NCBI GenBank assembly: GCA_027309555.1
Contig: DAIDCO010000003.1
Coordinates: 6,737 to 70,736 of the forward strand
Direction of reading: 5' to 3'
DNA from: a bacterium
Lineage (GTDB): Archaea; Thermoplasmatota; Thermoplasmata; Lutacidiplasmatales; UBA184
Length of the DNA stretch: 64,000 bases
Under the pieces are notes generated by a model. That model saw only the letters and a program-made list of their open reading frames with translations, was not told the origin of the DNA and made no database searches. Shown one piece after another: positions 1-64,000 of this stretch. Each line of letters starts with the position of its first letter. Position 1 is the stretch's first letter. The translations under genes and the position numbers were made by a program.

Positions 1-354
1 CGGGAGCAGGTTCTGTGGTGCCGTCGAGCGATGGCCGAACGAAGGCAACGGGAGGGCGGGTAGTACGTTGCGCGTAGGCGGGGCGTACGGACGGACGGGG
101 GCAAGGAGCAGGACGGGGGAAGCTCTACGCGGTACTGTCCGCGCGCGAAGGCGGGAGGGCCACCTACACCGACCCAACCGTACGTCCGTCCGTCCGTCCG
201 TACGCCGCTGGCCGCCCGCCTGCGCCGTCGTTCTCCTCGAGAAAGCCCGCGCAAGGCATACCGTTAGGGCGTACGCACCTGAACGAAGGCGTGCGTACGC
301 CTGCGTCCACCTCCGGGATGGCGTCGGCGCCCCCCGGGGCTCGACCCGAGGCGT

Positions 355-1203
355 GTGGCCGGAGGGCTAGAGATGGAGGGCACGAGCAGCGAACCCGACA
401 CCGGAGACGGCACGGTCGCCCGCGGCGCGATGCTGCACCGCGTAGGGGGACTGAGCTGGGCCGAAGCTGCTGCTCGGATCGGGTACGCGAGCGGTTCCCC
501 CGACCCGGGCGACGCGCTCCGGCAAGCGGTCCTCCGTCGGGAGAAGAAGGCTCGTCGGGCGGGGCCTGTGCAGGCCCCCGACGGGGAGGGTCCGCTCGGC
601 CCCACCATCGCAGTCCGGGGTGACGGTGCGGACGGCAGCGATTCGCGGCCCAACGGCGACGACCCGACGGGCGAGGCCGACGGCTCGGACTCGGGGCCAT
701 CTCGAGAGTCGCCCGCGGTCGGGTCCTCACCAGTGGCTGGACCCATGCTGGAACTTGCCCCATTCCGCGAGACCCTGGCACTTCACGCGGAGGAGCTCGC
801 CGAGGTGAGGCGGGCGCTGGAATCCGTAGGTCCTCTCGCGGACCGGGCGGTGCGCCTCGAAGGCGCCGTCGCGGGCCTGCGCCAAGACGTGCTCGCGGCG
901 ACCGAGCGGATTGACCGAATCGACGGCGCTGTCGAGACCCTTGCGGGCGAACTGGGAACCCTCCGGGACCAGCTCCTCCGCGCGCACGGCGCAATCAGCT
1001 CGCTTGAGATGCGCACCGCGGCGGTCGACGAGGGTTCGAGAAAGGTGCTCGCGGTCGCACAGGACCTCGCGAAGTCGGTAGCGGCGGAGCGTGAGGTGCG
1101 CGCGGCCGCCGTCCGCGACCACTTCGCTTGGCTCGTGGAAATCGAGGCGGACTTAGAGGCCGCCGGTCTCCGGCATGCGGCGACCTATCGGGGGATGCGG
1201 TGA
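355..1203 (+). CDS. hypothetical protein, N-terminal HTH-like segment, acidic linker, C-terminal coiled coil
   Basis: 282-aa ORF. N-terminal LSWAEAAARIGYASGS resembles an HTH. The C-terminal half is a heptad-like Ala/Leu/Glu/Arg coiled coil. Its stop overlaps the GTG start of the downstream recombinase (GTGA). Confidence 0.4.
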   Translation: MAGGLEMEGTSSEPDTGDGTVARGAMLHRVGGLSWAEAAARIGYASGSPDPGDALRQAVLRREKKARRAGPVQAPDGEGPLGPTIAVRGDGADGSDSRPNGDDPTGEADGSDSGPSRESPAVGSSPVAGPMLELAPFRETLALHAEELAEVRRALESVGPLADRAVRLEGAVAGLRQDVLAATERIDRIDGAVETLAGELGTLRDQLLRAHGAISSLEMRTAAVDEGSRKVLAVAQDLAKSVAAEREVRAAAVRDHFAWLVEIEADLEAAGLRHAATYRGMR

Positions 1204-1907
1204 GCGACCCGAACCGCGTCGCTCTCTACCTGCGAGTATCGACACGGGAGCAGTCCATCGACGGTCAAGAGCGGGAACTAAGGGAGGAGGCCGCCCGCCG
1301 CGGTTGGGTGGTCGCCGCAGTCTTCCGAGAGAAGGCCTCCGCGAGCGGCACCGTCCCCCGGACGGAGTACGACCGGCTCATGAGCGAAGCCAAGCCGGCT
1401 GCACGGCAGTGGTCGCACCTAATGGTCTGGAGTCTCGACCGCTTCAGCCGGGAGACCTTTACCAAGGCGGCTCAGTCGGTGCTCGACCTCGAGCGGCTTG
1501 GGATTCGCTTCCACTCCCTGAAAGAACCGGTCGTCGACACCCCTGAGGACGGGGTGCCGGCTTTCGGGCGAGACGCCATGCTCGCGCTTCTCCCCGTGAT
1601 CGCGAGTTTCGAGTCGCGGCGCCGGAGCGAGCGGGTCCGCCTAGCTCTTGCCGAGATTAAGGCGGGGCGACGCAAGGCGCGGGGGAAGCTCGGGCCGGCG
1701 TTCAAGGTCGACCTCCGGTCAATTCGAAGGGCCGAGGCCATGCGAAAACAGGGCAAGACGTGGAACGACGTGGCGCGGAGCCTCGGAATCAAGTGCGAAA
1801 CGATACGGAGTGCCACCTTCAAGGCGAAACACGGTCTCCGTGCGTTCCCGGAGGCCCTCGTTCCCGGAGTTCCCGGTCCCCCCGGAGGAGAGATATCGGT
1901 CCAATGA
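1200..1907 (+). CDS. serine recombinase (resolvase/invertase family)
   Basis: N-terminal VALYLRVSTREQ with catalytic Ser context, internal LDRFSR motif, and a C-terminal HTH-like tail. GTG start at 1200 inside the longer 1128 ORF. About 60% identical by eye to the recombinase at 62511. Confidence 0.8.
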   Translation: MSDPNRVALYLRVSTREQSIDGQERELREEAARRGWVVAAVFREKASASGTVPRTEYDRLMSEAKPAARQWSHLMVWSLDRFSRETFTKAAQSVLDLERLGIRFHSLKEPVVDTPEDGVPAFGRDAMLALLPVIASFESRRRSERVRLALAEIKAGRRKARGKLGPAFKVDLRSIRRAEAMRKQGKTWNDVARSLGIKCETIRSATFKAKHGLRAFPEALVPGVPGPPGGEISVQ

Positions 1908-2293
1908 GGTGGCCGAGGAAGCCTTCGGAACGCCCCGACCCTGAGCAGAGGGAGGCGATGGCGAAGGGTCGCCGCCTGGAATTTGGCGTGCGAACGGAGT
2001 ATTCCACCGACCGCCTCAAGACCGGGCCGGTTGTGCGACGGAAGAACCGTCCTTGGTGCAGCTGCGGTTGGGCGGGAGAGACTTACCTCAACTCGTCGTA
2101 CGGGCCCGAGGTTCTCATGGCCCACCTCAGGGGCGCGCACGCCATCCAACCGGAGGTGCCCAGGATTTGGCGGCGCGTCCTCGAGTTCTATGGGACCTAC
2201 GCCCCGCCTAGTGCTTCGGAATCAGAACCAGCCCAGGTGGGGGGGACTGATCGCCCCGGGGAATCCCACGCCGGAGATCCGTGCGAGCCATGA
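1904..2293 (+). CDS. small Cys-containing hypothetical protein, translationally coupled to the recombinase
   Basis: ATG at 1904 overlaps the recombinase stop (ATGA). Contains a WCSCGW motif. No recognisable family. Confidence 0.3.
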   Translation: MRWPRKPSERPDPEQREAMAKGRRLEFGVRTEYSTDRLKTGPVVRRKNRPWCSCGWAGETYLNSSYGPEVLMAHLRGAHAIQPEVPRIWRRVLEFYGTYAPPSASESEPAQVGGTDRPGESHAGDPCEP

Positions 2294-3035
2294 GGCGTTT
2301 CTCGACGCGAAAGCGACCCGTTAGGAACGCTCCTTCCGGACCCTGGTCCCTTCTCAGGGGCGAGCTTCTATCGCGCTTCGAGGCGCTCGGCGCGGTTCGG
2401 CCCCGGGCCAGAGCGCGCAGAGCGCGCCGTCGGCTCCGTATCTCGCGGTCAGATCCCCGTAAGCAGCGCCGACCAGGGAGAGCCCGAGCGCACGCGCGCA
2501 GCCGCCAGAGAGCGGTAGCTGCTCCGGGTGCCGCTCCACGTGGCGAGCGCCCGTGGCGAACGATCGACCCATGCTGGCTATGCGTCTGGGCTGAGGGTCA
2601 CTCGGTGCCGTCGCTTCGAGGTCACGTTTTCCGGCATCACGGGAGAGCGGTCTGGAACTCCCGCCCCACGAAGAAGGACCGGCTCGCGCTCGCCCTGAAG
2701 CTGCGCGCGCCGAAGCCGAAGAAGGCGGGGCCCCAGCGCTCTGCGCAGCCGCCCGGCCCGTTCCTGCCTACCCCGAACCCCCCTCCGAGGAGCGCCGAGA
2801 CGCCCGCGATGGACCGGCGGCCCGGTGTTACTGGCGGCGGGCGCGGGCCGTCGCGGGGGAGCGCGCCCGTCGCGGCTTGCACGCGGTGCGACTTTGAGGC
2901 ACGTAACATGGCTGAGCTGACGTCACACGTCGCCGAGGCGCACGCGAGACCCGGCGATCGAGAGTCGGCACCCGACAACATCGAGCTAGCTTGAGATCCC
3001 CCCCCGCGTAAAAGGGCGCGGGCGCATGGAAGTAC

Positions 3036-3347
3036 GTGGCTAATCCCTCAGTGACGATTGAACTCAGCCCCGAATCGGCCCTCGTGATCGCGCGCGGCGG
3101 TAAATCCGCCGTCGATGAGCGGGCCCGTAGAAAGCTCGTCGAGGCTGAAGTCGAGCCGGACGAAATCGAGCGCATCCGCGCAGATCCGGTCTATGTGACC
3201 TCGTGCGAGAAGGGGGCCGTCCTCGTAAAACAACGCATGGCGAGTCGGCGTGGCTTGCCACGTAATCTCACGATCGAGTTCTCCGACCCGCGGCGCAAGC
3301 CGCCGACCGACGAGTCCCCGAAGGCGGCCCCCCCGCCCCGAACCTGA
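3036..3347 (+). CDS. hypothetical protein
   Basis: 103-aa ORF with non-repetitive composition (MANPSVTIELSPESALVIARGG...). No family recognised. Confidence 0.3.
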   Translation: MANPSVTIELSPESALVIARGGKSAVDERARRKLVEAEVEPDEIERIRADPVYVTSCEKGAVLVKQRMASRRGLPRNLTIEFSDPRRKPPTDESPKAAPPPRT

Positions 3348-3357
3348 GGGCGGCGCC

Positions 3358-3594
3358 GTGCTGGGGGCCGTTCTCTTCGCCCTCTTGGCAACGAGCCTCG
3401 AAATCGCCCTGGGCCTCCTCGGTGCGCCCACCGCTCTCGTGATCGTTGTCGGTCTCGCGCTCGTCGCCACCGGGGTCCTCTTCGTGTCGTGGCACCCGCT
3501 CGCCGTCGCGGCGTCCTGCGGTCTCTACCTGCTTGCGGTCCTCGCAGGCCTCGTCGCCTTTTCGCTCCTCGGGCTCGCGTTGCAAGCCTTCTAA
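3358..3594 (+). CDS. small membrane protein (2-3 TM helices)
   Basis: GTG start inside the 3250 ORF. About 78 aa, almost entirely hydrophobic helices (LFALLATSLEIALGLLGAPTALVIVVGLALVATGVLFVSW...). Confidence 0.4.
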   Translation: MLGAVLFALLATSLEIALGLLGAPTALVIVVGLALVATGVLFVSWHPLAVAASCGLYLLAVLAGLVAFSLLGLALQAF

Positions 3595-3601
3595 AAAAGG
3601 A

Positions 3602-3621
3602 GGGCGGCCCTCGGGCCGCCC
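3602..3621 (-). terminator. hairpin terminator-like structure between convergent genes
   Basis: GGGCGGCCC..GGGCCGCCC is a perfect 9-nt inverted repeat. On the minus strand it is followed by a run of six T (complement of AAAAAA at 3595-3600), downstream of the minus-strand gene that ends at 3639. Confidence 0.4.
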
Positions 3622-3638
3622 CGGAATGGGTTGCGTCG

Positions 3639-4283
3639 TCAGGCGAGAGTCACCGTCAGCGTCGTGATACTCGTCGGGGCACTGGGCCCGTAGTCGACGT
3701 AGAGGTAGACCGTCGGATTCGTCCCGGCGGCTCCGGCGGCCACGGTCAGAGTTGCGGCGTTCGTCTGGGTCCCGCTCGCCCCCGACCACGTGGTTACGAT
3801 CGAGACCGAGATCGTCGCGGCGGTGAGCGTGGCCGCCGTCGTGAACGTCCACAGCTCACTGAAATCACCCGTCGCGCAGGCCGTGCCGCCCGTCGTGCCA
3901 CTCAGGAAAACGGCGGCGGCGCCATTCGTGAGCGAGCTGCCGGGAACGGCCACGGCGCTGCTCGTGCACGACGCGACATTCGCACTGTTCCACTGCGGGA
4001 CGGCCACGGCGGATAGCGTCGGGGCGGTCGGCAGATCGGTTTCGGTGACGCCGTTACCGGTGTAGGTCACCGGATTCTGTTGGTTCACGACGGTGCCGGA
4101 CCCGCTATAGACCATCGCCGCGGCGAACCCCACGGTAATGCCGACGACCAAGAGCCCCGCGAGGAGGCTGATTGCCGTTCGTCGACTGACCCCGCGTCCG
4201 CGACGGGCTGCCCGGATATACCCCCGGGTTGGGTCGTTTGTCTCAGGTCGTCTCGCCTCGTTCGTTTCGGTAGTTGGTCTCAT
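3639..4283 (-). CDS. secreted/surface Thr-Ser-Ala-rich protein with N-terminal hydrophobic anchor (pilin/class III signal-like)
   Basis: N-terminus RGRGVSRRTAISLLAGLLVVGITVGFAAAMVY, then a low-complexity T/S/A/G/N-rich extracellular region. True start may be the internal GTG near 4190. Confidence 0.45.
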   Translation of the reverse strand: MRPTTETNEARRPETNDPTRGYIRAARRGRGVSRRTAISLLAGLLVVGITVGFAAAMVYSGSGTVVNQQNPVTYTGNGVTETDLPTAPTLSAVAVPQWNSANVASCTSSAVAVPGSSLTNGAAAVFLSGTTGGTACATGDFSELWTFTTAATLTAATISVSIVTTWSGASGTQTNAATLTVAAGAAGTNPTVYLYVDYGPSAPTSITTLTVTLA

Positions 4284-4316
4284 TTTCGCTTCCCCTAGGC
4301 GCGAAAGTGTTGGGTT

Positions 4317-4646
4317 CTAGGGCGAGTTCAAAGCGAACGCTTGCGCACCACCTCCTCTCTCGGCTCGTGTCCCCGGCGAGAGCCGCCCTCGGCTCGGGTC
4401 CTCGCGGAGAATCAGGGCAGCGAGCTGGACGAGCGCGGCCTCGGACGGCGGTCGCGCTCCGCGCGACGCGATGAATCGGTCGACGAAGGCGAAGAGCTCC
4501 TTCGAAGGGACCTCGAGAAGTGCGACCGAGTGCCGCTCGAGCACCGCGACGTAGGTCCGGCCGAACCCGTGACGGATCCTCGCGAAGGCCTCGCGCTCGA
4601 GGTCGGCGAGGATCCCGAGCGCTGCGGCCTTTGGGTCCTCCTTCAT
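4317..4646 (-). CDS. hypothetical small protein
   Basis: 109-aa ORF from ATG at 4646 (MKEDPKAAALGILADLEREAFARIRHGFGRTYVAVLERH...). Its start overlaps the stop of the upstream gene (ATGA). Confidence 0.4.
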   Translation of the reverse strand: MKEDPKAAALGILADLEREAFARIRHGFGRTYVAVLERHSVALLEVPSKELFAFVDRFIASRGARPPSEAALVQLAALILREDPSRGRLSPGTRAERGGGAQAFALNSP

Positions 4647-5488
4647 GAGGCGCCTCCGGGAGTCGAATCCCCGGCCGGCGGGGGGACCGGCCGGGGCCCC
4701 CCGGCCGCTCGCCCTTGCGGACGGTGCCGACGAGTGCCGAGGAGGGTGAGGACCGGGAACTCGAGGAGACCTCCCTCGACCGCCCGGAGGAGATGGAGAG
4801 CGAACGGTCGGTCGAGGAGACGGAATCGGATCGTCTCCTTCCGGACGTACATGTCCAGGAGCGCCGGGGCGCGGCAGTACCTCGAGTCGACAGCGACGTA
4901 TGGTTCCCCCTCCCACAGGACGAGGACGCCCCCCTTCGGGGTCCCGGCCGCCCTGCTCCGGTCGAGACCGTCAACGAGCAGATGGGGCAGGTAATCGGGC
5001 CGGGCCGGGATCCCGGTTCGGGGACCGGCCGCGAGACGACGACGGATTGAGAGCTCGACCGGTAACCGGAACGAGAGGAGAGCGACGGCCAGGACCAGCG
5101 AGGCCCCGACCCCCGCCGGCGGCAGGACCCCACCTCCTGCCAAGGGAACCCACGCGGCGAAAAGATAGAAACCGAGAACGAGGAAAGCCGCCGCGCCGAC
5201 CTCCAGCGCCGACCTCGCGAGCAGCAAGTAGAAACCGGCCAACCGGGGTGCCAACACGGAGGCGGTCCCGGAGACTCCGTCCCATTCCTTGACCAGCGAG
5301 AGAATAACACACCGGTCGCACGAGGCGTTCGGTGCCTTCGGTCGACCACAGAAGGCACACCCGGACGCGCTCATTGAATCTCGAGCAGGGCAGGCGGAGG
5401 AAGGCGAACGAGGGGAGCGGGCCGAGGTCGGCAGCGCGAGCACCCCTCGAACTCGGCGAACGAGTCGAAGGAGCCACAGAGCGGGCAC
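4643..5488 (-). CDS. hypothetical membrane protein with N-terminal Cys4 zinc-ribbon-like motif
   Basis: CAFCGRPKAPNASCDRC motif followed by predicted TM helices (FYLLLARSALEVGAAAFLVLGFYLFAAWVPLAGG). Confidence 0.35.
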   Translation of the reverse strand: MPALWLLRLVRRVRGVLALPTSARSPRSPSSACPARDSMSASGCAFCGRPKAPNASCDRCVILSLVKEWDGVSGTASVLAPRLAGFYLLLARSALEVGAAAFLVLGFYLFAAWVPLAGGGVLPPAGVGASLVLAVALLSFRLPVELSIRRRLAAGPRTGIPARPDYLPHLLVDGLDRSRAAGTPKGGVLVLWEGEPYVAVDSRYCRAPALLDMYVRKETIRFRLLDRPFALHLLRAVEGGLLEFPVLTLLGTRRHRPQGRAAGGPRPVPPPAGDSTPGGAS

Positions 5489-5639
5489 TCCGAGAGAGAA
5501 AGCCGGACCGTTGCCCCGGGGGGCCCGACCCGGGTCACAGCCGCTCCCGGAACGTCAGGGCCCTACCGCCCAGGATGGGGAAGGAATCGAGCAGGAGCAG
5601 CTTCGCAAGGTCGGGTCGGGGCGTCGCCGCTCCGTCCCC

Positions 5640-5790
5640 CCGCACGGGGACACTCATACCTGGCCGCACGCAGTTCCGATATATTTACCCTTTCGTTTAC
5701 CCTCTCCTGTCGGCGGCTGTCCAACTTTCCCCGATGACTAGGCTTGACTTAATTTACCCTCTACCCTATCCTCTTAATCGTGGCGCGTAA
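5640..5790. promoter_or_regulatory. AT-rich divergent promoter region with three TTTACCCT repeats
   Basis: A local GC drop inside a roughly 70% GC genome. ATATATTTACCCTTTCGTTTACCCTCTCC ... TTAATTTACCCTCTACC lies between a minus-strand gene (start 5488) and a plus-strand gene (start 5780). Confidence 0.4.
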
Positions 5791-5989
5791 CTCCCCGCGC
5801 GTGGCGGTTCACGTCTTCAGGTCGAAAGTTTACCGAGTGGCACTCAAGAGCGGGAGCGCTACGTACCGGGTGACGCTCCCCGCACCCCTGGTGGTAGTCA
5901 TGGATCTCTCCGGGGGGGACGAGATCCAGTGGACGTACGACGCGTCGACCCGGCAGATTCAGGTGGGAAAGGCGAAGCGCGGGAAGTAG
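5780..5989 (+). CDS. AbrB/SpoVT-type swapped-hairpin DNA-binding protein
   Basis: 69 aa. YRVTLPAPLVVVMDLSGGDEIQWTYD matches the AbrB N-domain pattern (GRVVIP...GD.lei..D). Confidence 0.45.
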   Translation: MARNSPRVAVHVFRSKVYRVALKSGSATYRVTLPAPLVVVMDLSGGDEIQWTYDASTRQIQVGKAKRGK

Positions 5990-6022
5990 GTCTCGGTACC
6001 GATGCTCATACGCCCGGGGGCG

Positions 6023-6670
6023 TTAAGCATGTCCGTGTTCGAACTCCTCCACCGCCTGACGGAAAGCGCGCATCTTCGCGAGGTCCTTCACTCCCGGCGC
6101 GCTCTCGATTCCCGACGAGACGTCGACCCCCCACGGGTTCACGGTGGCGAGCGCCTCCCCGACGTTCTCCGGCGAGAGACCGCCCGCGAGCACGAACTTG
6201 CGGCCGGGGTGGGCGTCCACGATACGGGCACAGACCTCCCAGTCGGGGCGTACGCCGCTGCCCCCGGGCAACGGCTGGCCGGCGGCATCGAGATGGACCC
6301 GCGGGTAGTCCTCCGCCGGCGGAATGCGGGCCTCGGAGGTCGCCGCGCCGGGCGCCGCGACCGGCACCGACGGCACGAGATGGTGCACCTCGAGGAACTC
6401 GAGGCCCGCCGGGACCTCTCCGTAGACCTGGACCCGGTCGACCCCCACCTCATCGAAGAGGCGGTGGATGAGCTCCGCGGACGGCGAGACCACGACCGCC
6501 CACGCCTCGGCCTCGCTCGGCACCTCCGCGATCAGCCCCGCCGCTTTCTCGAGGGTAAGGTTCCGGGGCGAAGCCGGGACGTCGATCACGAACCCGGCGG
6601 CCCCTCCCGCCGGAACCTCGGCGAGGTGGGCCGGATCGGTGAGCCCGCAGAACTTCACGAACGTCGTCAT
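6023..6670 (-). CDS. trpF: phosphoribosylanthranilate isomerase
   Basis: FVKFCGLT N-terminal motif, about 215 aa, and it is the last gene of the trp cluster. Confidence 0.85.
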   Translation of the reverse strand: MTTFVKFCGLTDPAHLAEVPAGGAAGFVIDVPASPRNLTLEKAAGLIAEVPSEAEAWAVVVSPSAELIHRLFDEVGVDRVQVYGEVPAGLEFLEVHHLVPSVPVAAPGAATSEARIPPAEDYPRVHLDAAGQPLPGGSGVRPDWEVCARIVDAHPGRKFVLAGGLSPENVGEALATVNPWGVDVSSGIESAPGVKDLAKMRAFRQAVEEFEHGHA

Positions 6671-7476
6671 GCGGGGCCCTCTTCCCGGGAACGGCGCGCA
6701 AGGGAGGCCAGGAACTGCACGGGCGCTCGCGCCCGGGCGAGCCCGCTACCCACGAGGATCCCGTCGACCCCCGCCTGCCAGAACGCGTCGGCCTCGCGAG
6801 GACCCTCTACGCCGCTGAGCCCGAGGAGCGGGTGGAGGCCCAGGGAACGTGCGGCGGCGATCGTCCGCGCGGCGGTCGATCGGTCGAGGGCCAGGGTGTC
6901 CAGGTCTCGGACGTTCACACCGTACATGTCGGCCGCCACCTGCCCGACCACACTTAATTCTGCCCTATCGTGGAACTCGAGCAGTACCTCGAGGCCCGCG
7001 ACGTGCGCGAGCTCGGCGAGCTCTGGGAGAGGCCTCGGGATCCGCCCCTCCGTACCGAGCCGGGCGATCAGCAGGATCGCGCTCGCGCCGGCGCGGCGCG
7101 CGGCCTCGACCTGGACCGGGTCGACCAGGAAATCCTTGAACAGTACGGGCGCGGACGTCGCCGCCGCGAGCGCTGCGACGTCCCGAGGGCTGCCCTCGAA
7201 GCGGGGGCGTGCCGCGAGGCAGGAGTACCCGGTGACGTCGGCCGATCGCGTCACATCGACGAACTCCCGGATGCTGCGCGCCGGGAGGCGGGGGTCGGCT
7301 TGGCCGGGAGAGACTCGCTTGTATTCGACCAAAAGCCCGCCGCGCGAGCGGTCCCGGTCGAGCGCCTTACGGAGGCTCGGGCGCGCCGTTAGCCGCTCCG
7401 AAGGGAGGCCGGAAAGGTACTCGGGCGACCGGACGGCCGCGACCGTCTCCCGGACGATCTCAACGAGAAAGCCCAT
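6667..7476 (-). CDS. trpC: indole-3-glycerol phosphate synthase
   Basis: 269 aa, MGFLVEIV...LLVEYKRVSP...VLFKDF...NVRDL motifs. Only this part of the 721-aa track ORF (6667..8832) is called; the rest is out-of-frame overlap with trpD/trpG. Confidence 0.85.
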   Translation of the reverse strand: MGFLVEIVRETVAAVRSPEYLSGLPSERLTARPSLRKALDRDRSRGGLLVEYKRVSPGQADPRLPARSIREFVDVTRSADVTGYSCLAARPRFEGSPRDVAALAAATSAPVLFKDFLVDPVQVEAARRAGASAILLIARLGTEGRIPRPLPELAELAHVAGLEVLLEFHDRAELSVVGQVAADMYGVNVRDLDTLALDRSTAARTIAAARSLGLHPLLGLSGVEGPREADAFWQAGVDGILVGSGLARARAPVQFLASLARRSREEGPA

Positions 7477-7478
7477 GC

Positions 7479-8516
7479 TCAGGGCCTCCCGGGACCACGA
7501 CGCTCGCGGGCGATCGCGAGGACCGACGCAAATCGCTCCTCGGCGCGGCCGTCGTCGAGCGCCTCTCGCGCGCGCTCGACGCCGAGGGCGAGCGACGCGG
7601 CCGCTCCGGATCTCCAGATCGCCGCGCCGCTCGTGAGCAGCACCGAGCCACGTCGAGCGCCTCCGCCCCCGGCCAAGAGGCGTCGGGCCTCCTCGGCGGC
7701 CGCCGGCGGAGGTAACGGACCCCAGTCGCCGCGCCGGTCCTCGGTCGGCAACAGTTCCTTCGCACGGACCCGGATCGTCCGCGTGCCGTCCGCGTCCCAG
7801 ACGACCGCCGTGGTCGTACCGCGCGGAGAGAACTCGTCGCATCCCTCGCTCGAGGTCATGGCGAGGCCGCGGCGGACCCCGAGACGGCTGAGCGCGGCCG
7901 CCACCCGGTGCGCCGACTCGACGCTCGGCACCCCCACGACCTGGAACGGAACCGCCGCCGGATTGGAGAGCGGACCGAGCCGGTTGAACAAGGTCGGGAT
8001 CCCGATGAGCCGGCGCGCCTCCGCCACGGCGCGGGCTGCCGGGTGGAACAGCGGCGCGTGCAGGAACGCGAGGCGACAGCGCTCGTACGACGCGTGGGCG
8101 AACCCGACGTCCGTCGTCACGGGGAGGCCGAGCGCTTCGAGGAGGTCGCTCGACCCGCACGGCCCCCGAGCGCTTCGGTTCCCGTGTTTCACGACGGGGA
8201 CGCCGGCCGCCGCGACCACGAACGCGCTCACCGTGGAGATGTTGTACGACGGGCGCGGAGCGCCGCCCGACCCGCAAAGGTCGACCGGTCGGTCGCCGGC
8301 CGGCAGGGGGAACGGGCGCGCCCGGCGCCGCATCTCGAGCGCGAACGCCGCGAGCTCGTTCGCGTCCACGTCGCGCGCCGCGAGCGCCACGAGGATCGCG
8401 GCCCGCTCGGCGTCCGTGGCCGTCGGGGCGAGGAGGGCGTCGAACGTCGCGCCGGCCGCGCGACGTGAGAGCGGGGTAGCGTCGAGCAGCCGAGCGAGCG
8501 TCTCCGGGGTGGTCAT
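7479..8516 (-). CDS. trpD: anthranilate phosphoribosyltransferase
   Basis: 345 aa, with CGSGGAPRPSYNISTVSAFVVAAAGVPVVKHGNRS, the glycine-rich PRPP-binding signature. Confidence 0.85.
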   Translation of the reverse strand: MTTPETLARLLDATPLSRRAAGATFDALLAPTATDAERAAILVALAARDVDANELAAFALEMRRRARPFPLPAGDRPVDLCGSGGAPRPSYNISTVSAFVVAAAGVPVVKHGNRSARGPCGSSDLLEALGLPVTTDVGFAHASYERCRLAFLHAPLFHPAARAVAEARRLIGIPTLFNRLGPLSNPAAVPFQVVGVPSVESAHRVAAALSRLGVRRGLAMTSSEGCDEFSPRGTTTAVVWDADGTRTIRVRAKELLPTEDRRGDWGPLPPPAAAEEARRLLAGGGGARRGSVLLTSGAAIWRSGAAASLALGVERAREALDDGRAEERFASVLAIARERRGPGRP

Positions 8517-9094
8517 CTCCGCACCTCCTCGAGGAAGTTCCGCAACAGGGCGGGTCCGTGACGCGTGAGGTAGGACTCCGGGTGGAACTGGACCGATTCC
8601 ACGGGGCGGGTGCGGTGGCGCAGGGCCATGACGGTCCCCTCCGGGCCCCGGGCCGAAACCTCGAGCCCGCGCGGGACGGTCGAGGGCCGGACGACGAGCG
8701 AATGATATCGGGCGGCCGACATCGGGGAGGGTATCCCCTCGAAGATCCCCCGCCCGTCATGGAGGACCTCCGAGAGCTCGCCGTGGACCGGCTCCGGCGC
8801 GCGACCGACCATTGCCCCGTAGTGCTCCCCAATGAGCTGGTGGCCCAGGCAGACGCCGAGGAACGGCCGTTCGGTGTCCCAGCGGGCGAGGAGAGCGCGG
8901 GAGAGTCCCGTCACTCGTCGATCGCGCGGATGCCCCGGGCCCGGCGAAAGGACGACCGCGTCCGGGTCCGCCGCGATCGCCCGGCGCAGCGGCTCGGTGG
9001 CCCGTAGGCAGCGGACCGTCGCGCCGTGCGCCGCGAGCGCCTGCTCGATATTGTGCACGAACGAGTCCTCGTGGTCGATGAGAAGGATCTTCAC
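8513..9094 (-). CDS. trpG: anthranilate synthase component II (glutamine amidotransferase)
   Basis: GTG start overlapping the trpE stop (GTGA). VKILLIDHEDSF...GVCLGHQ (catalytic Cys)...HPES. Confidence 0.85.
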   Translation of the reverse strand: MKILLIDHEDSFVHNIEQALAAHGATVRCLRATEPLRRAIAADPDAVVLSPGPGHPRDRRVTGLSRALLARWDTERPFLGVCLGHQLIGEHYGAMVGRAPEPVHGELSEVLHDGRGIFEGIPSPMSAARYHSLVVRPSTVPRGLEVSARGPEGTVMALRHRTRPVESVQFHPESYLTRHGPALLRNFLEEVRR

Positions 9095-10158
9095 GGCCCG
9101 GCCCCGATGAGCGATGCCTCCACGTGCGAGAGCTTGGCGAGCGTCTCGCGGAACTCTTGTGCGGGCCGGGAGCGGTACACGATCCCCGCTCCCGCCGCCG
9201 TGTAGAGGCGGGTCCCGGCGGCGAAGCCCATCCGGATCGCGAGAGCAAAGTCGGCCGGACCGTGCGAGCGAAGGAGCCCGACGGCTCCGGCGTACGGGCC
9301 TCTCCAGGTCTGCTCCTCCCGACGAAGGAGCTCGGTGGCCCGGATCTTCGGGGCCCCGCTGACGGTTCCCGCCGGGAACGTCGCCCCCAAGGCGTCCCAG
9401 GCGCTGACCCGGGGTCGGAGCTCGGCCTGCACCCGGCTCACGAGGTGGGAGAGGCGGGCATATCGTACGTGCCGCTCTTTCCAGCGCAGTCGCACGGAGC
9501 CCGGTCGCGCCAAGCGTCCGAGGTCGTTCCGCGCGAGGTCGACCAGCATGCGGTGCTCCGCGAGCTCTTTCGGGTCGACCCGAAGCGAAGCGCGGTGCGC
9601 GGACTCCGGGCCCTCCCAGGTCGTGCCAGCGATCGGGTCGATGGTCGCCCGGCGGCCTTCGACCTGGACGACCGCCTCGGGAGCCGCGCCGACGAGTTCC
9701 CGGTCCCCGAAGCGCAGATAGAAGAAGAACGCGTAGCGTTCCGTGGCTCGAAGCGAGCGAGCGCGGTCGAGGAGGTCGGCGGGACGTCTCCACTCGCGCC
9801 GGTGGGCGAGGACGACCTGGAACGCCTCCCCATCACGGATGTCCCGGCGGAGCCGGCGCACGCTCGCCTCGTACCGCGCGGCGGGGAGCGAATCCGCTTC
9901 GGGTACGAGGTGGGACGGGGGATGCGACGGGCCCAGCCGACGGCGCGGTACTCGCCGCACGACCGGGTCGCGGACGAACGCGAACTCCCCGAGCGGGAAC
10001 GGAGAGCCGGCCGGGAACGTGCGAAGCGCCGGTTCGAACAGCCCGACCGCGTCGAACCCCAGGTAGCCGAGGACCGCCGCGTGCGTCCGGCGGGCGAGGT
10101 GGCGATCGGCGACGCGGGCGAACTCGGCCACGTCGGTCGATCGGTCGAGCGCGCGCAC
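9091..10158 (-). CDS. trpE: anthranilate synthase component I
   Basis: Chorismate-binding-enzyme motifs (GAVGLL..., PKIRATELL). GTG start. At 355 aa it is short for TrpE. Confidence 0.8.
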   Translation of the reverse strand: MRALDRSTDVAEFARVADRHLARRTHAAVLGYLGFDAVGLFEPALRTFPAGSPFPLGEFAFVRDPVVRRVPRRRLGPSHPPSHLVPEADSLPAARYEASVRRLRRDIRDGEAFQVVLAHRREWRRPADLLDRARSLRATERYAFFFYLRFGDRELVGAAPEAVVQVEGRRATIDPIAGTTWEGPESAHRASLRVDPKELAEHRMLVDLARNDLGRLARPGSVRLRWKERHVRYARLSHLVSRVQAELRPRVSAWDALGATFPAGTVSGAPKIRATELLRREEQTWRGPYAGAVGLLRSHGPADFALAIRMGFAAGTRLYTAAGAGIVYRSRPAQEFRETLAKLSHVEASLIGAGP

Positions 10159-10280
10159 TTCGTCCGCCCGGGTGAAGGAGACCGCGAGCCCGGGGCCGTC
10201 CCCTCGGCCCGGGCCGCGTTCGAAGTATCCCGCGACCTCCCCACGCGCCGCGGCGCGAGCGAACGCGTCGAACGGGTCGG

Positions 10281-11603
10281 TCAGGGAATCACCTCGGTCA
10301 CGAGGGCCCGGTGGAGCTCGCGTAAGACCTCGGGGCCGCGTCGCTCGGGGACCGCGACCGAGAGCGCCCGCGGGGTCGCGCTGAACCCCTCCGCGCCGGC
10401 CAAGGCACTCGAGGGGATCCGGTCGAGATCGTCGAGGATCCCGTCGCCGATAGCGATGACGAGCGTGACCGGGTACGGGCCCTCGACCATCGCAGCGGCC
10501 TCGCGAGTGACCGGGGCAAGGGCTCGGATCGCCGCGACCACTTGACCCGGCTCGAACAGCAGACAGAGGAGCGCGGAGGAGGTGTAGAGTTGGACGAGAT
10601 TCACGCCGGCCGCGCTGAGTCGATGGGAGACCTCCGCGACGATCCCCGGTCGTTGACGTCCCCCGGGGACCCGGAGGCGGACGAGCCGCAGGGGCCGCAG
10701 CAGGGTCAGGGCGCGATTGCGTCGTCCCGTGCGGGCGGGTGCGATCGTCGTCACCACGCTCGGGTCGTCGAGCGAGCGCACGCGCAGGATCACGCTATGG
10801 GCGCGCGCCGGCTCGATCGTGAGCGGGTGGAGCACGCGGGCGCCGAACTGCGCGAGTTCCTCCGCTTCTTCGTAGGAAAGTTCGGGGATCGGCCGTGCGT
10901 CCGGGACCTCGTTCGGGTCGGCCGAGAGTACGGCGACGTGGCGTTTCACCAGTTCGACGCGAGAAGCCCCGATCAGCGCCCCGATGGCGGACGCCGCGTA
11001 GTCGGAGCCGCCGCGACCCAGCGTGGCCACCCGCCCCTCGAGGCTGCGGCCGAAGTACCCGGTCACGATCGGTACTTCCCCCCGAGCGAAGCGGCGCGCG
11101 AGCCCCCGCCGAACCGCCGATTGAGAGCGGTCGATCAGGATCAACGAGGCCCCGTAGGTGTTGTCGGTGATGAGCCCCAGGTGGTCGGCCTCGACCGGGG
11201 CCGCTGGGATGCCATCGGACCGAAGCCGGGCCGCGAGCCAGTGCACGGAAAGGCGCTCTCCCTGGCTCAGGAGCCGGTCCGCGAGCGGCGCGTCGTAGTG
11301 GCAGACCGACTCGATCTCGGAAAGCAGACGGCGGACGCGGTCGAAGAGCCGCCGGGCGTCGACCGGTAGGCCCGGATGTCTCCGGCGCAACTGGTCGAGG
11401 AGGGCGGCCCGGTGCGCCCCGACCGAGCGAGGGTGGGCGAGCGCGCCGCTCAACAGGTCGGTAACGCCCTGCCGCGCCGACGCGACCACGACGACCGGCG
11501 TTCCGTCCGCGCGAACGGCCGCGACGTCGCGGCCGACCTGCGCCGGGTCCTCGAGGGAAGCACCGCCGAATTTGAGGACGACCGGGGCGCGCGCGCGGGT
11601 CAC
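10281..11603 (-). CDS. lysC: aspartate kinase
   Basis: VVLKFGGASL N-terminal kinase motif and C-terminal ACT-like region. GTG start at 11603 preceded by GGAGGA, overlapping the asd stop (GTGA). The 538-aa track ORF is over-extended at its N-terminus. Confidence 0.8.
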   Translation of the reverse strand: MTRARAPVVLKFGGASLEDPAQVGRDVAAVRADGTPVVVVASARQGVTDLLSGALAHPRSVGAHRAALLDQLRRRHPGLPVDARRLFDRVRRLLSEIESVCHYDAPLADRLLSQGERLSVHWLAARLRSDGIPAAPVEADHLGLITDNTYGASLILIDRSQSAVRRGLARRFARGEVPIVTGYFGRSLEGRVATLGRGGSDYAASAIGALIGASRVELVKRHVAVLSADPNEVPDARPIPELSYEEAEELAQFGARVLHPLTIEPARAHSVILRVRSLDDPSVVTTIAPARTGRRNRALTLLRPLRLVRLRVPGGRQRPGIVAEVSHRLSAAGVNLVQLYTSSALLCLLFEPGQVVAAIRALAPVTREAAAMVEGPYPVTLVIAIGDGILDDLDRIPSSALAGAEGFSATPRALSVAVPERRGPEVLRELHRALVTEVIP

Positions 11604-12685
11604 TGCGATGATCCTCCCTTGGTCCGAAGCGCCCCGCGGAGGAGGGCCAGCTCCGCGTTCAGGACGGAGCCGCCGGCGCCCCCCCGCACGGCATTGTGCG
11701 ACAGCACGAAGAACCGCAAGTAGGGCGGCGTCCAGCGGACGCGACCGACCACGGCCGCCATGCCGCGCGCCCGAGGCGGAGTGCCCGCCCATCGGTCGCG
11801 CAGCGGCTGCGGCCGATCGCTCTCGCGACGGAGCTCGATCGGGGGATGGGGCGCGGTCGGTAGGTCGAGCCCGCCGAGCGGGTCGAACGCGGTCCACGCG
11901 GCTTCGATCTCCGCCCGGTCCGGTCGGCGGCGGGCCTCGACGGTGACGGCCTCGAGATGGCCCTCCCGAGTCCCCACCCGGGCGCAGTGGGCGAGGATCG
12001 GGGTCGCGAGCGGCACGACCCGGGCTCCCCGTCGGGTCCCGAGGATACGAGCGGTCTCGCGGGCCATCTTCTCCTCTTCCTCCCGAATGAACGGCACCAC
12101 GTTGTCGGTGATCGTGAGGGAGGGCACCCCGGGGTATCCGGCCCCCGAGAGCGCCTGGTAGGTCGCGACGTGGACGGCGGTCGGGCGGAGGAGTTCCACG
12201 ATCGGGGCGAGGGCGAGCACGAGCCCGGTCGTCGAGCAGTTCGGGTTCGTCACGAGGACTCCGTGGTCGCTTCTGCCGCTCCGGCCGAGGAGTCCGAGAT
12301 GGTCGCCGTTCACTTCGGGTACGAGCAGCGGGAAGCCGGGGTCCAGCCGGTGGTCCGCGGCATTCGAGAAGACGTTCACGCCCCGACGGACGAGCTCCTG
12401 TTCGATCGGTCCGGCCGTGCCCGAAGGGAGCGCGGAGAAGACGACTCGGACCCCCGCCCGCTCTAGACGTGCCGGGGTCCAGCCCTCGATCGGGCGCTCG
12501 GCGAGCGACGACGGCGGGGGCTCCGCGAGCAACCAGACGTCGCCGAGTCGCTTCCCCTCTGACCGCTCGCCCGCTCCGAGGAGGGGGAGGTCGAAACGGG
12601 GATGGTCGGAGAGCAGCCGGGCAAAATGCTGGCCGATGTAGCCGCTAGCGCCCAGGATCGCGGTCGGGATCGGAGCATCGGTCAT
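11600..12685 (-). CDS. asd: aspartate-semialdehyde dehydrogenase
   Basis: ILGASGYIGQ NAD-binding motif and NPNCSTTGLVLAL active-site Cys region. ATG at 12685 overlaps the aroC stop. Confidence 0.85.
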   Translation of the reverse strand: MTDAPIPTAILGASGYIGQHFARLLSDHPRFDLPLLGAGERSEGKRLGDVWLLAEPPPSSLAERPIEGWTPARLERAGVRVVFSALPSGTAGPIEQELVRRGVNVFSNAADHRLDPGFPLLVPEVNGDHLGLLGRSGRSDHGVLVTNPNCSTTGLVLALAPIVELLRPTAVHVATYQALSGAGYPGVPSLTITDNVVPFIREEEEKMARETARILGTRRGARVVPLATPILAHCARVGTREGHLEAVTVEARRRPDRAEIEAAWTAFDPLGGLDLPTAPHPPIELRRESDRPQPLRDRWAGTPPRARGMAAVVGRVRWTPPYLRFFVLSHNAVRGGAGGSVLNAELALLRGALRTKGGSSQ

Positions 12686-13770
12686 GCGAGGTACCGTCCG
12701 CGAAGCGCGAGGTCGGCGAGGGCGATGGCGGTCACCGACTCGAGTACAACCACCGCGCGCGGAACGATGCACGGGTCGTGGCGGCCGGTGACCACGAGCG
12801 ACGTCGAGAGCCCCGTGCCGAGGTCGACCGTGCGCTGGGGCCGCGCGATCGAGCTGGTCGGTTTCACCGCGACCCGGAAGACGATCGGCATCCCCGTGGC
12901 GAGGCCGCCCAGGATCCCGCCCGCATGATTCGTTTCCGTCACGACGGTCCCGTCCTTCCAAACGAACGGGTCGTTGTGCTCGCTCCCGCGCAGGCGCGCG
13001 GCGGCGAAACCGGAGCCGAACTCCACGGCCTTGACCGCCGGGACCGAGAAGACCGCGTGCGCGATCACGCTCTCGATCGAGTCGAAGAACGGTTCTCCGA
13101 GGCCGACGGGGACGCCGGTCGCCCGGACCTCGACGATACCCCCCACGCTGTCGCCGTCGCGCCGGGCTTCGGCGATCGCCTTCTCCATCCGACGGGCAGC
13201 CTCGGGGTCCGGTGCACCGACCTCGTTCGAGGCGGCGCGCGCCCGTAGGTCGGAGTTCTCGATCGTTTCGGGCACGGGGGCCTCCACTCCCGCGATCGAC
13301 CGAGTGAAGGCAACGAGGTCGACGCCGAGCGGCCGAAGCAGTTCGCGCGCGATCGCCCCGCCGATGACGAGGCCGACGGTCATGCGACCGGAGAAGATCC
13401 CTCCGCCCGAGAGGTCCGCCTCCGCGCCGTAGCGGACCCGGGCCGGATAGTCGGCGTGGCCGGGCCGGGGCGTGTTCCCCATACGATCGTAGGCCTCGCG
13501 CCGGACGTCCTCGTTCGCGACGTGGGCGCGGAACACTCCGCCGGTCGCGCGGCCGTGGTCGACGCCGGAGTCGATGAGAAGTCGGTCCTCCTCCTGGCGT
13601 TTCGTCGCGAGGCGCCGGCCGACCGGCCGCCGGCGGTCGAGCTGCGATTGGATCCCCACCGGGTCGATTGGGGTCCCTGCGGGGATCCCCTCGATGGAGA
13701 CCCCGACCTCGGGTCCATGGCTCGTGCCGTGGAGCGTCACGCGGAACCGCTCTCCCAAACGCATCGTCAT
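12682..13770 (-). CDS. aroC: chorismate synthase
   Basis: 362 aa, GESHGP-like (GTSHGPEVG) and RPGHADY motifs. ATG at 13770 overlaps the aroA stop. Confidence 0.85.
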   Translation of the reverse strand: MTMRLGERFRVTLHGTSHGPEVGVSIEGIPAGTPIDPVGIQSQLDRRRPVGRRLATKRQEEDRLLIDSGVDHGRATGGVFRAHVANEDVRREAYDRMGNTPRPGHADYPARVRYGAEADLSGGGIFSGRMTVGLVIGGAIARELLRPLGVDLVAFTRSIAGVEAPVPETIENSDLRARAASNEVGAPDPEAARRMEKAIAEARRDGDSVGGIVEVRATGVPVGLGEPFFDSIESVIAHAVFSVPAVKAVEFGSGFAAARLRGSEHNDPFVWKDGTVVTETNHAGGILGGLATGMPIVFRVAVKPTSSIARPQRTVDLGTGLSTSLVVTGRHDPCIVPRAVVVLESVTAIALADLALRGRYLA

Positions 13771-15044
13771 GCGCCGATGCTCCCCGACGCCACGCGACCG
13801 AGCGCCTCCCAGAACCCCGGGAAGGACTTCCGCACCGCGCGGCCGTCCCCGATCGTCGACGGCCCGTCCGCCGCCAGCGCGCCGACCGCGGCGCTCATGA
13901 CGAGGCGGTGGTCCGATAGTCCCCGGAGCGCGACCGGCCGAAGGCGCGTCGAACCCTCGATCGCGAGCCCGCTCCCGAGAGACCGGGGCCGGGCGCCGAA
14001 GGCGGTGACGAGCCGGACGGTCTCCCCGCGCCGGTCCGATTCCTTGAGGGCGACGTGCGCCGCTCCGCGGATCACGCTGCGTCCCGGGGTCGCTGCCGCG
14101 AGCACGCCGACCAGGGGATAGAGGTCCGGCGCGTCCGTCAGGTCCACTGAGAACGGCCGAAGTCGGCCCCCGGACACCACGGCTCCCGAGGGGGTCCGCT
14201 CGACGACCGCCCCGGCCCGGTCGAGCACCGAAAGGATGGCGAGGTCGGCCTGCGGCCAGGCCCCGGGCAGTCCGTCGATGCGGACCCGCCCGCCGGTAAC
14301 GGCGGCGGCCGACCAGAAGTAGGCCGCGGAGGAGGCATCGCCCGGGACCCCGAAGCGTCGCCCGGTGTACCGCTGTTCGCCGGGCACCCGAATGCGTCGC
14401 CCTCGCCGCCCAAGCCGCAGGCCGTGATGTCGGAGCACGGCAAGGGTCGCCTCGAGATACGGACGGGAGACGATCCGCCCCGTGAGCCGAATCTCCGACT
14501 CGCCCGAGAGCGTCGGGAGCACGAAGAGGAGCGCCGAGGCGAACTGGGAGCTTTCGGACGCGTCGATCGCGACGCGGCCGGCGTGGATCGGGCCCCGGAC
14601 GGTGAGCGGCAAGCCTCCGTAGGGGTGTGCGCAACGGCACGTCGCTCCGAGCCCCCGCAGCGCTCCGAGCAGACGCTCCATCGGTCGTCGTGGGAGGCGC
14701 CCCCGCCCCTCGAGCGTCACCGAGCGCGATTCCCGAGCGGCGAGGGCTGCGATGAAGCGCAGGGTCGTTCCCGACTCGCCGCAATCGATGACGACGTCGG
14801 TCGAACGTCGCCGGGCGGCCGCCGGACGGAGCGCCCAGTGATGGGGCCGGCGCTCGACGTGCGTTCCCAGGAGTGCGATCGCGCGGGCGGTGGCGCGAGT
14901 GTCCTCGGAGTCCAGCGGTCGGTCGATGCGGAAGGGACGATCGGCGAGATGCCCGGTGACGAGGGCTCGGTGCGTGTAGCTCTTCGAGGGCGGAGCCCGG
15001 TGCCGACCCGACGCGACCGCCGGTCGCACCCGGACCGTGCTCAC
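13767..15044 (-). CDS. aroA: 3-phosphoshikimate 1-carboxyvinyltransferase (EPSP synthase)
   Basis: KSYTHRAL hallmark. About 425 aa from a GTG start, overlapping the shikimate kinase stop. Confidence 0.85.
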   Translation of the reverse strand: MSTVRVRPAVASGRHRAPPSKSYTHRALVTGHLADRPFRIDRPLDSEDTRATARAIALLGTHVERRPHHWALRPAAARRRSTDVVIDCGESGTTLRFIAALAARESRSVTLEGRGRLPRRPMERLLGALRGLGATCRCAHPYGGLPLTVRGPIHAGRVAIDASESSQFASALLFVLPTLSGESEIRLTGRIVSRPYLEATLAVLRHHGLRLGRRGRRIRVPGEQRYTGRRFGVPGDASSAAYFWSAAAVTGGRVRIDGLPGAWPQADLAILSVLDRAGAVVERTPSGAVVSGGRLRPFSVDLTDAPDLYPLVGVLAAATPGRSVIRGAAHVALKESDRRGETVRLVTAFGARPRSLGSGLAIEGSTRLRPVALRGLSDHRLVMSAAVGALAADGPSTIGDGRAVRKSFPGFWEALGRVASGSIGA

Positions 15045-15919
15045 GGGCTCCTCCCTTCGGACGTCGCCACCGACCCGTTCACACGCACGCGCAGGCGTTC
15101 GCCTGCCTGGTGCGCCAGGACCTCGAGGACCGCGGGGATCTGCCCCGAAGGGGCGATCGCAGCGAGCGCCGGACCGAGGCCGCTCACGCCGGCGGCGAGC
15201 GCCCCGACTCGGAGAAGCTCGGCACGGAGGTTCTCGTAGGAGTACCCCATGACCCGCTCGACGATCTCGGTGTTCCGGGCGAGGGCTTCCCACCATCTTC
15301 CCGACCGGGCCGCCTCGACCGCCGCGGTCCCACGGGCCGCTTCGGCCGCGAACGCGCGGGCCCACTCGGGGGAGGGGCGGTGCCGAGCCGGCGGGACGAG
15401 GATCGCGGCCTCCCAATCGGCGCCGGGGGACTCCGTGCGGAGGAGCGAACCCGTGCGATTGTCGGTGAGAACGAATCCCGGTCGGAGGCCGGCGAGCGCG
15501 TCGTCGAACGCGCCCGTGGCACTGACCCCGGAGGCGCGACCCGCCCGGGCGGAAAGCCGAGCGACCTCTTCGAGCGAGGTCCGCGCGCCGAGTGCTTCCG
15601 CGACTGCTCGGACGGTGGCGCTCGCGACCGCGCTCGAGCTCTTGAGCCCTCGAGCGACGGGGATCTCCGAGCGGATGCGAAGGTCGCCCACGATTCCCGT
15701 CTCCGGGAGGAACCGCTCGGCCGCGAGGCGAAACGCCGACTCGACGAGCGGCGTGCGTTGGTCGGCGGCGATGCGCAGTTCGGACGGAACCCCCGGGGCG
15801 GCCGCGTCGAGCGTCACGGTGACCTCCGCGCCGAGATCGATCCCGAGGGCGCAACCGACCCCGGTCGGCAGCGCGTTGATGACCGTGACCGCCGAGGTGG
15901 CTCGGCCTACGCCGCGCAT
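15041..15919 (-). CDS. archaeal-type (GHMP family) shikimate kinase
   Basis: 292 aa, with GHMP motif PVARGLKSSSAVASA. The archaeal enzyme is GHMP-type and unrelated to bacterial AroK. Confidence 0.8.
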   Translation of the reverse strand: MRGVGRATSAVTVINALPTGVGCALGIDLGAEVTVTLDAAAPGVPSELRIAADQRTPLVESAFRLAAERFLPETGIVGDLRIRSEIPVARGLKSSSAVASATVRAVAEALGARTSLEEVARLSARAGRASGVSATGAFDDALAGLRPGFVLTDNRTGSLLRTESPGADWEAAILVPPARHRPSPEWARAFAAEAARGTAAVEAARSGRWWEALARNTEIVERVMGYSYENLRAELLRVGALAAGVSGLGPALAAIAPSGQIPAVLEVLAHQAGERLRVRVNGSVATSEGRSP

Positions 15920-17418
15920 CCTTCCTCCGCGAGGGTACGTGTGATCTCCTCGGGTTCGGGCTCCTCTCCCCACCAGACGCCAAAGCTGGCCGCCGCCTGA
16001 TAGACGAGCAGGCGTCGTCCATCCTCGTACGTCGCACCGGCGTGCACCGCGGTCGCGCGCACGTAGGGATCCTCGGGGTCGTACACCCAGTCCAGCACAT
16101 GGGTGCCCCGCGCGACCAGGCGGGAGAGCGGGAGCTCGAGGGGGCCCGTGCCCCCCCGGCCTACATCGGTGGCCTGGACCACGAGCGTCTCCCCCCTCGC
16201 ATCGGCTGCGGCCGGAGCCTCGGCTCCGAACGTCCGAGCGACTTCGACCGTCGGTTCGCGCCGCCGACCGTAGACCCGGATCTCGGCCCCGAAGGTCCGC
16301 GCGGCGGCCAGGGTCGCCCGGGCCGCGCCCCCCGTCCCAAGGACCGCGAGGGCCTTCCCGTCCCAGCGTCCGTCGCGACGCAGCTCCTCGAGGCGGCGGA
16401 GGATCGCCGCGAGGTCGGTATTCTCCGCTTCCACCTCTTCGCCCCGCAGCGTGAGGCAATTCGCGACGCCGCACGTACGGGCGCCCGCTCCGACCCCGGT
16501 CGCCACGGCGAGCGCGGCCGGCTTCAGTGGGTGGGTGATATTGAGGCCCCGGAACCCCCAACCCGCGAGCAGCGGCAGGGCCCGAACGAACTCTCCTTCC
16601 GTCTCGAAGTCGAGCGCCACGTAGAGTCCGGTCCGATGGGTGGAATGCATCCAGCGGGAGTGGAGCGCGGGGCTGCGGGAGTGAGCGACCGGGTGCCCCG
16701 CGAGCCCGAACACTGGAGCGGGGTCGCGCGAGCGCAAGAACGGTCCGAGGCGGTCGACCGGGATCTGGCTCGCCTCGACCGGGGGTCGACTCGCGCCGGG
16801 TCGGAGGTCGTCAGGAAGGGCCGCGTATACGACCGGGAAGCCGAGCCGACGGGCGAGGAGCCGCAACAGTGGGCCCGAGGGCCCGGTCGTGAGCGCGACG
16901 AGCGGCGACTCGCCGGCGGGCGGGAGACCCGGCAAGAGCTCGGTCAGGGCCTGGACCACGGACGCGCGAACGACGACCTTGCGGATGGACCCCGGGTCCG
17001 GCTCCTCCCGGACCGAGCGCGCCCACTCCTCGGCGGTCACCGGGCCGGTCCGGTGGGACGAGACGATCCGACCGAGGGTCTCGGGCGGCGGAAGCCGAAG
17101 TAGCCCCGGGGAGTCTCGCGCCGCCTCGAGGTCGATCCAGCGGAACGGAAGCCGGGCGAGCTGCTCGAGGATCGGGGCGCGCTCAGCCCCTGCGTCCGGT
17201 CCCGAACCCCCCTCGGCACGGGAGCGCAACGTGGCGAGGAGCGGGAGCGGAGCGGGAAACAGCTCGGCGGCGCGCGCGAGCTCCGCGGGAGCCCAGCGGT
17301 CGAACCGGATCTCGGCGAGGTCAGCCCCCGCGCTGGCCGCCGCACCCACGAGCGTCTTCGCCTCCGCGACGGTCGCGGCGGGCACGGACACGATGAGGGC
17401 GGGAGTGCGCTCGTTCAT
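15907..17418 (-). CDS. aroDE: bifunctional 3-dehydroquinate dehydratase (type I) / shikimate dehydrogenase
   Basis: N-terminal half is AroD-like (ADLAEIRFD). C-terminal half is AroE-like (GLAGHPVAHSRSPALHS, GLNITHPLK, GTGGAARA). The result is a 503-aa fusion. Confidence 0.8.
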   Translation of the reverse strand: MNERTPALIVSVPAATVAEAKTLVGAAASAGADLAEIRFDRWAPAELARAAELFPAPLPLLATLRSRAEGGSGPDAGAERAPILEQLARLPFRWIDLEAARDSPGLLRLPPPETLGRIVSSHRTGPVTAEEWARSVREEPDPGSIRKVVVRASVVQALTELLPGLPPAGESPLVALTTGPSGPLLRLLARRLGFPVVYAALPDDLRPGASRPPVEASQIPVDRLGPFLRSRDPAPVFGLAGHPVAHSRSPALHSRWMHSTHRTGLYVALDFETEGEFVRALPLLAGWGFRGLNITHPLKPAALAVATGVGAGARTCGVANCLTLRGEEVEAENTDLAAILRRLEELRRDGRWDGKALAVLGTGGAARATLAAARTFGAEIRVYGRRREPTVEVARTFGAEAPAAADARGETLVVQATDVGRGGTGPLELPLSRLVARGTHVLDWVYDPEDPYVRATAVHAGATYEDGRRLLVYQAAASFGVWWGEEPEPEEITRTLAEEGCAA

Positions 17419-18446
17419 CGTTCTTCGATCGTCTCGTCGATGGCATGGCCGAGGTGGCGGGCTGCCGGCAGCCGGACTCCGAGTACCTTCGCGCCGACAT
17501 CGAGGTCCGTGGTCGCCACGCGACCCGACTCGGTCGAGACTCGGACGGTCTCAGCCTCTTGAAGGAAGAGCGTCCGTCGTTGGCCGTCGTCGTCCCCCAC
17601 GAGGACGTCGAGCGGACGACGCTCGATCTTGATGCGGCCCACGCGGACGGCGCGGGCCGCTCCCCGCGGCTCGACGACGAGGACGGCGTCGCCCGCGGCC
17701 AGCTCGGCGAGGTACCGCGTGGAGCCGTCGGCCATCAGGACGTACGAATGCGCAGCACCGGCGTTGACCCGGAACGGCCGGGGCCGGCTGAACTTTGAGC
17801 CGACGGCTTCGCTCGCCACATGGAAGAGGAAGGCAGCGACGCTTCCGACGAGGAGGCCCTCGGCGGGGCGCAGGATCGAGGTGGTGTCGACGATGACCCG
17901 GTCACCGACTCCGACGGGCCGGAGCTCGGTGATCGGGATCGCGGTCCAATCGAGCCCCGCCGGCAGCGGCCCGTCCACGATCCCTTCGAGCCGGTCGACG
18001 TCCTCGGCGGCGCGGACCTCGACCAGGACCCGGTCCGCCCCGTGCTCGAGCGCGCCGAGGGCCGCCGGCACTTCCGACGGACCGCGGGCGTACACCCAGA
18101 GCTCGAACCGCCGGCCGCGGGCCGCGATCGCGTTCTCGAGCGGGATGACTCGGTCGGAGGTCCACTCGATGGCCAGGATCCCCCCGGCGGCCATCCCCTG
18201 CACGGCGTGGCGAAGTCCGAGCTCGTCCGAGACGGGGAGGATCGGGACGGGATTCGCGTCCGGGTCGGCGCGGAAGAGGTGGTTCCCATCCCGCCGGATC
18301 ATCTCCTCATCGGCCAAGGGTGCGAGGGCGGAGGTCCGATCGACGACGAACGAGCGGAAACCGCGTCGGCGCGCCCGATCGACGATCACCGCGATCGCGG
18401 CAGCATCGGTCGAGACCGGTGCGATCGTGACTCGCTCGCGTGTCAT
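17415..18446 (-). CDS. aroB': 3-dehydroquinate synthase II (archaeal AroB', ADH-dependent)
   Basis: 343 aa resembling the MJ1249-family DHQ synthase II. Co-operonic with the ADH synthase gene. Confidence 0.75.
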   Translation of the reverse strand: MTRERVTIAPVSTDAAAIAVIVDRARRRGFRSFVVDRTSALAPLADEEMIRRDGNHLFRADPDANPVPILPVSDELGLRHAVQGMAAGGILAIEWTSDRVIPLENAIAARGRRFELWVYARGPSEVPAALGALEHGADRVLVEVRAAEDVDRLEGIVDGPLPAGLDWTAIPITELRPVGVGDRVIVDTTSILRPAEGLLVGSVAAFLFHVASEAVGSKFSRPRPFRVNAGAAHSYVLMADGSTRYLAELAAGDAVLVVEPRGAARAVRVGRIKIERRPLDVLVGDDDGQRRTLFLQEAETVRVSTESGRVATTDLDVGAKVLGVRLPAARHLGHAIDETIEER

Positions 18447-18458
18447 CGGCGGAGCTCC

Positions 18459-19211
18459 CTACCCGCCGCCGTGCAGGACCTCGGCGATGCGACGTGCGAG
18501 GGGACCGACCGGCCGACGCTGGAACAAGTTGCGGCCGATGCAGATGCCGCCCCCGCCCGCTGCGACGCTATCGGAGACGATCCGGAGGAACTCGGCTTCC
18601 TCGTCCAGGCGTACGCCGCCTCCGATGAGGACCGGCACAGGGGTCGTTCGGCAAAGCTTCGCGAACTCGTCGCGAGATCCGGGATAGCTCGTCTTCACGA
18701 TGTCGGCCCCGGTGTCGGCCGCGGCCCGCGCTGCATGACGAAGCTCGTCCGGGGAACCACCGGTCCCCTTCTTGACGTAGGCCATGCAGAGCAGCGGGAG
18801 GCCGAGCCGACGGCACTCATCGGCCGCGATCCCGAGGTCCCGCAGCATGTCGGGCTCCTCGGGGATCCCGAAGTTCACCTGGACCGAGAGGAGGTCCGCA
18901 CCGAGGCTCACCGCCTCCTCGGCGGTACCGACGAGCACCTTCCGATTCGAGGTGGGACCGAGGCTCGTCGACGCGGAGACGTGGACGCCGAGCCGCGTCG
19001 TCGGCTCTAGTACGGGCACGAGCTCGCGGACCGCCCCCTTCGTGACGATGAGCAGGTCGGCGCCTCCCTCCTGCAACTCGGTCGCGAGCGGCGCGAGCTC
19101 TTCGAGGCCGTCGATCGGGCCCATCGACACGGGGTGGTCGAGCGGGACCGAGAAGAGCCGTCGGCGCGGGTCGGGGAAGAGGCGCTTCAGTCGGACCGTT
19201 TTTCCATACAT
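18459..19211 (-). CDS. aroA': 2-amino-3,7-dideoxy-D-threo-hept-6-ulosonate (ADH) synthase (class I aldolase, AroA')
   Basis: 250 aa, DhnA-type class I aldolase with Schiff-base Lys region (DIVKTSYPG). First gene of the aro super-operon. Confidence 0.75.
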   Translation of the reverse strand: MYGKTVRLKRLFPDPRRRLFSVPLDHPVSMGPIDGLEELAPLATELQEGGADLLIVTKGAVRELVPVLEPTTRLGVHVSASTSLGPTSNRKVLVGTAEEAVSLGADLLSVQVNFGIPEEPDMLRDLGIAADECRRLGLPLLCMAYVKKGTGGSPDELRHAARAAADTGADIVKTSYPGSRDEFAKLCRTTPVPVLIGGGVRLDEEAEFLRIVSDSVAAGGGGICIGRNLFQRRPVGPLARRIAEVLHGGG

Positions 19212-19409
19212 GGTTCCCTTCCTTCTCTCGGTTCATTCCACGGAAGGTCGCCGCGAGCGCGCGGCCCGACACCGTTCGGGCAGGTCGGGACGGCGCCCTC
19301 CCGGCGCCTCCCGTTCACCAGAGCCAGGTCGCGGCAGTCCGGCCCACCGCCCGAGCATTTCGGCTGGGGCCCGTCCGGTCCGCCATCGTCCGGCCTCAGC
19401 CTCCCGCTC

Positions 19410-20150
19410 CTATTTAGCCTTCGCTTGGGCGGCGCCGTCGTTCGTCGCCCCCAGGACCCCGTCCACGAGGAGCGCGTGGATCGAAAAGCCGCGCAACATC
19501 TGGTCCCACATCTGCTTGCGGATCTCGACCGTGTGGGCGAATCCGGCGACGATCTGTCCGATCCACTCGCTGTGCTCGACATCCGCGACGACGTGCAAGT
19601 TGTAGTACTCGAGATGCGCCTCGTCGACCCGGTAGTGCGTCCGGAACGACGGCAGAAGTCGGGCGCAGAGCTCGACGTTCGGTGGCTCGGAGGAGCCCGC
19701 GGCGGAGACGTAGAACGGGTGGACCCGATTCGTGTAGAGGAAGTCGTCGATCGCCACCATCGTGCTCGGGAGGAGCGGTGCGGATTGGACCTCGGTGCGC
19801 GGAACGCCGAGGCCTTCGCAGAAGCGCAGCCACAGCTCGGGATGCCCGGTGGTCGTGCCCTTCGGGTCCCCGGCCTCCTCGACCAGTTGGTCCAGGATCA
19901 TCCGACGGTAGCGGTCGTTCGCCGGCTCCCAGGAGCAGTTCGCGAACCGCTCGGCCATCGCGATCGGGACGCTCGCGAGCCAGGGATAGAACTGCTTCAC
20001 CCACTCGCGGACGACGGGAATGGGGACCTCGCCGTTCTCAATGCGGGCGAAGAACGGGTGGGTCCGGAACGGGTGGTGTTCCATCTTGTACTTGGTGAGC
20101 TCCTCGCGGAACTTCTCGCCCTCAAACCGGACCCAGGGGGCTTCGCTCAT
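19410..20150 (-). CDS. TenA/PqqC-like haem-oxygenase-fold protein (iron-containing redox enzyme family)
   Basis: 246 aa, His/Glu-rich helical protein (HPFFARIENGEV, HPELWLRF, EAHLEYYNLHVVADVEH). Confidence 0.55.
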   Translation of the reverse strand: MSEAPWVRFEGEKFREELTKYKMEHHPFRTHPFFARIENGEVPIPVVREWVKQFYPWLASVPIAMAERFANCSWEPANDRYRRMILDQLVEEAGDPKGTTTGHPELWLRFCEGLGVPRTEVQSAPLLPSTMVAIDDFLYTNRVHPFYVSAAGSSEPPNVELCARLLPSFRTHYRVDEAHLEYYNLHVVADVEHSEWIGQIVAGFAHTVEIRKQMWDQMLRGFSIHALLVDGVLGATNDGAAQAKAK

Positions 20151-20267
20151 GGGCCGGCCGAGCGGAGGTCGCTATTTGCGACCCGGGGTTTCGACCTGAA
20201 CCTCGGCGTTCATCATCGGTCGGGCGGCTCCGCCCCCGTGTCCTCTTCTCCTAGGCCATCGCCGCTC

Positions 20268-21551
20268 GTGCCCGCGTACGGACCGCTCGCGGGAGTCCGG
20301 GTGCTCGAATCCGCCCGGTTCGTCGCCGGTCCGTGGGCGTCCGCGTACCTCGCCGAGTTCGGGGCCCGCGTCGTCCACGTGGAGGGACCCCCGTTCGAGG
20401 CGCCGTACGCCGATCCCACACGGACGCTCCGGCCGCTCCTTCCGGGCCCCCGCCCCGAGGAAGCGGTCTCGGAGTCGTGGGTGCAGTACGCCCGGAACAA
20501 GCTGTCGGTGGGCCTCGACGTGCGCCATCCGGAAGGGCGTCGGGTCTTCCTCGACCTCCTCAAGGAGTCCGACCTCTGGATCGAATCTTCCCGCCCCGGC
20601 ACGTACGACCGACTCGGGCTCTCCGATGCCGAGGTGTGGGCTGCGAACCCCCGCCTGACCATCGTCCACGTCTCGGGCTACGGCCGAACCGGCGACCCGT
20701 CCCGCATCACCGCTCCCTCCTACGACCTGACGGCCCAGGCCTTCAGCGGGTACCTCTCCCTCCAGGGGAAGCCGGACCCCGACCCGCCGATGCGGGCCGG
20801 GACCGCGCTCAACGACACGGTCACCGGACTCGCTTCGGCCACGGCGGGGCTGATGGGCTACATCCACGCCCAGCGGACCGGCCACGGCCAGTCGATCGAC
20901 GTGGCCCAGTACGAGATCTTCTTCGTTCTCCTCGAGAACCTCGCGCTTGACTACTTCATGCGGGGGGTCGTGCGCGGGCGGTTCGGGTCGGGTCATGCCC
21001 GACTCCATCCGTACGACGTCCACCGCGCCGCCGACGGCTGGGTCGTGGTCGCGGCCCCGACCCAGGAGTCCTGGGCCCGGCTTCGGGACCTCATCGGGTT
21101 CGCCGACCGCGAGTTCGACGACCGGGACTATCGCCTCGCGCACCGCGGTCCGGTCGACGCAGCGATCGCGGAGTTCTGTCGCCCTCGTTCGCGCGACGAG
21201 CTCGAGCGACTCGGCCGAGAGCGTGACGTCGCGATCAACCGAGTCTTCGACATCGCCGACATCGCGCGCGACCCGCACTACCGCGCCCGAGAGATGTTCC
21301 TCGAGTGGGACGACCCCGTTGCGGGGCGGGTGAAGGGACCCGGGGTCGCCCCGAAGTTCTCCGAGACTCCCGGCGGGGTCTGGAGGGGTGCGCCCTGGCT
21401 CGGCCAGGACAACGACCGCGTGCTCGGCGGGTTGCTCGGGTACTCCGAGGCGGAGGTCGCCCGGCTCCGGGCCGACGGGGTCGTCGGGGAGGACCCTCCC
21501 AGTGCCACCCCCCGAGATCCCGCCCCGTTCTTCGTCCGGGAGGGCCTCTAG
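20268..21551 (+). CDS. family III CoA-transferase (CaiB/BaiF/Frc type)
   Basis: GPLAGVRVLE N-terminal motif and conserved Asp region (SIDVAQYE). GTG start. The upstream 1.1 kb of the 805-aa track ORF is antisense to the TenA-like gene. Confidence 0.75.
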   Translation: MPAYGPLAGVRVLESARFVAGPWASAYLAEFGARVVHVEGPPFEAPYADPTRTLRPLLPGPRPEEAVSESWVQYARNKLSVGLDVRHPEGRRVFLDLLKESDLWIESSRPGTYDRLGLSDAEVWAANPRLTIVHVSGYGRTGDPSRITAPSYDLTAQAFSGYLSLQGKPDPDPPMRAGTALNDTVTGLASATAGLMGYIHAQRTGHGQSIDVAQYEIFFVLLENLALDYFMRGVVRGRFGSGHARLHPYDVHRAADGWVVVAAPTQESWARLRDLIGFADREFDDRDYRLAHRGPVDAAIAEFCRPRSRDELERLGRERDVAINRVFDIADIARDPHYRAREMFLEWDDPVAGRVKGPGVAPKFSETPGGVWRGAPWLGQDNDRVLGGLLGYSEAEVARLRADGVVGEDPPSATPRDPAPFFVREGL

Positions 21552-21552
21552 G

Positions 21553-22698
21553 ATGGGCGATGTCCCCGAGCTGCCGGATGACCCGGTCGTAGCGGAGATC
21601 CGCGAAGTCGCGGACCGCCTTGGCCTCGCTCGACGGTATCGCGAGCTCGACCGCGCGCCCTCGTTCCCCTGGGAAGAGTTCCGGGCGATGGGCGCGGCCG
21701 GCCTGATCGGCCTGCACACCCCCCGAGCCCTCGGGGGCCGCGGGCTCTCGGTCGCGCGGACGGGGATCGCCCTCTTCCACCTCGCGTACCTCGGCGGCAG
21801 CGCCTTTGCAAAGCTCTCGCTGCAGCCAGAATTCTCGAGCGTGCTTGCCGAGCACGGCTCGCCCGAGCTCGTCGAAGAGTGGTTCCGACCCCTCGTTCGG
21901 GGCGAGCGGCTCGTGGGCAACCAGATCACCGAGCCCGGTGCCGGGTCCGATGCCGGTGCCATGTCGATGGTGGCCCGGCCGACCGAGTCGGGCTACCGGC
22001 TCACTGGGGAGAAGAGCGAGGCCGCCTTCGCGATCGACGCGGGAGCGGCGATCGTCTACGCCCGCGTCCCCGGCCCCGACCCGCGCCGGGAGATCACGGC
22101 GTTCCTGGTCCCCCAGGAGCTGCCCGGTACGACGCGGAAGGCGAGCTCGGGCGATCTCGGCGAGCGCTGGATGCGGCGCGGTACCGTGCAGTATGCGGAC
22201 GTCCTCCTCCCCGAGCGCTTCCGTCTCGGTGAGGTCGGGGAAGGGTTCCGCTACGTCCGGTCGGAGCTGACCCGGGAGCACGCGCTCCTCTCGGCGATCT
22301 ACCTCGGGGTCGCGCGGTCGGCATGGGACGAAACGGTCGCGTATGTCGGCGAACGCACCGCGTTCGGGCGGCCGCTCTCCAGCCAGGAAGCCGTGGCCTT
22401 CCCCCTCGTCGAGGACGGCGCCGAGCTCGAGGCGGCCTGGCTGTTCACCGAACGGGTCCTCGCGCGGCTCGACCGCGGCGAGGAGGCCGACTCCGGCGCG
22501 GCGCTCGCCAAGTGGATGGCGACCGAGGTCGCGTTGCGCACCATCGACCATGCGATCCAGTTCCACGGGGGACGGGGGTACTCCCAGGACCTGCCGCACG
22601 AGCAGCGATGGCGCGACGTCCGCAGCGGGCGGATCGCCCACGGTCCCTCCGAAGTGATGCACGAGATCGCCGCGCGACGGCTCTGGCCACGCCACTGA
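21553..22698 (+). CDS. acyl-CoA dehydrogenase
   Basis: 381 aa, ITEPGAGSDAGAM signature and C-terminal QFHGGRGY. Start is 2 nt after the CoA-transferase stop. Confidence 0.8.
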   Translation: MGDVPELPDDPVVAEIREVADRLGLARRYRELDRAPSFPWEEFRAMGAAGLIGLHTPRALGGRGLSVARTGIALFHLAYLGGSAFAKLSLQPEFSSVLAEHGSPELVEEWFRPLVRGERLVGNQITEPGAGSDAGAMSMVARPTESGYRLTGEKSEAAFAIDAGAAIVYARVPGPDPRREITAFLVPQELPGTTRKASSGDLGERWMRRGTVQYADVLLPERFRLGEVGEGFRYVRSELTREHALLSAIYLGVARSAWDETVAYVGERTAFGRPLSSQEAVAFPLVEDGAELEAAWLFTERVLARLDRGEEADSGAALAKWMATEVALRTIDHAIQFHGGRGYSQDLPHEQRWRDVRSGRIAHGPSEVMHEIAARRLWPRH

Positions 22699-22734
22699 AC
22701 GGCGACCGGGGCTGGGCCCGCGGTCGGGAGCCGT

Positions 22735-24069
22735 TCAGGTCGCCTTCGAGCTCGCCGACCGAGCGCGTTCGGGGCGCCCCGGCTCGGCCTCGGGGTGCTT
22801 CGGGCGCTCCTGGAATTGCTCGGTTTCCGTGGACCCGTCCATGGCGAGCGTCGTGGAGAGGCCGCCGGAGAGGACCTGGGCTACGTCGTCGAAATAGCCC
22901 GTGCCGACGAACGACTGGTGCTTCACTGCGGCGTAGCCCTCTTCCTCGGCCCGGAACTCCTCTTCCTGGAGGTCGGTGTAGGCGGCCATCCCTCGCGCTG
23001 CGTAGCTCTTCGCGAGCTGGAACATGGAAAGGTTGAGGGCGTGGAACCCCGCGAGCGTCACGAACTGGAACTTGTAGCCCATCTCGGCGATCGTCGACTG
23101 GAACTCCGCGATCACCTGCGGCTTCAGTTTCTTGCGCCAGTTGAAGGACGGAGAGCAGTTGTACGCGAGGGGTTTCCCCGGGAACTGGGCGTGGACCTCG
23201 CGGGCGAAGCGCTCCGCCTCCTCGAGATCGGGGCCGGCGGTTTCGAACCAGAGGAGGTCGGCGTACGGCGCGTAGGCGAGCCCGCGGGCGATCGCCATGT
23301 CGAGCCCTCCCGTGATATCGAAAAACCCTTCCGGGGTCCGCTTCCCCGTGAGGAACTTCTCGTCCCGGGCATCGATGTCGCTCGTCAGGAGCTTCGCCGA
23401 TAACGCATCCGTCCGGGCCACGAGCACCGTCGGAACGCCGAGAACGTCCGCGGCGAGCCGCGCGGCCCAGAGCTTCTGGTTGAACTCCCGTGCGGGAACG
23501 AGCACCTTCCCGCCCATGTGACCGCACTTCTTCACCGATGCGAGCTGATCTTCGAGGTGGAGCCCCGAGGTGCCGGCGTCGATGAGCGCCTTCGTCAGTT
23601 CGAAGACGTTCAGGTTGCCCCCGAAACCCGCCTCCGCGTCCGCGACTATGGGCGCGTACCAGTAGACGCTGTCCTTTCCGAGCGCGTGCTGCTTCTCGTC
23701 CTCCCGGCGGAAGGCGTTATTGATCCGCCGGACGAGGTGCGGCATCGAATCGGCCGGGTAGAGGCTCTGGTCGGGGTAGGTCTGGCCCGCGTCGTTCGCG
23801 TCGGCCGCGACCTGCCAGCCGCTCGCGTAGACCGCCGGAAGGCCCCCCGCGACCATTTGGACCGCCTGGGTCCCGCTCATCGCGCCGAGGGTCGGAACGT
23901 ACGGCTCGGTGTGAAGGAGTCGCCAGAGCCGCTGGGCGCCGAGCGTGGCCAAGGTGTACTCGACCCGGACGGAGCCGCGGAGGCGCTCGACGTCCTCGGC
24001 CCGGTAGGGCCGAACGATTCCCTTCCACCGTTCGCTCTTCTTCCAGTCCGCGCCGACCTCTTCCTTCAT
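22735..24069 (-). CDS. aceA: isocitrate lyase
   Basis: 444 aa, KKCGHMGGK catalytic signature. Confidence 0.85.
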
Positions 24070-25715
24070 GACCCGCGGCCCTCCGCGTCCCGGAGATATG
24101 GGTACGCGTACTGCGTGATAAACTCCTCGAACGAGCGAGCGGAAACGACCCGGTCGAGCAGCCGGCGCGCCCGTCCGATGGAGCTCGGAGCGGCCGATCC
24201 GCCGGACTCCGCGCGCAGGGCGGCGGCCTCGCTCGCGAGCCCGCGACGAAACACGGCCCGGTCGACCGAACCTCCCTCCGCGAGGGGGGCACCGTGCCGT
24301 ATCCACTGCCACAACTGAGAGCGGGCGATCTCCACGGTGGCCGCATCCTCCATCAGGTGATCGATCGGGACGCAGCCGACCCCCTCGAGCCACGCCGCGA
24401 GGTAGCGAAGCGCGACGCGCGTGTTGCGCCGGACTCCCTCCATCGTGACCGCTCCGTCCGGGATCGCAAGGAGTTCGCGGGGCCCGATCGAAGTCCCATC
24501 CGGGGGTCGGTCGATCTGGTGCGGCCCTTTCATGCCGGCCTCGAATACGCGAAGGGCGGCCGGCACAAGCCCCGGATGGGCGACCCACGTCCCGTCGTGA
24601 CCCGCGCGGACCTCGCGCTCCTTGTCCGCGATGACACGGGCCATCGCCTCCGCGTTCGCCACCGGGTCGCCCTTGATCGGGATCTGGGCGGCCATACCGC
24701 CCATCGCGTGCGCGCCGCGTCGGTGGCACGTGTCGATCAGGAGCCGGGAGTACGCCGTGAGGAACGGGGTGGTCATCGCCAGGCTCGCGCGGTCGGGGAA
24801 GATCCGGCGGGGGTCGTCTCGGTACTGCTTGATGAAGCTGAAGAGGTAGTCCCATCGGCCGCAATTGAGACCGACCGAGTGCGGGCGCAGTTCGTAGAGG
24901 ATCTCGTGCATCTGGAAAGCCGCCGGCAGCGTCTCGATGAGCACGGTCGCCCGGATCGTTCCCGCGGGAAGGCCGAGCCGCTCCTCCGAGTCGGCGAAAA
25001 CGTCGTTCCAAAGCCGCGCCTCGCGGTAGTGCTCGATCTTCGGGAGGTAGAAGTACGGTCCCGTGCCCCGACGGACAAGCTCTGCCGCGTTGTGGAAGAA
25101 GTAGAGCCCAAAGTCGAAGAGGCTCGCCGACACCGGCCGGCCCCGCAGCGTCGCGTGGCGCTCCTCCAGGTGCCAGCCGCGCGGTCGGACCATGAGCGTT
25201 GCCGTCTGCTCGGCGAGCCGGTAGTCGCGGCCGTCCGACGATCGGTACGAGATGCTTCGCCGGACCGCATCCCGAAGGTTCACCTGGCCCGCGATCGTGC
25301 CGGACCAGGTCGGAGAGTGGGAATCCTCGAAGTCTGCCATGAACACCTTCGCGCCCGAGTTGAGGGCGTTGATGATCATCTTGCGGTCGACCGGGCCGGT
25401 GATCTCGACTCGGCGGTCCGTGAGGTCCGCCGGTGGAGGAGGGATCGTCCAGGACCGGGTCCGGACCCCGCGGGTCTCCGCGAGGAACCCGGGCGTCCGG
25501 CCCGAGCGCACGACTTTCCGGAAACCGCCGCGCGCCGCGAGCAATCGCCGGCGCGTCGGTCCAAATCGCTCCTCGAGCGCGGTCACGAACTCGAGGGCGT
25601 CGGGAGCAAGGATCTCGTCGAACCGTGGTCCGGAGGGGCCGGAGATTCGTATCCCCGGCGACGCACGCGCCCGGGAGGCGCGGCTCGCTGCGACCCTCCG
25701 CTTTCCGGCTTTCAT
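24066..25715 (-). CDS. aceB: malate synthase A
   Basis: 549 aa, malate synthase family motifs ([16 protein letters not shown]). Overlaps the aceA start by 4 nt. Confidence 0.85.
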
Positions 25716-25931
25716 CCGTCCCGAACCGGTCCCGGCCCCACCCTGCGATGGGCCAGGAGCGGCTCGGTGCCCCGCGCCCTACCGCCCGCTCGCCAGATAC
25801 CTTCTTCGGCCCGGACCCGCCCGAACACGGCCGCCCTGCGTGCGGCACGGCCGACCCCGGCGGACCCGGCGACCGGCGCTCCCCGAGCGTGCGAACCCAC
25901 GCAATATATATCCCGCGGTAGCTCCGACAAC

Positions 25932-27266
25932 GTGCCGGAAGCTCCACAGGTTGGATCTCCCCTTTCGCTGCTTACCCTGCGAGAGACGCGACGGTTTATC
26001 GGACGTTTCCGGGCCATCCTGCTGACGGCCGCGTTCGTGATCGTCTACGCATTCGGTTCCATGGTGCTCGGCGGCATGTTGATCTTCGCGAACCTGGGGG
26101 GCGGCTATCAGATCCTCCCGATCTGGGGCAACGGGCTGGGGACGGATACTTGGAGTTACCCGGCGCTCCTCATCAGCGCTCCCTGGGGGTTCGTCGAGCT
26201 TCCGTTCTTCGCGACCCTCTCGATGGTCGTCGTATCGATCGGCGTCGGCATCGGCATGTCGGTCGCGGTCCTCCTCGGGATCTCGCTCGTCCGAACGCGA
26301 CGTCGGACGGCCGGTCGACCGGCCGCGGTCGGCACCGTGGCCGGGCTGACACCGGCCATGATTGCGCTTGTCACCCTCGGGGCGTGCTGCTCCACGACGG
26401 CTGCAGCGACCGCAGGCGTGGGACTGGTCGCGCAAGTGAGCGGGTCGACCACGAACAATCTGCTGCTCAACAACTGGTTCCTCGGGGTCTTCCAGATGGT
26501 GGTCGTATGGACCGCGCTCGTCGCCCAGGAGCTCGTGCTGCGGGTCTACGGCGGACTCTTCGGACTTTCGGGCCCGGACACCGACCGCGCCCCGGTGGCG
26601 CCCCGACTCGACCGACGCGTAGCGCTCGGAAGCGTGCTCCGGGCCGTGCTGCTGATCGGGGGGATCATGTGGTCGCTCGCCATGTTAGTGGAGTGGACCG
26701 CGGTCGGCCCGTTCAACGCCTCGGCGGCCCTTTGGTTCCGCTGGATCGTGGAGCATCAGGTCCCGGCGTTCCTCGCGATCCTGGCCGCCCTGTTCCCGAG
26801 CGGCACGCTGGCCGCGCTCCGCAGCTTGGGCCGACCCTCGGCCCTCGCGCTGCGAGGTGGCCTGGTGGTCGCGGGAGCGATCCTACTCCTCGGCGCCCCG
26901 CCTCCGTTCGCCGGTGCGGGAATCGAAGGGCTCGGGAACGAGCTCATGGGAGTCCTCGGCCTCCCGGCAGCATGGGGCGCCGTCGCGCCGGTGTTCGCCC
27001 CCGGGCTCGACCTCTACTTCCGCTGGGGGTTCCAGTACGGGTTGCTCGGCGGCTTTGCGGTCGCGGCGGGCGCCGCCCCACTTCGTGCATTCGTCCCACT
27101 TCTCTGGACGGTGGGAGCGAACACGGGGAGGGACGGCTCGTCGGTCCGGTCTCCGGCCGCGAGCGGCGGACCGTCCCCGGTGGCGGTGGCACCGACCGGG
27201 TTCGACGTGCGGGGCCCCGTGGCCGGAAGCTCTCCTGCCCCGGGTACCGTTGTCCACGGTCCCTAG
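25932..27266 (+). CDS. polytopic membrane protein, unknown function
   Basis: About 444 aa with 10 or more predicted TM helices and a Cys cluster [13 protein letters not shown] start at 25932 (alternative ATG at 26061). Upstream part of the 990-aa track ORF is antisense to aceB. Confidence 0.5.
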
Positions 27267-27298
27267 GACCGTTCCCCCGGCACGGAGCGTCCTGAAGG

Positions 27299-29431
27299 AT
27301 GCTGGCCACCGAGCTGATTCTCGCCCTTCTCGCCGCGGGCATGGCCGGGGCGACGGCGTATCTCATCCGATGGGCCTCCGAAGCGCGGACCCCGCTGACC
27401 GCTTCCACGGTCGTCTTCCTCTTGCTGATGATGGTCGCGATGGTCGGCGGCGCCGCCGTGTACTACGCGCACCCCAGCTCGGCGTCGCTGGTCGAGGGGT
27501 TTTGGGTGGCCAGCGCGGTCATGTCGGTGAGCGTCGTCCAGGTATTCCTCGGGTTTCTCGAGGAGGTCCGCCAACGCTCCAGAAGAGACCCCGCCGCCGC
27601 TCCGCCCGTCCTCGCGCACGTACGGGGATTCGCCGCATCCGTCATCCTTCTCGTGCTCGCGAACGAGCTCCTGATGGGGTGGACGTTCCAGGCCGCCGCC
27701 GGTGCTCCGATCGCGGGGGGATTCTCGGGGCTCGGGTCGTTCTCGAACGGCCTCGCGGCGATCGTGAGCTCGCCGTGGTTCCTTTACACGATGTCGGCCG
27801 AGATGCTGCTCACGGCGTTCTTCCTGCGGCACCGCCTTCCGCGGGCGGTGCTCTTCGTGCTCGTCTGCCAAGCCCTGATCATGTTCCTCTCGCCCCCCGC
27901 ACTGCCGGTGCAGTCGTGGGCGGACGGATCGGTCTACCTGGCGAGCGGGCTGATGATCGCGCTCTTCGTCTTCCTGATGGAGTACCTCTACCGGACCCCA
28001 CTCGTTCCGAACGCCTTCGCGAGGTACATCGTACGGTTCCTGTGGGTATACGCCCTCATGATGGCGGGGCTGTACTTCTGGCTCGTGAACGCGAGCTCGG
28101 TCGCGTTCGCGCTGTCGGTCGTCGCCGAGATGGCGCTCTTCTTCGAGCTGGTGGTCCGCCCCGAACGCATCGACCCGTCCGACCGGATGGCGTGGCAGTC
28201 CCGTCCCCACTGGACGTTCCAGCTCCTCGCGGGGATCTTCGTTTCGGAGCTATTCATGGGCGCCCTGCTCGACGCCCGCCTCTACGGGGCGGTTTTCACC
28301 TCCGCGCTCCCCGCGCTACCGCTCGCCGGCGGAGCCGGGACGGTCGCCTACCACGCGTTCTACAACGGGTTCTGGTTCGTCGCCCTGACCACGGCCTCGA
28401 CCTGGTTCCTCGCAATGATGGGGCTCGAAATGGGGACGCTCGTGGCCTTCAAGTTCCGCGAAACGCGGTCGCGGGAGACGAAGGTCCGGCTGGGGCTGAT
28501 GATGGGGTGCTACGCGGCGTTCGCGGTGTTCTTCCCGAGCCTCTACTACTCGATCGTCTTTCCCCAGCTCGCGAGCGGCGCAAGCGTGCCGGTCCTCGGC
28601 TGGAGCATGGGGATCGGCTCCGCGCCGTTGGCTATCGGCGCCTTCGGCGTGGTGCTCACGAGCTATGCGATCACGGGCGCCGCCTCGTTCCTCTTCGGGC
28701 GCCGCGCGATCTGCTCCACCTTCTGTACCGCCCCGCTCATGTTCCAGGGGACGGCCATCGATTCGATGAAGAGCTTCAATCGAAGCTCACCGCTCGCGCG
28801 AAAGTATCTCTCGAGCCGCTTTTCCCGAGCCTATACGGCGACGACGGCCGCCGTGATGACCTCGCTCGTGCTCGCGTCGGTCGCCTCCTATCTCGACCAG
28901 ACCGGCCGCCTCCGCCTCACGGTCCTCGGCGCGGACCCGACGGTCTTTCTCTTTTCGTTCTACTTCAGCGTCCTCTGGTACGTGCTTTTCGTTACGATCC
29001 CGTACGCGGGCAACTACAACTGCGTGACGATGGGCTGGTGCTACACCGGCACGATCAGCCAGGCGTTCGGTCGCCTCGGTTTCTTCCGGCTCAAGGTCTA
29101 CGACCGCGACGTCTGTCGACGCTGCACGACGGTCGATTGCGCGAAGTCGTGCCCGGTCGGCCTCGTCGACATGCCCGGGCATTTCCGGCAAACGGGCGAG
29201 TTCCGTAGCTCGAAGTGCTGCGGGGTCGGCGATTGCGTCGAGGCGTGTCCCTACGGGAACATGTACTTCTACGACGTCCGCCACTGGCTGCGCGCCGGTC
29301 TCGGAATCGGGGAGCGGCCCCGGCCGAACCTTCTGCCGATGGCCCGGAGCGCGGTCGGGGGCGATCGTCGGAGCGAGTCGGTTCCCTCCGGGAGGGGTGC
29401 CAGCCCCCCCTCCTTCCCCTCGAGCCCGTGA
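27299..29431 (+). CDS. large membrane protein with C-terminal NapH/MauN-like CX3CP and ferredoxin-type Cys clusters
   Basis: 710 aa. About 12-14 TM helices, then ICSTFCTAP (CX3CP), CRRCTTVDCAKSCP and CCGVGDCVEACP clusters. Confidence 0.55.
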   Translation: MLATELILALLAAGMAGATAYLIRWASEARTPLTASTVVFLLLMMVAMVGGAAVYYAHPSSASLVEGFWVASAVMSVSVVQVFLGFLEEVRQRSRRDPAAAPPVLAHVRGFAASVILLVLANELLMGWTFQAAAGAPIAGGFSGLGSFSNGLAAIVSSPWFLYTMSAEMLLTAFFLRHRLPRAVLFVLVCQALIMFLSPPALPVQSWADGSVYLASGLMIALFVFLMEYLYRTPLVPNAFARYIVRFLWVYALMMAGLYFWLVNASSVAFALSVVAEMALFFELVVRPERIDPSDRMAWQSRPHWTFQLLAGIFVSELFMGALLDARLYGAVFTSALPALPLAGGAGTVAYHAFYNGFWFVALTTASTWFLAMMGLEMGTLVAFKFRETRSRETKVRLGLMMGCYAAFAVFFPSLYYSIVFPQLASGASVPVLGWSMGIGSAPLAIGAFGVVLTSYAITGAASFLFGRRAICSTFCTAPLMFQGTAIDSMKSFNRSSPLARKYLSSRFSRAYTATTAAVMTSLVLASVASYLDQTGRLRLTVLGADPTVFLFSFYFSVLWYVLFVTIPYAGNYNCVTMGWCYTGTISQAFGRLGFFRLKVYDRDVCRRCTTVDCAKSCPVGLVDMPGHFRQTGEFRSSKCCGVGDCVEACPYGNMYFYDVRHWLRAGLGIGERPRPNLLPMARSAVGGDRRSESVPSGRGASPPSFPSSP

Positions 29432-29496
29432 ACGCGCACGGTCCCCCCCCGCGGTCGCGGGCGCGGGAGTGCCCGGCCGGTACGGGGCGAACGGCG

Positions 29497-30789
29497 CTAG
29501 TCCGGCGCGTCGGCCAACGCGAAGATCATTCCCTCGACGACCTTCGGCAGGAACATCGTCGACTTGTGGGCCATCACCGCACCCGTGCCGAACGCGCGCT
29601 CCTCGATCCCCGTCTCGGTGAGCGGAGGCAGGAGGAGCGCGGTCCCGTTCCGGCCGGGTTCTCCCGCATCATCCGACCGTTCCCAGGCCGCCCGCGGGGA
29701 CCGTACGAATTCGAGCTCGTGGGGGTCGATACCGAGCCGGTCCTCGAGGAATCCGTGAAGGAGGTCGAAGTCCGCGCCGACGTCGCTGCTGGGGACGCCC
29801 CCCACCTCGTACAGGGCCCCGGCATGGGCAACCAGGAAGCCCCGACGGCCGTCCTCGTGCATCGCGCGAAGGCGCGCGATCGCCGCCTCCGGTCCCGCGG
29901 GGCCGGGAACGGCCTCGATCCACGGAAACCGCTTGCGCGCGCCGTCCAGGAGCTCGGAGAACGGCAGCACCGCGGCGGGAAGGACCCGGTGCCAGGGAAG
30001 TACCCGGAGCGCCCGGTCCTGCCCGTCCACGAGCATGGCGAGCGGAGCGGTCCGGCGCCCCTCGTAGTGGCGGTGCGCCGCCGCGGTGAACCGGTGGTGG
30101 CCGTCGAGGATGAGGAGGCGCAGATCGCGCACGAGGCCCTGGAGCTCCGTGACGGCCTTGGGGTCGTCGACTCGCCAGAGGCGGTGGGTCGTCCCGTCCA
30201 GCATGGCCTCGGCGACCGGCGGGACCGTCCCCTCGAATGATAGGCCGCGACGATCGAGACCCAGACGCCGCTCGAGCTCGTCGTTCAACCGGTGGTCCGG
30301 CCGGTGGTAGCCCGCGAGGATCGGGGCGAACGTCATACCCGTGGCGTCGGTCAGGGCGACGCGCTCCTCGACCCGGTCCTCGAACGTTCGCTCGTGGAGT
30401 GCGACTGTGTCGTGCTCGAGGTGAGTGAAGTCGAGCGCCCCGACCAGGCCGAGAAGGAGGTACTCCTTCCGTCGCTCCTCGGACGGTATCGTTTCGAGGA
30501 TATCGGAGGGCGGAACGTAGCGGATGCCGTAGATGTAGTACCCCGGACGCTCGTCCCGTACGTAGGCGCCGGCGCGGAGCGCCTCCCCGAGATTGTCGAC
30601 GGCGCCGGCGACGAACCGCTCGAGCGGAACCCCGCGCGGGCGGGGCACGAACCGCGCGGCGTTCGACGGATGACGGGCGAACCGGATCAGCTCCGTCTCG
30701 GAAAGCGTGTCGTAGACCGGGCAGACCACGCCGTTCGGGTCGACCGCACGCGGGTCGGGATGCCAGGCGCGGACCGGAGAGAGTTCGAC
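29497..30789 (-). CDS. DUF1015 (COG4198) family protein
   Basis: LLILDGHHRF motif. About 430 aa from a putative GTG; the longer track ORF (516 aa) has a low-complexity N-terminus. Confidence 0.5.
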   Translation of the reverse strand, partial: VELSPVRAWHPDPRAVDPNGVVCPVYDTLSETELIRFARHPSNAARFVPRPRGVPLERFVAGAVDNLGEALRAGAYVRDERPGYYIYGIRYVPPSDILETIPSEERRKEYLLLGLVGALDFTHLEHDTVALHERTFEDRVEERVALTDATGMTFAPILAGYHRPDHRLNDELERRLGLDRRGLSFEGTVPPVAEAMLDGTTHRLWRVDDPKAVTELQGLVRDLRLLILDGHHRFTAAAHRHYEGRRTAPLAMLVDGQDRALRVLPWHRVLPAAVLPFSELLDGARKRFPWIEAVPGPAGPEAAIARLRAMHEDGRRGFLVAHAGALYEVGGVPSSDVGADFDLLHGFLEDRLGIDPHELEFVRSPRAAWERSDDAGEPGRNGTALLLPPLTETGIEERAFGTGAVMAHKSTMFLPKVVEGMIFALADAPD

Positions 30790-30970
30790 TATGGTCGCAC
30801 CGCGCGGCGGACAGTATCTCCCTATATGGCGAGTCGGGAGGGAGGGCCGGACCGCGGACCACGATCGCGAGCGAAGGGAACCGCGTCCCTCCCCGCCGGG
30901 TCTAAGGCATGGAACCCGGGCGACCCCGTAGATCCCTGAGCCGCTACGGTCCCCGCACGGCGGGCCGGTC

Positions 30971-31723
30971 TCAGGGAGGTCGGGTCGGGCGGTCCTCGGC
31001 CCCGTCGGATAGGATCGTGCCCGCAGGGAGGGTCCAGCTGGACTCAAGATACCACGCGTTCACGACCCCCGTCGGCCGGAGACGATGGATGTCGGCATGG
31101 GCCGAACCGTAGAACTCGACGTGGCCGCGACCCTCCCAGATCTCGTGGAGCGCGTACTTCTCGAGCGTAGTGAACACGACCTGCCGCAGCCCCGGCACGC
31201 GCGGGTCGGGACTCGGGATTGTCCGCAGACAGAGACGGTTCGGGGTCGTGGGCAAGTCCGTCGTCCTCCCCCGGCGTCCATAGGCAAAGGCGACCCGCAC
31301 CAGCGGACCGGTGCGTCGCCGGATCGTGCCGACCACCTCGTTTCCGTCTTCTACGAGCGACTCGGGCTCGCACATCATCTTGGCCATCCCGTAGAGCTCG
31401 CGGCCGACCAGCAGGGCCTCGTCACTCGAGGTCCAGAGGAACGGGGCGTAGGTCGAAGTACGATCCCGGAACTTCACGCCGACGAGCAACGCCCCTTCGT
31501 GGTAACGCCCGGGTCCGGGCACCTGCCTCATATCGCCGACGAACGCGGCGGCGAACGGACGGTCGGGGAGCTCGAACGGCGGAGGGATCAGCCGAGCGAT
31601 CTCCGCCGGGTCGGCTTCGAATTGGACGAGCACCTGCCGGCAATGCGTCATCTCGAATGGCGGGGGTCCGTACGCGGGGGCGGTCCACGGAAGTGAGTAA
31701 CCTTCCGGCGCACCGGGAGCCAT
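30971..31723 (-). CDS. acetoacetate decarboxylase (ADC) family protein
   Basis: 250 aa. YGMAKMM (catalytic Lys region) and general ADC-like composition. Confidence 0.55.
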   Translation of the reverse strand: MAPGAPEGYSLPWTAPAYGPPPFEMTHCRQVLVQFEADPAEIARLIPPPFELPDRPFAAAFVGDMRQVPGPGRYHEGALLVGVKFRDRTSTYAPFLWTSSDEALLVGRELYGMAKMMCEPESLVEDGNEVVGTIRRRTGPLVRVAFAYGRRGRTTDLPTTPNRLCLRTIPSPDPRVPGLRQVVFTTLEKYALHEIWEGRGHVEFYGSAHADIHRLRPTGVVNAWYLESSWTLPAGTILSDGAEDRPTRPP

Positions 31724-32182
31724 GGCGGCCGCAATGCCGGACCATATTTGAGGCCAGGAGGCGGCAGGGCGATTCGCCCCACGAGTTCCCTCCCCATCGG
31801 GCCTCGGGACCACCGGGACTCCGGCAAGGCAGTTCCCGAACGCGTTCCCGGAGCAGGCCCGCGGGCGGACGATGCAACGCGTTATCTCTGTCGCACGCGG
31901 ATCGATCCAGAGCCCCGAATGCGCCTCGTGCTCATCCGGCTCGTCTACTGCTCCCCAGCAGGCGTCACGGATCGTTCCGGCGCGAGTCCACACCGGGTCC
32001 GGCCCTTGCCTCGGCGGGCCGGACGACCCGGCGAGACTGGCCGGGCGGGCGCAACGCCAGCAACCTGGCGTCGCGTATCTTGGGCACGTCCCGCGGGACC
32101 CGGGGCTACGGGACTATCGAGACGACGTCGAGCCCAGTGGTCGGCGACCTCGGGTCGGGCGGACGCGTGCGGCCGCGGTGCC

Positions 32183-32653
32183 TCAGGGCGATCCGGGAAT
32201 GGCGAGCAGGGATTCAGTGCCCGTCACTGCACCGAGGGTCTTTCGGATGTAGGCCGCCTCAAAGACGTCGCTCAGGGTTCGGGGTCGCTTGTCGGCGAAG
32301 ACCGTGTCCGCATGCCACTTCGATCCGAACCGAACGAGCGTCATCAGAATGGGGAGGGCGTCCTCGCCCTTCTCCGTCAGGCCCCACTTCGTGTAATTCC
32401 GTCCCCGCTCCGCGGCCCGGATGTATCCCCCGGATTCAAGTTCCCGCAGTCGCATGGCGAGCACGCGCTTCGTGAGGCCCGGCGTGATCCTCAGCATCTC
32501 GTTGAAGCGGTGTGCCCGGTAAAGCGCGATGTTCCTCAGCACAAGGAGCGCCCACTTTCGGCCAAGTACTCCCAGGCTGGCCTTCACCGGGCAGCCGACA
32601 AACTCGACCTTTAGTTCGGGAGCTGACTGAGGAATCGCCGCTCTCCTCTGCAC
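32183..32653 (-). CDS. HxlR-family winged-helix transcriptional regulator
   Basis: CPVKASLGVLGRKWALLVLRNI matches the HxlR signature. Confidence 0.65.
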   Translation of the reverse strand: MQRRAAIPQSAPELKVEFVGCPVKASLGVLGRKWALLVLRNIALYRAHRFNEMLRITPGLTKRVLAMRLRELESGGYIRAAERGRNYTKWGLTEKGEDALPILMTLVRFGSKWHADTVFADKRPRTLSDVFEAAYIRKTLGAVTGTESLLAIPGSP

Positions 32654-32952
32654 CGGTCTCCGTCAACCCGCCCCTGACTCATATGGTTTGCAGTTGATAC
32701 CGACCGTCGCGCGACGGACGGCTCCCCGGGTCGAGGCAACGGCAACAGGAGACTCGGTAGTAGCCCCGCCGTTTGGCCACCGCCGGGGCGCTGAACCGCC
32801 CGGACGTCGGTGGGGAGAGTATCCTTGGGTTGCGCTTTGCGGAACGTAATGATGCGCGCATCGCGGCCGTCCGATTGTCTGGCCGGCCTCTCGGTTCCGG
32901 AGTTGCATCCGAGCAGGGACTCGTGACAGCCATGCAGCGCTGCGCCGCAAAG

Positions 32953-33027
32953 TGGGCCCAGTCGGATTTGAACCGACGACCTCCCGGTTATCAGCCGGGT
33001 GCTCCAGCCAAACTAAGCTATGGGCCC
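32953..33027 (-). tRNA. tRNA-Ile (anticodon GAU)
   Basis: Manual fold: 7-bp acceptor (GGGCCCA/UGGGCCC), D-stem GCUU/GAGC, anticodon stem CCCGG/CCGGG with loop CUGAUAA, T-arm GUCGG-UUCAAAU-CCGAC, discriminator A, and no encoded CCA. Confidence 0.9.
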
Positions 33028-33150
33028 TCGCGGCGCGGGAGGGGAGGGCGGCTTTAGCTGTTTCCCGTTCAATCCCGGGATGCCGGGCCAATCGAGAGCG
33101 ATCTTCCGGCCACGCAGTGCTGCCCGGCAAGTTCGTCGGTGGAAACCTTC

Positions 33151-33760
33151 CTAGGTTCCGTCGATGCGCACGACCGAGCTTGTCGTGCCGACCCAGACGA
33201 CCGGCCAGATAGGGGACGCGGCCATCGATTCTAACTCGGCTATCGAGGGGACCTGCATCGAAAACAGCATCGTTCCCTGAGCGTCGAACAGCCGGATCGT
33301 TCCTGAAAGATTTCCCGTGGCTATCTCCGAGCCATCGTCCCCGACGACCACGTCGTTGCCGCGAACGTTCGGTTGCAACAGCGAGACCGCTCCGAGGAAG
33401 CGGCTCCACGCCACCGATCCTGCTTCCAAGAGATACAGACGGCTCCCGGCGGCGACCGCCGCTTCGGAGCCAGCTCCAAGCAGCTACAGGCTCCAAACGT
33501 CCGAGCCCGGAGAGAATACCCAAAGCAGATCTCCGAGCCCGTTGTACGCGACGGCGAGGCCGGTCCCGTACCCGTCCGTGCCCACCGCCACCACGCCCCC
33601 GCCGGTGCTCATCGCGATCGAGTCCCCTACGTCGCTCAGCGGTTGGGATTAGAGGAGCGAACCTGTCCCGCTGAAGAGATCTACCCAACCGCCCGGGGCA
33701 TATCCGTTGCCTAAGGCGATCCCGATTCGCTCAGCGCGAGGAACGTGCGGGGCAACGAGT
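33151..33760 (-). pseudogene. decayed PQQ-repeat beta-propeller gene with in-frame TAA and TAG stops
   Basis: One reading frame gives ...IGIALGNGYAPGGWVDLFSGTGSLL(TAA)SQPLSDVGDSIAMSTGGGVVAVGTDGYGTGLAVAYNGLGDLLWVFSPGSDVWSL(TAG)LLGAGSEAAVAAGSRLYLLEAGSVAWSRF...VRIDGT. The beta-propeller-like sequence is coherent across both stops. Confidence 0.45.
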
Positions 33761-34365
33761 GCGGGTTCCGAGCGGAGCCCGGCCCGTGGCCGATGGTCGG
33801 TGGTAGGGTTCGTATTCTCACCACGGTCACCCTCGCGGTGTCCCTGGCGACGCCCCGCGACGCTTGGGGCGAACCTGGGGTGGAAAAGTGCGAAGGCGGG
33901 CTCGCGTGCATCGGCGACCTGAGGGTCGACCTCAACCACCGCTGACGTGGTTTCGGCGAGAGCTTGTCGAAGCGAACGATCTGTGAGCTCTCTCAGCCGG
34001 CTCCCGGACCGATTCAGCGGGTCGCGGCGCGGTATGGAGCGACGTACCGACGGATCCGCCGACTCGGGTTCGAGGAACTTGTCGGTAGCCGCGGCACTGG
34101 GCGGCCAGTGAGTTCGGGGACCGAGACCGCCTCCCTTCAAGATCTCCGGTGTCCGAGCGATACGCCGGAGTCTGGCCGTCGTTCCCCAAGTTGAGGTCGC
34201 GCGCATTCGGCCGAGGGACTCCAGCCCGAACTCTCCCCAGCTCTCTTCGTTGCGCCCCGCGCCGAGGGTTGGGGGGGCTCCAGGGGTTTCGGCGGACGGC
34301 GCCCGGGCGCGTCCCTCCTCGCGGTTCATGGCGAACGGAGTCGAACGTTTCGACCGCTTACGCCC

Positions 34366-34821
34366 CTACGGAAGCGCGGTCGGTGCGCCTTCGACAAATC
34401 GCTTCAGCGTACCCGGGACGAACGCTTCGATTCCCGAAAGCCGGGCCCCGTCGGGACGAACGAGCAGGGGGAGGAGATCGTCTGGGCCGACCCACTGGTC
34501 GACCAGGCCCTGGTTTCCGGATGGGCGGTTCACATCCACCAACTGTACGGACTGTCCCCGCTCGCGGGTGATCTCGAGGAGCATCTCCGCGCATTGCATC
34601 TGCGGAAGCGGAAGTCGCCAGGCCGGCGCCCCCGGCGGAAGGTCCGCATCGACGCCTCTCTCCGCCGGGGGAGCGGGCCGATTCCACAGCCACGGGGCGA
34701 GAGTCACCATGCCGGCGAGGCGATCGAGCATCGAGGTCGAGACATCCTGGAGCGGGTCCGGTCCCGTATCGGGCTCCCCCGCGACGAACAACAGGAAGGG
34801 GAGTCCGGGTGGGAGGGCCAT
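34366..34821 (-). CDS. hypothetical protein
   Basis: 151 aa with balanced composition (…MLLEITRERGQSVQLVDVNRPSGNQGLVDQW…). No family recognised. Confidence 0.35.
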   Translation of the reverse strand: MALPPGLPFLLFVAGEPDTGPDPLQDVSTSMLDRLAGMVTLAPWLWNRPAPPAERGVDADLPPGAPAWRLPLPQMQCAEMLLEITRERGQSVQLVDVNRPSGNQGLVDQWVGPDDLLPLLVRPDGARLSGIEAFVPGTLKRFVEGAPTALP

Positions 34822-35470
34822 CGCCCGGGGATCGACCCGTCGGCTTTAACGGTGAGCGGGCTCAGCGTGTGTTGTCACGCCGACCTCCCGGCTACCCTCC
34901 GCTCGCTCCGGCCCTACCAGGCTTCGGGCCCGCGGGGCGCGGGAAGAAGAGTGGCTCGGGAAGTCGTCCTGTCCGACGCGGAGGGAGCGGGAGAACGCAG
35001 GAGCGTCGCTCCGTCCAGCGCGCAACTCTGGATCCCCGCAGGACGAAAGTCTGGTCGCGACTTCCCGAGCCGCAATCCCGAAGATGTCGACCCTTCCGGT
35101 ACCCTCGGGACGGCAGGCGCCGACACGGATTCCCCTTCGGCGTTAGAGGGGGTTGGGAAACAAGAGAGCTCCGTTCCGGATCCATGGAACCGCGCCGAAC
35201 GAAGCCGAAAGGATGGCCCGCTCGCCGTCTCCATCCCGTGGATGTCCTCGATCCGCCGGTACCTTGAGGGATCAACCCCTCCAGCGAGTTTCCCCCGAAG
35301 AGTGGGGTACTCGCGAGAGACCCTCTTTTCGCAAAGTACGGGCTACCGCGGGCCCCCCCAACGTCGCTACCGAGCTCCCGCCCTAAACGGCATGGACCCG
35401 ACGCGCGAAGGGAGGGTCGACACGTCCGAGCGGAACGCCCGGCGAAGCGGGCGAGCGTCAGAGAACGGCG

Positions 35471-37513
35471 CTAGAGCGGTCCGAGCTCGAGGACCGTGCC
35501 CGAGTTGACGTCGGTCACGAATAGGAGGCGCGCAGCAGCGTCGTAGGCGAGACCCGTAGGCCCGGATCCGCCCGGGAGCGTCGCGACCACTGCTCCGGTT
35601 TCCGCATCGATGAGCGTCACGTTGTTCGACCCGGTGTTGGCGACGGCCACGAGGTGATCGGCGGCGAGGAGCACGGATCCTTCGGGGGTCGACCCGACGT
35701 CGACGCTGCCGACGGTTCGGTCGGTCGCCGGGTCCAGGAGGGCGACGGCGCTGGAGGCGAAGAGGGACACGTACACGAGCCCCGAGAGCGGGTCATACAG
35801 GGTGCCGTCCGGTTGGGGTCCGACGGTGACGAGGGCGACGACGCGGTTCGTGGCACCCGAGATCACCGTCACCGTGTCGCCGAAGTAGTTCGCCACATAG
35901 AGATCTCCGTTCGAGCGATCGAGGGCGATCCCGCCGTTCCCGGTCCCGTGAGGGACCCCGATGTGCTTGAAGACGTGGCCCGTGGCAGGACTGGCAACGG
36001 CGACCTCGCTGTCGAGGTCGCACTCGATATACAGAAGTCCGTTCAAGGGGTCGAAGACCACGCCGACCGTGAACGCACACCCGGCGTAGAGCGCCCCCAC
36101 CACCGAGTCGGTCTGGGTGTCGATAACGGTCAACCGATTCGTGAAGTCGTTCGCGACGTAGAGCCTTTCGTTCACCGGGTCGTAGGCAAGTTGCCAGGCA
36201 TACTCGTGGGTCGGGATGCTCGCGATCACCCGCCCCGTCGATGCGTCGATGACGGAGACGTTCGCGGATCCGTAGTTCGCTACGTAGACCCGGTGGTGGG
36301 TCGCGTCGTACACGACTCCCTTGGGCTCCGCGCCCACCGGAAGGCTCGCGTTCGTAAATGGGGTCGAAGAGACTCCGAGGGTCCAGGTGTCGGCGACCGG
36401 GCCGGCGCATACGTTCGCCGGGTCTCCGCAGCCGCCGAAGAGCAGCAGGTTGCCTCGCGGCGGGACTCCGGTGGCCGAGACGAGAGCCCGGGGGGCGGGG
36501 GAGAGCCACAGCCGGCTGGTGAGGTTCTCCCAGGCGCCCCCCGAGAAGAGCCACGTGTCGGAGTAGAAGGTCCAGGTCGCAAAGGCCGTGGAGAATCCGC
36601 CCCCGAATAGGACGTCTCCGAGGCCCGTGTCGGCGAACGCCGGCGCGTACCGGGCCGAGGGCGCCTCGGCGAGGCCCGAAGTGAGATTCGCCCACTTCCC
36701 CGCCGAAAAGGTCCAGGTGTCGCCGAGGCGGGAATCACTTCCCGAGACTCCCCCAAAGAGGACCACGTAGCCGTCGTGCGAATCGTAGGCCATGCCTGCA
36801 TTCTGCCGGGGCGACGGGGGTGAGCCGGCCGAAGCGGAGATATTCCTCCACTCCCCGGCGTGGAACGTCCAGGTGTCGGACAGGTAGCCGGCGGAGCTGT
36901 CGCCGCCGAACAGTACGACACATCCCTCCGCCGTGTCGTAGGCGAGCATCGGATTGTCGCGAGGGGAAGGGGAGACCCTGGGGTGGAGCTGAGTCCACTG
37001 GCCCCCATGGAACGCCCAGGTCTCTCCGAAGTCCGGGCCCAATAGCTCGTACCCTCCGAAGAGCAGGACATAGTGGTCGGCCGCGTCGTACACGATCGTC
37101 ACCGAATCGAGCGGGGGTGGGGATACTCGGGGATGCAGCTGCGTCCAACCGCCGTTCGAGAACTCCCACGTGTCGCCCCAGTAGGTGCCGTCGGCCGCAC
37201 CGCCCCCAAACAGGACCGTGTAGCCATCGGGGGGATCGTACGTCAGTCCGTCGAGATTTCGAGCCCCCGGCGCCGAGCGCGGGAACTCCTCCGACCAGGC
37301 CAGGGATGGCGCCAGAGAAGCGCTGGACAAGGCCCTCGGGAGTTCGGCGGGGCCGCTCAATATCGCGGCCGGACGCGCTCCGAGCGGGTTTGAATGCGAG
37401 GGAGCGGCCCCAGCACTCATCGAGGACACGAGCAACAATACAGGGATGCCCGTGAGGATAATGGCCCGCAGCGAGCCACGCATTCGTGTCCGAAGCGGTG
37501 GAACGACTTCCAA
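35471..37513 (-). CDS. secreted Kelch-repeat plus YVTN beta-propeller repeat protein
   Basis: Signal peptide; five GDTWxF...GGxW Kelch-like repeats; C-terminal YVTN-type repeats (RVYVANYGSANVSVID, RLYVANDFTNRLTVID, DLYVANYFGDTVTVI). Confidence 0.75.
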   Translation of the reverse strand: MEVVPPLRTRMRGSLRAIILTGIPVLLLVSSMSAGAAPSHSNPLGARPAAILSGPAELPRALSSASLAPSLAWSEEFPRSAPGARNLDGLTYDPPDGYTVLFGGGAADGTYWGDTWEFSNGGWTQLHPRVSPPPLDSVTIVYDAADHYVLLFGGYELLGPDFGETWAFHGGQWTQLHPRVSPSPRDNPMLAYDTAEGCVVLFGGDSSAGYLSDTWTFHAGEWRNISASAGSPPSPRQNAGMAYDSHDGYVVLFGGVSGSDSRLGDTWTFSAGKWANLTSGLAEAPSARYAPAFADTGLGDVLFGGGFSTAFATWTFYSDTWLFSGGAWENLTSRLWLSPAPRALVSATGVPPRGNLLLFGGCGDPANVCAGPVADTWTLGVSSTPFTNASLPVGAEPKGVVYDATHHRVYVANYGSANVSVIDASTGRVIASIPTHEYAWQLAYDPVNERLYVANDFTNRLTVIDTQTDSVVGALYAGCAFTVGVVFDPLNGLLYIECDLDSEVAVASPATGHVFKHIGVPHGTGNGGIALDRSNGDLYVANYFGDTVTVISGATNRVVALVTVGPQPDGTLYDPLSGLVYVSLFASSAVALLDPATDRTVGSVDVGSTPEGSVLLAADHLVAVANTGSNNVTLIDAETGAVVATLPGGSGPTGLAYDAAARLLFVTDVNSGTVLELGPL

Positions 37514-37798
37514 TGCATAAACCCTACTGTATTCCGTTGCAGTTCAAGGCCTTTCGAGGTTCCGCTCACGCGGGGCGACCCGGGGCTCTCGCGAGCCCCC
37601 GGGTTGCGCCGAAAGAAGGACAGTTAGACCAACACCGCTCCGCGCTCCGCGAGGGGGGCTCGGGGGACTCCCCTGTGCGGGAGGAGTCGATACTCGAGAG
37701 GGGGGCGTTGGGGCTCAAGTACCCCGCCTCGAGCGCTGGTACGCGCGGACCAGGGACACAGGTAGATATCCCCCCGCAGAGCTCGCACCGGCGGACCG

Positions 37799-40700
37799 AT
37801 GCCGTCGCTACGGGGCCTCGGGCATCGCGGCTTCTCCGGGGCAGATTCCGTAGCCCCGTTCGGGAGCGGTGCGAAGGGTGGTTCCCGTCCCCTGCGCCGA
37901 TGGGGACGAACTGCCGGCCTTCGCCGAGAGGCCCGTACCTGGGCCCCCGGGGCAATCCTCGGGTTCCTCCTGCTGCTGGCGACGCTCTCTCCCATGGGAG
38001 GAGCCGCCCCCCTCCCGCACGCGGGCGGGAGCCATTCCGAGAGACCGGGGCCGGGAATGCCTTGGCGCCTCCCGACGCCCCCCTCTCCGCGCGCGCCGGT
38101 CACGGTCGGACCGAGTCCGTTGGGACCGGGAACCGTGGTGGGGACTCTCGTTCTCGCGAACGACAGCTATTTCCCGGGGAACTTCCCGGCGAACAACCCG
38201 GCCGCCATCACGAGCCCGGTCTACGACCCCGCGACCGCTCGGGTCTACATCGCCGACACCGACACCGACAATATCACGGTCCTCGACCCGAGCACGGGAG
38301 CCTTCGTCGCAAACTATCCCACGGGCACGACCAACTTCTCTGCCACCTCCCCCACGGGCATGGCACTCGATAGCTCGAATGGGGACCTCTACATCGCGAA
38401 CTCGGGGAACTCCTCCGTACTCGTCTGGGACCCCCGTACGCTCGCTCCGGTCGCCACGATTCCGGTCGCCAACGGGACCAACACCCTGGCGTACGACCCG
38501 CGGGATGGCGATCTCTTCGTGACCGCCCCCGCCGGAGTCACGGTGGTCTCGGTGATCAACGCGACCACGAACCGGGTGGTCGCGACGGTTCCCGTGGGAG
38601 TCTCTCCGCAGGCGATCGCGGTCGACACGCATACCGGCAGCGTCTTCGTCGGGAACTACGGCAGCAGCAACGTCTCCGTGCTGAACGCCACGAGCTTCGC
38701 CGTGAACCGCACGATCCCTCTGGCCGCCTCCGATGCCCCGAGCGCCGCCTGCTTCGATCCGGTCACGAACGAGATCCTGGTGACCAGCGGGGCCCTCGGC
38801 ATCGTCACCGTCCTCAACGCGAGCATCGGCGCGGTCGTCGCGAACATCACGGTCGCGCCGGCGCTCGCCCACGCGAACCTCGACGCGATCGCGTTCGACA
38901 GTACGAATCACGCCGTCTACACCGCCGATGCCGTCGGCCGGGTCGTGAACGTCCTCAACGTCTCCGCGCGCACCGTCCGGACCAATATCAGCGTCGGGGG
39001 CGAGCCGTCGGGCGTCGCGTTCGACCCGGTACAGAACACCCTCTACTCGACGAACCTCCTCACCGAGAACGTGAGCGTGATCGACCCGGTGACGAACCGC
39101 GTGGTTGCGAGCCCCCGGCTCTCCACGAGTCCCTGGGGCGTCGCCTTCGACCCGACGAACCGGGACCTGTTCGTCTCGAACTCCACCTCGTACGGCGAGG
39201 AGGGCCTCGGCACCGTGATGTCGGTCAATACGAGCACTCCGCGCGTCGGCACCATCTCCGGGTTCGGGTTCGCCCCGTCGGCGCCCCCCCTCGGCTACGG
39301 CACCTACGACGAGACGTACGACCCGGCCAATGGGCGGCTCTACGTGCTCCTCTCCGTGTATGACGGCGCGAACGCGACCACGTACGAGGCGCTCGGAGTG
39401 GTCGACGGACGCACGGGGACCCGCATTTCGGTACTGCCGCTCGAGTACGGCCTGAGCTGCCTGGCGTTCGACACCGCGAACCAGGTCGTCTACGTCGGGG
39501 CGGGATCCCCGAGCGGGGGGTACCTGCTCGGGTTCAACTCCACGGACGCGCTCGTCTCCCAGCTTCCGCTGAACGCGAGCCCGCAGGGGGTCGCCTTCGA
39601 CCCCGCGAACGGGGACCTGTACCTTACGGCGAGCGTGGGCGCCGTAGGTGAGCTCATCGCCGTGGATCCGATAACGAACAAGACCGTGGCGATGTACTCC
39701 CCGGACCCCACGTTCACCGCCACTCGTACCGTCGTGTATGACTCCGTTACCGCGGAGATCTTCGCGGGGAACGACCTCAACGGGCTGGCGGTCCTCAACG
39801 CGACGACCGGCCGATGGGTCGGGAACGTGACCGGGGTCGGGTTCACCGGTCCCGCCGTGTTCGATCAGGCGAACGGCCTCATCTACACCACGGAGGCCGG
39901 AACCAACGACGTCGCCGCCATCAACGGTTCCGCGCTTACGACCGTCGCGACGATTCCGGTCGGGATCGAGCCCGAGGGGATCGCGATGAACGGATCGGGC
40001 GAGACGCTCTACGTGGCGAACCTGCTCTCGGGCAGCATCTCGACGATCTCCCTGGGCGCATCCCCCCCGCCGACCTTGAGCACGGTAACGGTGACCCCGG
40101 GCACTGCGAGCATCCTCCCGCACGGCAACGCCACTTTCACCGCTACCCCGAGCTGCCGCGGCGGCCCCTGCCCGGTCGGTACTACCTACGCCTGGACGCT
40201 CAACAATAGCCTCGGGACCCTGAGCTCGACCAACGGGAGCACGACCTCGTTCACGGCCGGGACTTCGGGAGGCACGGCGATGCTCCACGTCACGGCAGCC
40301 CTCAACGGAGCTAGCGCCTACGGCTCCGCGGCGATCACGGTCGGCCCCGTCACGCCGGGGTTGGTCTCCGTGACGATCTCCCCCGCAAGCGTCACGGTCG
40401 TCGGGCCGAATGGCACCGTGAACCTGACCGCGAGCCCCAGTTGTCGCGGCGGCGCCTGCCCCGCGGGAACGACGTACCTCTGGTCGCTCGGCGGCGCCCT
40501 CGGAACGCTCAACGCGAGCTCGGGGAGCCGGGTGCGCTTCATCGCCGCCGGTACGACCGGGTCTACTACGGTCACGGTCACTGCATCGCTCCACGGGGCC
40601 AACGCTTCGGCGTCGGCGACGATCACCGTCTCCGAGCGTTCCCCGCCCCCGACGTCGGGAGGCGCCTTCCCGACCGGGTATCTCGAGATCGGGCTGGCGC

Positions 40701-40810
40701 TCGCGGCGGTCCTTGCGCTGGGGCTGTATCTCCGGAAGTTCCGAAAGTGGAAGGAGAAGCCCCCCGCATCCGCCCCGGGCCCGCCGGGGCCTTATAGAAT
40801 AATCTATTAG
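37799..40810 (+). CDS. large cell-surface protein with YVTN beta-propeller repeats, duplicated Cys-containing Ig-like domain and C-terminal TM anchor
   Basis: 1003 aa. Signal peptide-like segment; more than 10 YVTN repeats; dozens of N-x-S/T sequons; two copies of PSCRGG[PA]CP[VA]GTTY.W.L; C-terminal LALAAVLALGLYLRKFRKWKEK. Confidence 0.75.
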   Translation: MPSLRGLGHRGFSGADSVAPFGSGAKGGSRPLRRWGRTAGLRREARTWAPGAILGFLLLLATLSPMGGAAPLPHAGGSHSERPGPGMPWRLPTPPSPRAPVTVGPSPLGPGTVVGTLVLANDSYFPGNFPANNPAAITSPVYDPATARVYIADTDTDNITVLDPSTGAFVANYPTGTTNFSATSPTGMALDSSNGDLYIANSGNSSVLVWDPRTLAPVATIPVANGTNTLAYDPRDGDLFVTAPAGVTVVSVINATTNRVVATVPVGVSPQAIAVDTHTGSVFVGNYGSSNVSVLNATSFAVNRTIPLAASDAPSAACFDPVTNEILVTSGALGIVTVLNASIGAVVANITVAPALAHANLDAIAFDSTNHAVYTADAVGRVVNVLNVSARTVRTNISVGGEPSGVAFDPVQNTLYSTNLLTENVSVIDPVTNRVVASPRLSTSPWGVAFDPTNRDLFVSNSTSYGEEGLGTVMSVNTSTPRVGTISGFGFAPSAPPLGYGTYDETYDPANGRLYVLLSVYDGANATTYEALGVVDGRTGTRISVLPLEYGLSCLAFDTANQVVYVGAGSPSGGYLLGFNSTDALVSQLPLNASPQGVAFDPANGDLYLTASVGAVGELIAVDPITNKTVAMYSPDPTFTATRTVVYDSVTAEIFAGNDLNGLAVLNATTGRWVGNVTGVGFTGPAVFDQANGLIYTTEAGTNDVAAINGSALTTVATIPVGIEPEGIAMNGSGETLYVANLLSGSISTISLGASPPPTLSTVTVTPGTASILPHGNATFTATPSCRGGPCPVGTTYAWTLNNSLGTLSSTNGSTTSFTAGTSGGTAMLHVTAALNGASAYGSAAITVGPVTPGLVSVTISPASVTVVGPNGTVNLTASPSCRGGACPAGTTYLWSLGGALGTLNASSGSRVRFIAAGTTGSTTVTVTASLHGANASASATITVSERSPPPTSGGAFPTGYLEIGLALAAVLALGLYLRKFRKWKEKPPASAPGPPGPYRIIY

Positions 40811-40834
40811 AACCCATGCTCCCTTACCTCTCTC

Positions 40835-42169
40835 ATGGGACCGAACCGTACCCCCCGCCTCGTACCCTTCCTCGCCGAGTCCGACGACCGACGCCGCTGG
40901 CACCGGAACGTAGCCCAAGGAAGCCGCGCCACGGCCGACGTCTACGTCCGACGCCTCGCCGCCTTCTCTCGCCTCATGAAAGTCACACCAGAGGCTTTGG
41001 CGCGCATGAGCGACAAACCGCTCCGCGACCTCGTCATGGACTTCGTCGAAATCGAGTCGAAGGCCAAGCACGCCGGTTCCTACATCCACAGCACCGTCAA
41101 GGCCGTCAACTCGTGGCGCAAGCACAACGGCCGCCTCGCCGTGACCGGCGTGAACATCCGGGGTCGGGAATCCACTCCCACGCTGGTCGACGAGATCGCT
41201 CCGTCGCCCGGGCAGGTACGGACCGTTCTCGCCCGGGCTCCCCTGAGGGACCGGGTGACCTGCGCCCTCATGGCCTACAGCGGCGTCCGTCCCGAGGTCG
41301 TCGGCAACTACCTCGGCGACGACGGTTTCACCCTCGGGGATTTCCCCGAACTCGACCTCTCGGGCAGCGAGCCCAAGTTCCGGAAGGTTCCCGCTCTGGT
41401 GGTCGTCCGCGAGTCGCTCTCCAAGGCCCGGCACACCTACCTCACCTTCGCCCCGCTCCCAACGTGCAAGGCGATCGAGGACTACCTCAAGCTCCGGATC
41501 GCTCAAGGGGAGAAGCTGACGCGGGCGAGCGACCTCGTGAGTCCGGGACGGGGGCGGAGACCTTTCCTGCGGACGATGAACGTCAGCGGGGCGGTGCGGG
41601 CCGCGTTCCGGTCGCTCGACATGAAGGACCGGCCGTACGTTCTGCGGGTATTCTTCGAGACCCGCCTCGGCGTCGCCGAGGGCCAGGGGAAGGTCGTGCA
41701 TCGGTTCGTGGTTCACTGGGGCGGCCACACCGGCGACATCACCGCGCGCTACTCGCTCAACAAGAACCGCCTGCCGGGGGACCTCGTCGAGGAGATGCGG
41801 GAGGCATACCGACGGTGCGAGCCGATCCTCACGGGGGAAGTCGCCTCGGAGGGTGACGTGCGCCGCGAGGTCGCGCGGGTGCTCTTGGGATCCCTTGGGT
41901 ACTCCGAGAAGGAGCTGGAAGGGGTCGACCTGTCGAACCTCGAGCAGGTCCGGGCGCTCACCCAGAAGCGTGTCGCCCCGACCCCCAAGAAGCAGGCCCT
42001 CGTCCGCGTCGACGAGTTGCCCGGGTATCTGGACGCGGGTTGGACCTTCGCGGGAAACGTCGGTCAAGACCGGATCCTCCTCAACCCACCCGAAGCAGGA
42101 GCAGGACCCACGAGTCCGCCTTCGCCGCCAGTATCGCACGGGGGAGACGGTCCGGTTCCCCCTCGATGA
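40835..42169 (+). CDS. tyrosine-type site-specific integrase/recombinase
   Basis: 444 aa. Box I-like YSGVRPEVV (Arg), box II-like HRFVVHWGGHTGDITARYS (His-x-x-Arg ... His ... Tyr). Confidence 0.6.
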   Translation: MGPNRTPRLVPFLAESDDRRRWHRNVAQGSRATADVYVRRLAAFSRLMKVTPEALARMSDKPLRDLVMDFVEIESKAKHAGSYIHSTVKAVNSWRKHNGRLAVTGVNIRGRESTPTLVDEIAPSPGQVRTVLARAPLRDRVTCALMAYSGVRPEVVGNYLGDDGFTLGDFPELDLSGSEPKFRKVPALVVVRESLSKARHTYLTFAPLPTCKAIEDYLKLRIAQGEKLTRASDLVSPGRGRRPFLRTMNVSGAVRAAFRSLDMKDRPYVLRVFFETRLGVAEGQGKVVHRFVVHWGGHTGDITARYSLNKNRLPGDLVEEMREAYRRCEPILTGEVASEGDVRREVARVLLGSLGYSEKELEGVDLSNLEQVRALTQKRVAPTPKKQALVRVDELPGYLDAGWTFAGNVGQDRILLNPPEAGAGPTSPPSPPVSHGGDGPVPPR

Positions 42170-42385
42170 GTAGGCGGACCGGGTCTCCGGACGGGAGGTG
42201 CCGCGCCACTCCCTTCAAGGGACGCAGATCCACGAGGTCGTCGAGGGACTCTCTGGCGACAGCATCCCGTTCGTCCGGCGCCGCGCTCAGGGCCTCGGTA
42301 TCGGGGTTGCATTCCGCGTGGACCCCCGCCAAGACACCGGGTTGCCGAATCGAAAGAGGACTGGTAGGAGATCGAATGGCAGCGC

Positions 42386-43213
42386 TCACTCCTTCCCCTC
42401 CGTCGGAGCTTCCTGCTCTCCGAAGACCCCAGCGAGCTGGAGCGGGAACGCGGCCCGGAGCGCTCGCTCCTCCGCCGCCTTCCGGAGCATCGTGATAGGC
42501 ATCTCGACCCACGGCCTCGTGGGTTGGCCGTCCTTGCGCTTCCGGACCGCTTCCTCGAACCAGACCTCCTCCACCAGCGGACGGCTCCAGTCTTTCCGGT
42601 GGACCCGACAGACGGCCTTGACGGGCTTCTCCGGACCGTCGGGCCCCTTCGCGAGCTCTACGCCAATCTCCCGTCCGTCGTACTGGCCGCTCCGCTCGGC
42701 GACGGCCCGCATCCCGTCGATGCCGACAAACGGATGGATCTTGTCCGCGGGATCAAACCGTAGGAACTTCACCTGGCCGAGCCAAACGTCGAGCCCGATC
42801 CGTCGGGCTACCTCGAGCCCGAACGCGATCTCGTCCGCGGTGGAATCCGGGGGGAACCGGCCGGCCGAGCGGAGGACCGCGACCTGCTCCGCGGTAAGTC
42901 CACCGCAGGGTCGTACGCGTAGGTCGGAGGCGGAGCGGAGTGGCGGGCTCCCGGAATCGGGAGAAGAGACCGGATTCGGCTCCGAGGGGGGTACCGGGGG
43001 CAGTCCTGCTTCTTCACGCGCCCTCTCGAAGCAGACGGGCTCGACTCTTCTCCCACGAGATCCGTCACCGTCACCCAGGACGTAGACCGCGCCCGTCGAC
43101 GACCGGGGGACCCTGCGGCCGCAAGCCGCACACTCATACGATCGGTGCCCGCGGTAAACCGAGTAGGAGAGTCCCTCCTCCGAATCGCCCGAGGGCAAGT
43201 CTCTACCGCTCAT
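42386..43213 (-). CDS. RecT/Redbeta-like single-strand annealing protein with N-terminal zinc finger
   Basis: GIDGMRAVAERSGQYDG resembles the RecT core motif (GIDGYRxxAxRxGxYxG). N-terminal YECAACGRR. Start ATG at 43213 (alternative 43309). Confidence 0.45.
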   Translation of the reverse strand: MSGRDLPSGDSEEGLSYSVYRGHRSYECAACGRRVPRSSTGAVYVLGDGDGSRGRRVEPVCFERAREEAGLPPVPPSEPNPVSSPDSGSPPLRSASDLRVRPCGGLTAEQVAVLRSAGRFPPDSTADEIAFGLEVARRIGLDVWLGQVKFLRFDPADKIHPFVGIDGMRAVAERSGQYDGREIGVELAKGPDGPEKPVKAVCRVHRKDWSRPLVEEVWFEEAVRKRKDGQPTRPWVEMPITMLRKAAEERALRAAFPLQLAGVFGEQEAPTEGKE

Positions 43214-43449
43214 GTCGGGTCCCTCCGGCAGGCTCCGAAACGGATTCCCTCGGCGTGACGGACTCGGAAGCACTCCCCCGACTCCGTCGGTTCGTGGCAG
43301 ATCACGCACGAGATCGTCGAGGTCAGGAGCAACTCATGGGCCGACTCAGGATGACCGCAGGCCGGACAGGGGTCGACCTCGCCGTAGGATGGTGCCTCCG
43401 ACCATGGAGGTAGATCGACGGCCAGGGACTCGGCCAGCTCCGCGGTCAT
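43210..43449 (-). CDS. small zinc-ribbon protein
   Basis: 79 aa, CPACG...CVICHEPTESGEC. Coupled by ATGA overlap to the flanking genes. Confidence 0.35.
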   Translation of the reverse strand: MTAELAESLAVDLPPWSEAPSYGEVDPCPACGHPESAHELLLTSTISCVICHEPTESGECFRVRHAEGIRFGACRRDPT

Positions 43450-43748
43450 CACAGTGCCCTCTCCGGCGACTTCGCGCGCGAGATGTCGAATGTCCGCCGC
43501 TCCTCGAGGATCCGCCGGACCAGCCGGTCGAACGACTCGTAGCCGACGAGATTCCCTTCGGAGTCTACCAAGGGGCGACGGAGCGAAGCGAGGAGGCTCC
43601 ACGTCTCTGGACGGAGGCGGACAATGCCCCTCGGCGATATTGGCCGGATCCTGCCAACTGAACTTGGGCCGGCCCGTGGCGCTGCTTCCCCGAACCCCTT
43701 CGTCCGCATCAATTCGCACCTTTCGTTACGAATGGTACGAATACGCAC
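43449..43748 (-). CDS. ribbon-helix-helix (CopG/Arc-like) small regulator
   Basis: GIVRLRPETWSLLASL...FDRLVRRILEE beta-strand-helix pattern. Start may be the internal ATG near 43709. Confidence 0.35.
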   Translation of the reverse strand: MRIRTIRNERCELMRTKGFGEAAPRAGPSSVGRIRPISPRGIVRLRPETWSLLASLRRPLVDSEGNLVGYESFDRLVRRILEERRTFDISRAKSPERAL

Positions 43749-43757
43749 AATCTATAA

Positions 43758-43991
43758 GTGCCTTCCCCTCTTTATGTAACGTCCGTGACGACGACCGCCC
43801 TGCCCAAGCCCAAGAAGAAGATCCTCCCGAAGGTGTCCGTCGCGGGACGAATCGAACGAGGCTACTACGAGGACCTCGTGCGGATCATCGACGGCGACGA
43901 CCACTTCAACCGGATCGGAGACTTCGTCCGAGAGGCGGTCTTGGAGAAGATCGATCGGTGGAAGAAGGAACATCCCCGTGGTCTGTCGTGA
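43758..43991 (+). CDS. ribbon-helix-helix (CopG family) DNA-binding protein
   Basis: KKILPKVSVAGRIERGYYEDLVRII...FVREAVLEKIDRWKK. Divergent from the minus-strand RHH. A TATA-like TCTATAAG lies about 20-40 nt upstream. Confidence 0.45.
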   Translation: MPSPLYVTSVTTTALPKPKKKILPKVSVAGRIERGYYEDLVRIIDGDDHFNRIGDFVREAVLEKIDRWKKEHPRGLS

Positions 43992-44458
43992 GCCTTTTCC
44001 TAACGAACCCTAACAGGGGCCGCCCCTTCGGGGAAGAAGAACCGAGATATCGGGGATCTCGACCCCAGAAGGTAGAACCAATTTCAACGGGCTTGGAGTA
44101 TCCGAGGCGGCCCCATCTATCGCTTCGGTTCCGCCATCCCACAGGACGGCCCTTGCCACCGCGGCCGATAGCCCCGTCCTCCCGTGGTATCGCAGCTCGA
44201 GAACTTCGAGCTTCCCAGCGAGCGGCCCAACCACGCTCGCTTGCGCGGTTGCCCAAAGGTGTACGTTGCGGCGAAGGGCAGCCTAGCGGCAGAGGATGAT
44301 ACTGATCCCGGAAAAACCCAAATGAGCAAAGCTCGGTACTTCACACAGGACTCGCTCTCAGTATTCGGGCGAGCCTCTCGGGTGGCAGGGTGCGGCGACT
44401 GCGTCAATCGAACCGCACCATTAACCACTGAGGCGTAGCTCCGTAATGCGACAGCGCG

Positions 44459-45565
44459 ATGCCTAACACTGACGAGACTGTGTGGGAGATGGAACCGCAC
44501 ACGGGTTCCAAGCACGACATTCTCCGTCACTATCTGAATCGCTGGCTTCCGATCCTCGGAAAGCGGAGCACGACGATGAACTACATTGACGCATTCGCGG
44601 GCCCCGGAATTTACAAGGGGGGCGAGCCCGGGAGCCCGGTAGTCGCGATTGAAACCGCCCGAACCCACGTCATGCGACCAAAGGGAAAGGTGAATTTCCT
44701 CTTCATTGAGAAGGACGGCGAACGAGCTCGGGTCCTCAAGGAGCAACTCGCCAGTCGTTTCCCGGCGGGGACCCTACCCGACGGTTGGAGCTACGCAGTC
44801 GAAAACGGAGAGTTCGTGACCGTAGTGGAGAAAGGTCTCAACGAAATCGAGGCCCAAGGAAACCACCTTGCTCCGACGTTGGCGTTTCTCGACCCGTTCG
44901 GATTCTCGGGACACGACCTCCCCATGTCAACGGTCGGAAGGATTCTCAAAGCCCCCCGGTGCGAGGTGTTTGTTACCTTCATGGCAGGGTTCGCCACCCG
45001 GTTTCCGGAGGTCGTCCCGCCTGACACTATGACGAAGCTGTTCGGCGACGAGAGGTGGCGCGGTGTCGTCGACCTCAAAGGCGAGGCCCGTACCGACTTC
45101 CTCCTTGCGACATACGAGGGGTCGCTCAAGACAATCGCTGGAGCCAAGTTCACACGTAGCTTCGAAATGAAATCCTCTGACGGTCGCGTGATCTACGACC
45201 TCGTCTTCGCGACGAAGCACCCCAAGGGACTCGAGGCAATGAAAGAGGCCATGTGGGAGATTGACCCGCGAGGCACCTACACCTTCTCGGACCGCACCGA
45301 TCCAAACCAACGATTCCTCATCGAGTTCGACGGCGGTGTGGAGCCGCACTGGGTGGCGAAGGCCGCGCAGATGCTCCTCGTCCGGTTTTCTGGCAAGACC
45401 ATCTCGAGGAGAGCCCTTTGGGAGTATGTCGTAGTCGACACTCCGTTTCCCGACCGCTCCTCAGTCCTCAAGCGGCTGGAACTCGATGGCAAGCTAACGG
45501 TCTCGGGGCGACAGAGAAAACTCAGCTACCCCGACGGGTGTACGCTATGCTTCCAGCCCTCTTGA
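44459..45565 (+). CDS. tcmP: three-Cys-motif partner protein TcmP
   Basis: N-terminal W.MEPHTGSKHDILRHYL..W signature, about 368 aa. Convergently paired with a Gp37/Gp68 (DUF5131) gene, as the family definition states. Confidence 0.65.
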   Translation: MPNTDETVWEMEPHTGSKHDILRHYLNRWLPILGKRSTTMNYIDAFAGPGIYKGGEPGSPVVAIETARTHVMRPKGKVNFLFIEKDGERARVLKEQLASRFPAGTLPDGWSYAVENGEFVTVVEKGLNEIEAQGNHLAPTLAFLDPFGFSGHDLPMSTVGRILKAPRCEVFVTFMAGFATRFPEVVPPDTMTKLFGDERWRGVVDLKGEARTDFLLATYEGSLKTIAGAKFTRSFEMKSSDGRVIYDLVFATKHPKGLEAMKEAMWEIDPRGTYTFSDRTDPNQRFLIEFDGGVEPHWVAKAAQMLLVRFSGKTISRRALWEYVVVDTPFPDRSSVLKRLELDGKLTVSGRQRKLSYPDGCTLCFQPS

Positions 45566-46273
45566 CTGGCTCGGAAACTCGTTCCAAGTGCGACCGTCCA
45601 GAATACGCCCTGTTCTTGCCTTTTGGACGCCTCCCCATTGCTTGAAGAAGAAGGGGACTGCCTCGCGGCGGCATCGGTTCCTCAGCGTCCTGACCCACTC
45701 CTTCCTCATGGGTCGCGCGTGAGGTCCGCTTTCTCCTCCGACAATAACCCACTGGATCCCGGAGAGGTCCAGTTCATCGAGGGGACCGAGGAGCGGTTCG
45801 AGCGAAAGGAACCGGACGTCAGCGGGGACCTTGCGGAGTTCGTCCGCCCGCCACCCGACGTCCATGTTCTCGATGCTGACTCCCTGCCAGATGTTGGGTT
45901 GCCACGGGAGTGAGGGTCCTACCTCCGCCAACCGCCTCGCGCGTTTCGTCAGAATCTGGAAGACATGCTGGCGGGCGACGACCATTGTCGCGAAGACACG
46001 CCGAATGAAGGTGACCGGCACACGTTCATGGTAGAGGTCGCTCATCGAGTTGACGAAAATTCTCCGGGGCTCTGTCCACGATAGAGGCAACTCGAGGCGG
46101 TCTTCCCAAAGACGGAGGTCGAAGCCCTGCTCAAACGGGTGGCCGGGCACCCCTCGGAAACGCTCCGCGAACCGTTGCGCATAACAGTGTTTACAACCCT
46201 GGCTGACCTTCGTACAACCCGTGACCGGGTTCCACGTCGAGTCCGTCCACTCTATCGAGGAGGACTCGCTCAT
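45545..46273 (-). CDS. phage Gp37/Gp68 family protein (DUF5131, three-Cys motif)
   Basis: WNPVTGCTKVSQGCKHCYA three-Cys signature at the N-terminus. 242 aa. Confidence 0.75.
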   Translation of the reverse strand: MSESSSIEWTDSTWNPVTGCTKVSQGCKHCYAQRFAERFRGVPGHPFEQGFDLRLWEDRLELPLSWTEPRRIFVNSMSDLYHERVPVTFIRRVFATMVVARQHVFQILTKRARRLAEVGPSLPWQPNIWQGVSIENMDVGWRADELRKVPADVRFLSLEPLLGPLDELDLSGIQWVIVGGESGPHARPMRKEWVRTLRNRCRREAVPFFFKQWGGVQKARTGRILDGRTWNEFPSQSRGLEA

Positions 46274-46396
46274 CCCTCACGACTTGAACGGCACCCTCCT
46301 TTAGGGTTCCGTCCGTACGGTCCCCCGCGAGCCGAGTCGGATCCTGCGGCCCTCCGTGGAAAACTCGATTACCCATGACCCCTACTCCCCCGTGAC

Positions 46397-49294
46397 TTGC
46401 CAGTAAGCGAGGATACGATCAACGACCTCGTCGCGGACTACCTCCGCGGCGAGTTTGACGTGGACATTACAACCCAGCCGACCGGACAGATTCCCGCAGG
46501 CCGGCGGAAGCCCGACTTCGAACTCCACTGGGACGGGAAGACGTACTTCGGCGAGGGCGAGTGGCTCTCGTCGTACGGTCGGGGCTTACAGCAGGCCTTG
46601 GATTTCGGCGAAATCCCCGGGGCCAGTGGCTGGTTCCTGCTCGGGTATCCAGACGAAATCAAGCGCGAGGTGACACAGCGACGCCTTGGGTCGGCCGACC
46701 CGGCAACCCTACTCAGGGGGCTGACATTCCGCCAGTGTCTCCTCAAGGGCCCGGGAACGCCCGCCGACCTTCGTCAGGTTCGCGTAGAAGACCTTCATGC
46801 GTGGATTGGTTCCGTCCTCGCCGCTCGTCCACCTGCCCCCGAGCCCGCCGAGTTCATCCGGCTGATGCACTATGTCGTCGGGAACCTCGCCACGTTCCTT
46901 CCGAAGACGAAGGGAGCGGCACGACTGTTCGAGCATGTCGTGGCTATGATTCCGAGCAAGAAGGACGAGGAGGATGCCGCTCGGACCGGGGCGGCATACC
47001 TCCTTCTGAACCAGCTTGTCTTCTATCGTCTATTGGCCGGGCACACCGAACTGGGGTGGCCTCAGATGGAGGCTCGTTCGGTCAGGTCTCCACTCGACGT
47101 GAAGGTGTACTTTGACCGCGTGATGCAACAGGACTATCACGCGATCTTCAAGACGAACGTAATCGACCTGTTCCCTCAGCGCGCGTTCCCGTTCATCCAA
47201 AGCCTCATCAAGCTCGTCTCGGAGCTTCAACCCGAGGCGTTCACACGGACCCTCCTCGGGACGATTTTTCATCAACTGATCCCCGAGCCGGTTCGAAAGC
47301 CGGTCGCTGCCTTCTACACTCAACCACCAGCGGCCCGCCTTCTAGTCGGACTTGCGGGTGTTCATGGGTCCGATCGAGTTTCGGATTTCGCCTGCGGTTC
47401 GGGAACTCTCCTCGTGGCTGCCTACGAGGCGAAGAGCGAGACGGACTCCCGACCGAACTCTCAGTCGCGTCACGCGACGTACCTTGAGCAGGAGTTGACG
47501 GGAATCGACATCATGCCGTTCGCCGCGCACTTGGCCGTCGTCCAACTGGCCCTGATGAATCCCACTCAGTGGACGAACCGGGTCCAGGTCGCGGTCGACA
47601 ACAGCCTCGAAAAGCGGGTTGGCGACGTCGTTCGTTCCCTCGAGCGTCACGCGGTCTCCCCGCAGACTCGACTCTCTCACTTCGCTGAGGAACCGGAGGA
47701 GCGGGCTCGTACGGTCCGCGGGGCCGTTTCTACGAATGGGGCGGGGGCTCAGTTCAAGCTTGTCCCGCCTCAGGTCGTACTGATGAATCCACCGTTCTCA
47801 CGGAAGCAGTTCATCTCGAAGGAGTACCGGAAGGAACTGGCGACGAGCTTCACGGACGAGGCAAAGTTCCACCGAAACGACATGGGCTACTGGGGGTACT
47901 TCGTCCTCCTCGCCGACCGGTTCCTTCCTGACGGAGGAAAGCTCGCACTCGTCATCTCGGCAGCCCTGCTCCGGGAGGGGAGTTCCGCAAGCATCCGGGA
48001 GATGCTCCGAAGCAAGTATCGCCTAGACTTCATCGTAATGAGTGCGTCTCGGACCGCGTTCAGCGAGGACGCCTCGTTCCCCGATTTCTTGCTCGTAGCG
48101 ACGAAGACGGCCGACCGGTCCAAGCCGTGTCGAGTCGCGATGCTTCACGCTCCCCTTGAACTGGAGGGGGTCGATTGGATACGGACCCGAATCGAGAGCG
48201 GAGAGGGGGCTCCCGAAGTCGCTGTGGCTACGCTTGCTCAGGACCGATTCGCCGCTGACGATTGGCTCCCGCTGGTCCCCGGTGCGGTTCCGGACGAATC
48301 TAGTATCCTTCTCCCCAAGACGGCGCCAGTTTGCAAGTTGGGTGCCGTGTCCGGCCTCGGTCTGATTCAGGGAATCCGGATGGAATCGGGGAGCGAGTTC
48401 GCGAACCCAGCGGACATGCTCGTCTCTTCCGAGCGAAGTTACGAGTCGCGAGCCGCCTGGAAGACAACGAAGGAGGACGCCCGGGTTGTCGTCGCATACA
48501 ACCCAGAGGGGGCGCGGGAGGTCACGATTCCACGGCACGCCCTTCTCCCGGCGCTGAGAACGATCTCAGGAAGCCGACGACTCGAAGTCAAAGGACGACC
48601 TCCTGACTATGTTGTCGCGGAGAGGTTCCCCCACGACACCGAGTTCTGGGTGACGAAGAATCCCGAGGGAATGCTCGTCCGTCGTCGTAAGCACTTGCGG
48701 AGTCGCGTGGGGAACATCGTCTTCGGCGGCTATGGCAATCTCAATCTCTCTGCCGAGGGAACTTCGCTTCTCGCAGTGGCCTCGAAGTCGGGAATCGCCC
48801 CGACTTGGAACTGTTGGAGTGTGAAGACTCCCGATTGGGACACAACCCGAATTCTCACGCTGTGGTGGAATTCAACGTTCAACCTACTCTACCTCCTTCA
48901 CCACCGGATGGAGGTCGAGGGTGCCACTATGAAGTGGCGCAAACCGAGTCTCGAGGCAGCCCCTGTCCTCGACATTCGGCAGTTGGACGCAGGGACGAAG
49001 GCGAGGCTTCTCGCCCTGTTTGACCGACTCACCGTAGTCGACTTCCCCTCCATCGCCGAGCAGTACGCCAAGGCGCCCCCCCAAAGGACGGAACTCGACT
49101 CCGAAGTGGGTCGGGCTCTCGGGATTGCCAAGGAGGAACTCCCGAGCCGGTTGAATGACCTCTACCGACTCGTCAGCGACGAATTGACTACTCTGAGGTC
49201 TCGGATGAAGGCCACCTCGCTCGCCAAGAGTCACGGACACGTTCGACGCCCCTCGAGCATCGAGGAGCATGTCGACGGCGGGCCAGTGGACTAA
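46397..49294 (+). CDS. type IIG restriction-modification enzyme (MmeI-like; N6-adenine methyltransferase fused to an N-terminal region)
   Basis: 965 aa. Gamma-class MTase motif I DFACGSGTLL followed by motif IV LMNPPF. About 300-aa N-terminal region before the MTase core and about 350-aa C-terminal TRD-like region. Confidence 0.7.
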   Translation: MPVSEDTINDLVADYLRGEFDVDITTQPTGQIPAGRRKPDFELHWDGKTYFGEGEWLSSYGRGLQQALDFGEIPGASGWFLLGYPDEIKREVTQRRLGSADPATLLRGLTFRQCLLKGPGTPADLRQVRVEDLHAWIGSVLAARPPAPEPAEFIRLMHYVVGNLATFLPKTKGAARLFEHVVAMIPSKKDEEDAARTGAAYLLLNQLVFYRLLAGHTELGWPQMEARSVRSPLDVKVYFDRVMQQDYHAIFKTNVIDLFPQRAFPFIQSLIKLVSELQPEAFTRTLLGTIFHQLIPEPVRKPVAAFYTQPPAARLLVGLAGVHGSDRVSDFACGSGTLLVAAYEAKSETDSRPNSQSRHATYLEQELTGIDIMPFAAHLAVVQLALMNPTQWTNRVQVAVDNSLEKRVGDVVRSLERHAVSPQTRLSHFAEEPEERARTVRGAVSTNGAGAQFKLVPPQVVLMNPPFSRKQFISKEYRKELATSFTDEAKFHRNDMGYWGYFVLLADRFLPDGGKLALVISAALLREGSSASIREMLRSKYRLDFIVMSASRTAFSEDASFPDFLLVATKTADRSKPCRVAMLHAPLELEGVDWIRTRIESGEGAPEVAVATLAQDRFAADDWLPLVPGAVPDESSILLPKTAPVCKLGAVSGLGLIQGIRMESGSEFANPADMLVSSERSYESRAAWKTTKEDARVVVAYNPEGAREVTIPRHALLPALRTISGSRRLEVKGRPPDYVVAERFPHDTEFWVTKNPEGMLVRRRKHLRSRVGNIVFGGYGNLNLSAEGTSLLAVASKSGIAPTWNCWSVKTPDWDTTRILTLWWNSTFNLLYLLHHRMEVEGATMKWRKPSLEAAPVLDIRQLDAGTKARLLALFDRLTVVDFPSIAEQYAKAPPQRTELDSEVGRALGIAKEELPSRLNDLYRLVSDELTTLRSRMKATSLAKSHGHVRRPSSIEEHVDGGPVD

Positions 49295-49401
49295 CCGCCT
49301 GTGAGAGTCAACGCCGTCTGTCGACCACTCAACGGATGATACGACGTGCAGAGCCCACGCCTCCGCCTCATTAATGGGACGCTTCCGGCTCAGGGGAGTA
49401 C

Positions 49402-49605
49402 ATGCGGATGGCGGAGGCCGTCGCAGTCGGGCTCGTGACGGCCTTCTGGATACTAATCGACCTCTGGCTTCTGCTCAATCCCGACATTGCGGACGGTCTT
49501 GCTGGGAATCTAGGCACGTCCGCGATCGTCCTCGAATTGGGTGTCCTACTCCTCGGAGGTCTTGCCACATGGACGACACACTGGGCGGCCGAAAATCTGG
49601 ACTGA
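49402..49605 (+). CDS. small membrane protein
   Basis: 67 aa with two hydrophobic helices. Confidence 0.3.
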   Translation: MRMAEAVAVGLVTAFWILIDLWLLLNPDIADGLAGNLGTSAIVLELGVLLLGGLATWTTHWAAENLD

Positions 49606-49711
49606 ACTACGGGTCGGCCATTCTCGGTGGGAAACTACAACTCGCAGAGGTCTCTTGGTCCCGCAACGGCCCAAGCTCGCGGGCTCGAACTGCCATGAGT
49701 CCGCCATTGAT

Positions 49712-49933
49712 TCAGGCCCCCTGCTTTGAGGAGGGGCCCCTCGAAGCCGTGGCGTGAACGACTCCGATCGCCTCGCGGAAGTCTCGGTTCTTCCGTTCTC
49801 CCGTCTCCCGGAGCGCCGTCTCGGCGAGTTTCTTGAGATCCTCCGGGACGTCCCTCCTCGACTTGATCGAGTCGTAGAACATGAGGGCCATCTCTCTCGC
49901 GCCGTCCCAGTACTCCCTATCGAACCGATTCAT
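49712..49933 (-). CDS. small hypothetical protein
   Basis: MNRFDREYWDGAREMALMFYDSIKSRRDVPEDLKKLAETALRETGERKNRDF. About 73 aa, helical and charged. Confidence 0.3.
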   Translation of the reverse strand: MNRFDREYWDGAREMALMFYDSIKSRRDVPEDLKKLAETALRETGERKNRDFREAIGVVHATASRGPSSKQGA

Positions 49934-50098
49934 GATGAACCACCTTCTGGGACTCGGATTGTATGCGCGGGCGCATATCACCCACACCGGGAGTTCCTGA
50001 AACACCTCCCCCGTCAGCGCATCCGAGCCTGTCGAGGGGGTCCCGTTTCAGGCCCGGCTCCATTCGAGCCCAGCCCCCTTGGAAGCCTACTCGACGTT

Positions 50099-50944
50099 CT
50101 ATCCCTTCCCTGACAGCCTCCGTCTTACCATGACCGCTCCCGACGTCCTTGGTGGCGGTCGTTCAAGCTCGTACTTCCCAGGAATCGCCTCCAGGAGGTC
50201 CCCCAGCTTGCTCTTTCCGAAGGTGCGCGGATCGAAGGCAGGATCGAGCTTCAGCAACGCGTTGCCCAGCTCCGCCAGGTGACAGTATCCGTCCTCCCCG
50301 ACAACTGAGTCAAAGGCCTTATCGATGAGCTCGAAGGCTTCGGTCGAGGCCCGACGACCGCCAGGACCTTCTGTCAGGGCCGAGGCACTCGGGGTCGTCG
50401 CAGAGGAAGGCCTCCTCGACCTCGCAGGCGGCGGGCTCTCTCTGCGAGATCCAATCAGGTTCTCGGTGGCCACGAACACGTTGCATGCGTTTCTGAACGC
50501 GGGAGGGGTCTGGGCCCTACCGATCCCCACGACGAACATGCCAGACTCGCGAAGCCGGGTGGCCAATCTCGTGAAGTCCGAGTCAGACGATACGATGCAA
50601 AATCCTCTGACCCTGCCGCTGTGCAGGATGTCCATGGCATCGATGATCAGCGCGCTATCGGTGGCATTCTTCCCTGAAACCGCGGTGAACTGCTGAACCG
50701 GGACCAGCGCATGCTCCTGAACCGTGGGTCGCCAGGAGGAGAGCTTACCGGAGGCCCAGTCGCCATAGATCCGTCGGATCTCAACTGACCCGTACTTCGC
50801 TGCCTCGGCGAGCATCTCACCGACGAGCCCGGCGGACGCATTGTCTCCATCCACGAGGAAGGCGAGAGGGAGCGATCGAGAATGCGTTACGAGCTCGAGG
50901 GTACCCGGCTCGGCATCGGGAGGCATGGGCCTGGCGATGCACAT
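50099..50944 (-). CDS. NYN (LabA-like PIN) nuclease domain protein with C-terminal OST-HTH/LOTUS domain
   Basis: LAFLVDGDNA (NYN Asp cluster), IVSSDSDF, and a C-terminal OST-HTH-like segment (GYCHLAELGNALLKLDPAFDPRTFGKSKLGDLLEAIP). Confidence 0.6.
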   Translation of the reverse strand: MCIARPMPPDAEPGTLELVTHSRSLPLAFLVDGDNASAGLVGEMLAEAAKYGSVEIRRIYGDWASGKLSSWRPTVQEHALVPVQQFTAVSGKNATDSALIIDAMDILHSGRVRGFCIVSSDSDFTRLATRLRESGMFVVGIGRAQTPPAFRNACNVFVATENLIGSRRESPPPARSRRPSSATTPSASALTEGPGGRRASTEAFELIDKAFDSVVGEDGYCHLAELGNALLKLDPAFDPRTFGKSKLGDLLEAIPGKYELERPPPRTSGAVMVRRRLSGKG

Positions 50945-51172
50945 GAACGTGATGAAACTTACACACCTCGGCGTTGGCCCATGACGGATGGGTCCGGGCC
51001 CGACTCAATTCGGGCCGCCGTCCACGACCTTCTCCGAAGTGGCGTACACGAATAGCTACAACAGTTACTTCTGTACGCGAATGTGAAATATACCTCGGCG
51101 TCGATGATCACCCTCGGGCGAGGCGGGCGGAATCCTGGGTGAGGCGTTGCCGCCCGACCTCGTCCCCGTACC

Positions 51173-53863
51173 ATGAAAGGGAAAGGCGAGACCGGAAGCG
51201 CGACCAAGAGCCGAACGTTCAAGCTCCGAGGCTGGAAACTCCCTCGGGTCGCCAGGGACCGTTGGTGGGCGGCGCCAGTCGCCCTCCTCGTGGTGGCCGC
51301 GATCCTCGCGACCTCGGTCGTCCTCCTCACGGGAGGCACCCGGGTCGTTCAGGAGGAGTGGTCGGCGATCAACCTCTCCCTCGGGTCGAATCCGCTCTCG
51401 CAGCAGCTGAACATCACCTTCGCGAGGGTCAGCTACCTCGACCAGCCCACCCAGTGGAACACGACCGGCTTCCTCAACGCCTCCCTGAGCGCGAACGGAG
51501 CCTGGCTCGACAACACCAGCAGCTACGGGACCCACTACGGGATCGCTCAGGTCAACTCGACCTCGACCGGCACCACGGCGCTCGCCAGCTGGCCGCTCTC
51601 TTCCTACCTCGGCGCGAACGTCAGCTACGCCTTCCTCGACCAGCGGGTCGCGCTCAACGGCACCGGGACCACCTGGCAGCTCGTCCTCTCCGAGGCTCAG
51701 CAGACGGGTCAGGTCTCTACGTCCGGCAACGTCACGAATGGGGCGGCCGGGGCTACCCAGAACGAGGTCTGGGTCCAGGCCTTCTACTCCGCGGGGAACT
51801 TCAGCTTCCTCGCCTACGACTGGGAGGAGAAGCCCGGCGGCTTCCAGACCGTCACCACCTACACCTTCCCCTCGAACGTCGGGGCGCCTCCGCTCCAGTT
51901 CTTCGAGGTCTACGTCTACGCCCAACCCCTCCAGACGGTCGTCAGCATCGTCAACACGACCAACGGAGCCGTGATCGGCTCGACCCCCGCGATGCACCCG
52001 GTCCTCGATGAGAACCTCACGAAGATCGGCTACCTCGGCGACACGCTCACCGCGGCGGCCTCGAGCGTCGACTCAGCGATGATCCTCGACTCCGCGTTCT
52101 TCGTCGACCACAATACCTACGCGAACGCCCCGGGAGCCTCGACCGCCGCGATCCCGATGGTCGCGGGCTCGGTGTCGATCCCCAACGCCGCTCCCTTCGA
52201 CCCGGCGTCCGTGGCCACTCACTGGCTCAATCCGCCGAACTCCCAGAACAGCTACTCGAGTCTCACGGGGTCCCTCTCCGACTTCCCGAGCGTGGTGAAC
52301 TCCTCCTCGTCGGCGAGCGAAACGAGCTCGCTGATCAACGCGACGGCGATCCTGAACTCGACCACGACGGCGAGCGAGGCCGGCGCCGCGGGCACCCTCG
52401 CCACGATCCGCTCCACTCCCGAGGACCAGACGGACGCAGTCAGTTCGACGGCCTACGCGACGACCTGGACTCCCCAGACGATCCAGAGCCAGATCCACTC
52501 CTTCCTGACGAACTACATCTCGGCGAACACCGGGGTCCCGGCCGCCGACATCGAGATCCCGGGCATGCTCGTCTCGAACATCGCCGTCTGGACCCAGTTC
52601 TCGAGCCAAGCGGCGAGCACGATCCACGACTACCTCGCGAGCGCCATTCCCGGGTTCCTCCAGTCGAACAACCTCGCGCTGGTCAACCGGACCACGGGCG
52701 CCATCGACGCGGGCGCCGACATCGGTGAGTTCATGGACCTCTCCACGGGAGCGGTCTATGCGGGTCAGACCAACGACTTCGGTGGGGTATTCGACCCGGT
52801 CGACCACCAGTGGTATGCGAGCGCCGAGGCGGCGGGATTCCCGTCCGGCTCGGGAGTCGGCGCGTCCGGGGCGATCTTCGTCCCCGGGCAGGCCGCGTTC
52901 CTCGGATGGGCCGCGAATGGCGAACCCGAGTTCGGAGTCGGGGGTTGTTTCATCGTCTGTCTCGGCTCGGCGCTCACCGGCGCCGCCTCCGCCGTCTCGA
53001 ACTTCGTCGGCTCCGCCGCGAGCACCGTGAGCAACGCCGTGGGTGGCGTCACGAACACGGTCTCCAACGACGTCATCAAGCCGGTCTCGGGAACCCTCGG
53101 AGGCGACCTCAGCGGCGTCTCGACCGACGTCTCGAAGGCCGTCGACCAGGTGATGCCGTTCTTCGGCGGAACGATCGCGAACATCGGCGGAGCCGTCCAG
53201 GGAACCCTCAGCCACACGCTGAGCGGCATCACGAGCGGGATCGGTTCCGCCGCGAGCGGAGCGGCGGGAGCCATCCTCTCGGGCGTCAACTCGATCTCGA
53301 ACACGATCTACCACGTCGGTGCCGCCGCGGGGTCCGCCATCGGCAGCCTGCCCGGGGAGATCCAGAGCGGGCTCAACGTCGTGGGCAACACCGTGGGAAA
53401 GGTCGTCAGCACCTCCGCGGCTGTTCTGTCGAGCGCCTTCACCACCGCCAGGAACGTGGCGGGTGACGTCGGCAGTGCGATCCTGAACGGCGGCAAGAGC
53501 CTCCTCAGCCTCGCCGGGAACGCCGCCGGCGCCGTGGCCGGCGCGCTCAACACGGTCGGGAGCGCCATCGTGAATGGGGCCTCGGGCGCCCTGAGCTGGG
53601 TCGAGAACGCCTTCGGGACGGCGGGCGCCGACATCATGAACGCGATCAAGGCGATCGGCGGAGCGCTGAATCCGTTCAGTTGGTTCTCGGGATTCTCCTC
53701 GCAGGTCGCCCAGATCCTCGAATACGTCGTGATCGGAGTCGTCGCGTTCGTCCTCGTCTTCGCGATCGTGTTCTTCCTGCACCGTCGGTCGAAGAAGCAC
53801 GGCTCGCGGCAGCGGGGCGGGGAGCGCGGGCGGCACCGCAGCCGACACGCCCACCGGGCGTGA
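51173..53863 (+). CDS. large surface protein with N- and C-terminal TM segments and Gly/Ala/Ser/Val-rich periodic repeats
   Basis: 896 aa. N-terminal TM (WWAAPVALLVVAAILATSVVLL), N-glyc-sequon-rich ectodomain, repeated G-x-A-x-x-V/S-x-x-x-V modules (about aa 600-840), C-terminal TM plus basic tail. Confidence 0.55.
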   Translation: MKGKGETGSATKSRTFKLRGWKLPRVARDRWWAAPVALLVVAAILATSVVLLTGGTRVVQEEWSAINLSLGSNPLSQQLNITFARVSYLDQPTQWNTTGFLNASLSANGAWLDNTSSYGTHYGIAQVNSTSTGTTALASWPLSSYLGANVSYAFLDQRVALNGTGTTWQLVLSEAQQTGQVSTSGNVTNGAAGATQNEVWVQAFYSAGNFSFLAYDWEEKPGGFQTVTTYTFPSNVGAPPLQFFEVYVYAQPLQTVVSIVNTTNGAVIGSTPAMHPVLDENLTKIGYLGDTLTAAASSVDSAMILDSAFFVDHNTYANAPGASTAAIPMVAGSVSIPNAAPFDPASVATHWLNPPNSQNSYSSLTGSLSDFPSVVNSSSSASETSSLINATAILNSTTTASEAGAAGTLATIRSTPEDQTDAVSSTAYATTWTPQTIQSQIHSFLTNYISANTGVPAADIEIPGMLVSNIAVWTQFSSQAASTIHDYLASAIPGFLQSNNLALVNRTTGAIDAGADIGEFMDLSTGAVYAGQTNDFGGVFDPVDHQWYASAEAAGFPSGSGVGASGAIFVPGQAAFLGWAANGEPEFGVGGCFIVCLGSALTGAASAVSNFVGSAASTVSNAVGGVTNTVSNDVIKPVSGTLGGDLSGVSTDVSKAVDQVMPFFGGTIANIGGAVQGTLSHTLSGITSGIGSAASGAAGAILSGVNSISNTIYHVGAAAGSAIGSLPGEIQSGLNVVGNTVGKVVSTSAAVLSSAFTTARNVAGDVGSAILNGGKSLLSLAGNAAGAVAGALNTVGSAIVNGASGALSWVENAFGTAGADIMNAIKAIGGALNPFSWFSGFSSQVAQILEYVVIGVVAFVLVFAIVFFLHRRSKKHGSRQRGGERGRHRSRHAHRA

Positions 53864-53890
53864 GGGCGCCCGGAGGGTCGGTGTTCGGAG

Positions 53891-54379
53891 ATGGCCCAGT
53901 CGAGCAGCCAGGGGAAGCACGCACGAGGTGGAGGATGGAGCGGTATCCTTGGTCTGTTCTTCCTGATCCTGGTCGTCGAACTCGTCCTGGACGTCGTGCT
54001 CCTCCCCGCGGATGTGGTGATCGTCCCGGCGGAGCTGATCGGGGACGCGCTGTTCCTCGCGGTCGGCGTCGGTGGCGCCTTCATGGCGGGCCGGGGGACT
54101 GGAAGGTCGATCCGGCCGCCTCCTCGCTCCTCGCGGTCCCTGCAGGGAAACCGGAAGGCGATCGCGGACTCGGGAGCGGCGCTGGTCCTCGGCTACTGGA
54201 CCTTCGTGGTGGCGATCCTCGCCTTCCAGTGGTGGTTCGCCGTCCACCACCCGATCCTGAACATCCTGACCTTCCCCTTCGAGCTCGTCTTCGACGTCCT
54301 GCTGTTCATGGCGGGAGTCCTGGTCACGCTCTTCGGGGTCTCCCGGAGGTCATCGGATTCCCGGGAGGTCGGCTCGTGA
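53891..54379 (+). CDS. small polytopic membrane protein
   Basis: 162 aa, 4 predicted TM helices. Confidence 0.4.
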   Translation: MAQSSSQGKHARGGGWSGILGLFFLILVVELVLDVVLLPADVVIVPAELIGDALFLAVGVGGAFMAGRGTGRSIRPPPRSSRSLQGNRKAIADSGAALVLGYWTFVVAILAFQWWFAVHHPILNILTFPFELVFDVLLFMAGVLVTLFGVSRRSSDSREVGS

Positions 54380-56103
54380 AGCCCTCCCTCGCGCTCGTCC
54401 TTGTCACCGTTCTGGTGGTCTCGGCGCTGGCCGTGCCGGGTCCGGCGGCCCCGGCGGCCGTCGGGTCCTCCCACGCCGTCGTGACCCCGGCCTCGACCCC
54501 TTCCACGGTGTCCTGGACGGCTTCCGAATACTGCGCGAGCGACGCCCGCCCGGGATTCCTTGGATTCGTGGTGCCGTACTGTCCCGTCGGTGCCGGCTAC
54601 GCCGCACCGCCCGTGACGATGTACAACGTGACGGGGGCGACCACCGGGGTTCCGGTGTGGACGTCCGCGGCGAACAACTCGAGCGGAGAGGTCGTGATCC
54701 TCGCCAACAGCGTGCTCACGCAGCCGACCGCCCAGCCCGTCTACGACTTCCCGACGATGTGGGCCTACCTACCGTACCGTGGGTGGCTCAATCTCACGGC
54801 GGCCAGCTCTCTCGGGACGACTGCGGGAACGCTGGGCTACGACCTCAGCGTCTCCGGCGGCTGCATGGCGTGGGATCCCGCCGAGCACTACTTCCTCGCC
54901 GTCGCGGGTCAGGACAGGGCCAGCGGCAACGGGTGGACGTTCACCTACGCGCCGGGGTCGAGTCCGCTCCCCGGGGGGACGTGGACCAACCGGAGCGGCG
55001 AGGTCATCGGCTGGTCGATGACCAGCTGCGAGATGGCCTGGGACCCCCCGACCCAGGAGATGCTCCTCTACGGGCCCACGCTCGGAGGAACGGGCGCGGA
55101 CTTCTGGTACTGGTCGGGCAACGGCGGTTGGGCGGGGAGTTATCCGACGTCGAGCTACGGGGGCCCTCCCTGTGCCTTCAACGCCACCGTCGCCTACGAC
55201 CCGGTCTCGCAGAAGGTCGTCTTCTTCGGCGGCGACACGGCGGGCTGCACGAGCCAGCCGAGCCCGGTGCTCTCCTACACCTACGCGTGGACCGGGTCCG
55301 TCAGCTGGAGCAACCTGACGTCGAGCCTGACGGTGACTCCGCCCGGGCGCGAGTGGGCGACGTTCTCGACCACGGCCTTCGGGGCCGTCCTGATGGGAGG
55401 CGATGCCTCCCCCACCAATCCGACCGCGGGAGTCCTCAACGACACCTGGCTCTTCGACGGCCAGTGGGTCCCGGAGTCGCTGGCACTCTCGGCAGGGAGC
55501 GGGACGTTCTGCCCCCGCTACGCTGCCTCCGAGGGCTCGCTGAACGCCACCGCCTTCCTCCTGTTCGGCGGCGGGACGACCGGCACGGGAAGCTGTGCCC
55601 CCCAGCCCTTCATCGGCGGTCTCTACGCCCTCAACGACACCTGGACGGTGTCCGGAGTGGCACTCCCGCCCTCGAACCCCCAGGAGAACCAGACGGGGCT
55701 TCCCTGCACCGACGCCCAGCTGAGCTGGACGAACCCGCCGCCTCCCTACGGCCTGTCGCTCGTCAACGACACCGTCTACCTCTACGGAGCCTCGGGCACG
55801 CTCGTTCAGACGATCAGCACCAACGGTCCCACCACCTCGGTGGTGGTCACGGGACTCACCTGCGGTGCCTCCTACACGTTCCGGGTCCGCGGCTGGTTCT
55901 CCGATGGAGCGCCTTCACCGCTCTCGGCCGCTCTCAGCTTCCTGACCGGCAGCGCGGCCGGGAACGGGCAGGGAGGCGGAGGCAACTCGGGAAACGGGGC
56001 GGACCTCACGCTCATCGTGGTCGGCGTGGCCGTGGCGGCCGTCGCGGTCGTGATCGTCGGCCTGTCGTTCCGCCGACGGCGGTCCGGGGGCCGGGAGAGG
56101 TAG
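54376..56103 (+). CDS. secreted Kelch-repeat / FN3-like protein with C-terminal TM anchor
   Basis: GTG overlapping the upstream stop (GTGA). Signal peptide, several W..G/DTW repeats, FN3-like PSNPQEN...SYTFRVRGW, C-terminal TM plus RRRRS. Confidence 0.6.
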   Translation: MKPSLALVLVTVLVVSALAVPGPAAPAAVGSSHAVVTPASTPSTVSWTASEYCASDARPGFLGFVVPYCPVGAGYAAPPVTMYNVTGATTGVPVWTSAANNSSGEVVILANSVLTQPTAQPVYDFPTMWAYLPYRGWLNLTAASSLGTTAGTLGYDLSVSGGCMAWDPAEHYFLAVAGQDRASGNGWTFTYAPGSSPLPGGTWTNRSGEVIGWSMTSCEMAWDPPTQEMLLYGPTLGGTGADFWYWSGNGGWAGSYPTSSYGGPPCAFNATVAYDPVSQKVVFFGGDTAGCTSQPSPVLSYTYAWTGSVSWSNLTSSLTVTPPGREWATFSTTAFGAVLMGGDASPTNPTAGVLNDTWLFDGQWVPESLALSAGSGTFCPRYAASEGSLNATAFLLFGGGTTGTGSCAPQPFIGGLYALNDTWTVSGVALPPSNPQENQTGLPCTDAQLSWTNPPPPYGLSLVNDTVYLYGASGTLVQTISTNGPTTSVVVTGLTCGASYTFRVRGWFSDGAPSPLSAALSFLTGSAAGNGQGGGGNSGNGADLTLIVVGVAVAAVAVVIVGLSFRRRRSGGRER

Positions 56104-56107
56104 GAAG

Positions 56108-57205
56108 ATGGCGCTGTTCGCTTCCGACCCCGTCGAACGCGAGGCCGTCCGCCTCGGCCGGGTCCACGAGGTGCCCGCGGAGATCCACTACTCGAGCGGT
56201 TCCGACCGCTGGTGGTATCACGGCCCGCTCTGGGTGCAGGAGACCCGACCGGTCCACGAGTGGGAGTTCAGCCCCGCGCTCCGGGACCCCCGAAACCGGC
56301 TCGTTCTCCGACTCATCAAGAAGGGCTGGACCGACGAGCGGATCGCCGCCGAGCTGGTCTCCGAGGTCCGGCTGACGGAACCGCTGACTCCCGAAGAGGA
56401 GCGCGCCGCGCTGCGTAGCGCGACCGTCGTGGTACGGGAGGTCCGCCGGGCTTCGGGACGCGCCCACGAGCCCCACGTCCTGCGAATCTACGGCCTCAAG
56501 AACGCCTCGAAGACCGACGAGCGGATCCTGGTGACCATCGACCAGGACCTGGTCCACGAGGCGCCGATGGTCCCGTTCACTCGGACCGAGAAGGGAAGCC
56601 GACGCCTCCAGTTCGCCATGATGGCGGCGATGGCGATCATCGACGCGATCTTCCTCTACGCGATGGTCTCCTTCGTCAACGCCGGACCGTCGTTTGCCGT
56701 CAACGCGGGACAGATCCAGCAGCTTTCCCTCTCCTTCGGCCAGCTGATCGCCCTTCCCTCGGTCATCCTCGTGACCTACGTCCTGATGGCACGGAGAACG
56801 CTCGTTCTCGACCTCGAGATCCAACCCGTCGTCGAGGACCTCGAGGACACCCACAGCGAGGCCGTCTACCTCGTCAACTCGGAGAAGACCCCGGCGTCGA
56901 CGTATCTGTCGCGGACGTTCCGGCTCGATCCGGCCGCCGTCCGGAGCCTGACCGAGGAAATTGCGCGGTTCCAGTCCGACACGATCGCGAACCTGCAGGA
57001 ACAGTCCCGCTCGCTGCGGACCGAGCTCGACTCGGCGAAGGTGCTCGGCGGCGAGGCGTGGAGCCAGTCGACGGACCTCAAGGCGCTCGACCAGCGCCAC
57101 CTCCCGTCGATCCACCACGATCCTCTCGGGACGTGGGTCCTCGTCGGGATCGTCGCCACGGTGGTCGGCGTGGTCGTCTGGGCGGCCATGGCCGCGGGGG
57201 TGTGA
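56108..57205 (+). CDS. membrane protein, unknown function
   Basis: 365 aa. Soluble N-domain, central TM helices, C-terminal TM. Confidence 0.45.
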   Translation: MALFASDPVEREAVRLGRVHEVPAEIHYSSGSDRWWYHGPLWVQETRPVHEWEFSPALRDPRNRLVLRLIKKGWTDERIAAELVSEVRLTEPLTPEEERAALRSATVVVREVRRASGRAHEPHVLRIYGLKNASKTDERILVTIDQDLVHEAPMVPFTRTEKGSRRLQFAMMAAMAIIDAIFLYAMVSFVNAGPSFAVNAGQIQQLSLSFGQLIALPSVILVTYVLMARRTLVLDLEIQPVVEDLEDTHSEAVYLVNSEKTPASTYLSRTFRLDPAAVRSLTEEIARFQSDTIANLQEQSRSLRTELDSAKVLGGEAWSQSTDLKALDQRHLPSIHHDPLGTWVLVGIVATVVGVVVWAAMAAGV

Positions 57206-57208
57206 CCG

Positions 57209-57916
57209 ATGCCTCGGGAAACCTTCGTCGGGGTCGTCCTCGTGGCGGTCCTGACCGTTCTCTCGCTCGGCTCCCCGCTCCTGGGGACGGCTCGCGCGGC
57301 CGGCTCCTCCGCCTCCGCGGTCGAGTACTATCGGCTCGACCCCGGCACGCCCACCGAGGAGTCCTCCACCTACGCTCTTCCGATCTTCGTCGTCGCCGAG
57401 CCGGTCGGTTCCGTGGCGAACCGGTCCGTGACTCAGCAGGCGTGGCAGGGTCTCCAGGTCGTCGAGGTGGGCACTCCCACCGTCCCGTTCCTCAACTGGT
57501 CGGTGCCCGACTGGTCGACGGGAGCGTTCGAGCTGGCCCTCTCGCTGACAGCCGAGGAGGTCCATGCCATCGTGGGAGGGCAGGCGATCCTCGCCCTCAA
57601 CTCCTCGATCCGGGTCGGTTCTACGGTCGTCGGCGCCGCCGGGATCATCGACGGCGCGGTCCTCGACTCGGCCACCGTCGTCGGCTCCTGGTGGAGCGCG
57701 GTCTTCGGCATGTCGACACCGCCTCCCGACCCCACGTTGTCCTCGCTCCCCGGCATCCTCGACGACCTCGCTTGGTTCGGAGCCTCCACCGCGGGCCGTG
57801 CGACGTATGCCGCCACGACCATCGTCGCCGTCCTGCTCTACCTCTGGGAGGGCCACAAGCTCGCCCGGGCCAAGCTGTCGGGCGACCCGTCCCGGTCCCG
57901 TCGGGAGGCAATCTGA
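57209..57916 (+). CDS. secreted/membrane protein, unknown function
   Basis: 235 aa. N-terminal signal/TM and C-terminal TM. Confidence 0.45.
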   Translation: MPRETFVGVVLVAVLTVLSLGSPLLGTARAAGSSASAVEYYRLDPGTPTEESSTYALPIFVVAEPVGSVANRSVTQQAWQGLQVVEVGTPTVPFLNWSVPDWSTGAFELALSLTAEEVHAIVGGQAILALNSSIRVGSTVVGAAGIIDGAVLDSATVVGSWWSAVFGMSTPPPDPTLSSLPGILDDLAWFGASTAGRATYAATTIVAVLLYLWEGHKLARAKLSGDPSRSRREAI

Positions 57917-58206
57917 TGGCGCTCGGAGCGGACCTCCTGCTCGCCGTCGCCTTCCTCGCCGCCGTCGGGCTCCTCTTCACGATCGCGACCGCGCTGAAGA
58001 ACTGGGTCTTCGAGCTCAGCCCCCGCGAGTGGGGCTACTCGGCGATCCTGACGTTCAGCCTCGGCGTCCTCGCCGCCGCCTACCTCGACGGCGACGGGAC
58101 CCTCGAGCTTCTCGCGATGGTGCCGATCTTCCTCGCGGTCGTCTGGTGGGTCGCAAGGCTCTGGCGGCGCCACCAGGGCCGGGCGGCCCGCGGGACGGAG
58201 ACGTAG
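57916..58206 (+). CDS. small membrane protein
   Basis: ATG overlaps the upstream stop (TGATG). 3 TM helices. Confidence 0.4.
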   Translation: MALGADLLLAVAFLAAVGLLFTIATALKNWVFELSPREWGYSAILTFSLGVLAAAYLDGDGTLELLAMVPIFLAVVWWVARLWRRHQGRAARGTET

Positions 58207-58207
58207 C

Positions 58208-58969
58208 ATGGCGTCCATCGCTCCCAGCCGGGACCGGCCGCCGACCGTCCTCGACACCGGGGAACGCTGGCGCCTTGCGTTCTGGGAGAAGCACAGCCAT
58301 GCGATCCAGTCGGACCTTCTCGAGATCACCGGCTGGTTGGGCCGCTCCCCGGACCGGGAGGTGCTGACCGAGGCCGGTGGCAAGGTCCGGTTCGTCCGGG
58401 CCGGGACGGCTCCGGCCAGCGTGCTCTTCCGGGTCCCTCGGGAAGGCACCCGTGCCTACCAGAACTGGGAGTGGTGCCTCGGCTACCTCCGGATGGAGCA
58501 GAGCCGCCGATGGCTCGTCCGGCAGCAGGTCGAGGAGGCGGAACGGGCTCTCCAGGACGCGGAGGAGGAGCTGAAGGCACTCCGCGGCCGCCATCGGAAA
58601 CTCGATTCCCGTCTCCGGTCGCTGGCGGAGCGCGCGCGTGCCGGCGCCCGCTCGGGTTCCGGGCAGCAGCCGAACGGGCCGCTGGCGCAACTCCAGGCCG
58701 GTATGGCCGAGGCCCGGGAGAATCTCGCGGTCTACCGGGTCGCCGAGCGGCATCGGGACACGATCCGGCTCCGACTCGAAGGGTATCGGGACCACCTCGT
58801 CCCGCGAGTCTACCCGGGGCTCTGGGCCCGGGTCAACGCGTTCCTCGACATGCAGGCGCTCTCGGTGGCCAACGTGGCGAGCGAGGAGTTCCGCCGCCAC
58901 CCGCAGCTCGCCGCCCGGTGGGCCGACCGCAGGGAACAGGCTCTCGCGGAGGATGAGAGTCTTGACTGA
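58208..58969 (+). CDS. hypothetical soluble protein with central coiled coil
   Basis: 253 aa. QQVEEAERALQDAEEELKALRGRHRKLDSRLRSLAERA. Confidence 0.45.
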   Translation: MASIAPSRDRPPTVLDTGERWRLAFWEKHSHAIQSDLLEITGWLGRSPDREVLTEAGGKVRFVRAGTAPASVLFRVPREGTRAYQNWEWCLGYLRMEQSRRWLVRQQVEEAERALQDAEEELKALRGRHRKLDSRLRSLAERARAGARSGSGQQPNGPLAQLQAGMAEARENLAVYRVAERHRDTIRLRLEGYRDHLVPRVYPGLWARVNAFLDMQALSVANVASEEFRRHPQLAARWADRREQALAEDESLD

Positions 58970-59387
58970 CCCCGTCACCTCTCCGCCTTCCGCGGAGGAG
59001 TTCAAGCGGATCCCATCCGGAAAACGCCTCTACGGACTGCTCCTCTCCGCCACCGACGAGATCACCCTCAACCACGCAACGCCCGGGGTCTCGTTCTCCT
59101 ATCCGATCCTCGGCGAGCTCGCGAGCGACCTCCTGGTCCTCGCGGAGACCGAGCTCGAGAAGGGTTCCAGCGACTCGTCGACCCAGCTCCTCGCCGAGTG
59201 GAAGTCGCTTGACGAGCATCTCGGCTCGGCAGAGGCGCGAAACTGGGAGGTCGACGCTCCGGAGGCCCGGATCCGCCTGACCTGTCTCAAGCGCTACCTG
59301 CTCCGCTCCGGCCTCATGGCGCAGCGCGAGGCGGAGGCGGACGCGCCGGACCGGTATCTCGTCCGTGAGGAGGTTCCCGGAGCATGA
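58953..59387 (+). CDS. hypothetical protein
   Basis: 144 aa. Start overlaps the upstream gene end. Acidic helical protein. Confidence 0.4.
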   Translation: MRVLTDPVTSPPSAEEFKRIPSGKRLYGLLLSATDEITLNHATPGVSFSYPILGELASDLLVLAETELEKGSSDSSTQLLAEWKSLDEHLGSAEARNWEVDAPEARIRLTCLKRYLLRSGLMAQREAEADAPDRYLVREEVPGA

Positions 59388-60496
59388 GCGATTGGGTCCC
59401 GCCCCTCGCCCACATGATCCTCGACGACCGGGTCGACCGTGGAGTGTCTCCGACGAGGGCGCTGGAGCGAGCCGAACACTACCGGCGCTGGCTCGAGACA
59501 CTACCCTCCGCGCACGACCGGCTGACCTGTCCGGAGGAGGCGAAGATCCGCCTCTGGCCCGGGAGCCTCTGCTTCCACAAGGGACAGGCGACCGTGGTGG
59601 TGGGAAGCCAGGGGAAGGGAAAGACGAACCTCCTCGCCTTCCTCATCGAGCGGGCGATCCGGCACCGGCCGGAGTGGGAGATCTACAGCAACATCCCGTT
59701 CCCCTGGGACGAGGAACTGGCGGGCATCGTTCCTCCTCCGCCGCGTCTCCACTCGATCTCGACGATGTCGGAGCTGCTCCGGGGCATCGCGCAGACCGTC
59801 CTCGCGGGCCGGGAGCCGGCGGTCGTCATTGACGAGATGGACCAGGTGGCGACGAGCCACGAGTGGATGACGGAGCGGAGCGAGTCGTGGACGAAGTTCC
59901 TGTTCGTGGAGCGGCACCTGAGGGTCTGGGGGCCGATCCTCGCCTACCATGTCCGGGAGCACGTGCCGCTGCCGCTCCGGGCGAACGCCGCCCTGCGCGG
60001 AAGCTACCTGAGGGTCATCGTTCGGCACGGGAAGCACCAGTTCGTCCGGGCAGAGGACCCGACGTATTTCGGAGGCATCTGGGAGAGCGTGCTGCCGTTC
60101 CTGACGCTCGGGCTGCGGGGGTTCGAGATCGACGTCGACATGCGGGAACTGCAGACGGTGGCGCGGGGAAGCCACCGGAGGGTCGCGGAACTCACCCTGC
60201 AGTACCTCGACGACCTCGACGGGCGCCGGAAGGAGGAAGAAACCACCCGTCGCGACGTGCCCCGGAAGTCGGACCTGCCTTCCCCCGAGGTCGCTCATGC
60301 CCTGGTCGAAGCGGAGGTCATCCGTCGTCTCGAGAGCGGGGCTACTCACCGGCAGATCGTCGAAGCGACCGGCCTCTCGAAGTACATGGTCGCGGGCGTC
60401 TCCGTCCGATGGAGGGCGTCGCGCCTGCGGCAGCAGGGGCCGGCTCCCGATTCCCCCGGGGGCGCCCGGTGCCCGGTGCCCGGGAGCCCCCCTTGA
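59384..60496 (+). CDS. P-loop NTPase with C-terminal HTH-like domain
   Basis: Walker A VVVGSQGKGKTNLL, Walker B AVVIDEMDQ, C-terminal THRQIVEATGLSKYMVAG. Confidence 0.6.
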   Translation: MSDWVPPLAHMILDDRVDRGVSPTRALERAEHYRRWLETLPSAHDRLTCPEEAKIRLWPGSLCFHKGQATVVVGSQGKGKTNLLAFLIERAIRHRPEWEIYSNIPFPWDEELAGIVPPPPRLHSISTMSELLRGIAQTVLAGREPAVVIDEMDQVATSHEWMTERSESWTKFLFVERHLRVWGPILAYHVREHVPLPLRANAALRGSYLRVIVRHGKHQFVRAEDPTYFGGIWESVLPFLTLGLRGFEIDVDMRELQTVARGSHRRVAELTLQYLDDLDGRRKEEETTRRDVPRKSDLPSPEVAHALVEAEVIRRLESGATHRQIVEATGLSKYMVAGVSVRWRASRLRQQGPAPDSPGGARCPVPGSPP

Positions 60497-60577
60497 CGCT
60501 CTCTCTAGGACGCGCGCGCGCGAGGGGAGGAATCGTTCCGGTTCTTCCGGGAAGGAGTCCGGTCCGGGGAGGCCGTC

Positions 60578-61261
60578 ATGTCGATTGACTGGGGCGGAGT
60601 GGCGGGGAGCTTCCTTACCGCCTTCGTTCTGGTCGTCCCCTTCGTCGTCACCCTGCGGCCCCGTGCGCTGAGTCTGGCCGGAGGAGCGACCTTCGTCGCC
60701 CTCGCCGCCCTCCTGGTGGAGGTCCTGGTCCAGAACGCCCTCCAGCCACTCTACGCTGCCGCGGTCGTCCTCGTCTTCGTGGCGCCGCTGACCGAGGAGT
60801 TGCTCAAGTTCCTCGACTCGGGTCTCACCGGGGCGAACTACGCCTCCGCTGCCGGGGCGGGGATCGGCTTCGCCGCCACCGAGAACGCCCTCTACTTCCT
60901 CGTCGCGTGGGGGGAGCCCCTCTCCTACCTCGTGGCCCTGATCGCCATCCGAACGGTCACGGACCCGCTGCTCCACGTAACGGCGACGACGCTCACCACC
61001 CTCTCCTGGCACGGCCGGCCCTGGGGCCTACCGGCCGGCATCGCCCTCCATGCCCTCTGGAACACGGTGGCACTGATCGAGGTCTACATCGACCCGACCG
61101 TCGGCCTCCTCCTGCTGGGCGCGGCCGGGTTCGCGGTTCTCGGGATCCTCCTCCTGCTGCGGCGCAACCCGGAAGTCCGGGAAACGCTGACCGACCGCTG
61201 GAGGATGAACCCGTGGTCGGGGTCGCTGCTCCCGGCGGGAGCGGCCGGAGAAGCAACATGA
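60578..61261 (+). CDS. CPBP-family (CAAX/Abi-like) intramembrane protease-like protein
   Basis: 6 or more TM helices, EELLKF (EExxx[RK]-like) and HALWN (HxxxN) motifs. Confidence 0.4.
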   Translation: MSIDWGGVAGSFLTAFVLVVPFVVTLRPRALSLAGGATFVALAALLVEVLVQNALQPLYAAAVVLVFVAPLTEELLKFLDSGLTGANYASAAGAGIGFAATENALYFLVAWGEPLSYLVALIAIRTVTDPLLHVTATTLTTLSWHGRPWGLPAGIALHALWNTVALIEVYIDPTVGLLLLGAAGFAVLGILLLLRRNPEVRETLTDRWRMNPWSGSLLPAGAAGEAT

Positions 61262-61632
61262 CCGAGGAGAGGTGGTCGGGCCACGTGGGGCACCTCGAGG
61301 AGGGCGGGCTGCACGGCTGGTGCGCGAGTTGCCCTCCCGAGGAACGACACCGGGCGATCGAGCGGACGGTCCGGGCCGATGGCTACGCGACCGCGACGCG
61401 CCGGCTGAACTTCCTCGCGAACGTGGCGAACCGACACGACAACGAGCACCTGCACCGCGTCGCCCGGGAAGACCGCGAGTGGACCGAGGACCGGGAGAAG
61501 GAGGAGCGCGAGAACGAGGACCGGCGTCGGGAGCCGGGGGAGTTCCACCGCGTCGAGGGATACCGCAAGGCGGTCGGCGACCGGGTTCGACCCCACGTCG
61601 CCCGGAACCCGCGACGGAGGAGGCAACCTTGA
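61258..61632 (+). CDS. small protein, paralog A, with Arg-rich C-terminal motif
   Basis: ATGA overlap with the upstream gene. WCASCPPEERH near the N-terminus. C-terminus GEFHRVEGYRKAVGDRVRPHVARNPRRRRQP. Confidence 0.45.
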   Translation: MTEERWSGHVGHLEEGGLHGWCASCPPEERHRAIERTVRADGYATATRRLNFLANVANRHDNEHLHRVAREDREWTEDREKEERENEDRRREPGEFHRVEGYRKAVGDRVRPHVARNPRRRRQP

Positions 61633-61982
61633 CCGAGGAGGAATACGTGGTCACGGCCCGGACTCCCAGTATGAGTGCCCCGGGCTTCTACGTCTTCCAC
61701 TCGAAGAAGGTGGCCGAGCACTGGGCGGCGTCCATTCGGAGAGGAGGGGGCGAGGCCAGAGTCCGCCCGAAGTCGCCGGAGTATTCGGTCGAGGCCGGGA
61801 ACCGCCCGGACTACGACGCGGTCCGGACGGAGGGGTCGAGAGCGAAGGAAGAGGACGAAGTTCCCGAGGAGGAGGACCGACCCAAGAGGAGCGGCGAGTT
61901 CCATCGGGTCGATGGCTACCGCAAGGAAGACGGAGCCCAAGTCCGGGCGCACCTCGCGAGGAACCCGCGGAGGCGGAGGTGA
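61629..61982 (+). CDS. small protein, paralog B, with the same Arg-rich C-terminal motif
   Basis: TTG start overlapping the upstream stop (TTGA). C-terminus GEFHRVDGYRKEDGAQVRAHLARNPRRRR. Confidence 0.4.
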   Translation: MTEEEYVVTARTPSMSAPGFYVFHSKKVAEHWAASIRRGGGEARVRPKSPEYSVEAGNRPDYDAVRTEGSRAKEEDEVPEEEDRPKRSGEFHRVDGYRKEDGAQVRAHLARNPRRRR

Positions 61983-62248
61983 AGCGCGGTGCCACTCCGG
62001 TCTGGGCCTTCGTGGTCGGAGCGCTATTCGTTCTGGCCGGCTTGTGGGCCCTCCTCAACGGGATCGCGTGCGCGGCCCTCCTGAACTCGGTTGGGCCATC
62101 GATACCCTCCGGTCCCTCTCAGTTCTGCGGGACCTACGAGTGGGGCGGAGCGCTGCTGCTAATGCTCGGCATCGCCCTGCCGATCGGCGTGGCACTGGCA
62201 TCCCGTCACGGACGCGGGGCTTCGGGACGGGCGATCCGGAGCCGATGA
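61979..62248 (+). CDS. small membrane protein
   Basis: GTGA overlap. Two TM helices with a Cys pair. Confidence 0.4.
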   Translation: MKRGATPVWAFVVGALFVLAGLWALLNGIACAALLNSVGPSIPSGPSQFCGTYEWGGALLLMLGIALPIGVALASRHGRGASGRAIRSR

Positions 62249-62514
62249 CCGAGCGTCGAGCGTCGAGCGCCGACCGACTCACAGGGTTCTGGGACCCGTG
62301 TGGACCTATTGCGAGCGGCCTGCGGCCTGCCGAGTCGGACTTCGAGGCGGCCATCCTGGGCGCCCTCACCGATAGTGTCCCCCCCCGAGAGGCGCTGGCG
62401 TGGGTTGCCCGGTGGCAGACCCGGCGGGGAGGGCATGAGCGGCGGGGTTCGGCTCGAAGGCGATCGGGCACTCATCCGAAGGCACAGCGGCCGTTGAAGG
62501 AGGGCAGACGATGA
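62245..62514 (+). CDS. small hypothetical protein
   Basis: ATGA overlaps at both ends. 89 aa. Confidence 0.35.
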   Translation: MTERRASSADRLTGFWDPCGPIASGLRPAESDFEAAILGALTDSVPPREALAWVARWQTRRGGHERRGSARRRSGTHPKAQRPLKEGRR

Positions 62515-63212
62515 CCGGTGGGACCACGGCGCTCTACGTGCGAGTGAGTTCCGAGGAGCAAGACCTAGTCGGACAGGAACGAGAGTTGCGCGGTTACGCC
62601 GAGGCCAGGAACTGGACGGTCGTCGGCAGCTACGCCGAGAAGGTCACGGGGACCGGGAAGGTCGAGCGGAAGGCGTACGAACGTCTCCTGCGGGACGCGG
62701 GGGAACGGAAGTTCGATCACCTGGTGGTCTGGGCGCTGGACCGGTTCAGTCGAGAGGAGACGTTCACGAAGGCCACGCAAGCGATCCTCGACCTGGAGGG
62801 GCTCGGTATCCGGTTTCACTCGCTCAAGGAACCGATGTTGGACACCCCCGAGGACGGCCGGCCGAACCTCGGAAGAGACGTGCTGCTTGCACTGCTTCCG
62901 GTCATTGCGAGCTTCGAGTCGAAGCGTCGGTCGGAACGGGTCCGTGTGGCGATGCGGGAGATCAAGGAGGGACGACGGCGGACGCGTAGCGGGCGTCCGC
63001 CGGGTCGGCCCGTCCGGGCGACGCCCGAGAAGGTGTCGGCGATCGTTCGCCTGAAGGCCCAAGGGCTGACGTGGAGGGTCATCGCCCAACGAGTCGGGCT
63101 GCCGAGGGGGACCTGTGCCAACGTCGCTTCCCGGGTGCGCCGGGGGCTATTAGAAAACTCTCTCGATACGAAAGGGTCGGATCGGCCTTCGACGGACCCG
63201 GTCCCTACGTAA
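62511..63212 (+). CDS. serine recombinase (resolvase/invertase family)
   Basis: ALYVRVSSEEQ, LDRFSRE motif. Paralog of the recombinase at 1200..1907. Confidence 0.8.
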   Translation: MTGGTTALYVRVSSEEQDLVGQERELRGYAEARNWTVVGSYAEKVTGTGKVERKAYERLLRDAGERKFDHLVVWALDRFSREETFTKATQAILDLEGLGIRFHSLKEPMLDTPEDGRPNLGRDVLLALLPVIASFESKRRSERVRVAMREIKEGRRRTRSGRPPGRPVRATPEKVSAIVRLKAQGLTWRVIAQRVGLPRGTCANVASRVRRGLLENSLDTKGSDRPSTDPVPT

Positions 63213-63536
63213 AGTGCCCGTTTCGGACCCCGTTCGTAAGAGCCTAATCAGCGGGCAGCTTTGTCGGGTGTCTCCAGAGGGGACTGACTGTCGATTCAAT
63301 TCTCCATCGTTCAGAGGGCCGGTCCTCTCAGTTCTTGAGGCCAGGGTCCGGATCGATGAGCAGCCCGCGAGTCGGTGTAGCCGCGAGCGAGTCTTTCGAC
63401 TTACGGCCACAGACTTGATTCCGTTAGCCTGGAGCCTCTCCAAACGGGTTAGCTCTTAACCACGGCTTTGAAACCATCCACCCTGGGAAGTCCGAAATAC
63501 GCGAGTCGCGTGCCGGGAAGCGAGGATCAGCACACA

Positions 63537-64000
63537 TGGCTTCTCACAGGCAGGCCTGGCGCCAAGGATTGAGGGTTGGGTGGATCATAGGTTTGATAGT
63601 CATCCTGGTGGGGACAGGCCTTGCATCGGTTACCGCCCCAGCAGCGGCGAATTCGACGGCGCCTACCGTCCATGTAGACACTTCGAACCAGGCCCTGACG
63701 ACCCTCCCGCTTCTACCACCTCAAGGAGTTTCGGCTCCATCGATTGGCACGAACGGCGAACCGCCTGCCGCCTCAGGAGGGGGCGACGAGTGGGTAAACG
63801 CGTGGACTGACCAAAACGCTCAATCCGGGTTCGACGGACTTCGCGGAACAGTGGACGCGATTAGTCCGGCCATTCCCTGCCCAGGTTCGGGCCACATCGA
63901 TTACGACTGGGCCGGCGTAGAGGCCCGTACCTCGGCGAACGATGTGGTCGACATGGGCTTCTTCGTCCAAGAGAGCGCGCTTTCTTTCGGGGTCTGTGGA
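63537..64000 (+). CDS. secreted protein, 5' partial (runs off window end)
   Basis: ATG at 63537, N-terminal TM/signal (WIIGLIVILVGTGLASVTAPAAA), and an open frame to the window end. Not in the ORF track because no stop falls inside the window. Confidence 0.4.

Follow-up and report, generated by a model that had tools for sequence, protein, structure and literature searches.

Two small serine recombinase genes of a Thermoplasmata chromosome lie in two separate integrated elements, each with a probable tyrosine integrase

The window analysed here, a 64,000-nt stretch of a Thermoplasmata chromosome, carries two similar plus-strand genes for small serine recombinases, rec1 (1200..1907, 235 aa) and rec2 (62511..63212, 233 aa), which raise the question of what kind of mobile DNA they belong to, and whether the 61 kb that they bracket could be one mobile unit. 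Both genes are intact. Their products match PF00239 (Resolvase N-terminal domain; gathering score 23.3 bits) at 88.5 and 95.3 bits, respectively, and BLASTP alignment revealed 112 identical residues among 213 (53%, E = 1e-69), including the shared stretches quoted in an earlier note on this DNA, with one residue more in rec2 than in rec1 in '...SREETFTKA'. At the DNA level, the similarity was only ~70% over ~340 bp, and the two copies are therefore not collapsed or misjoined repeats, a case that the note had named as refuting its reading. The coupling of each gene to a different upstream partner was borne out, with 4-nt overlaps at both: the rec1 start (GTGA, 1200-1203) overlaps the stop of a 276-282-aa plus-strand ORF without family match (355..1203), and the rec2 start (ATGA, 62511-62514) overlaps a plus-strand ORF of 89 aa (62245..62514), with GAAGGAGGG located 7-15 nt upstream of rec2. 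The catalytic domain begins at residue 7, and the catalytic serine (residue 13), as well as the conserved Arg and Asp residues, are kept in both proteins and invariant in an 18-sequence family alignment. An HTH lies at the C-terminus, with an HTH_23 match in rec2 that is slightly sub-threshold; this order of an N-terminal catalytic domain and a C-terminal HTH is, judged from the sequences, the resolvase/invertase architecture.

The first gene is located in the interior of an integrated element of ~12.6 kb, of which the right-hand 6 kb occupies window positions 1..6037 and the remaining 6.6 kb precedes the window start. Contig DAIDCL010000040.1 (L005) matches the window at 99.9% over 1..11533 and reaches 6770 bp further left. 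The element is bounded by trpB (L006:2-181, minus strand) and trpF (6023..6670, minus strand; PF00697; gene order trpE-G-D-C-F). The comparison of synteny proposed in the earlier note was informative here: in relatives that are free of the left element, trpF and trpB overlap with nothing between them, and alignment of two such empty sites placed the insertion exactly at the overlap of the trpF stop and the trpB start. An 11-bp core is duplicated at the junctions. Its right copy, GCATGTCCGTG (6027..6037), abuts the trpF stop codon, its left copy (L005:167-177) contains the trpB start codon, and the trpF C-terminus (HGHA*) is regenerated. Immediately 3′ of rec1 lies a Cys/His-rich ORF of 111 aa (1958..2293, plus strand; L005 gene call; no family match), and a gene downstream of rec1 was read from its sequence as pilin-like. 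Four exact GGCGTACGNAC boxes (82-92 and 268-278 on the plus strand, 196-206 and 291-301 on the minus strand) span the intergenic interval 82..301, upstream of the operon whose last gene is rec1, with 268-301 forming a 34-bp inverted repeat with 11-bp arms. This interval holds four of the five exact matches in the window, and 15 matches with at most one mismatch were found in the window versus 7.15 expected; the boxes are a candidate operator or res-like site for rec1.

The second gene is the final gene of another element, ~22.4 kb in length, that extends from about 40777 to about 63224, with the ends placed to within ~8 bp. At the left end, homology with two related loci (L140 and L141, whose tyrosine recombinases are 86% identical to that of the right element) begins at CGGGCCCG..., beyond which the three flanks show no relationship to one another. 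At the right end, homology with loci L053 and L054 (84-93% DNA identity) stops 12-19 bp past the rec2 stop codon in all three pairwise comparisons among the window, L053, and L054, and the downstream flanks are unrelated. The element was shown to be inserted at the 3′ end of an NHL-type surface-protein gene. Only a weak core, G[G/T]GCCCG, is common to its two ends (40777-40783 and 63214-63220), and an empty site was not recovered in this case. A divergent tyrosine recombinase gene (40835..42169, plus strand, 444 aa; ATG 58 bp from the left junction) is followed by an accessory segment of lower G+C content (42386..50944; 0.60-0.62), which encodes RecT/Bet (42386..43309, minus strand), TcmP (44459..45565), DUF5131 (45545..46273, minus strand), an MmeI-like methyltransferase (46397..49294), and an NYN/OST-HTH protein (50099..50944, minus strand). 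The rest consists of 14 co-directional, tightly packed plus-strand ORFs that end with rec2 (51173..62514), most of them without a family match. This block, which includes the rec2 partner, encodes an 896-aa protein with weak tape-measure-like matches, a P-loop ATPase (59384..60496, plus strand) for which no tblastn match was found in PLSDB or INPHARED, and a PrsW-like membrane protease (60578..61261, plus strand).

Between the two elements lies ~34.7 kb of host chromosome (6038..40776, from Pfam contexts). It holds the trp operon, genes for aspartate kinase, semialdehyde dehydrogenase, and the shikimate pathway, isocitrate lyase and malate synthase of the glyoxylate shunt, Kelch- and NHL-repeat surface protein genes, and tRNA-Ile (32952..33027, minus strand). 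The earlier note had recognized core biosynthetic operons in the bracketed DNA and had doubted that the 61 kb is one mobile unit; both views hold, since each element has its own ends and relatives carry the empty left site. The two genes thus belong to separate elements. The note's proposal of related elements carrying resolvase or integrase genes was right as to their number; the two elements have in common only the serine recombinase (53% identity) and the tyrosine recombinase (34%), are only loosely related, and have in the tyrosine recombinase the likelier integrase. Deletion or inversion of the segment between rec1 and rec2, which the note also raised, would be possible in principle, but none of the observations made here points to it.

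The tyrosine recombinase gene beside the left junction of each element had been missed in the earlier reading. In the left element, this left-end protein has 462 aa, and in both elements the ATG is located ~57 bp from the junction. Both proteins score below every Pfam and NCBIfam model, whereas homologs are named integrase or XerD, some of them matching PF00589, and a profile of the family matched the archaeal XerA structures 4a8e and 5hxy at E = 3e-9. Members of the family keep the catalytic Arg...(Tyr/His)-x-x-Arg...His...Tyr pattern and also have a conserved C-terminal extension. In relatives, the gene adjoins a tRNA gene in nine loci. In three loci (L067, L068, and L075), 16-20 bp repeats that match the 3′ end of the tRNA are found at a distance of 12-17 kb, the serine recombinase being inside the elements so bounded, and in L076, an element of 4.9 kb, a classical tyrosine integrase comes after the serine recombinase. 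A tyrosine recombinase was detected no further than 10 kb from the serine recombinase in 14 of 50 genome loci at the initial cut-off; the profile search raised this number to 17, and only ~20 of 52 loci have one when the two window elements are counted, with locus flanks limited to 10 kb and many short contigs. The tyrosine recombinase is the probable integrase of each element, and the serine enzyme would then probably be an accessory of the resolvase type.

Searches with the serine recombinase gave 395 homologs, the best 120 of them at >=62% identity and nearly all from Thermoplasmata MAGs, including relatives 96-97% identical to rec2. Among GTDB species representatives, 50 Thermoplasmata loci were found, with 2-4 copies in several genomes. 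The family is, by sequence, a distinct and tightly conserved archaeal clade that falls under every NCBIfam cut-off; its best NCBIfam match, CcrB, is far under the cut-off, and bacterial plasmid 'recombinase family' proteins show 28-33% full-length similarity. Some relatives are labelled 'DNA invertase Pin-like' by their sources. The neighbours differ completely from locus to locus, with a primase-polymerase/helicase-like protein (identified by motif reading) directly upstream in nine loci and a DNA methyltransferase in eight. A family motif, AAGGnnCCCnTTT, lies behind the gene. A position-weight-matrix scan found one strong copy per element, each shortly downstream of its recombinase gene: TAAAGTGCCCGTTTCGGA (63210..63227, plus strand, 18.2 bits) scores highest in the window, overlaps the stop codon of rec2, and falls on the right junction of the right element, and AAAGCGACCCGTTAGGAA (2310..2327, plus strand, 16.9 bits) ranks second. 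The motif is palindromic over 13 bp, less than the dimer site of a serine recombinase normally spans. Canonical res sites consist of 2-3 subsites of 25-34 bp each; none was identified.

The position of the motif exactly on a junction would also be compatible with a role as att site of the serine enzyme, which might itself be the integrase/excisionase, or a second integrase, that acts right behind its own gene, with the tyrosine recombinase having another role or target. The terminal position of rec2, the end point 12-19 bp past the stop codon in three related elements from three contexts, and the similar short boxes (CCCGTT(T)CG-like) with which the host flanks start, as if they were a target half-site, speak for such a role. 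The near lack of shared identity between the right-element ends would be tolerable for a serine recombinase, and L073, L086, and L096 have a tRNA gene 250-700 bp upstream of the serine recombinase, with no tyrosine recombinase detected. Yet the left element has a perfect 11-bp core, with the tyrosine recombinase 57 bp from the junction and rec1 ~4 kb from the nearest end. In L067, L068, L075, and L076, the serine recombinase lies inside elements whose bounding tRNA repeats abut a tyrosine recombinase, and in L097-L099, L089, and L102 conserved element genes persist downstream of the motif. The 13-bp palindrome falls short of a standard crossover site, and large C-terminal domains such as known serine integrases have are missing from the protein, so that integration by the serine enzyme appears unlikely.

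It is also conceivable, although quite unlikely, that the serine recombinase gene is followed by a hot spot at which co-resident elements exchange their variable arms, in which case 63224 would only mark the border of a module, with the true right end further downstream. Transposons of the Tn3/Tn21 family have variable arms that are exchanged by res-mediated recombination. Here, upstream homology always ends within ~50 bp of the serine recombinase stop codon in all pairs with extended homology (the window/L053/L054 trio, L059/L061, L071/L072, and L061/L062), and the downstream region of L053 resembles defence cargo rather than core host genes by ORF reading. However, the break in several pairs may only mean that the recombinase gene is better conserved than its neighbours, and neither the left-junction sequence nor the tRNA-Val is repeated in the 10 kb downstream of the right element. 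Moreover, paralogous host surface-protein genes flank this element on both sides (Kelch and NHL genes to its left and two PKD protein genes to its right, which together form one similarity cluster), and simple insertion therefore fits.

That rec1 and rec2 encode invertases of the Hin/Gin type, flipping a nearby segment such as a surface or pilin-like gene switch, is very improbable. The closest full-length structural relative by sequence is indeed the Gin invertase (4m6f), the Pin-like labels of relatives point the same way, and the pilin-like gene downstream of rec1 and PKD surface-protein genes downstream of rec2 would offer candidate switches; against this, no segment near rec1 or rec2 is flanked by an inverted site pair (the only matches found are of low identity, G+C-rich, and inside coding DNA), the motif scan gave a single strong site per element, the neighbours vary wholly among loci, and the orientation is identical in all assemblies. 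The suggestion in the earlier note of IS607-like units without TnpB, or of the ends of a composite unit, is hardly tenable and was refuted by domain order and context: weak catalytic-domain similarity to the NCBIfam IS607 model (17.8 bits for rec1 and 34 for rec2) is far under the cut-off of 110, the N-terminal MerR-type HTH and a nearby TnpB are absent, both genes close long operons within elements of 12-22 kb, core host DNA lies between the genes, and a relative provides an empty site for one element only.

Among known systems, the pT26-2 family comprises archaeal integrative elements of 17-38 kb, including 'virus-like' integrated elements and confined to Thermococcales and Methanococcales, with a tyrosine integrase adjoining the att site, a pfam00239 'putative resolvase' near the opposite end of the linear map, an ATPase, a variable region, and a block of mostly unannotated proteins rich in transmembrane segments (Soler et al. 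2010, PMC2926602; Badel et al. 2019, PMC6972569). The right element is laid out in the same general way, a likeness drawn from layout and published description; the host class differs, no sequence similarity of the ATPase to known plasmids was found, and protein-gene ends are targeted in the window rather than tRNA genes. SSV-type integrases are split upon integration, whereas the integrase here is unsplit. The 444/462-aa family shares its catalytic pattern with XerA and archaeal tRNA-targeting integrases, matches XerA structures by profile, and in relatives adjoins att sites and tRNA genes, but the window proteins exceed XerA (~280-320 aa) in length and have a conserved C-terminal extension, and their targets in the window are the overlap of trpF with trpB and, for the right element, the 3′ end of a gene for a surface protein. 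With γδ/Tn3 resolvase, Sin, ParA-type, and Hin/Gin enzymes, rec1 and rec2 have in common PF00239, the catalytic Ser/Arg, a length of ~200-235 aa, and the C-terminal HTH; unlike in that group, a multi-subsite res or inverted site pair was not found for rec1/rec2, and the motif lies downstream of the gene, not upstream, with dyad symmetry of only 13 bp. IS607 transposases and large serine integrases (phiC31, TP901-1, and CcrAB of SCCmec) share the catalytic domain, and TP901-1 integrase is the best PDB match for the N-terminal 80 residues; the recombinase/zinc-ribbon C-terminal domain is absent and the length is 233-235 aa, which argues against a large serine integrase. In SCCmec-like elements, a replication gene is followed by the serine recombinase (PMC6972569), an order also present in several loci here.

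Taken together, the window contains two independent elements, with host DNA between them, that are probably integrated by the tyrosine recombinase and probably have the serine recombinase as an accessory. They share a plan in which a tyrosine recombinase gene starting ~57 bp inside the left junction is followed by variable cargo, and a small serine recombinase closes an operon. Neither an excised-circle (attP) junction in JGI metagenomes or IMG/VR nor a circular contig among the loci examined was found, and we infer the roles of rec1 and rec2, the activity of both recombinases being predicted. That the two genes are paralogs would reflect only how common this recombinase family is, often in several copies, among the mobile elements of Thermoplasmata. 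The tyrosine recombinase would catalyse integration and excision, and the serine recombinase, most likely an accessory resolvase-like enzyme, would act site-specifically on the episomal form, most probably by resolving multimers at one site per element, as pfam00239 proteins of archaeal pT26-2-type integrative plasmids have been annotated.

The two serine recombinase genes, rec1 (1200..1907) and rec2 (62511..63212), were found to lie in two separate mobile elements, each with its own ends, and the 61 kb that they bracket is not one mobile unit, in agreement with an earlier note, which had judged a single unit unlikely. The bracket geometry is a coincidence of two mobile elements 35 kb apart, with no large mobile or invertible unit, and the bracket was removed as a false lead. 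A deletion of the 61 kb would take out trp and aro genes, the candidate sites of the two recombinases differ, as do their HTH regions, and no such deletion was seen in the assemblies, a kind of record in which rare events are invisible. The elements themselves are unremarkable and had not been described before; they belong to a known general class, archaeal integrative elements of plasmid- or virus-like type that combine a tyrosine integrase with a small serine recombinase. The whole picture, in which the tyrosine enzyme is the integrase and the serine enzyme an accessory recombinase in both, appears reasonably probable.

The left element lies between trpB and trpF, since the N-terminus of tryptophan synthase beta is encoded by the first 180 bases of a sister contig, L006 (E = 2e-18 against PDB 1x1q). 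The homologous contig DAIDCL010000040.1 (L005) reaches 6770 bp further left than the window, and carries upstream of rec1 ORFs of 462, 264, 735, 79, 64, 151, 136, and 276 aa; downstream of rec1 are small Cys/His-rich and membrane proteins, followed by the minus-strand trp operon. The element measures ~12.6 kb; rec1 is internal, with 7.8 kb of the element on its left and 4.1 kb on its right. Both ends carry GCATGTCCGTG, an 11-bp direct repeat, at L005:167-177, where it contains the trpB ATG, and at window positions 6027-6037, where it abuts the trpF stop. In relatives, an uninterrupted trpE-G-D-C-F-B-A operon is found (TrpF 82-83% identical), with an 8-nt overlap between trpF and trpB. When two empty sites were aligned with both window junctions, the insertion mapped exactly to this overlap, with the core CACGGACATGC duplicated and the trpF C-terminus, HGHA-stop, restored from left-element DNA; the empty sites come solely from relatives at 82-83% identity. 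An empty site from the same population was not found, all seven contexts of the identical TrpF being occupied. The left element is a clean case of insertion within an amino-acid biosynthesis operon, in which the stop codon of the upstream gene is rebuilt. It cuts trpB off from the remaining trp operon, presumably together with trpA, whose position downstream of trpB in this strain is assumed from relatives, and it may provide a promoter for the separated trpB. The predicted attP reads ...GGGGGCGTTAA-GCATGTCCGTG-CTTACTCC..., and the predicted attB ...GAACACGGACATGCCTAGACGG.... Just outside the window on the left, in the interval that separates the left core from the 462-aa gene (L006:181-245), an AT-rich ACATACATATAT lies ~35 bp from the ATG codons of trpB and of the tyrosine recombinase, which are on opposite strands.

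The right element extends from ~40777 to 63224 (22.4 kb), as delimited by breaks in homology at both ends, beyond which the flanks are unrelated. Two homologous contigs, OY970259.1 (L053) and CAVOMG010000003.1 (L054), match the window from 52267 to 63224-63231 at 84-93% DNA identity, and in all three pairwise comparisons among the window and these contigs, the homology ends 12-19 bp past the rec2 stop codon. The three downstream regions are unrelated: that of the window encodes PKD surface proteins, that of L054 has TetR and dehydrogenase genes, and that of L053 has ATPase and nuclease genes which, judged by sequence, look like defence genes. At the left end, two related loci (L140 and L141) encode a protein 86% identical to the 444-aa protein (40835..42169), and the RecT gene follows in them as well; their homology with the window starts at ~40777, CGGGCCCG(CC/AG)GGGGCCT.ATA..ATAATCTATTAGAACCC, and the three upstream flanks are unrelated. 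The insertion falls right at the 3′ terminus of a gene for an NHL-repeat surface protein, with element DNA supplying the final ten codons and the stop codon. Paralogous surface-protein genes lie to the left and right of the element, in keeping with a simple insertion at a host locus. Between the two junctions, the only shared sequence is a 7/8 match (GGGCCCG / GTGCCCG), a search for flanking direct repeats gave chance-level matches of 9-14 nt, and the terminal sequence has no second copy within the window. An empty site was not found, the Kelch-gene lookup having returned same-strain contigs and an IS630-type polymorphism; because neither an empty site nor a longer repeat was recovered, the crossover point is uncertain by ~8 bp.

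Within the right element, G+C falls to 0.60-0.62 at 43000-51000. This segment encodes a TcmP/DUF5131 pair (44459..46273), an MmeI-like methyltransferase (46397..49294), and an NYN/OST-HTH protein, and it looks like separately acquired cargo. A PHROGs search for virus hallmarks gave weak tape-measure-like matches for an 896-aa protein and nothing else, and the ATPase of the right element had no match in plasmid or phage collections, including a tblastn search of PLSDB. Two adjacent small proteins of 124 and 117 aa (61258-61632 and 61629-61982), both ending in GEFHRV(E/D)GYRK...ARNPRRRR, are tandem paralogs.

The reading of rec1 and rec2 as paralogous plus-strand recombinase genes, each joined to a different upstream gene, was borne out. 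Their products (235 and 233 aa) share 53% identity (E = 1e-69); rec1 starts with a GTG that overlaps the TGA stop of a 276-282-aa ORF (355..1203), and rec2 with an ATG that overlaps the TGA stop of an 89-aa ORF (62245..62514) and is preceded by GAAGGAGGG. An assembly artefact was ruled out as the source of the two copies, whose DNA identity of ~70% over 340 bp makes them far too different. The resolvase N-terminal catalytic domain (PF00239) was detected at 88.5 bits in rec1 and 95.3 bits in rec2 (gathering cut-off 23.3), and Y9, R11, S13, D77, R78, and R81 (rec2 numbering) are invariant in all 18 aligned family members, rec1 and rec2 included. The reference catalytic residues in gamma-delta resolvase are R8, S10, D67, R68, and R71. 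Rec2 residues 177-212 match HTH_23 at 22.3 bits, slightly under the cut-off of 24.6; rec1 is alignable to rec2 across this region, and Gin aligns over residues 41-193. The PF00239 domain, catalytic residues, C-terminal HTH, and length (~180-240 aa) identify both, at the level of sequence, as small serine recombinases of the resolvase/invertase group. Large serine integrases, in contrast, exceed 400 aa and carry recombinase and zinc-ribbon C-terminal domains, which rec1 and rec2 lack. IS607 members are compact units in which TnpB usually accompanies the recombinase. The suggestion that they might be IS607-like units without TnpB was refuted, as the catalytic domain begins at residue 7, the HTH is C-terminal with no MerR-like HTH at the N-terminus, no TnpB-type domains are encoded nearby, and the NF033518 scores were 17.8 and 34 bits against a cut-off of 110. 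No named NCBIfam family was found for either protein, the matches to CcrB, IS607, Mpi, XisF, and YneB all being far under cut-off.

The serine recombinase family comprises 395 homologs, the best 120 of which are at least 62% identical to rec2, and nearly all named matches are from Thermoplasmata. A scan of GTDB species representatives gave 50 Thermoplasmata loci, with 2-4 copies in several genomes. No close relatives were found in IMG/VR, PLSDB, or INPHARED, the closest in known plasmids, phages, and IMG/VR contigs being at most 40% identical. Identical copies of both proteins are present in Thermoplasmata MAG assemblies (GCA_027309605.1 and others), with the two genes on separate contigs; the G+C content of the window is 68-73%. 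In one related locus (L086:9983-11782), the serine recombinase ORF extends to 599 aa, an unrelated C-terminal domain having been added by fusion or read-through; a tRNA-Gln gene is 244 bp away, with a 15-bp tRNA repeat at a distance of 8.7 kb and no tyrosine recombinase detected between.

Each element encodes, at its left end, one of two proteins that share 34% identity: a 462-aa protein in the left element, just past the left edge of the window, and a 444-aa protein in the right element, within the window. Neither gave a Pfam match, even at E = 1, and the PF00589 gathering score was not reached. Their homologs are annotated as integrase or XerD, several at 37-50% identity carrying a precomputed PF00589 match; R152, Y268, R271, H298, and Y306 (an Arg, Tyr-x-x-Arg, His, Tyr pattern) are invariant in all 25 aligned sequences; and the profile of this alignment places the catalytic motifs on those of the archaeal XerA structures 4a8e (E = 3e-9) and 5hxy (7e-6). 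On these grounds, both proteins were assigned as tyrosine recombinases. The distance from the left junction to the tyrosine recombinase ATG is 57-58 bp in both elements, and an AT-rich, TATA-like stretch precedes the ATG. A tyrosine recombinase of this family was found at most 10 kb from the serine recombinase in 14 of the 50 related loci at the first cut-off, and in 17 by profile search; in nine loci, its gene directly adjoins a tRNA gene. In three (L067, L068, and L075), repeats of 16-20 bp of the tRNA 3′ end, 12-17 kb away, enclose both recombinase genes. In three further loci (L076, L079, and L080), the gene right behind the serine recombinase encodes a tyrosine integrase of another, classical type, and in L076 the two lie within a 4.9-kb element bounded by 21-bp repeats of the tRNA-Arg end. 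Given what is established about tRNA-targeting integrases, the position at the junction, the tRNA adjacency, and the tRNA-end repeats point to the tyrosine enzyme as the likely integrase. The tyrosine recombinase family and the left-end sequence did not occur in IMG/VR, the one collection with which this family was compared. Predicted attP of either element had no match in JGI metagenomes that would mark an excised-circle junction, and none of the fetched loci was a circular contig.

Candidate sites for the serine recombinase were sought near its gene. In ~20 loci a motif, AAGGnnCCCnTTT, is found a few bases or less from the stop codon; of 53 matches scoring 14 bits or more across 1.6 Mb, 13 lie at most 70 nt from the stop. 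The strong matches in the 80 kb around the window are two, 63210-63227 (18.2 bits) and 2310-2327 (16.9 bits), one per element, each downstream of its serine recombinase; the better one falls on the right-hand junction of the right element. A generic terminator was rejected as an explanation of AAGGnnCCCnTTT, which is absent from host gene ends in the 80 kb and was not flagged by a terminator scan. The operon with rec1 as its last gene is preceded by four exact GGCGTACGNAC boxes, which form two intergenic inverted pairs (82-301), the inner pair being a 34-bp inverted repeat with 11-bp arms; these boxes are a possible operator, origin, or res-like site. Judged against the gamma-delta resolvase and Hin complexes, the 34-bp repeat has the geometry of a serine-recombinase dimer site and the 13-bp AAGGnnCCCnTTT palindrome does not. 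A resolvase is expected to have, beside its gene and once per replicon, a res site made of a crossover subsite and accessory subsites; a three-subsite res architecture was not recognised at the AAGGnnCCCnTTT copies or the rec1 GGCGTACGNAC boxes, and upstream of the recombinase across loci, no conserved inverted-repeat half-sites were found beyond coding-sequence conservation. At the right junction (63193-63238), a 15-nt stretch at the rec2 terminus, CGGACCCGGTCCCTA, recurs in imperfect form 31 nt further on in the host flank (CGGACCCCGTTCGTA), and successive CCCGTT(T)CG boxes are spaced by one helical turn; similar boxes open the unrelated flanks in L053:7170-7225 and L054:10680-10740.

The neighbours of the serine recombinase are almost wholly variable among loci. 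Recurrent ones are the tyrosine recombinase and, both directly upstream, a replication protein of primase-polymerase/helicase type (nine loci, by motif reading) and a DNA methyltransferase (eight loci). In the pT26-2 family of integrative plasmids, a pfam00239 protein is annotated as a putative resolvase (PMC2926602, PMC6972569); that family has seven core genes (t26-5p, 6p, 7p, 11p, 13p, 14p, and 15p) and is restricted to Thermococcales and Methanococcales (PMC6972569). Each element described here likewise pairs a tyrosine integrase with a pfam00239 serine recombinase, a resemblance of layout only. Multimer resolution, with the enzyme acting at one site per replicon, would be the best-fitting role, favoured by the single site, the resolvase-sized protein, and the plasmid-like neighbours; judged from this context and the pT26-2 annotation, its chances are about even.

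Alternatively, the serine recombinase may act at the short site behind its own gene, either by integrating at non-tRNA targets or by swapping variable arms between co-resident elements. Either activity would explain why homology between related elements consistently breaks off at most a few tens of bases from the stop codon, and why the site coincides with the right junction at 63210-63227, but both seem improbable. An exchange of variable-arm modules fits the finding that DNA homology of related loci always ends near the stop codon, a break that in some pairs may merely mirror the high conservation of the recombinase gene. Integration by the serine recombinase itself is worth keeping alive, given the coincidence of AAGGnnCCCnTTT with the right junction and the similar short boxes that open three different host flanks; against it, the gene is internal in the left element and in seven related loci (L067, L068, L075, L076, and L097-L099). 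To our knowledge, integration by a serine recombinase of resolvase size would have no precedent in Archaea. A role as a DNA invertase is unsupported, there being no convincing inverted pair of sites near rec1 or rec2 and a single motif per element.

Variation was also seen in the host DNA around the elements. At ~37670, an intergenic position upstream of the NHL gene (37799), contigs of two assemblies break at the same point, and in a third assembly (GCA_027310855.1, contig 76; L146:2-1032) IS630-type DDE_3 transposase genes replace the NHL gene. The breaks were considered as an element end and rejected, since an IS insertion polymorphism in the population explains them. At 11533-11745, within or beside the aspartate kinase gene, 211 bp of the window correspond to 10 bp of DAIDCL010000040.1, close to the end of that contig, a difference due to strain variation or a contig-end artefact. 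Some 7-10 kb past the right end of the window (L001:17380-20615), an IS21-type pair (IstB-like ATPase and Mu-type transposase) adjoins tRNA-Val; no partial repeat of this tRNA, 10 kb beyond the window, was found. The tRNA-Ile(GAT) gene (32952..33027) is followed, up to 34821, by four ORFs with no family match, and no partial repeat indicative of integration was detected. As tRNA-Ile(GAT) is an integration target of the same tyrosine recombinase family in two related loci (L068 and L081), the tRNA and the four ORFs may be the remnant of a decayed element.

The well-defined trp-operon insertion and the poorly modelled tyrosine recombinase family are of minor interest. The modest data point added to archaeal mobile-element biology is that Thermoplasmata of soil and peat, which are uncultured, harbour numerous integrated elements of plasmid- or virus-like type. 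At the core of these are a tyrosine recombinase family that is missed by current Pfam and NCBIfam models and a very well conserved small serine recombinase.

What the first reader, a model, noticed from the sequence alone, without database searches (positions are those of the whole stretch)
40835..43991. Integrase, RecT-like annealing protein, zinc ribbon and divergent RHH regulators: a phage-type recombination/regulation module
An intact 444-aa tyrosine recombinase is followed on the opposite strand by an ATGA-coupled operon of RHH, Zn-ribbon and RecT-like genes. A second RHH gene is divergent from it across a low-GC, TATA-containing intergenic region (about 43710-43790). This is the typical early/lysogeny architecture of temperate elements. 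RecT-type proteins are rare in archaea.
Basis: partly seen in the sequence, partly recalled or inferred. Interest (0 to 1): 0.55.

Follow-up and report, generated by a model that had tools for sequence, protein, structure and literature searches.

The report
Archaeal defence island with integrase–RecT core
The flagged genes are the conserved 3.2-kb core (a tyrosine integrase, a RecT/Bet-type DNA-annealing protein and four small proteins) of a family of small integrated elements in Thermoplasmata archaea that carry changing sets of restriction and anti-virus genes; this is not a virus.

Summary
40835-42169(+) encodes a full-length but divergent tyrosine recombinase. 42386-43213(-) encodes a true RecT/Redβ-family annealase with an extra N-terminal Zn-ribbon-like domain. 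A 68-aa RHH-like gene diverges from the operon across a 75-bp, 44% GC spacer with one TATA box.

About 20 other Thermoplasmata loci carry the same six-gene block, with up to three copies per genome. In 15 junctions (14 other loci plus the window), homology stops at exactly the same base next to the int promoter (window 40776), against at least 13 unrelated flanks. The other side always carries different restriction-modification or defence genes; here these are a TcmP/DUF5131 pair and a 965-aa methyltransferase.

No virion or replication genes were found, and the viral contig collection gave no RecT, integrase or 188-aa hit and one weak, likely irrelevant RHH2 match. I read it as the core of an 8.9-kb cryptic integrated defence island (40776-49679). 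The att core (CGGGCYCG) is tentative, and no empty site was found. RHH folds are unverified. RecT probably drives recombination between element copies, because a mosaic breakpoint lies inside recT.

The parts
40776..40834 (+). Element terminus and int promoter. Conserved CGGGCCCGCCGGGGCC (GGCCC-N4-GGGCC hairpin-like, tentative att core CGGGCCCG at 40776-40783), followed by a TATA-like TTATAGAATAATCTATTAG. The upstream 1003-aa surface-protein ORF runs 33 nt into it and takes its stop codon (40808-40810) from it.
   Evidence: Module homology ends at exactly 40776/40777 in 15 junctions (14 other loci plus the window), against unrelated outside flanks. The sequence occurs once in the window.
40835..42169 (+). 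int: a divergent 444-aa tyrosine recombinase. The gene stays intact in the integrated state. The last ~29 codons are a non-conserved tail that overlaps p102.
   Evidence: family, XerA profile hit, invariant R152/K197/Y268xxR271/H298/Y306. (third-position diversity pattern; in the tail 42080-42169 the pattern fits the p102 frame, not the int frame).
Its N-terminal half is variable and probably disordered. Its C-terminal ~50-aa domain (about 42084-42242) is conserved: VDLRPLK..LP..DPVR.LIEGEPD.LP..VLAAKADSWVLLLL. Function unknown.
   Evidence: Called in the window's own public contig. Conserved in all loci. AF2 pLDDT is 90-95 for residues 50-101, with a β-α-α-β-α fold. No PDB match.
42386..43213 (-). 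recT/bet-like single-strand annealing protein, 275 aa. It has an N-terminal ~65-aa Cys/His β-sheet domain (Zn-ribbon-like), a disordered linker of about 30 aa, and a RecT/Redβ core (aa ~108-272).
   Evidence: HMMs; 83 homologs, nearly all 276 aa, N-terminal domain conserved; model and Redβ/RecT fold match.
43210..43449 (-). ZnR79: a 79-aa protein with eight invariant Cys/His residues, probably a zinc ribbon or treble clef. Function unknown.
   Evidence: Only a weak bL32 zinc-ribbon similarity (E=0.04). No Pfam, PHROG or PADLOC hit.
43449..43709 (-). Its conserved core is IVRLxPETWxLLAxLRRPLxDSEGNLVGxESFDRLVRRIL. The fold is not established.
   Evidence: No RHH hit. A weak CBS-motif similarity. 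No profile similarity to RHH2.
43710..43784 (.). Divergent control region, 44% GC. It has a single TATA box (CTATAAG, 43752-43758) about 27 nt from the RHH2 GTG. The TATA box is 43 nt from the RHH86 ATG here and about 30 nt in most other loci. In most copies it is flanked by the inverted repeat CGTAACG...CGTTAC. Here there is a 13-bp insertion that creates TACGAAT-GG-TACGAAT.
43785..43991 (+). RHH2: a 68-aa, very highly conserved protein (about 80-95% identity) with a β-α-α (CopG/NikR-like) sequence pattern. Its last few codons are variable and mark the cargo boundary (homology ends at about 43975).
   Evidence: No HMM or PDB support.
43992..49679 (.). Variable cargo of this copy (GC 0.59-0.62). 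It holds TcmP-family 44459-45565(+), DUF5131 45545-46273(-) and a 965-aa N6-adenine methyltransferase (Eco57I/MmeI/MAD2-like) 46397-49294(+).
   Evidence: PADLOC candidate systems PDC-M30A/B and PDC-M41A/B, plus MTase models. Other loci carry different cargo at the same place.
49680..49687 (+). Tentative right-end att core, CGGGCTCG. Homology to the p73 flank of other genomes resumes here within ±2 nt, against three unrelated cargo ends.

Best explanation
The finding is the conserved 3.2-kb core of a family of small chromosomally integrated mobile elements of Thermoplasmata. These elements belong to the 'cryptic integrated element' or defence-island class.

**Extent in this window (inferred).** The element runs from 40776 to about 49679 (8.9 kb). 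It consists of terminus/att, int, the convergent operon (86-aa protein, ZnR79, RecT, p102), the divergent RHH2 gene, and then defence cargo (TcmP/DUF5131 pair plus a 965-aa methyltransferase).

**How it works (shown and inferred).**
1. The tyrosine recombinase inserts and possibly excises the element at a short core that abuts its own promoter. The sharp terminus is shown. The core sequence and any recombinase activity are inferred.
2. One shared TATA box drives two divergent, probably leaderless transcripts. RHH2 and/or the 86-aa protein probably repress it through the flanking inverted repeats. The layout is shown. The regulation is inferred.
3. The RecT/Redβ-type annealase, together with ZnR79 and p102, anneals single-stranded DNA. 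This would allow recombination between resident and incoming or paralogous element copies, producing mosaic modules, exchanging cargo, and possibly repairing the element after cleavage. The mosaicism and a swappable RecT slot are shown. The mechanistic role is inferred by analogy with Bet/Exo of SXT/R391 and IncC elements.
For: - **Module conservation.** The six genes occur in the same order in about 20 independent Thermoplasmata loci. One MAG has three copies and another has two.
- **Sharp int-side end.** Homology ends at the same base (40776) in 15 junctions (14 other loci plus the window), with at least 13 unrelated flanks. Those flanks carry ordinary genes, such as a two-component system, a Na+/H+ exchanger and a glycosyltransferase.
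- **Cargo.** It is always restriction-modification or defence genes and differs between loci: Dnd, GmrSD, type III-like R-M, SNF2/Vsr, and TcmP/DUF5131. Cargo GC is 0.59-0.62 against 0.66-0.68 for the module.
- **Right junction.** It falls at the same position ±2 nt against three unrelated cargo ends and begins CGGGCTCG, compared with CGGGCCCG at the left end. The motif density gives P of about 0.002 for such a hit.
- **Mosaicism.** Identity to L011/13/14/23 is 96-99% from 40776 to about 42575 and 50-73% from about 42876 to 43775, so the breakpoint lies inside recT.
- **Swappable slot.** Sibling elements (int 51% identical) keep the RHH2, RHH86, ZnR79 and p102 homologs. In place of recT they have a 188-aa + 121-aa (weakly nuclease-like) + 88-aa set.
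- **Not viral.** No virion or replication genes were found. Viral contigs hold no RecT, integrase or 188-aa relative; the RHH2 scan gave one weak giant-virus hit.
- **Precedents.** Thaumarchaeal integrated elements have att sites as short as 8 bp. Some insert into 3' ends of genes and supply a new stop codon, and some carry R-M cargo (PMC6563490). Redβ-like Bet in ICE R391 and IncC plasmids repairs breaks (PMC7498323).
Against: - No empty site and no excised circle were found. Every contig holding the p73 flank also has cargo next to it.
- The proposed att core is only 8 bp and matches 7 of 8. In L002 the two ends match only 5 of 8.
- The module has host-like GC and codon usage. It sits next to the same p73/surface-protein flank in at least five species-level genomes. 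Both facts fit long residence or domestication.
- There is no exonuclease partner for RecT and no replication gene.
- Several copies show frameshifts in int or recT (L001, L009, L013, L014, L023). These may be decay or long-read errors.
- The regulator roles and the functions of ZnR79 and p102 are guesses.
Confidence: 0.6

Rival explanations
1. Domesticated, essentially immobile chromosomal locus. Under this view the int-RecT block is an old resident that marks a defence-gene hotspot. Cargo turns over by ordinary homologous recombination using the module and the p73 gene as homology arms. The integrase no longer moves anything.
For: The same p73/surf896 neighbour appears in the window, L011, L013, L023, L002 and L038-L040. 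Module GC and GC3 are host-like. No empty site was found. All six genes are under purifying selection.
Against: There are two or three diverged copies per genome at different loci. The terminus is base-precise against at least 13 unrelated flanks. The cargo junction at p73 is precise to ±2 nt, which simple homologous replacement would not give. The int gene is intact with invariant catalytic residues.
Confidence: 0.17
2. Early/lysogeny region of a temperate archaeal virus or a decayed provirus.
For: Integrase, SSAP and small divergent regulators form a classic phage early-region combination. PHROG families match RecT. A sister RecT clade sits in a different MGE-like context with an orphan methylase and an AAA ATPase (L025).
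Against: None of about 20 loci shows capsid, portal, terminase or replication genes within 10 kb. There are no relatives of RecT, int or the 188-aa family in 2.9 million viral contigs. The variable part is 5 to more than 10 kb of defence genes. The four small proteins have only 49 relatives among 1.84 billion representatives, all within their own families.
Confidence: 0.08
3. Cassette-capture platform, integron-like in logic. The integrase would insert promoterless or self-contained defence cassettes at a fixed site, so the module would be the platform rather than the passenger.
For: Cargo always starts at the same point, at the 3' end of RHH2. There is nested variation within cargo that shares both ends (L013, L023, L040). 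A separate single-gene NYN cassette with 15-bp direct repeats lies nearby. L011 has a perfect 72-bp duplication beginning at the terminus.
Against: The only base-precise conserved end next to the int promoter faces ordinary chromosomal genes, not the cargo. The RHH2-side boundary is a decaying gene end rather than a sharp site. No repeated attC-like element was found in the cargo. The NYN repeats differ from the CGGGCYCG core.
Confidence: 0.1

Closest known systems
Cryptic integrated elements (CIE) of archaea, as catalogued in Thaumarchaeota (Krupovic et al. 2019, PMC6563490)
   Same: Both are small (mostly under 20 kb) integrase-bearing elements without virion or conjugation genes. Both carry R-M cargo and RHH proteins. 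Their att sites can be as short as 8 bp, and some insert into the 3' end of a protein gene and supply a new stop codon. Here the surface-protein ORF ends inside the terminus.
   Different: This family has a fixed six-gene core with a RecT/Redβ annealase. It occurs in two or three copies per genome. No replication protein was found. The att site and the empty site were not demonstrated. The hosts are Thermoplasmata.
Bet/Exo (Redβ/λ-Exo-like) recombination modules of SXT/R391 ICEs and IncC plasmids (Roy et al. 2020, PMC7498323)
   Same: In both, an integrating element encodes its own Redβ-family annealase. That system repairs breaks in a RecA-independent manner. Mosaic modules are seen here.
   Different: Those elements are bacterial and conjugative and have a dedicated exonuclease and SSB. 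Here no nuclease or SSB is present. The annealase carries an N-terminal Zn-ribbon-like domain and is co-operonic with two orphan small proteins.
λ Redβ / phage RecT annealases (PDB 7ujl, 7ub2)
   Same: The Pfam RecT HMM scores well above its cut-off, and the fold matches (TM 0.70 to the Redβ N-terminal domain).
   Different: Identity is only 18-23%. The protein falls below the TIGR01913 bet_lambda equivalog cut-off (71.5 against 76.95 bits). It has an extra N-terminal domain and no Redβ C-terminal Exo-binding domain. The host is archaeal.
Archaeal XerA / pNOB8-type (non-partitioning) tyrosine integrases
   Same: The catalytic R-K-(H/Y)-R-H-Y set is present. The profile hits XerA (4a8e). The int gene remains intact when integrated.
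   Different: The protein is too divergent to hit PF00589 itself. Box II His is replaced by Tyr. It has a long N-terminal region and a C-terminal ~100-aa extension. The target is not a tRNA gene in this window.

Membership tests
Tyrosine recombinase (Phage_integrase PF00589 / XerA-like) | Catalytic residues R...K...H-x-x-R...H/W...Y in order | tested here: met
   R152, K197, Y268-x-x-R271 (Tyr in place of His), H298 and Y306 are invariant in 23 family members. The alignment to XerA pairs PYVLR with PHQLR.
Tyrosine recombinase (Phage_integrase PF00589 / XerA-like) | Significant HMM or profile match to the family | tested here: met
   The window protein alone has no hit. 11 of 23 homologs hit PF00589 (best 1.5e-7). 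The family profile against XerA (4a8e) gives E=9.4e-7.
Tyrosine recombinase (Phage_integrase PF00589 / XerA-like) | Site-specific recombination activity on a defined att site | not testable with these tools
   There is only indirect evidence: a base-precise terminus in 15 junctions, 14 other loci plus the window.
RecT/Redβ single-strand annealing proteins | Pfam RecT (PF03837) above the gathering score | tested here: met
   89.5 bits against a cut-off of 24, E=2.8e-25. All homologs carry PF03837.
RecT/Redβ single-strand annealing proteins | Rad52-superfamily annealase fold | tested here: met
   The AF2 core has pLDDT 82-93. Foldseek gives 7ujl (Redβ) at E=1.8e-8, TM 0.70, and 7ub2 (RecT) at 3.4e-4.
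RecT/Redβ single-strand annealing proteins | Equivalog of λ Bet (TIGR01913 cut-off) | tested here: not met
   71.5 bits against a cut-off of 76.95. It is a family member, not a Bet equivalog.
RecT/Redβ single-strand annealing proteins | Adjacent partner exonuclease (RecE, λ Exo, YqaJ) | tested here: not met
   No nuclease family was found in any module gene with Pfam, NCBIfam, PHROGs or PADLOC.
Ribbon-helix-helix (CopG/Arc/MetJ) regulators | HMM, profile or structure match to an RHH family | tested here: not met
   There were no hits for the 68-aa or the 86-aa protein, nor for their most distant relatives. The two do not match each other.
Ribbon-helix-helix (CopG/Arc/MetJ) regulators | N-terminal β-strand followed by two helices with a short turn | tested here: inconclusive
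   RHH2 and its distant relatives show the pattern by eye. The 86-aa protein has a 13-residue insert and a weak CBS-like motif. No structure model was made.
Archaeal cryptic integrated element / integrated defence island | Integrase at one end, with no virion or conjugation genes | tested here: met
   and about 20 related loci.
Archaeal cryptic integrated element / integrated defence island | Flanking direct repeats (att) | tested here: inconclusive
   The 8-bp repeat CGGGCCCG / CGGGCTCG lies at independently defined junctions, with P of about 0.002. In L002 the match is only 5 of 8.
Archaeal cryptic integrated element / integrated defence island | Presence/absence polymorphism (an empty site in relatives) | tested here: not met
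   All eight contexts that hold the p73 flank carry cargo. Mobility is inferred from multiple copies and unrelated flanks.
Temperate virus / provirus | Virion, packaging or replication genes, or membership in viral contig collections | tested here: not met
   None was found within 10 kb in any locus. RecT, the int family and the 188-aa family are absent from IMG/VR. RHH2 gave a single weak hit in a giant-virus bin.

The most novel reading that the evidence does not exclude
Thermoplasmata (and, through the wider integrase family, possibly other archaea) may carry a modular 'recombination engine' for defence islands. This would be a fixed scaffold (integrase, RHH2, 86-aa protein, ZnR79, p102) with an exchangeable annealase slot. 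The slot would be filled either by a Zn-ribbon-fused RecT or by an uncharacterised 188-aa protein plus a PD-(D/E)xK-like nuclease. The 188-aa family could then be a new archaeal annealase family. In this reading the engine, rather than the host's RadA pathway, drives cargo shuffling and mosaicism, and perhaps chromosome rearrangements between copies. ZnR79 and p102 would be archaea-specific adaptors of the annealase. That would also make the set a candidate recombineering tool for archaea.
Probability: 0.25. Interest if true: 0.7.

Novelty: new variant of a known kind. Interest (0 to 1): 0.5.

Why it matters
How defence islands move and reshuffle is known mainly for bacteria, and archaeal examples are few. 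This family offers three things:
- A compact, recurrent and easily recognised core that marks variable defence cargo in soil and acid-mine Thermoplasmata. It is useful as a beacon for finding new archaeal defence systems.
- One of the few cases of a RecT/Redβ annealase fixed in an archaeal lineage, with lineage-specific partner proteins.
- Direct sequence evidence of recombination inside the module.

If the annealase set works in archaeal cells, it could become a genetic tool for archaea, where recombineering tools are scarce as far as I know.

Tried and rejected
- **Searches for an att repeat.**
  - Direct-repeat search over 30-64 kb found no att candidate of 16 nt or more.
  - Searching the terminal motifs elsewhere in the window found only the one copy.
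  - A tRNA-based att is not supported. The only tRNA in the window (Ile-GAT, 32952-33027) is 7.7 kb away, and no tRNA fragment lies at the ends.
  - tRNA-Met/Asn genes near the int side in other loci are part of a conserved wHTH-tRNA host segment at variable distance, not the att site.
- **Search for an empty site.** A metagenome scan with a 28-nt p73-flank probe gave three contigs, all with cargo.
- **Searches on the small proteins.**
  - PDB profile searches for the four small proteins found nothing significant.
  - An exhaustive phmmer search of the four small proteins (concatenated) against 1.84 billion representatives gave only 49 hits, all within their own families.
  - Pfam on the most distant of those hits gave nothing.
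  - A mixed alignment of the four families (A7) was misaligned and was discarded.
- **Tests of the 188-aa family.** The idea that it is an SSAP was tested by a PDB profile search and by hhalign against RecT. Both were negative. Only a motif-level resemblance to Rad52, recalled from memory, remains, so this is a lead and not a result.
- **Other negative or rejected results.**
  - The second CGGGCCCG at 50995 looked like another att site, but it lies inside a separate NYN cassette that has its own, different repeats.
  - The sigma-70 and terminator scan is not informative for an archaeon.
  - The RHH2 hit in a giant-virus bin (41% over 34 aa) was judged irrelevant.

Full report
**Source and setting.** The window is high-GC (about 68-72%) DNA of an uncultured Thermoplasmata archaeon. 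The integrase sequence is found exactly on NCBI MAG contigs such as GCA_027309585.1 DAIDCM010000001.1. GC drops to 0.60-0.63 between about 43 and 51 kb. The only RNA gene is tRNA-Ile(GAT) at 32952-33027.

**The integrase and RecT.**
- ORF 40835-42169(+) has no Pfam, NCBIfam, PHROG or PDB hit on its own. It belongs to a large archaeal family (261 or more proteins; Thermoplasmata, Bathyarchaeota, Nitrososphaerota; several are named site-specific integrase).
- In an alignment of 23 members, R152, K197, Y268-x-x-R271, H298 and Y306 are invariant. Of these members, 11 hit PF00589. The family profile hits Pyrococcus XerA (4a8e) at E=9.4e-7. It is therefore a full-length, divergent tyrosine recombinase.
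- ORF 42386-43213(-) is a real RecT/Redβ-family protein. Pfam RecT scores 89.5 bits against a cut-off of 24. PHROG Bet-like gives 2.6e-28. TIGR01913 falls just below its equivalog cut-off.
- With an alignment of 20 homologs, AlphaFold2 gives a confident core (pLDDT 82-93) that matches λ Redβ (7ujl, E=1.8e-8, TM 0.70) and phage A118 RecT (7ub2).
- The 83 close homologs are almost all 276 aa. They share an extra N-terminal β-sheet-plus-helix domain of about 65 aa with conserved His/Cys, followed by a disordered linker.

**The operon and its control region.**
- The operon is translationally coupled. Read from the sequence, the overlaps are TGATG, ATGA and GTGA.
- Across 13 module copies, third codon positions vary most in int, the RecT core, ZnR79, the 86-aa gene and RHH2. 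In the int/p102 overlap the pattern fits the p102 frame, so the int tail is the passenger there.
- The p102 C-terminal 50 residues are conserved and fold with pLDDT 90-95, but they match nothing in the PDB.
- ZnR79 has eight invariant Cys/His residues.
- Neither 'RHH' protein has any HMM or PDB support. RHH2 and its distant relatives show the RHH pattern by eye. The 86-aa protein is ambiguous.
- The spacer 43710-43784 is 44% GC. It holds one conserved TATA box roughly equidistant from both start codons in most copies, flanked by the inverted repeat CGTAACG/CGTTAC. This suggests one shared, repressible bidirectional promoter for two leaderless transcripts; that is an inference.

**Comparison with other loci.**
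- A census of species-representative genomes, lookups of metagenome contigs and a DNA probe gave about 20 further Thermoplasmata loci with the same six genes in the same order.
- One MAG (MFD00008.bin.2.88) has three copies, with RecT 99, 70 and 66% identical to the window. Another MAG has two.
- DNA homology to the window starts at exactly 40776/40777 in 15 junctions (14 other loci plus the window), at the sequence YGGGCCCG... just upstream of the int TATA box. The outside sequences are unrelated in at least 13 of them.
- Those int-side flanks carry ordinary chromosomal genes.
- In the window, the 1003-aa surface-protein ORF runs 33 nt into the terminus and ends there. The same behaviour has been described for thaumarchaeal integrated elements (PMC6563490).

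**Cargo.**
- On the other side, homology fades inside the last codons of RHH2 (about 43975). What follows differs from locus to locus but is always restriction-modification or defence. In the window it is a TcmP/DUF5131 pair (PADLOC candidate systems PDC-M30/M41) plus a 965-aa methyltransferase.
- Elsewhere the cargo is a Dnd cluster, GmrSD plus a methyltransferase, type III-like R-M, ResIII helicases, or Vsr/SNF2.
- Cargo GC is 0.59-0.62, against 0.66-0.68 for the module.

**Right end and att.**
- In the window, L011, L013, L023, L002 and three metagenome contigs, the cargo is followed by the same small gene (p73, 49712-49933) and a surface-protein gene.
- Homology resumes at 49678-49682 against three unrelated cargo ends. 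It begins CGGGCTCG, one mismatch from the first 8 nt of the left terminus (CGGGCCCG).
- The motif occurs 0.25 times per kb, so a hit in that 7-nt window has P of about 0.002.
- I therefore place the element at 40776-49679, but the core is short and is not matched well in L002.
- No empty site was found. Whether p73 is a true host flank is unresolved, because the int-side flanks of those same genomes differ from the window's.

**Evidence for recombination within the module.**
- Against L011, L013, L014 and L023 the window is 96-99% identical from 40776 to about 42575. It falls to 50-73% from about 42876 to 43775. L010 is 90-100% identical throughout. So a breakpoint lies inside recT.
- In sibling elements whose integrase is 51% identical, homologs of RHH2 (82%), the 86-aa protein (55%), ZnR79 (61%) and p102 (70% over its domain) are kept. 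RecT is replaced there by three genes of 188, 121 and 88 aa.
- The 121-aa protein has weak nuclease or resolvase-like hits.
- The 188-aa family has more than 200 members and no detectable relatives.
- One locus has a different PF00589 integrase after the RecT operon.
- The scaffold is therefore modular, and the annealase position is exchangeable.

**What it is not.**
- No virion, packaging or replication genes were seen in any locus. RecT, the integrase family and the 188-aa family are absent from 2.9 million viral contigs.
- The four small proteins have only 49 relatives among 1.84 billion representative proteins, all within their own families.
- The provirus reading is therefore unlikely.
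- A sister RecT clade sits in a different MGE-like context.

**Interpretation.**
- The block is the core of a family of cryptic integrated defence islands.
- The integrase supplies insertion at the terminus. The small divergent genes supply control. The annealase operon supplies homology-based recombination between copies.
- The nearest functional analogue is the Bet/Exo module of SXT/R391 and IncC elements (PMC7498323).
- RecT-family proteins in archaea are rare but on record (PMC11783212).
- I did not find this module described in the paper searches I ran.

**Main weaknesses.**
- There is no empty site or excised form.
- The att core is only 8 bp.
- Three of the six proteins have no assigned function.
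- Long residence at one locus in several species cannot be excluded.

Noticed in passing
window 50072-51010 (NYN/OST-HTH gene 50099-50944): The NYN/OST-HTH gene lies in an indel of about 0.93 kb that is absent from L013 and L023. The empty site there reads GGCTCCATTCGAGCCC|GCCGTCCACG. In the window the insert is flanked by an imperfect 15-16-bp direct repeat (GGCTCCATTCGAGCCC ... GACTCAATTCGGGCC). It looks like a separate single-gene insertion without its own recombinase.
   Followed up: partly
L010, L011, L013-L016, L018, L023, L035 (long-read MAG contigs): In 9 of 10 long-read contigs the module lies 0-18.5 kb from a contig end, always on the cargo side (ranges). This suggests population-level structural heterogeneity or a repeat beyond the cargo. 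It was not examined further.
   Followed up: no
L011 12424-12565: There is a perfect 72-bp tandem duplication (2.0 copies, 100% match) whose unit begins with the module terminus TCGGGCCCG. It could be a footprint of recombination at the terminus or an assembly artefact.
   Followed up: partly
[not shown]
   Followed up: partly
L037 10872-11855: A RecT operon with RHH2 and R-M cargo is followed by a different integrase. It is 327 aa, matches PF00589, and lies on the same strand, in place of the convergent 444-aa one. An IS110 transposase is nearby.
   Followed up: no
window 37799-40810: A 1003-aa β-propeller/PKD surface protein has its last 11 codons and its stop codon encoded by the element terminus.
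   Followed up: yes
L012, L013, L014, L023, L024 (int-side flanks): A conserved host segment (a wHTH gene, with tRNA-Asn in L023, then tRNA-Met) lies 0.08-7.3 kb from the module terminus. Homology between genomes stops at the 3' end of tRNA-Met, which suggests a second integration hotspot there.
   Followed up: partly
window 43992-44458 and 49295-49711: Two stretches of about 420-470 bp inside the cargo have no convincing ORF and no Rfam match. Small called ORFs of 61-65 aa are unsupported.
   Followed up: no
window 42141-42188: A 14-nt inverted repeat (79% complementary, 20-nt spacer) brackets the int stop codon inside the int/p102 overlap. It may be a bidirectional terminator or simply a constraint of the overlap.
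   Followed up: no
L001, L009, L013, L014, L023: int or recT is split across frames in these copies. RecT of L009 is called as two fragments. This could be pseudogenisation or long-read homopolymer errors.
   Followed up: no

Follow-up and report, generated by a model that had tools for sequence, protein, structure and literature searches.

The low-GC stretch of DNA described here carries a TcmP gene, a DUF5131 gene and a large adenine methylase gene, which raises the question of whether they form one system and what they do. The window, by which we mean the whole 64,000-nt stretch that was analysed, belongs to an archaeal host genome, probably of the Thermoplasmata. The features discussed are listed in Table 1.

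Table 1. Features in and around the low-GC block, in window coordinates
Feature	Position	Strand	Basis or content
Possible tyrosine-recombinase-like integrase, 444-aa ORF	40835..42169	+	By eye alone; GC host-like
RecT/Bet-type single-strand annealing protein	42386..43309	-	Pfam RecT 2.8e-25; phrog_252 2e-28
Low-GC block	43300..51100		TcmP, DUF5131, 965-aa methylase, three small ORFs, NYN/LOTUS gene
TcmP (three-Cys-motif partner protein), 368 aa	44459..45565	+	TIGR04474 9e-57; PF22560 3e-6; PADLOC PDC-M30A 4.4e-53
Overlap of convergent TcmP/DUF5131 3' ends, 21 nt	45545..45565		Read from sequence
DUF5131 (phage Gp37/Gp68 family), 242 aa	45545..46273	-	PF07505 5.7e-97; PDC-M41B 3.6e-109; PDC-M30B 3.3e-104
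Single-chain gamma-class N6-adenine DNA methyltransferase, 965 aa	46397..49294	+	Pfam N6_Mtase 9.8e-13; Eco57I 6.7e-8
NYN (predicted RNase) + OST-HTH/LOTUS protein, 281 aa	50099..50944	-	Pfam NYN 7e-31; OST-HTH 2.4e-9

A low-GC block beside recombination genes

The GC content averages 0.614 in eight consecutive 1-kb windows between 43 and 51 kb. The other 56 1-kb windows average 0.694 (SD 0.026), and just one of them is at or below 0.632. In a 500-nt sliding GC window, GC falls near 43.3 kb and recovers near 51.1 kb. A first-pass annotation had assigned lower GC to positions 44459-49294. Both GC and GC3 bear this out, and the actual dip is somewhat wider. GC3 is 0.73 in each of the TcmP, DUF5131, methylase and NYN genes, and ranges from 0.79 to 0.91 in the RecT gene, the integrase-like gene and two flanking surface-protein genes.

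The RecT/Bet-type gene is, on its profile matches, a predicted mobile-element or viral recombination gene. Gene callers place its start at 43213. A Bet gene is also found near the TcmP-DUF5131 pair in Synechococcus phage Ssp-JY39. The 444-aa ORF has no match in Pfam, NCBIfam, PHROG or PDB, and is present on every contig bearing the island. In the closest relative (L005), a Phage_integrase gene adjoins the pair. These observations and the GC and GC3 values fit the recent horizontal transfer proposed earlier, and suggest that the block is horizontally acquired cargo beside an integrase-like/RecT module. No structural genes were found in the window with Pfam or PHROG, and with the integrase-like and RecT genes only, the element is not recognizable as a provirus.

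The NYN/LOTUS gene forms the edge of the block and matches phrog_37744 (1.9e-50). It is not kept beside the TcmP pair at the other loci compared, and its product has no match in PADLOC.

TcmP combines a methyltransferase fold with a winged helix

The TcmP protein matches TIGR04474 with 193 bits (cutoff 53) over model positions 1-262 of 263. Residues ~1-270 form a class-I SAM methyltransferase fold, followed by a C-terminal winged helix (GMT-wHTH, ~276-350) that is picked up by Pfam. Motif I (D44-G-F-A-G-P-G50), motif II (E84) and motif IV (D145-P-F-G148) are invariant in 45 members of the family, as is an N-terminal signature of W9, H14, T15, K18, H19 and L22. None of these members matches a methyltransferase family in Pfam, even at E<=5, and TcmP has no match in PDB at the sequence level. 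Conservation is 0.56 in the winged helix and 0.66 in the core. The winged helix is thus barely less conserved, which indicates that TcmP lacks the hypervariable target-recognition domain typical of sequence-specific DNA methylases.

The N-terminus was previously likened to that of RlmJ, and we compared the two. The closest solved folds are RlmJ, the 23S rRNA m6A2030 methyltransferase (PDB 6qe5, 2oo3), and Trm1, the tRNA m2,2G26 methyltransferase (PDB 3axt, 2dul), so a search for fold similarity to methyltransferases gave a positive result. TcmP has the N-terminal helical motif and class-I Rossmann core of the RlmJ type. In both TcmP and RlmJ, a helix at the N-terminus, ~30 residues ahead of motif I, bears a His/Asp-Leu-(Lys/Arg)-His signature, motif I is DxxAGxG, motif II is acidic and motif IV opens with Asp-Pro. 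The likeness does not extend to the rest of motif IV, which is an invariant DPFG in TcmP and DPPY in E. coli RlmJ, or to family membership. A profile comparison with E. coli RlmJ (PF04378) by hhalign gave a probability of 2.9%, with the motif I region alone aligned. RlmJ is a housekeeping rRNA enzyme, whereas TcmP has the extra winged helix and a near-obligate radical-SAM neighbor. Trm1 differs from TcmP in being a solo tRNA enzyme with another C-terminal domain, and has no sequence match to it.

DUF5131 is a radical-SAM-type protein related to spore photoproduct lyase

The DUF5131 protein matches PF07505 over its full length (324 bits, cutoff 28.9; positions 2-243 of 243) and TIGR04471 rSAM_mob_pairA weakly (1e-19). 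A Cys triad, C20-X6-C27-X2-C30, is invariant in 36 sequences. Its spacing is non-canonical for radical SAM enzymes. The fold matches radical-SAM barrels, with the partial or full TIM barrel of the superfamily, and spore photoproduct lyase (SPL) ranks within the three best fold matches. When DUF5131 is aligned by hhalign with the SPL-like radical-SAM proteins that partner other TcmPs (probability 94.8%, E 5.5e-8), its CX6CX2C falls on the CX3CX2C of these PF04055-positive proteins. RadicalSAM.org also places DUF5131 in the superfamily, in Megacluster-5-2, adjoining SPL in 5-3 (PMC9477430). We conclude from these matches that DUF5131 is a predicted minimal radical-SAM-type [4Fe-4S] enzyme and belongs to the same clade as SPL, which acts on DNA. 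SPL and SPL-like proteins (PF20903, COG1533) are homologous to it across the cluster-binding region. DUF5131 differs from them in being ~100 residues shorter, in its Cys spacing and in having no PF20903 match.

TcmP is almost always paired with a radical-SAM gene

The two genes were described as convergent with 3' ends overlapping by about 20 nt, and the overlap is exactly 21 nt. DUF5131 is thus the three-Cys-motif neighbor (PF07505/radical-SAM) that goes with membership in the TcmP family. To see how often such pairs occur, we used 80 TcmP loci from species-representative genomes. A partner lies within 600 nt at nearly all of them, DUF5131 at 51 and an SPL-like radical-SAM gene at 26. Two of the remaining loci are at contig ends and one has no partner, so that 77 of 78 informative loci are paired. 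The earlier description of a recurrent two-gene cassette is therefore correct, with the partner being either DUF5131 or an SPL-like gene. Partner class follows TcmP relatedness, being the same in 57 of 67 nearest neighbors (37.5 expected).

The order and orientation of the two genes vary across this sample. Convergent pairs that overlap or abut make up 13 of the 51 with DUF5131 and 11 of the 26 with SPL-like genes (24 of 77 in all), and about 60% of all pairs run in the same direction in an operon-like layout. DUF5131 is frequently found without TcmP (180 versus 11 phage records), and 36 of 80 sampled viral loci are unpaired. Lone TcmP is rare, in keeping with a dependence of TcmP on the radical-SAM step. 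Lone DUF5131 genes are found in lytic mycobacteriophages. This indicates a radical-SAM role independent of TcmP, which could be repair instead of modification.

The pair occurs in defense and prophage-immunity loci

At one locus (L061) HmaA and HmaB enclose the pair. Immediate neighbors at other loci include HmaC, DrmMI/IIG (DISARM/IIG-like), a type III methylase and mad3-like ATPases, and integrases are among the neighbors too. Seven of nine large neighbors tested have strong PADLOC matches, as a raw count. The TcmP of S. meliloti, SMa2243, is located near an Hna defense gene (PMC12445080). An association with restriction-modification (RM) or defense genes in other genomes (Hma, DISARM/IIG-like, type III, MADS-like) is thus observed. 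For the island itself, the proposed defense placement agrees with the neighbors at these other loci, but one of the genes cited for it encodes the NYN protein, which has no match in the defense library.

A second setting is the immunity locus of actinobacteriophages. In Gordonia phage ThankyouJordi and its relatives, the pair is located between the integrase and the immunity repressor. The ThankyouJordi TcmP is 3 nt downstream of the repressor, co-oriented with it, and is convergent and overlapping or abutting with DUF5131. Unlike these phages, the window has no recognizable provirus.

The cassette is already catalogued, under TIGR04474/PF07505 and as the candidate defense systems PDC-M30 and PDC-M41, and nothing essential differs here. 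Both subunit models of each system match the adjacent genes (M41A, 1.9e-12; others in Table 1). The scores are far above thresholds and the context is mobile or defense-related, as for other members. What sets the present instance apart is its archaeal (probably Thermoplasmata) host and convergent overlapping layout. PADLOC PDC systems are predictions from embedding, with M30 and M41 outside the tested set; in P. aeruginosa the correlation with resistance is just a weak one (PMC10855318). The searchable literature holds no biochemical or phage-challenge data on any TcmP/DUF5131 member. The statement that its biochemistry is unknown thus stands, but it overlooked the listing as a candidate defense system.

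The large single-chain methylase usually occurs on its own

The 965-aa protein contains methylase motif I (D330-FACGSG) and motif IV (N464-PPF). Conserved N-terminal (PD40...E53-G-E55-W) and C-terminal domains flank this core, and the PD40...E53-G-E55 part of the former is invariant. Residues 1-280 and 590-965 have no Pfam match even at E<=1. PDB profile matches, to type I M, BseCI, BsaXI, BpuSI and PglX, cover the methylase core only. PADLOC matches, to mad2, MTase_I/II and IIG, are all weak.

An MmeI-like type IIG identity had been suggested for this protein, and this is overstated, since the protein is not specifically MmeI-like. The MmeI_Mtase (PF20473) match is marginal, scoring 29.2 bits (cutoff 27), and is below the generic N6_Mtase and Eco57I matches. 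Searches with Pfam and PDB profiles found neither an MmeI nuclease domain nor the helical, TRD and C-terminal domains of MmeI, and among solved structures type I M subunits and BseCI, not MmeI, give the best profile matches. The broader build does resemble the type IIG/IIL enzymes (MmeI, BpuSI, Eco57I family), with one large chain, a gamma-class N6-adenine core, conserved flanks and no conserved partner gene. It differs from them in the N-terminal PD...ExE motif, which has no usual Lys, and in having no match to the other MmeI domains.

Across its family the methylase is usually a single polypeptide without a partner gene, and no neighbor is conserved among 77 loci. A TcmP-like or SPL-like gene is found within 6 kb at just one or two of 80 metagenomic methylase loci, and a methylase of this family at just two of 80 TcmP loci. 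The best explanation, which we favor tentatively, is that the block carries three separable modules. These would be the TcmP-DUF5131 pair, the methylase as an independent single-chain N6-adenine module of type IIG/IIL-like build with a putative nuclease, and the NYN/LOTUS gene as further independent cargo.

Discussion

The gene identities, folds and invariant cofactor motifs, the near-obligate pairing of TcmP with a radical-SAM gene, the mobility and the defense and prophage-immunity neighborhoods are established. On these grounds we lean tentatively to the reading that TcmP-DUF5131 is a two-enzyme cassette for sequential SAM-dependent modification of nucleic acid, probably DNA, used in defense. 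Both proteins would use S-adenosylmethionine, and the cassette would be self-contained. TcmP, with its RlmJ/Trm1-like amino-methyltransferase fold and its winged-helix domain for nucleic-acid binding, would bind the target and methylate an exocyclic amine or a radical-generated intermediate. DUF5131 would perform the radical step, the two enzymes acting in turn at one site. The product may be a non-canonical base mark for self/non-self discrimination, serving anti-virus defense or shielding of the element's own DNA. What we infer is that DNA is the target, which enzyme acts first, what the product is chemically and that it serves in defense. Several observations count against a DNA mark in defense. 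The nearest characterized structural relatives of TcmP, RlmJ and Trm1, are RNA enzymes, no hypervariable recognition domain is present, lytic mycobacteriophages have DUF5131 alone, and gene order and orientation vary.

Some of these observations would suit an RNA target. The pair might install or elaborate a modified ribonucleoside in tRNA or rRNA, as an abortive-infection effector or to tune translation for the mobile element. The RlmJ/Trm1 fold agrees with this, and the lack of a hypervariable domain fits a fixed, conserved substrate. There is also a precedent for a methyltransferase followed by a radical-SAM enzyme, since Trm5 acts before TYW1 when wybutosine is made in tRNA, and a predicted NYN RNase is located in the same block. 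However, the nearest characterized relative of the radical-SAM partner, SPL, acts on DNA, the context consists mostly of DNA-methylase-based systems and prophage immunity loci, and the NYN gene does not travel with the pair. We consider this reading unlikely. An RM-like logic is about equally unlikely. In it, the radical-SAM enzyme damages unmarked foreign DNA and TcmP methylation shields that of the host. The convergent layout of 24 of 77 pairs and of phages would permit independent promoters, as in many RM pairs, the neighborhoods are of the defense type, and both motif sets are intact. An antidote-requiring toxin is not expected to occur so frequently without a TcmP-like gene, though, and most pairs look like operons. 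In addition, a 240-aa radical-SAM protein that is 70-88% identical to many homologues has no domain able to match its partner's specificity. Slightly less likely still is repair, in which DUF5131 and SPL-like proteins mend a photoproduct or crosslink in DNA that is densely packed or desiccated, TcmP binds the lesion or is accessory, and the location in defense islands reflects hitch-hiking. The homology and fold similarity to SPL, the lone DUF5131 genes amid replication and recombination genes of many phages, and the RecT/Bet genes close by in the window and Ssp-JY39 are in line with repair. It leaves unexplained the near-obligate partnering of a TcmP with fully conserved SAM-methyltransferase motifs, and the embedding in Hma and adjacency to a prophage repressor point to defense or lysogenic-conversion cargo.

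The methylase could also belong with the pair in a three-component system, for example with the pair processing or reading its m6A mark. The triad recurs in varied gene orders, in the window, at L086 and L087 (the window's order) and in Acidimicrobiia (L046/L071), and its members have equal GC3 in the window. This recurrence is explained by co-location in defense islands, and the rarity of the combination from either side, with no conserved neighbor of the methylase, makes such a system improbable. Least probable is a viperin-like role, in which the product of the pair is an antiviral small molecule or nucleotide and no polymer is modified. The TcmP winged helix and the relationship to SPL point to a nucleic-acid polymer, and the surroundings of the pair have no conserved nucleotide kinase or transporter.

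The preferred reading, a two-step modification by TcmP and DUF5131, has a bolder form that we regard as doubtful. TcmP and its radical-SAM partner would form an immune or epigenetic system of a new class, acting on nucleic acid by together building a non-canonical base mark or lesion in DNA. If true, it would be the first case of a DNA modification that depends on a radical-SAM enzyme and serves self/non-self discrimination. The system would be present in bacteria, archaea and temperate phages, with a radical enzyme that is interchangeable between DUF5131 and SPL-like proteins.

Genes and boundaries of the island

Four genes had been placed in this stretch by the first-pass annotation, and all of them are present at the coordinates collected below. 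TcmP and DUF5131 converge, and their 3' ends, described as overlapping by about 20 nt, share exactly 21 nt. Both proteins fall clearly into their families, TcmP with 193 bits on TIGR04474 (cutoff 53) and DUF5131 with 324 bits on PF07505 (cutoff 28.9).

Genes of the lower-GC island and two genes on its left flank
Feature	Coordinates	Strand	Product
Integrase-like ORF	40835-42169	+	444 aa
RecT	42386-43309	-	
TcmP	44459-45565	+	368 aa
DUF5131	45545-46273	-	242 aa
Methylase	46397-49294	+	965 aa
NYN protein	50099-50944	-	NYN plus OST-HTH/LOTUS domains

The lower GC reported for this region was borne out. Eight consecutive 1-kb windows (43-51 kb) have a mean GC of 0.614, compared to 0.694±0.026 elsewhere in the window. 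The block lies at the reported site but is slightly wider, from about 43.3 to 51.1 kb. A GC3 of 0.73 is common to its four genes, and values of 0.79-0.91 were found for RecT, the integrase-like gene and two flanking surface-protein genes. Two MAG assemblies and two assemblies of read sets contain identical copies of the island. A 201-aa DUF5131 gene call in one MAG reflects only an alternative start, the DNA being identical. In the closest genome relative, a Thermoplasmata MAG (L005), the pair converges and overlaps as it does here, a Phage_integrase gene lies alongside, and identity is 72% in TcmP and 83% in DUF5131.

Direct repeats around the block, searched for as att sites, are at chance level only, and the sole tRNA of the window is at position 32952. 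A search for an empty site found none: every contig with the flanking 1003-aa gene also has the island, and the 896-aa flank gene returned no match. The 444-aa 'integrase' has no match in Pfam, NCBIfam, PHROG or PDB, and an Rfam scan of 40-52 kb gave no match. Very large, high-GC genes flank the island (37799-40810 and 51173-56103). They encode repeat-rich (NHL/beta-propeller, Kelch-like) secreted or surface proteins with many N-x-S/T sequons and hydrophobic anchors at the C-terminus. It follows that the island is inserted amid cell-surface genes and not in a multi-system defence island.

Several other features were observed in the window. The 467 nt upstream of TcmP (43992-44458) contain no convincing ORF or Rfam match. 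This stretch is not kept in L005, where a 272-aa ORF abuts TcmP. Between the methylase and NYN genes, at 49408-49933, come three small ORFs (65, 62 and 73 aa) that gene callers call on all island copies; the one searched has no family match. A 65-aa ORF is also directly 3' of the methylase homologue in another locus, L086. AT skew is strongly negative (-0.27 to -0.31) over 3 kb at 26001-29000, unlike the remaining window. A second GC drop (0.616) is found at the window's end (63001-64000), the sole 1-kb window so low outside the island.

Predicted fold and conserved motifs of TcmP

The TcmP family comprises 8,806 clusters (50% identity, E<=1e-3) and occurs in bacteria, archaea and temperate phages. 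No sequence method links its first 270 residues to a known family. A Pfam scan of 45 members at E<=5 found the C-terminal GMT-wHTH domain only, and searches of solved structures with the single sequence, a 45-sequence profile and a 36-aa motif-IV peptide gave noise only.

An AlphaFold2 model built with 45 homologues is confident (pLDDT 86.9, pTM 0.86). In this model the predicted topology is that of a seven-stranded class-I methyltransferase, with a long helix N-terminal to it and a nucleic-acid-binding winged helix C-terminal to it. In structural comparisons Trm1 is almost as good a relative as RlmJ, and generic methyltransferases come at about 12.7 and below. The family alignment contains invariant D44-G-F-A-G-P-G (motif I) and D145-P-F-G (motif IV), and invariant E84 at the end of strand 2 constitutes motif II. 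Trm1 may share the DPFG motif, a point given no weight here.

The N-terminal signature singled out in the first-pass annotation is real, as W9, H14, T15, K18, H19 and L22 are all invariant across the alignment. The proposed resemblance to RlmJ holds for the fold and the cofactor motifs, but TcmP is not an RlmJ family member. E. coli RlmJ (MG1655 record) has an H-x-G-N-H-x-D-V-L-K-H helix about 30 residues before YLDTHAGAG, corresponding to the N-terminal helix of TcmP. Its motif IV is DPPY, unlike DPFG in TcmP. Alignment of the TcmP profile with the single E. coli RlmJ sequence by hhalign recovered motif I only, at a probability of 2.9%, too weak alone. Gordonia phage homologues of TcmP are already labelled 'methyltransferase' by SEA-PHAGES annotators. 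Literature on DUF5131, TcmP, COG4422, the TIGR/IPR accessions and GMT-wHTH holds passing mentions only.

DUF5131 and the radical-SAM partners of TcmP

In DUF5131, C20, C27 and C30 (CX6CX2C) are invariant. Both SAM-using folds of the pair have intact cofactor motifs. A search of solved structures with the DUF5131 sequence gave noise only. Its profile aligns with the spore photoproduct lyase (SPL)-like partners of other TcmP genes (hhalign probability 94.8%, E 5.5e-8), and the alignment sets CX6CX2C on the canonical CX3CX2C of these radical-SAM proteins. In the RadicalSAM.org classification, DUF5131 falls in Megacluster-5-2 and spore photoproduct lyase in the neighbouring 5-3 (PMC9477430). DUF5131 is strikingly conserved, with 70-88% identity to >100 clusters, compared to about 45-50% for the top matches of TcmP. 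In L086 and a further locus, L087, DUF5131 is about 80% identical and the adjoining short TcmP-like protein about 23-25%.

The association was examined at 80 TcmP loci from species-representative genomes, with partners sought within 600 nt. DUF5131 is present at 51 of them and an SPL-like radical-SAM gene (PF20903/PF04055) at 26. Two more are at contig ends, and only one of the 80 has no partner. Pairing of TcmP with radical-SAM enzymes that are relatives of a DNA lyase is thus near-obligate. The two genes are found in every relative orientation; 24 of the 77 pairs converge, often with an overlap of 4-30 nt. The class of partner tracks TcmP relatedness, being shared by 57 of 67 nearest neighbours against 37.5 expected (maximum 54 in 1000 shuffles), a trend partly confounded with taxonomy.

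DUF5131 follows a different rule. It is found in 180 phage records, compared to 11 for TcmP. Among 80 sampled viral contigs with DUF5131, a broadened HMM detected an adjacent TcmP-like gene in 42 and none in 36, and these 36 have no other conserved partner. Mycobacteriophages Bipper and Estave1 also carry lone DUF5131 genes. Since DUF5131 is common without TcmP and TcmP is nearly always with a partner, the dependence is one-way: TcmP appears to need the radical-SAM enzyme, not the reverse.

Two side observations concern gene arrangement. In Bipper (L171, genes 79-80), a gene for an ASCH domain, which is predicted to read modified nucleic-acid bases, is immediately 3' of DUF5131. Four Nitrososphaerales/Nitrosopumilaceae loci (L011 7988-12168, L012, L016 and L017) have two cassettes back to back. 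One pairs a short TcmP-like gene (~300-316 aa) with DUF5131. The other, divergent from it, has a full-length TcmP converging on an SPL-like radical-SAM gene. Both partner types therefore coexist in one locus.

Defence, mobility and phage contexts

Which genes directly flank the pair varies from locus to locus. By raw counts, many of these genes belong to defence or mobility systems. PADLOC analysis of 134 flanking proteins identified mad2/mad3, CapP, RmrA/AriA-type ATPases, type III and IIG methylases, DrmMI and HmaC, and 7 of 9 large neighbours scanned individually gave strong defence matches. IS66 and integrase genes are likewise near the pair in other loci. In an Actinomycetes MAG (L061 1795-10340), TcmP and DUF5131 are co-directional and located between full-length HmaA (SNF2 helicase) and HmaB (adenine methylase) of an Hma system. 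In another locus (L009), HmaC is directly downstream of TcmP. The association with restriction-modification or defence genes anticipated by the first-pass annotation is thus seen in other genomes, and the cassette is mobile, with defence and immunity-locus neighbourhoods.

Both window proteins match the PADLOC candidates PDC-M30 and PDC-M41, which were predicted from embedding of the kind seen in L061 (bioRxiv 10.1101/2024.01.29.577857). Phage-resistant P. aeruginosa carries PDC-M30 somewhat more often (PMC10855318). In S. meliloti, TcmP SMa2243 adjoins the defence gene Hna, and the two genes are co-induced (PMC12445080).

Gordonia phage ThankyouJordi (L170, MK801727, genes 38-43) encodes an integrase, two small genes, DUF5131 (gene 41), TcmP (gene 42, annotated 'methyltransferase') and an immunity repressor (gene 43). 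Only 3 nt separate the repressor stop from the start of TcmP, which lies between repressor and integrase and overlaps the convergent DUF5131 gene by 4 nt. Lysogen-expressed cargo typically occupies such a position. In Synechococcus phage Ssp-JY39 (L172 2992-4610), the gene convergent with DUF5131, overlapping it by 46 nt, is annotated as a 'hypothetical protein' of 305 aa; it encodes a TcmP-like protein, a divergent one (HMM E 3e-14). The recombinase gene 2 kb away is of the Bet/RecT type, an echo of RecT beside the window island.

The neighbouring methylase

The 965-aa methylase matches N6_Mtase, Eco57I and, marginally, MmeI_Mtase. Its invariant motif I (D330-x-x-C-G-S-G) precedes N464-P-P-F, which makes it a gamma-class N6-adenine enzyme. 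Comparison of its profile with the PDB identified type I M subunits, BseCI, BsaXI, BpuSI and PglX, which match the methylase core only. The N-terminal 280 and C-terminal 375 residues are family-conserved and have no match. The label 'MmeI-like type IIG' is thus only partly justified: the marginal MmeI_Mtase match favors it, and the core-only PDB matches and unmatched termini do not. Residues ~39-66 (46397-46600) contain P-D40-F...G-E53-G-E55-W...Q66, invariant in all 37 aligned family members of ~950 aa. This resembles the PD-(D/E)xK nuclease motif but does not have the lysine, and it could be a nuclease remnant or variant. One homologue (L046) has a weak match to HSDR_N (E 0.21).

No neighbour is conserved across 77 loci of the methylase family, and a TcmP-like or SPL-like gene is near a family member in only 1-2 of 80 metagenomic loci, which led us to reject an obligatory three-gene system. 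The triad of methylase, DUF5131 and TcmP or a short TcmP-like gene recurs in L086, L087 and the Acidimicrobiia loci L046 and L071, with differing gene orders. From these gene neighbourhoods, we read the recurrence as repeated co-location of independent defence-type modules, probably not one system.

Discussion

Our analysis suggests a tentative mechanism. Both proteins would work at a single nucleic-acid site, most likely a DNA one, with the radical step first, or at least autonomous, and with TcmP supplying binding and methyl transfer. The product may function in self/non-self discrimination. Taken as a whole, we give this proposal somewhat less than an even chance of being correct.

Other explanations were weighed against it. 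That the target is RNA is unlikely in our estimate; the RlmJ and Trm1 relatives of TcmP and its want of a hypervariable recognition domain both speak for it. We hold it just as unlikely that the two proteins are a restriction-like toxin and antidote, an idea weakened by the many lone DUF5131 genes. DNA repair in the manner of spore photoproduct lyase, to which DUF5131 is related, is rather improbable. A true three-gene system with the methylase is very improbable given the loci of the methylase family, even with the recurring triad, and a viperin-like small molecule as the product of the pair would be most surprising of all. A modification of one site by the pair, probably in DNA, is the reading that we prefer.

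The TcmP cassette is a known, uncharacterised family, already listed as a defence candidate. Taken by itself, the window yields a more modest result: a new member, from an archaeon, ordinary for its kind, in a mobile setting of the usual sort and accompanied by an independent methylase. What is added here is the predicted RlmJ/Trm1-like fold of TcmP and its invariant catalytic motifs, the interchangeability of DUF5131 and SPL-like partners, the apparent one-way dependence of TcmP on them, the placement of the pair at a prophage immunity locus and the independence of the neighbouring methylase. The biochemistry of the pair is now directly testable. A likely order of action is proposed, and TcmP D44, E84 and D145 and DUF5131 C20, C27 and C30 are singled out for mutation. 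Gordonia phages with the pair beside the repressor and the Hma-embedded copy are tractable models. A new DNA or RNA modification, should the pair make one, would extend the chemistry available to epigenetics and immunity and offer a new pair of enzymes as a tool.
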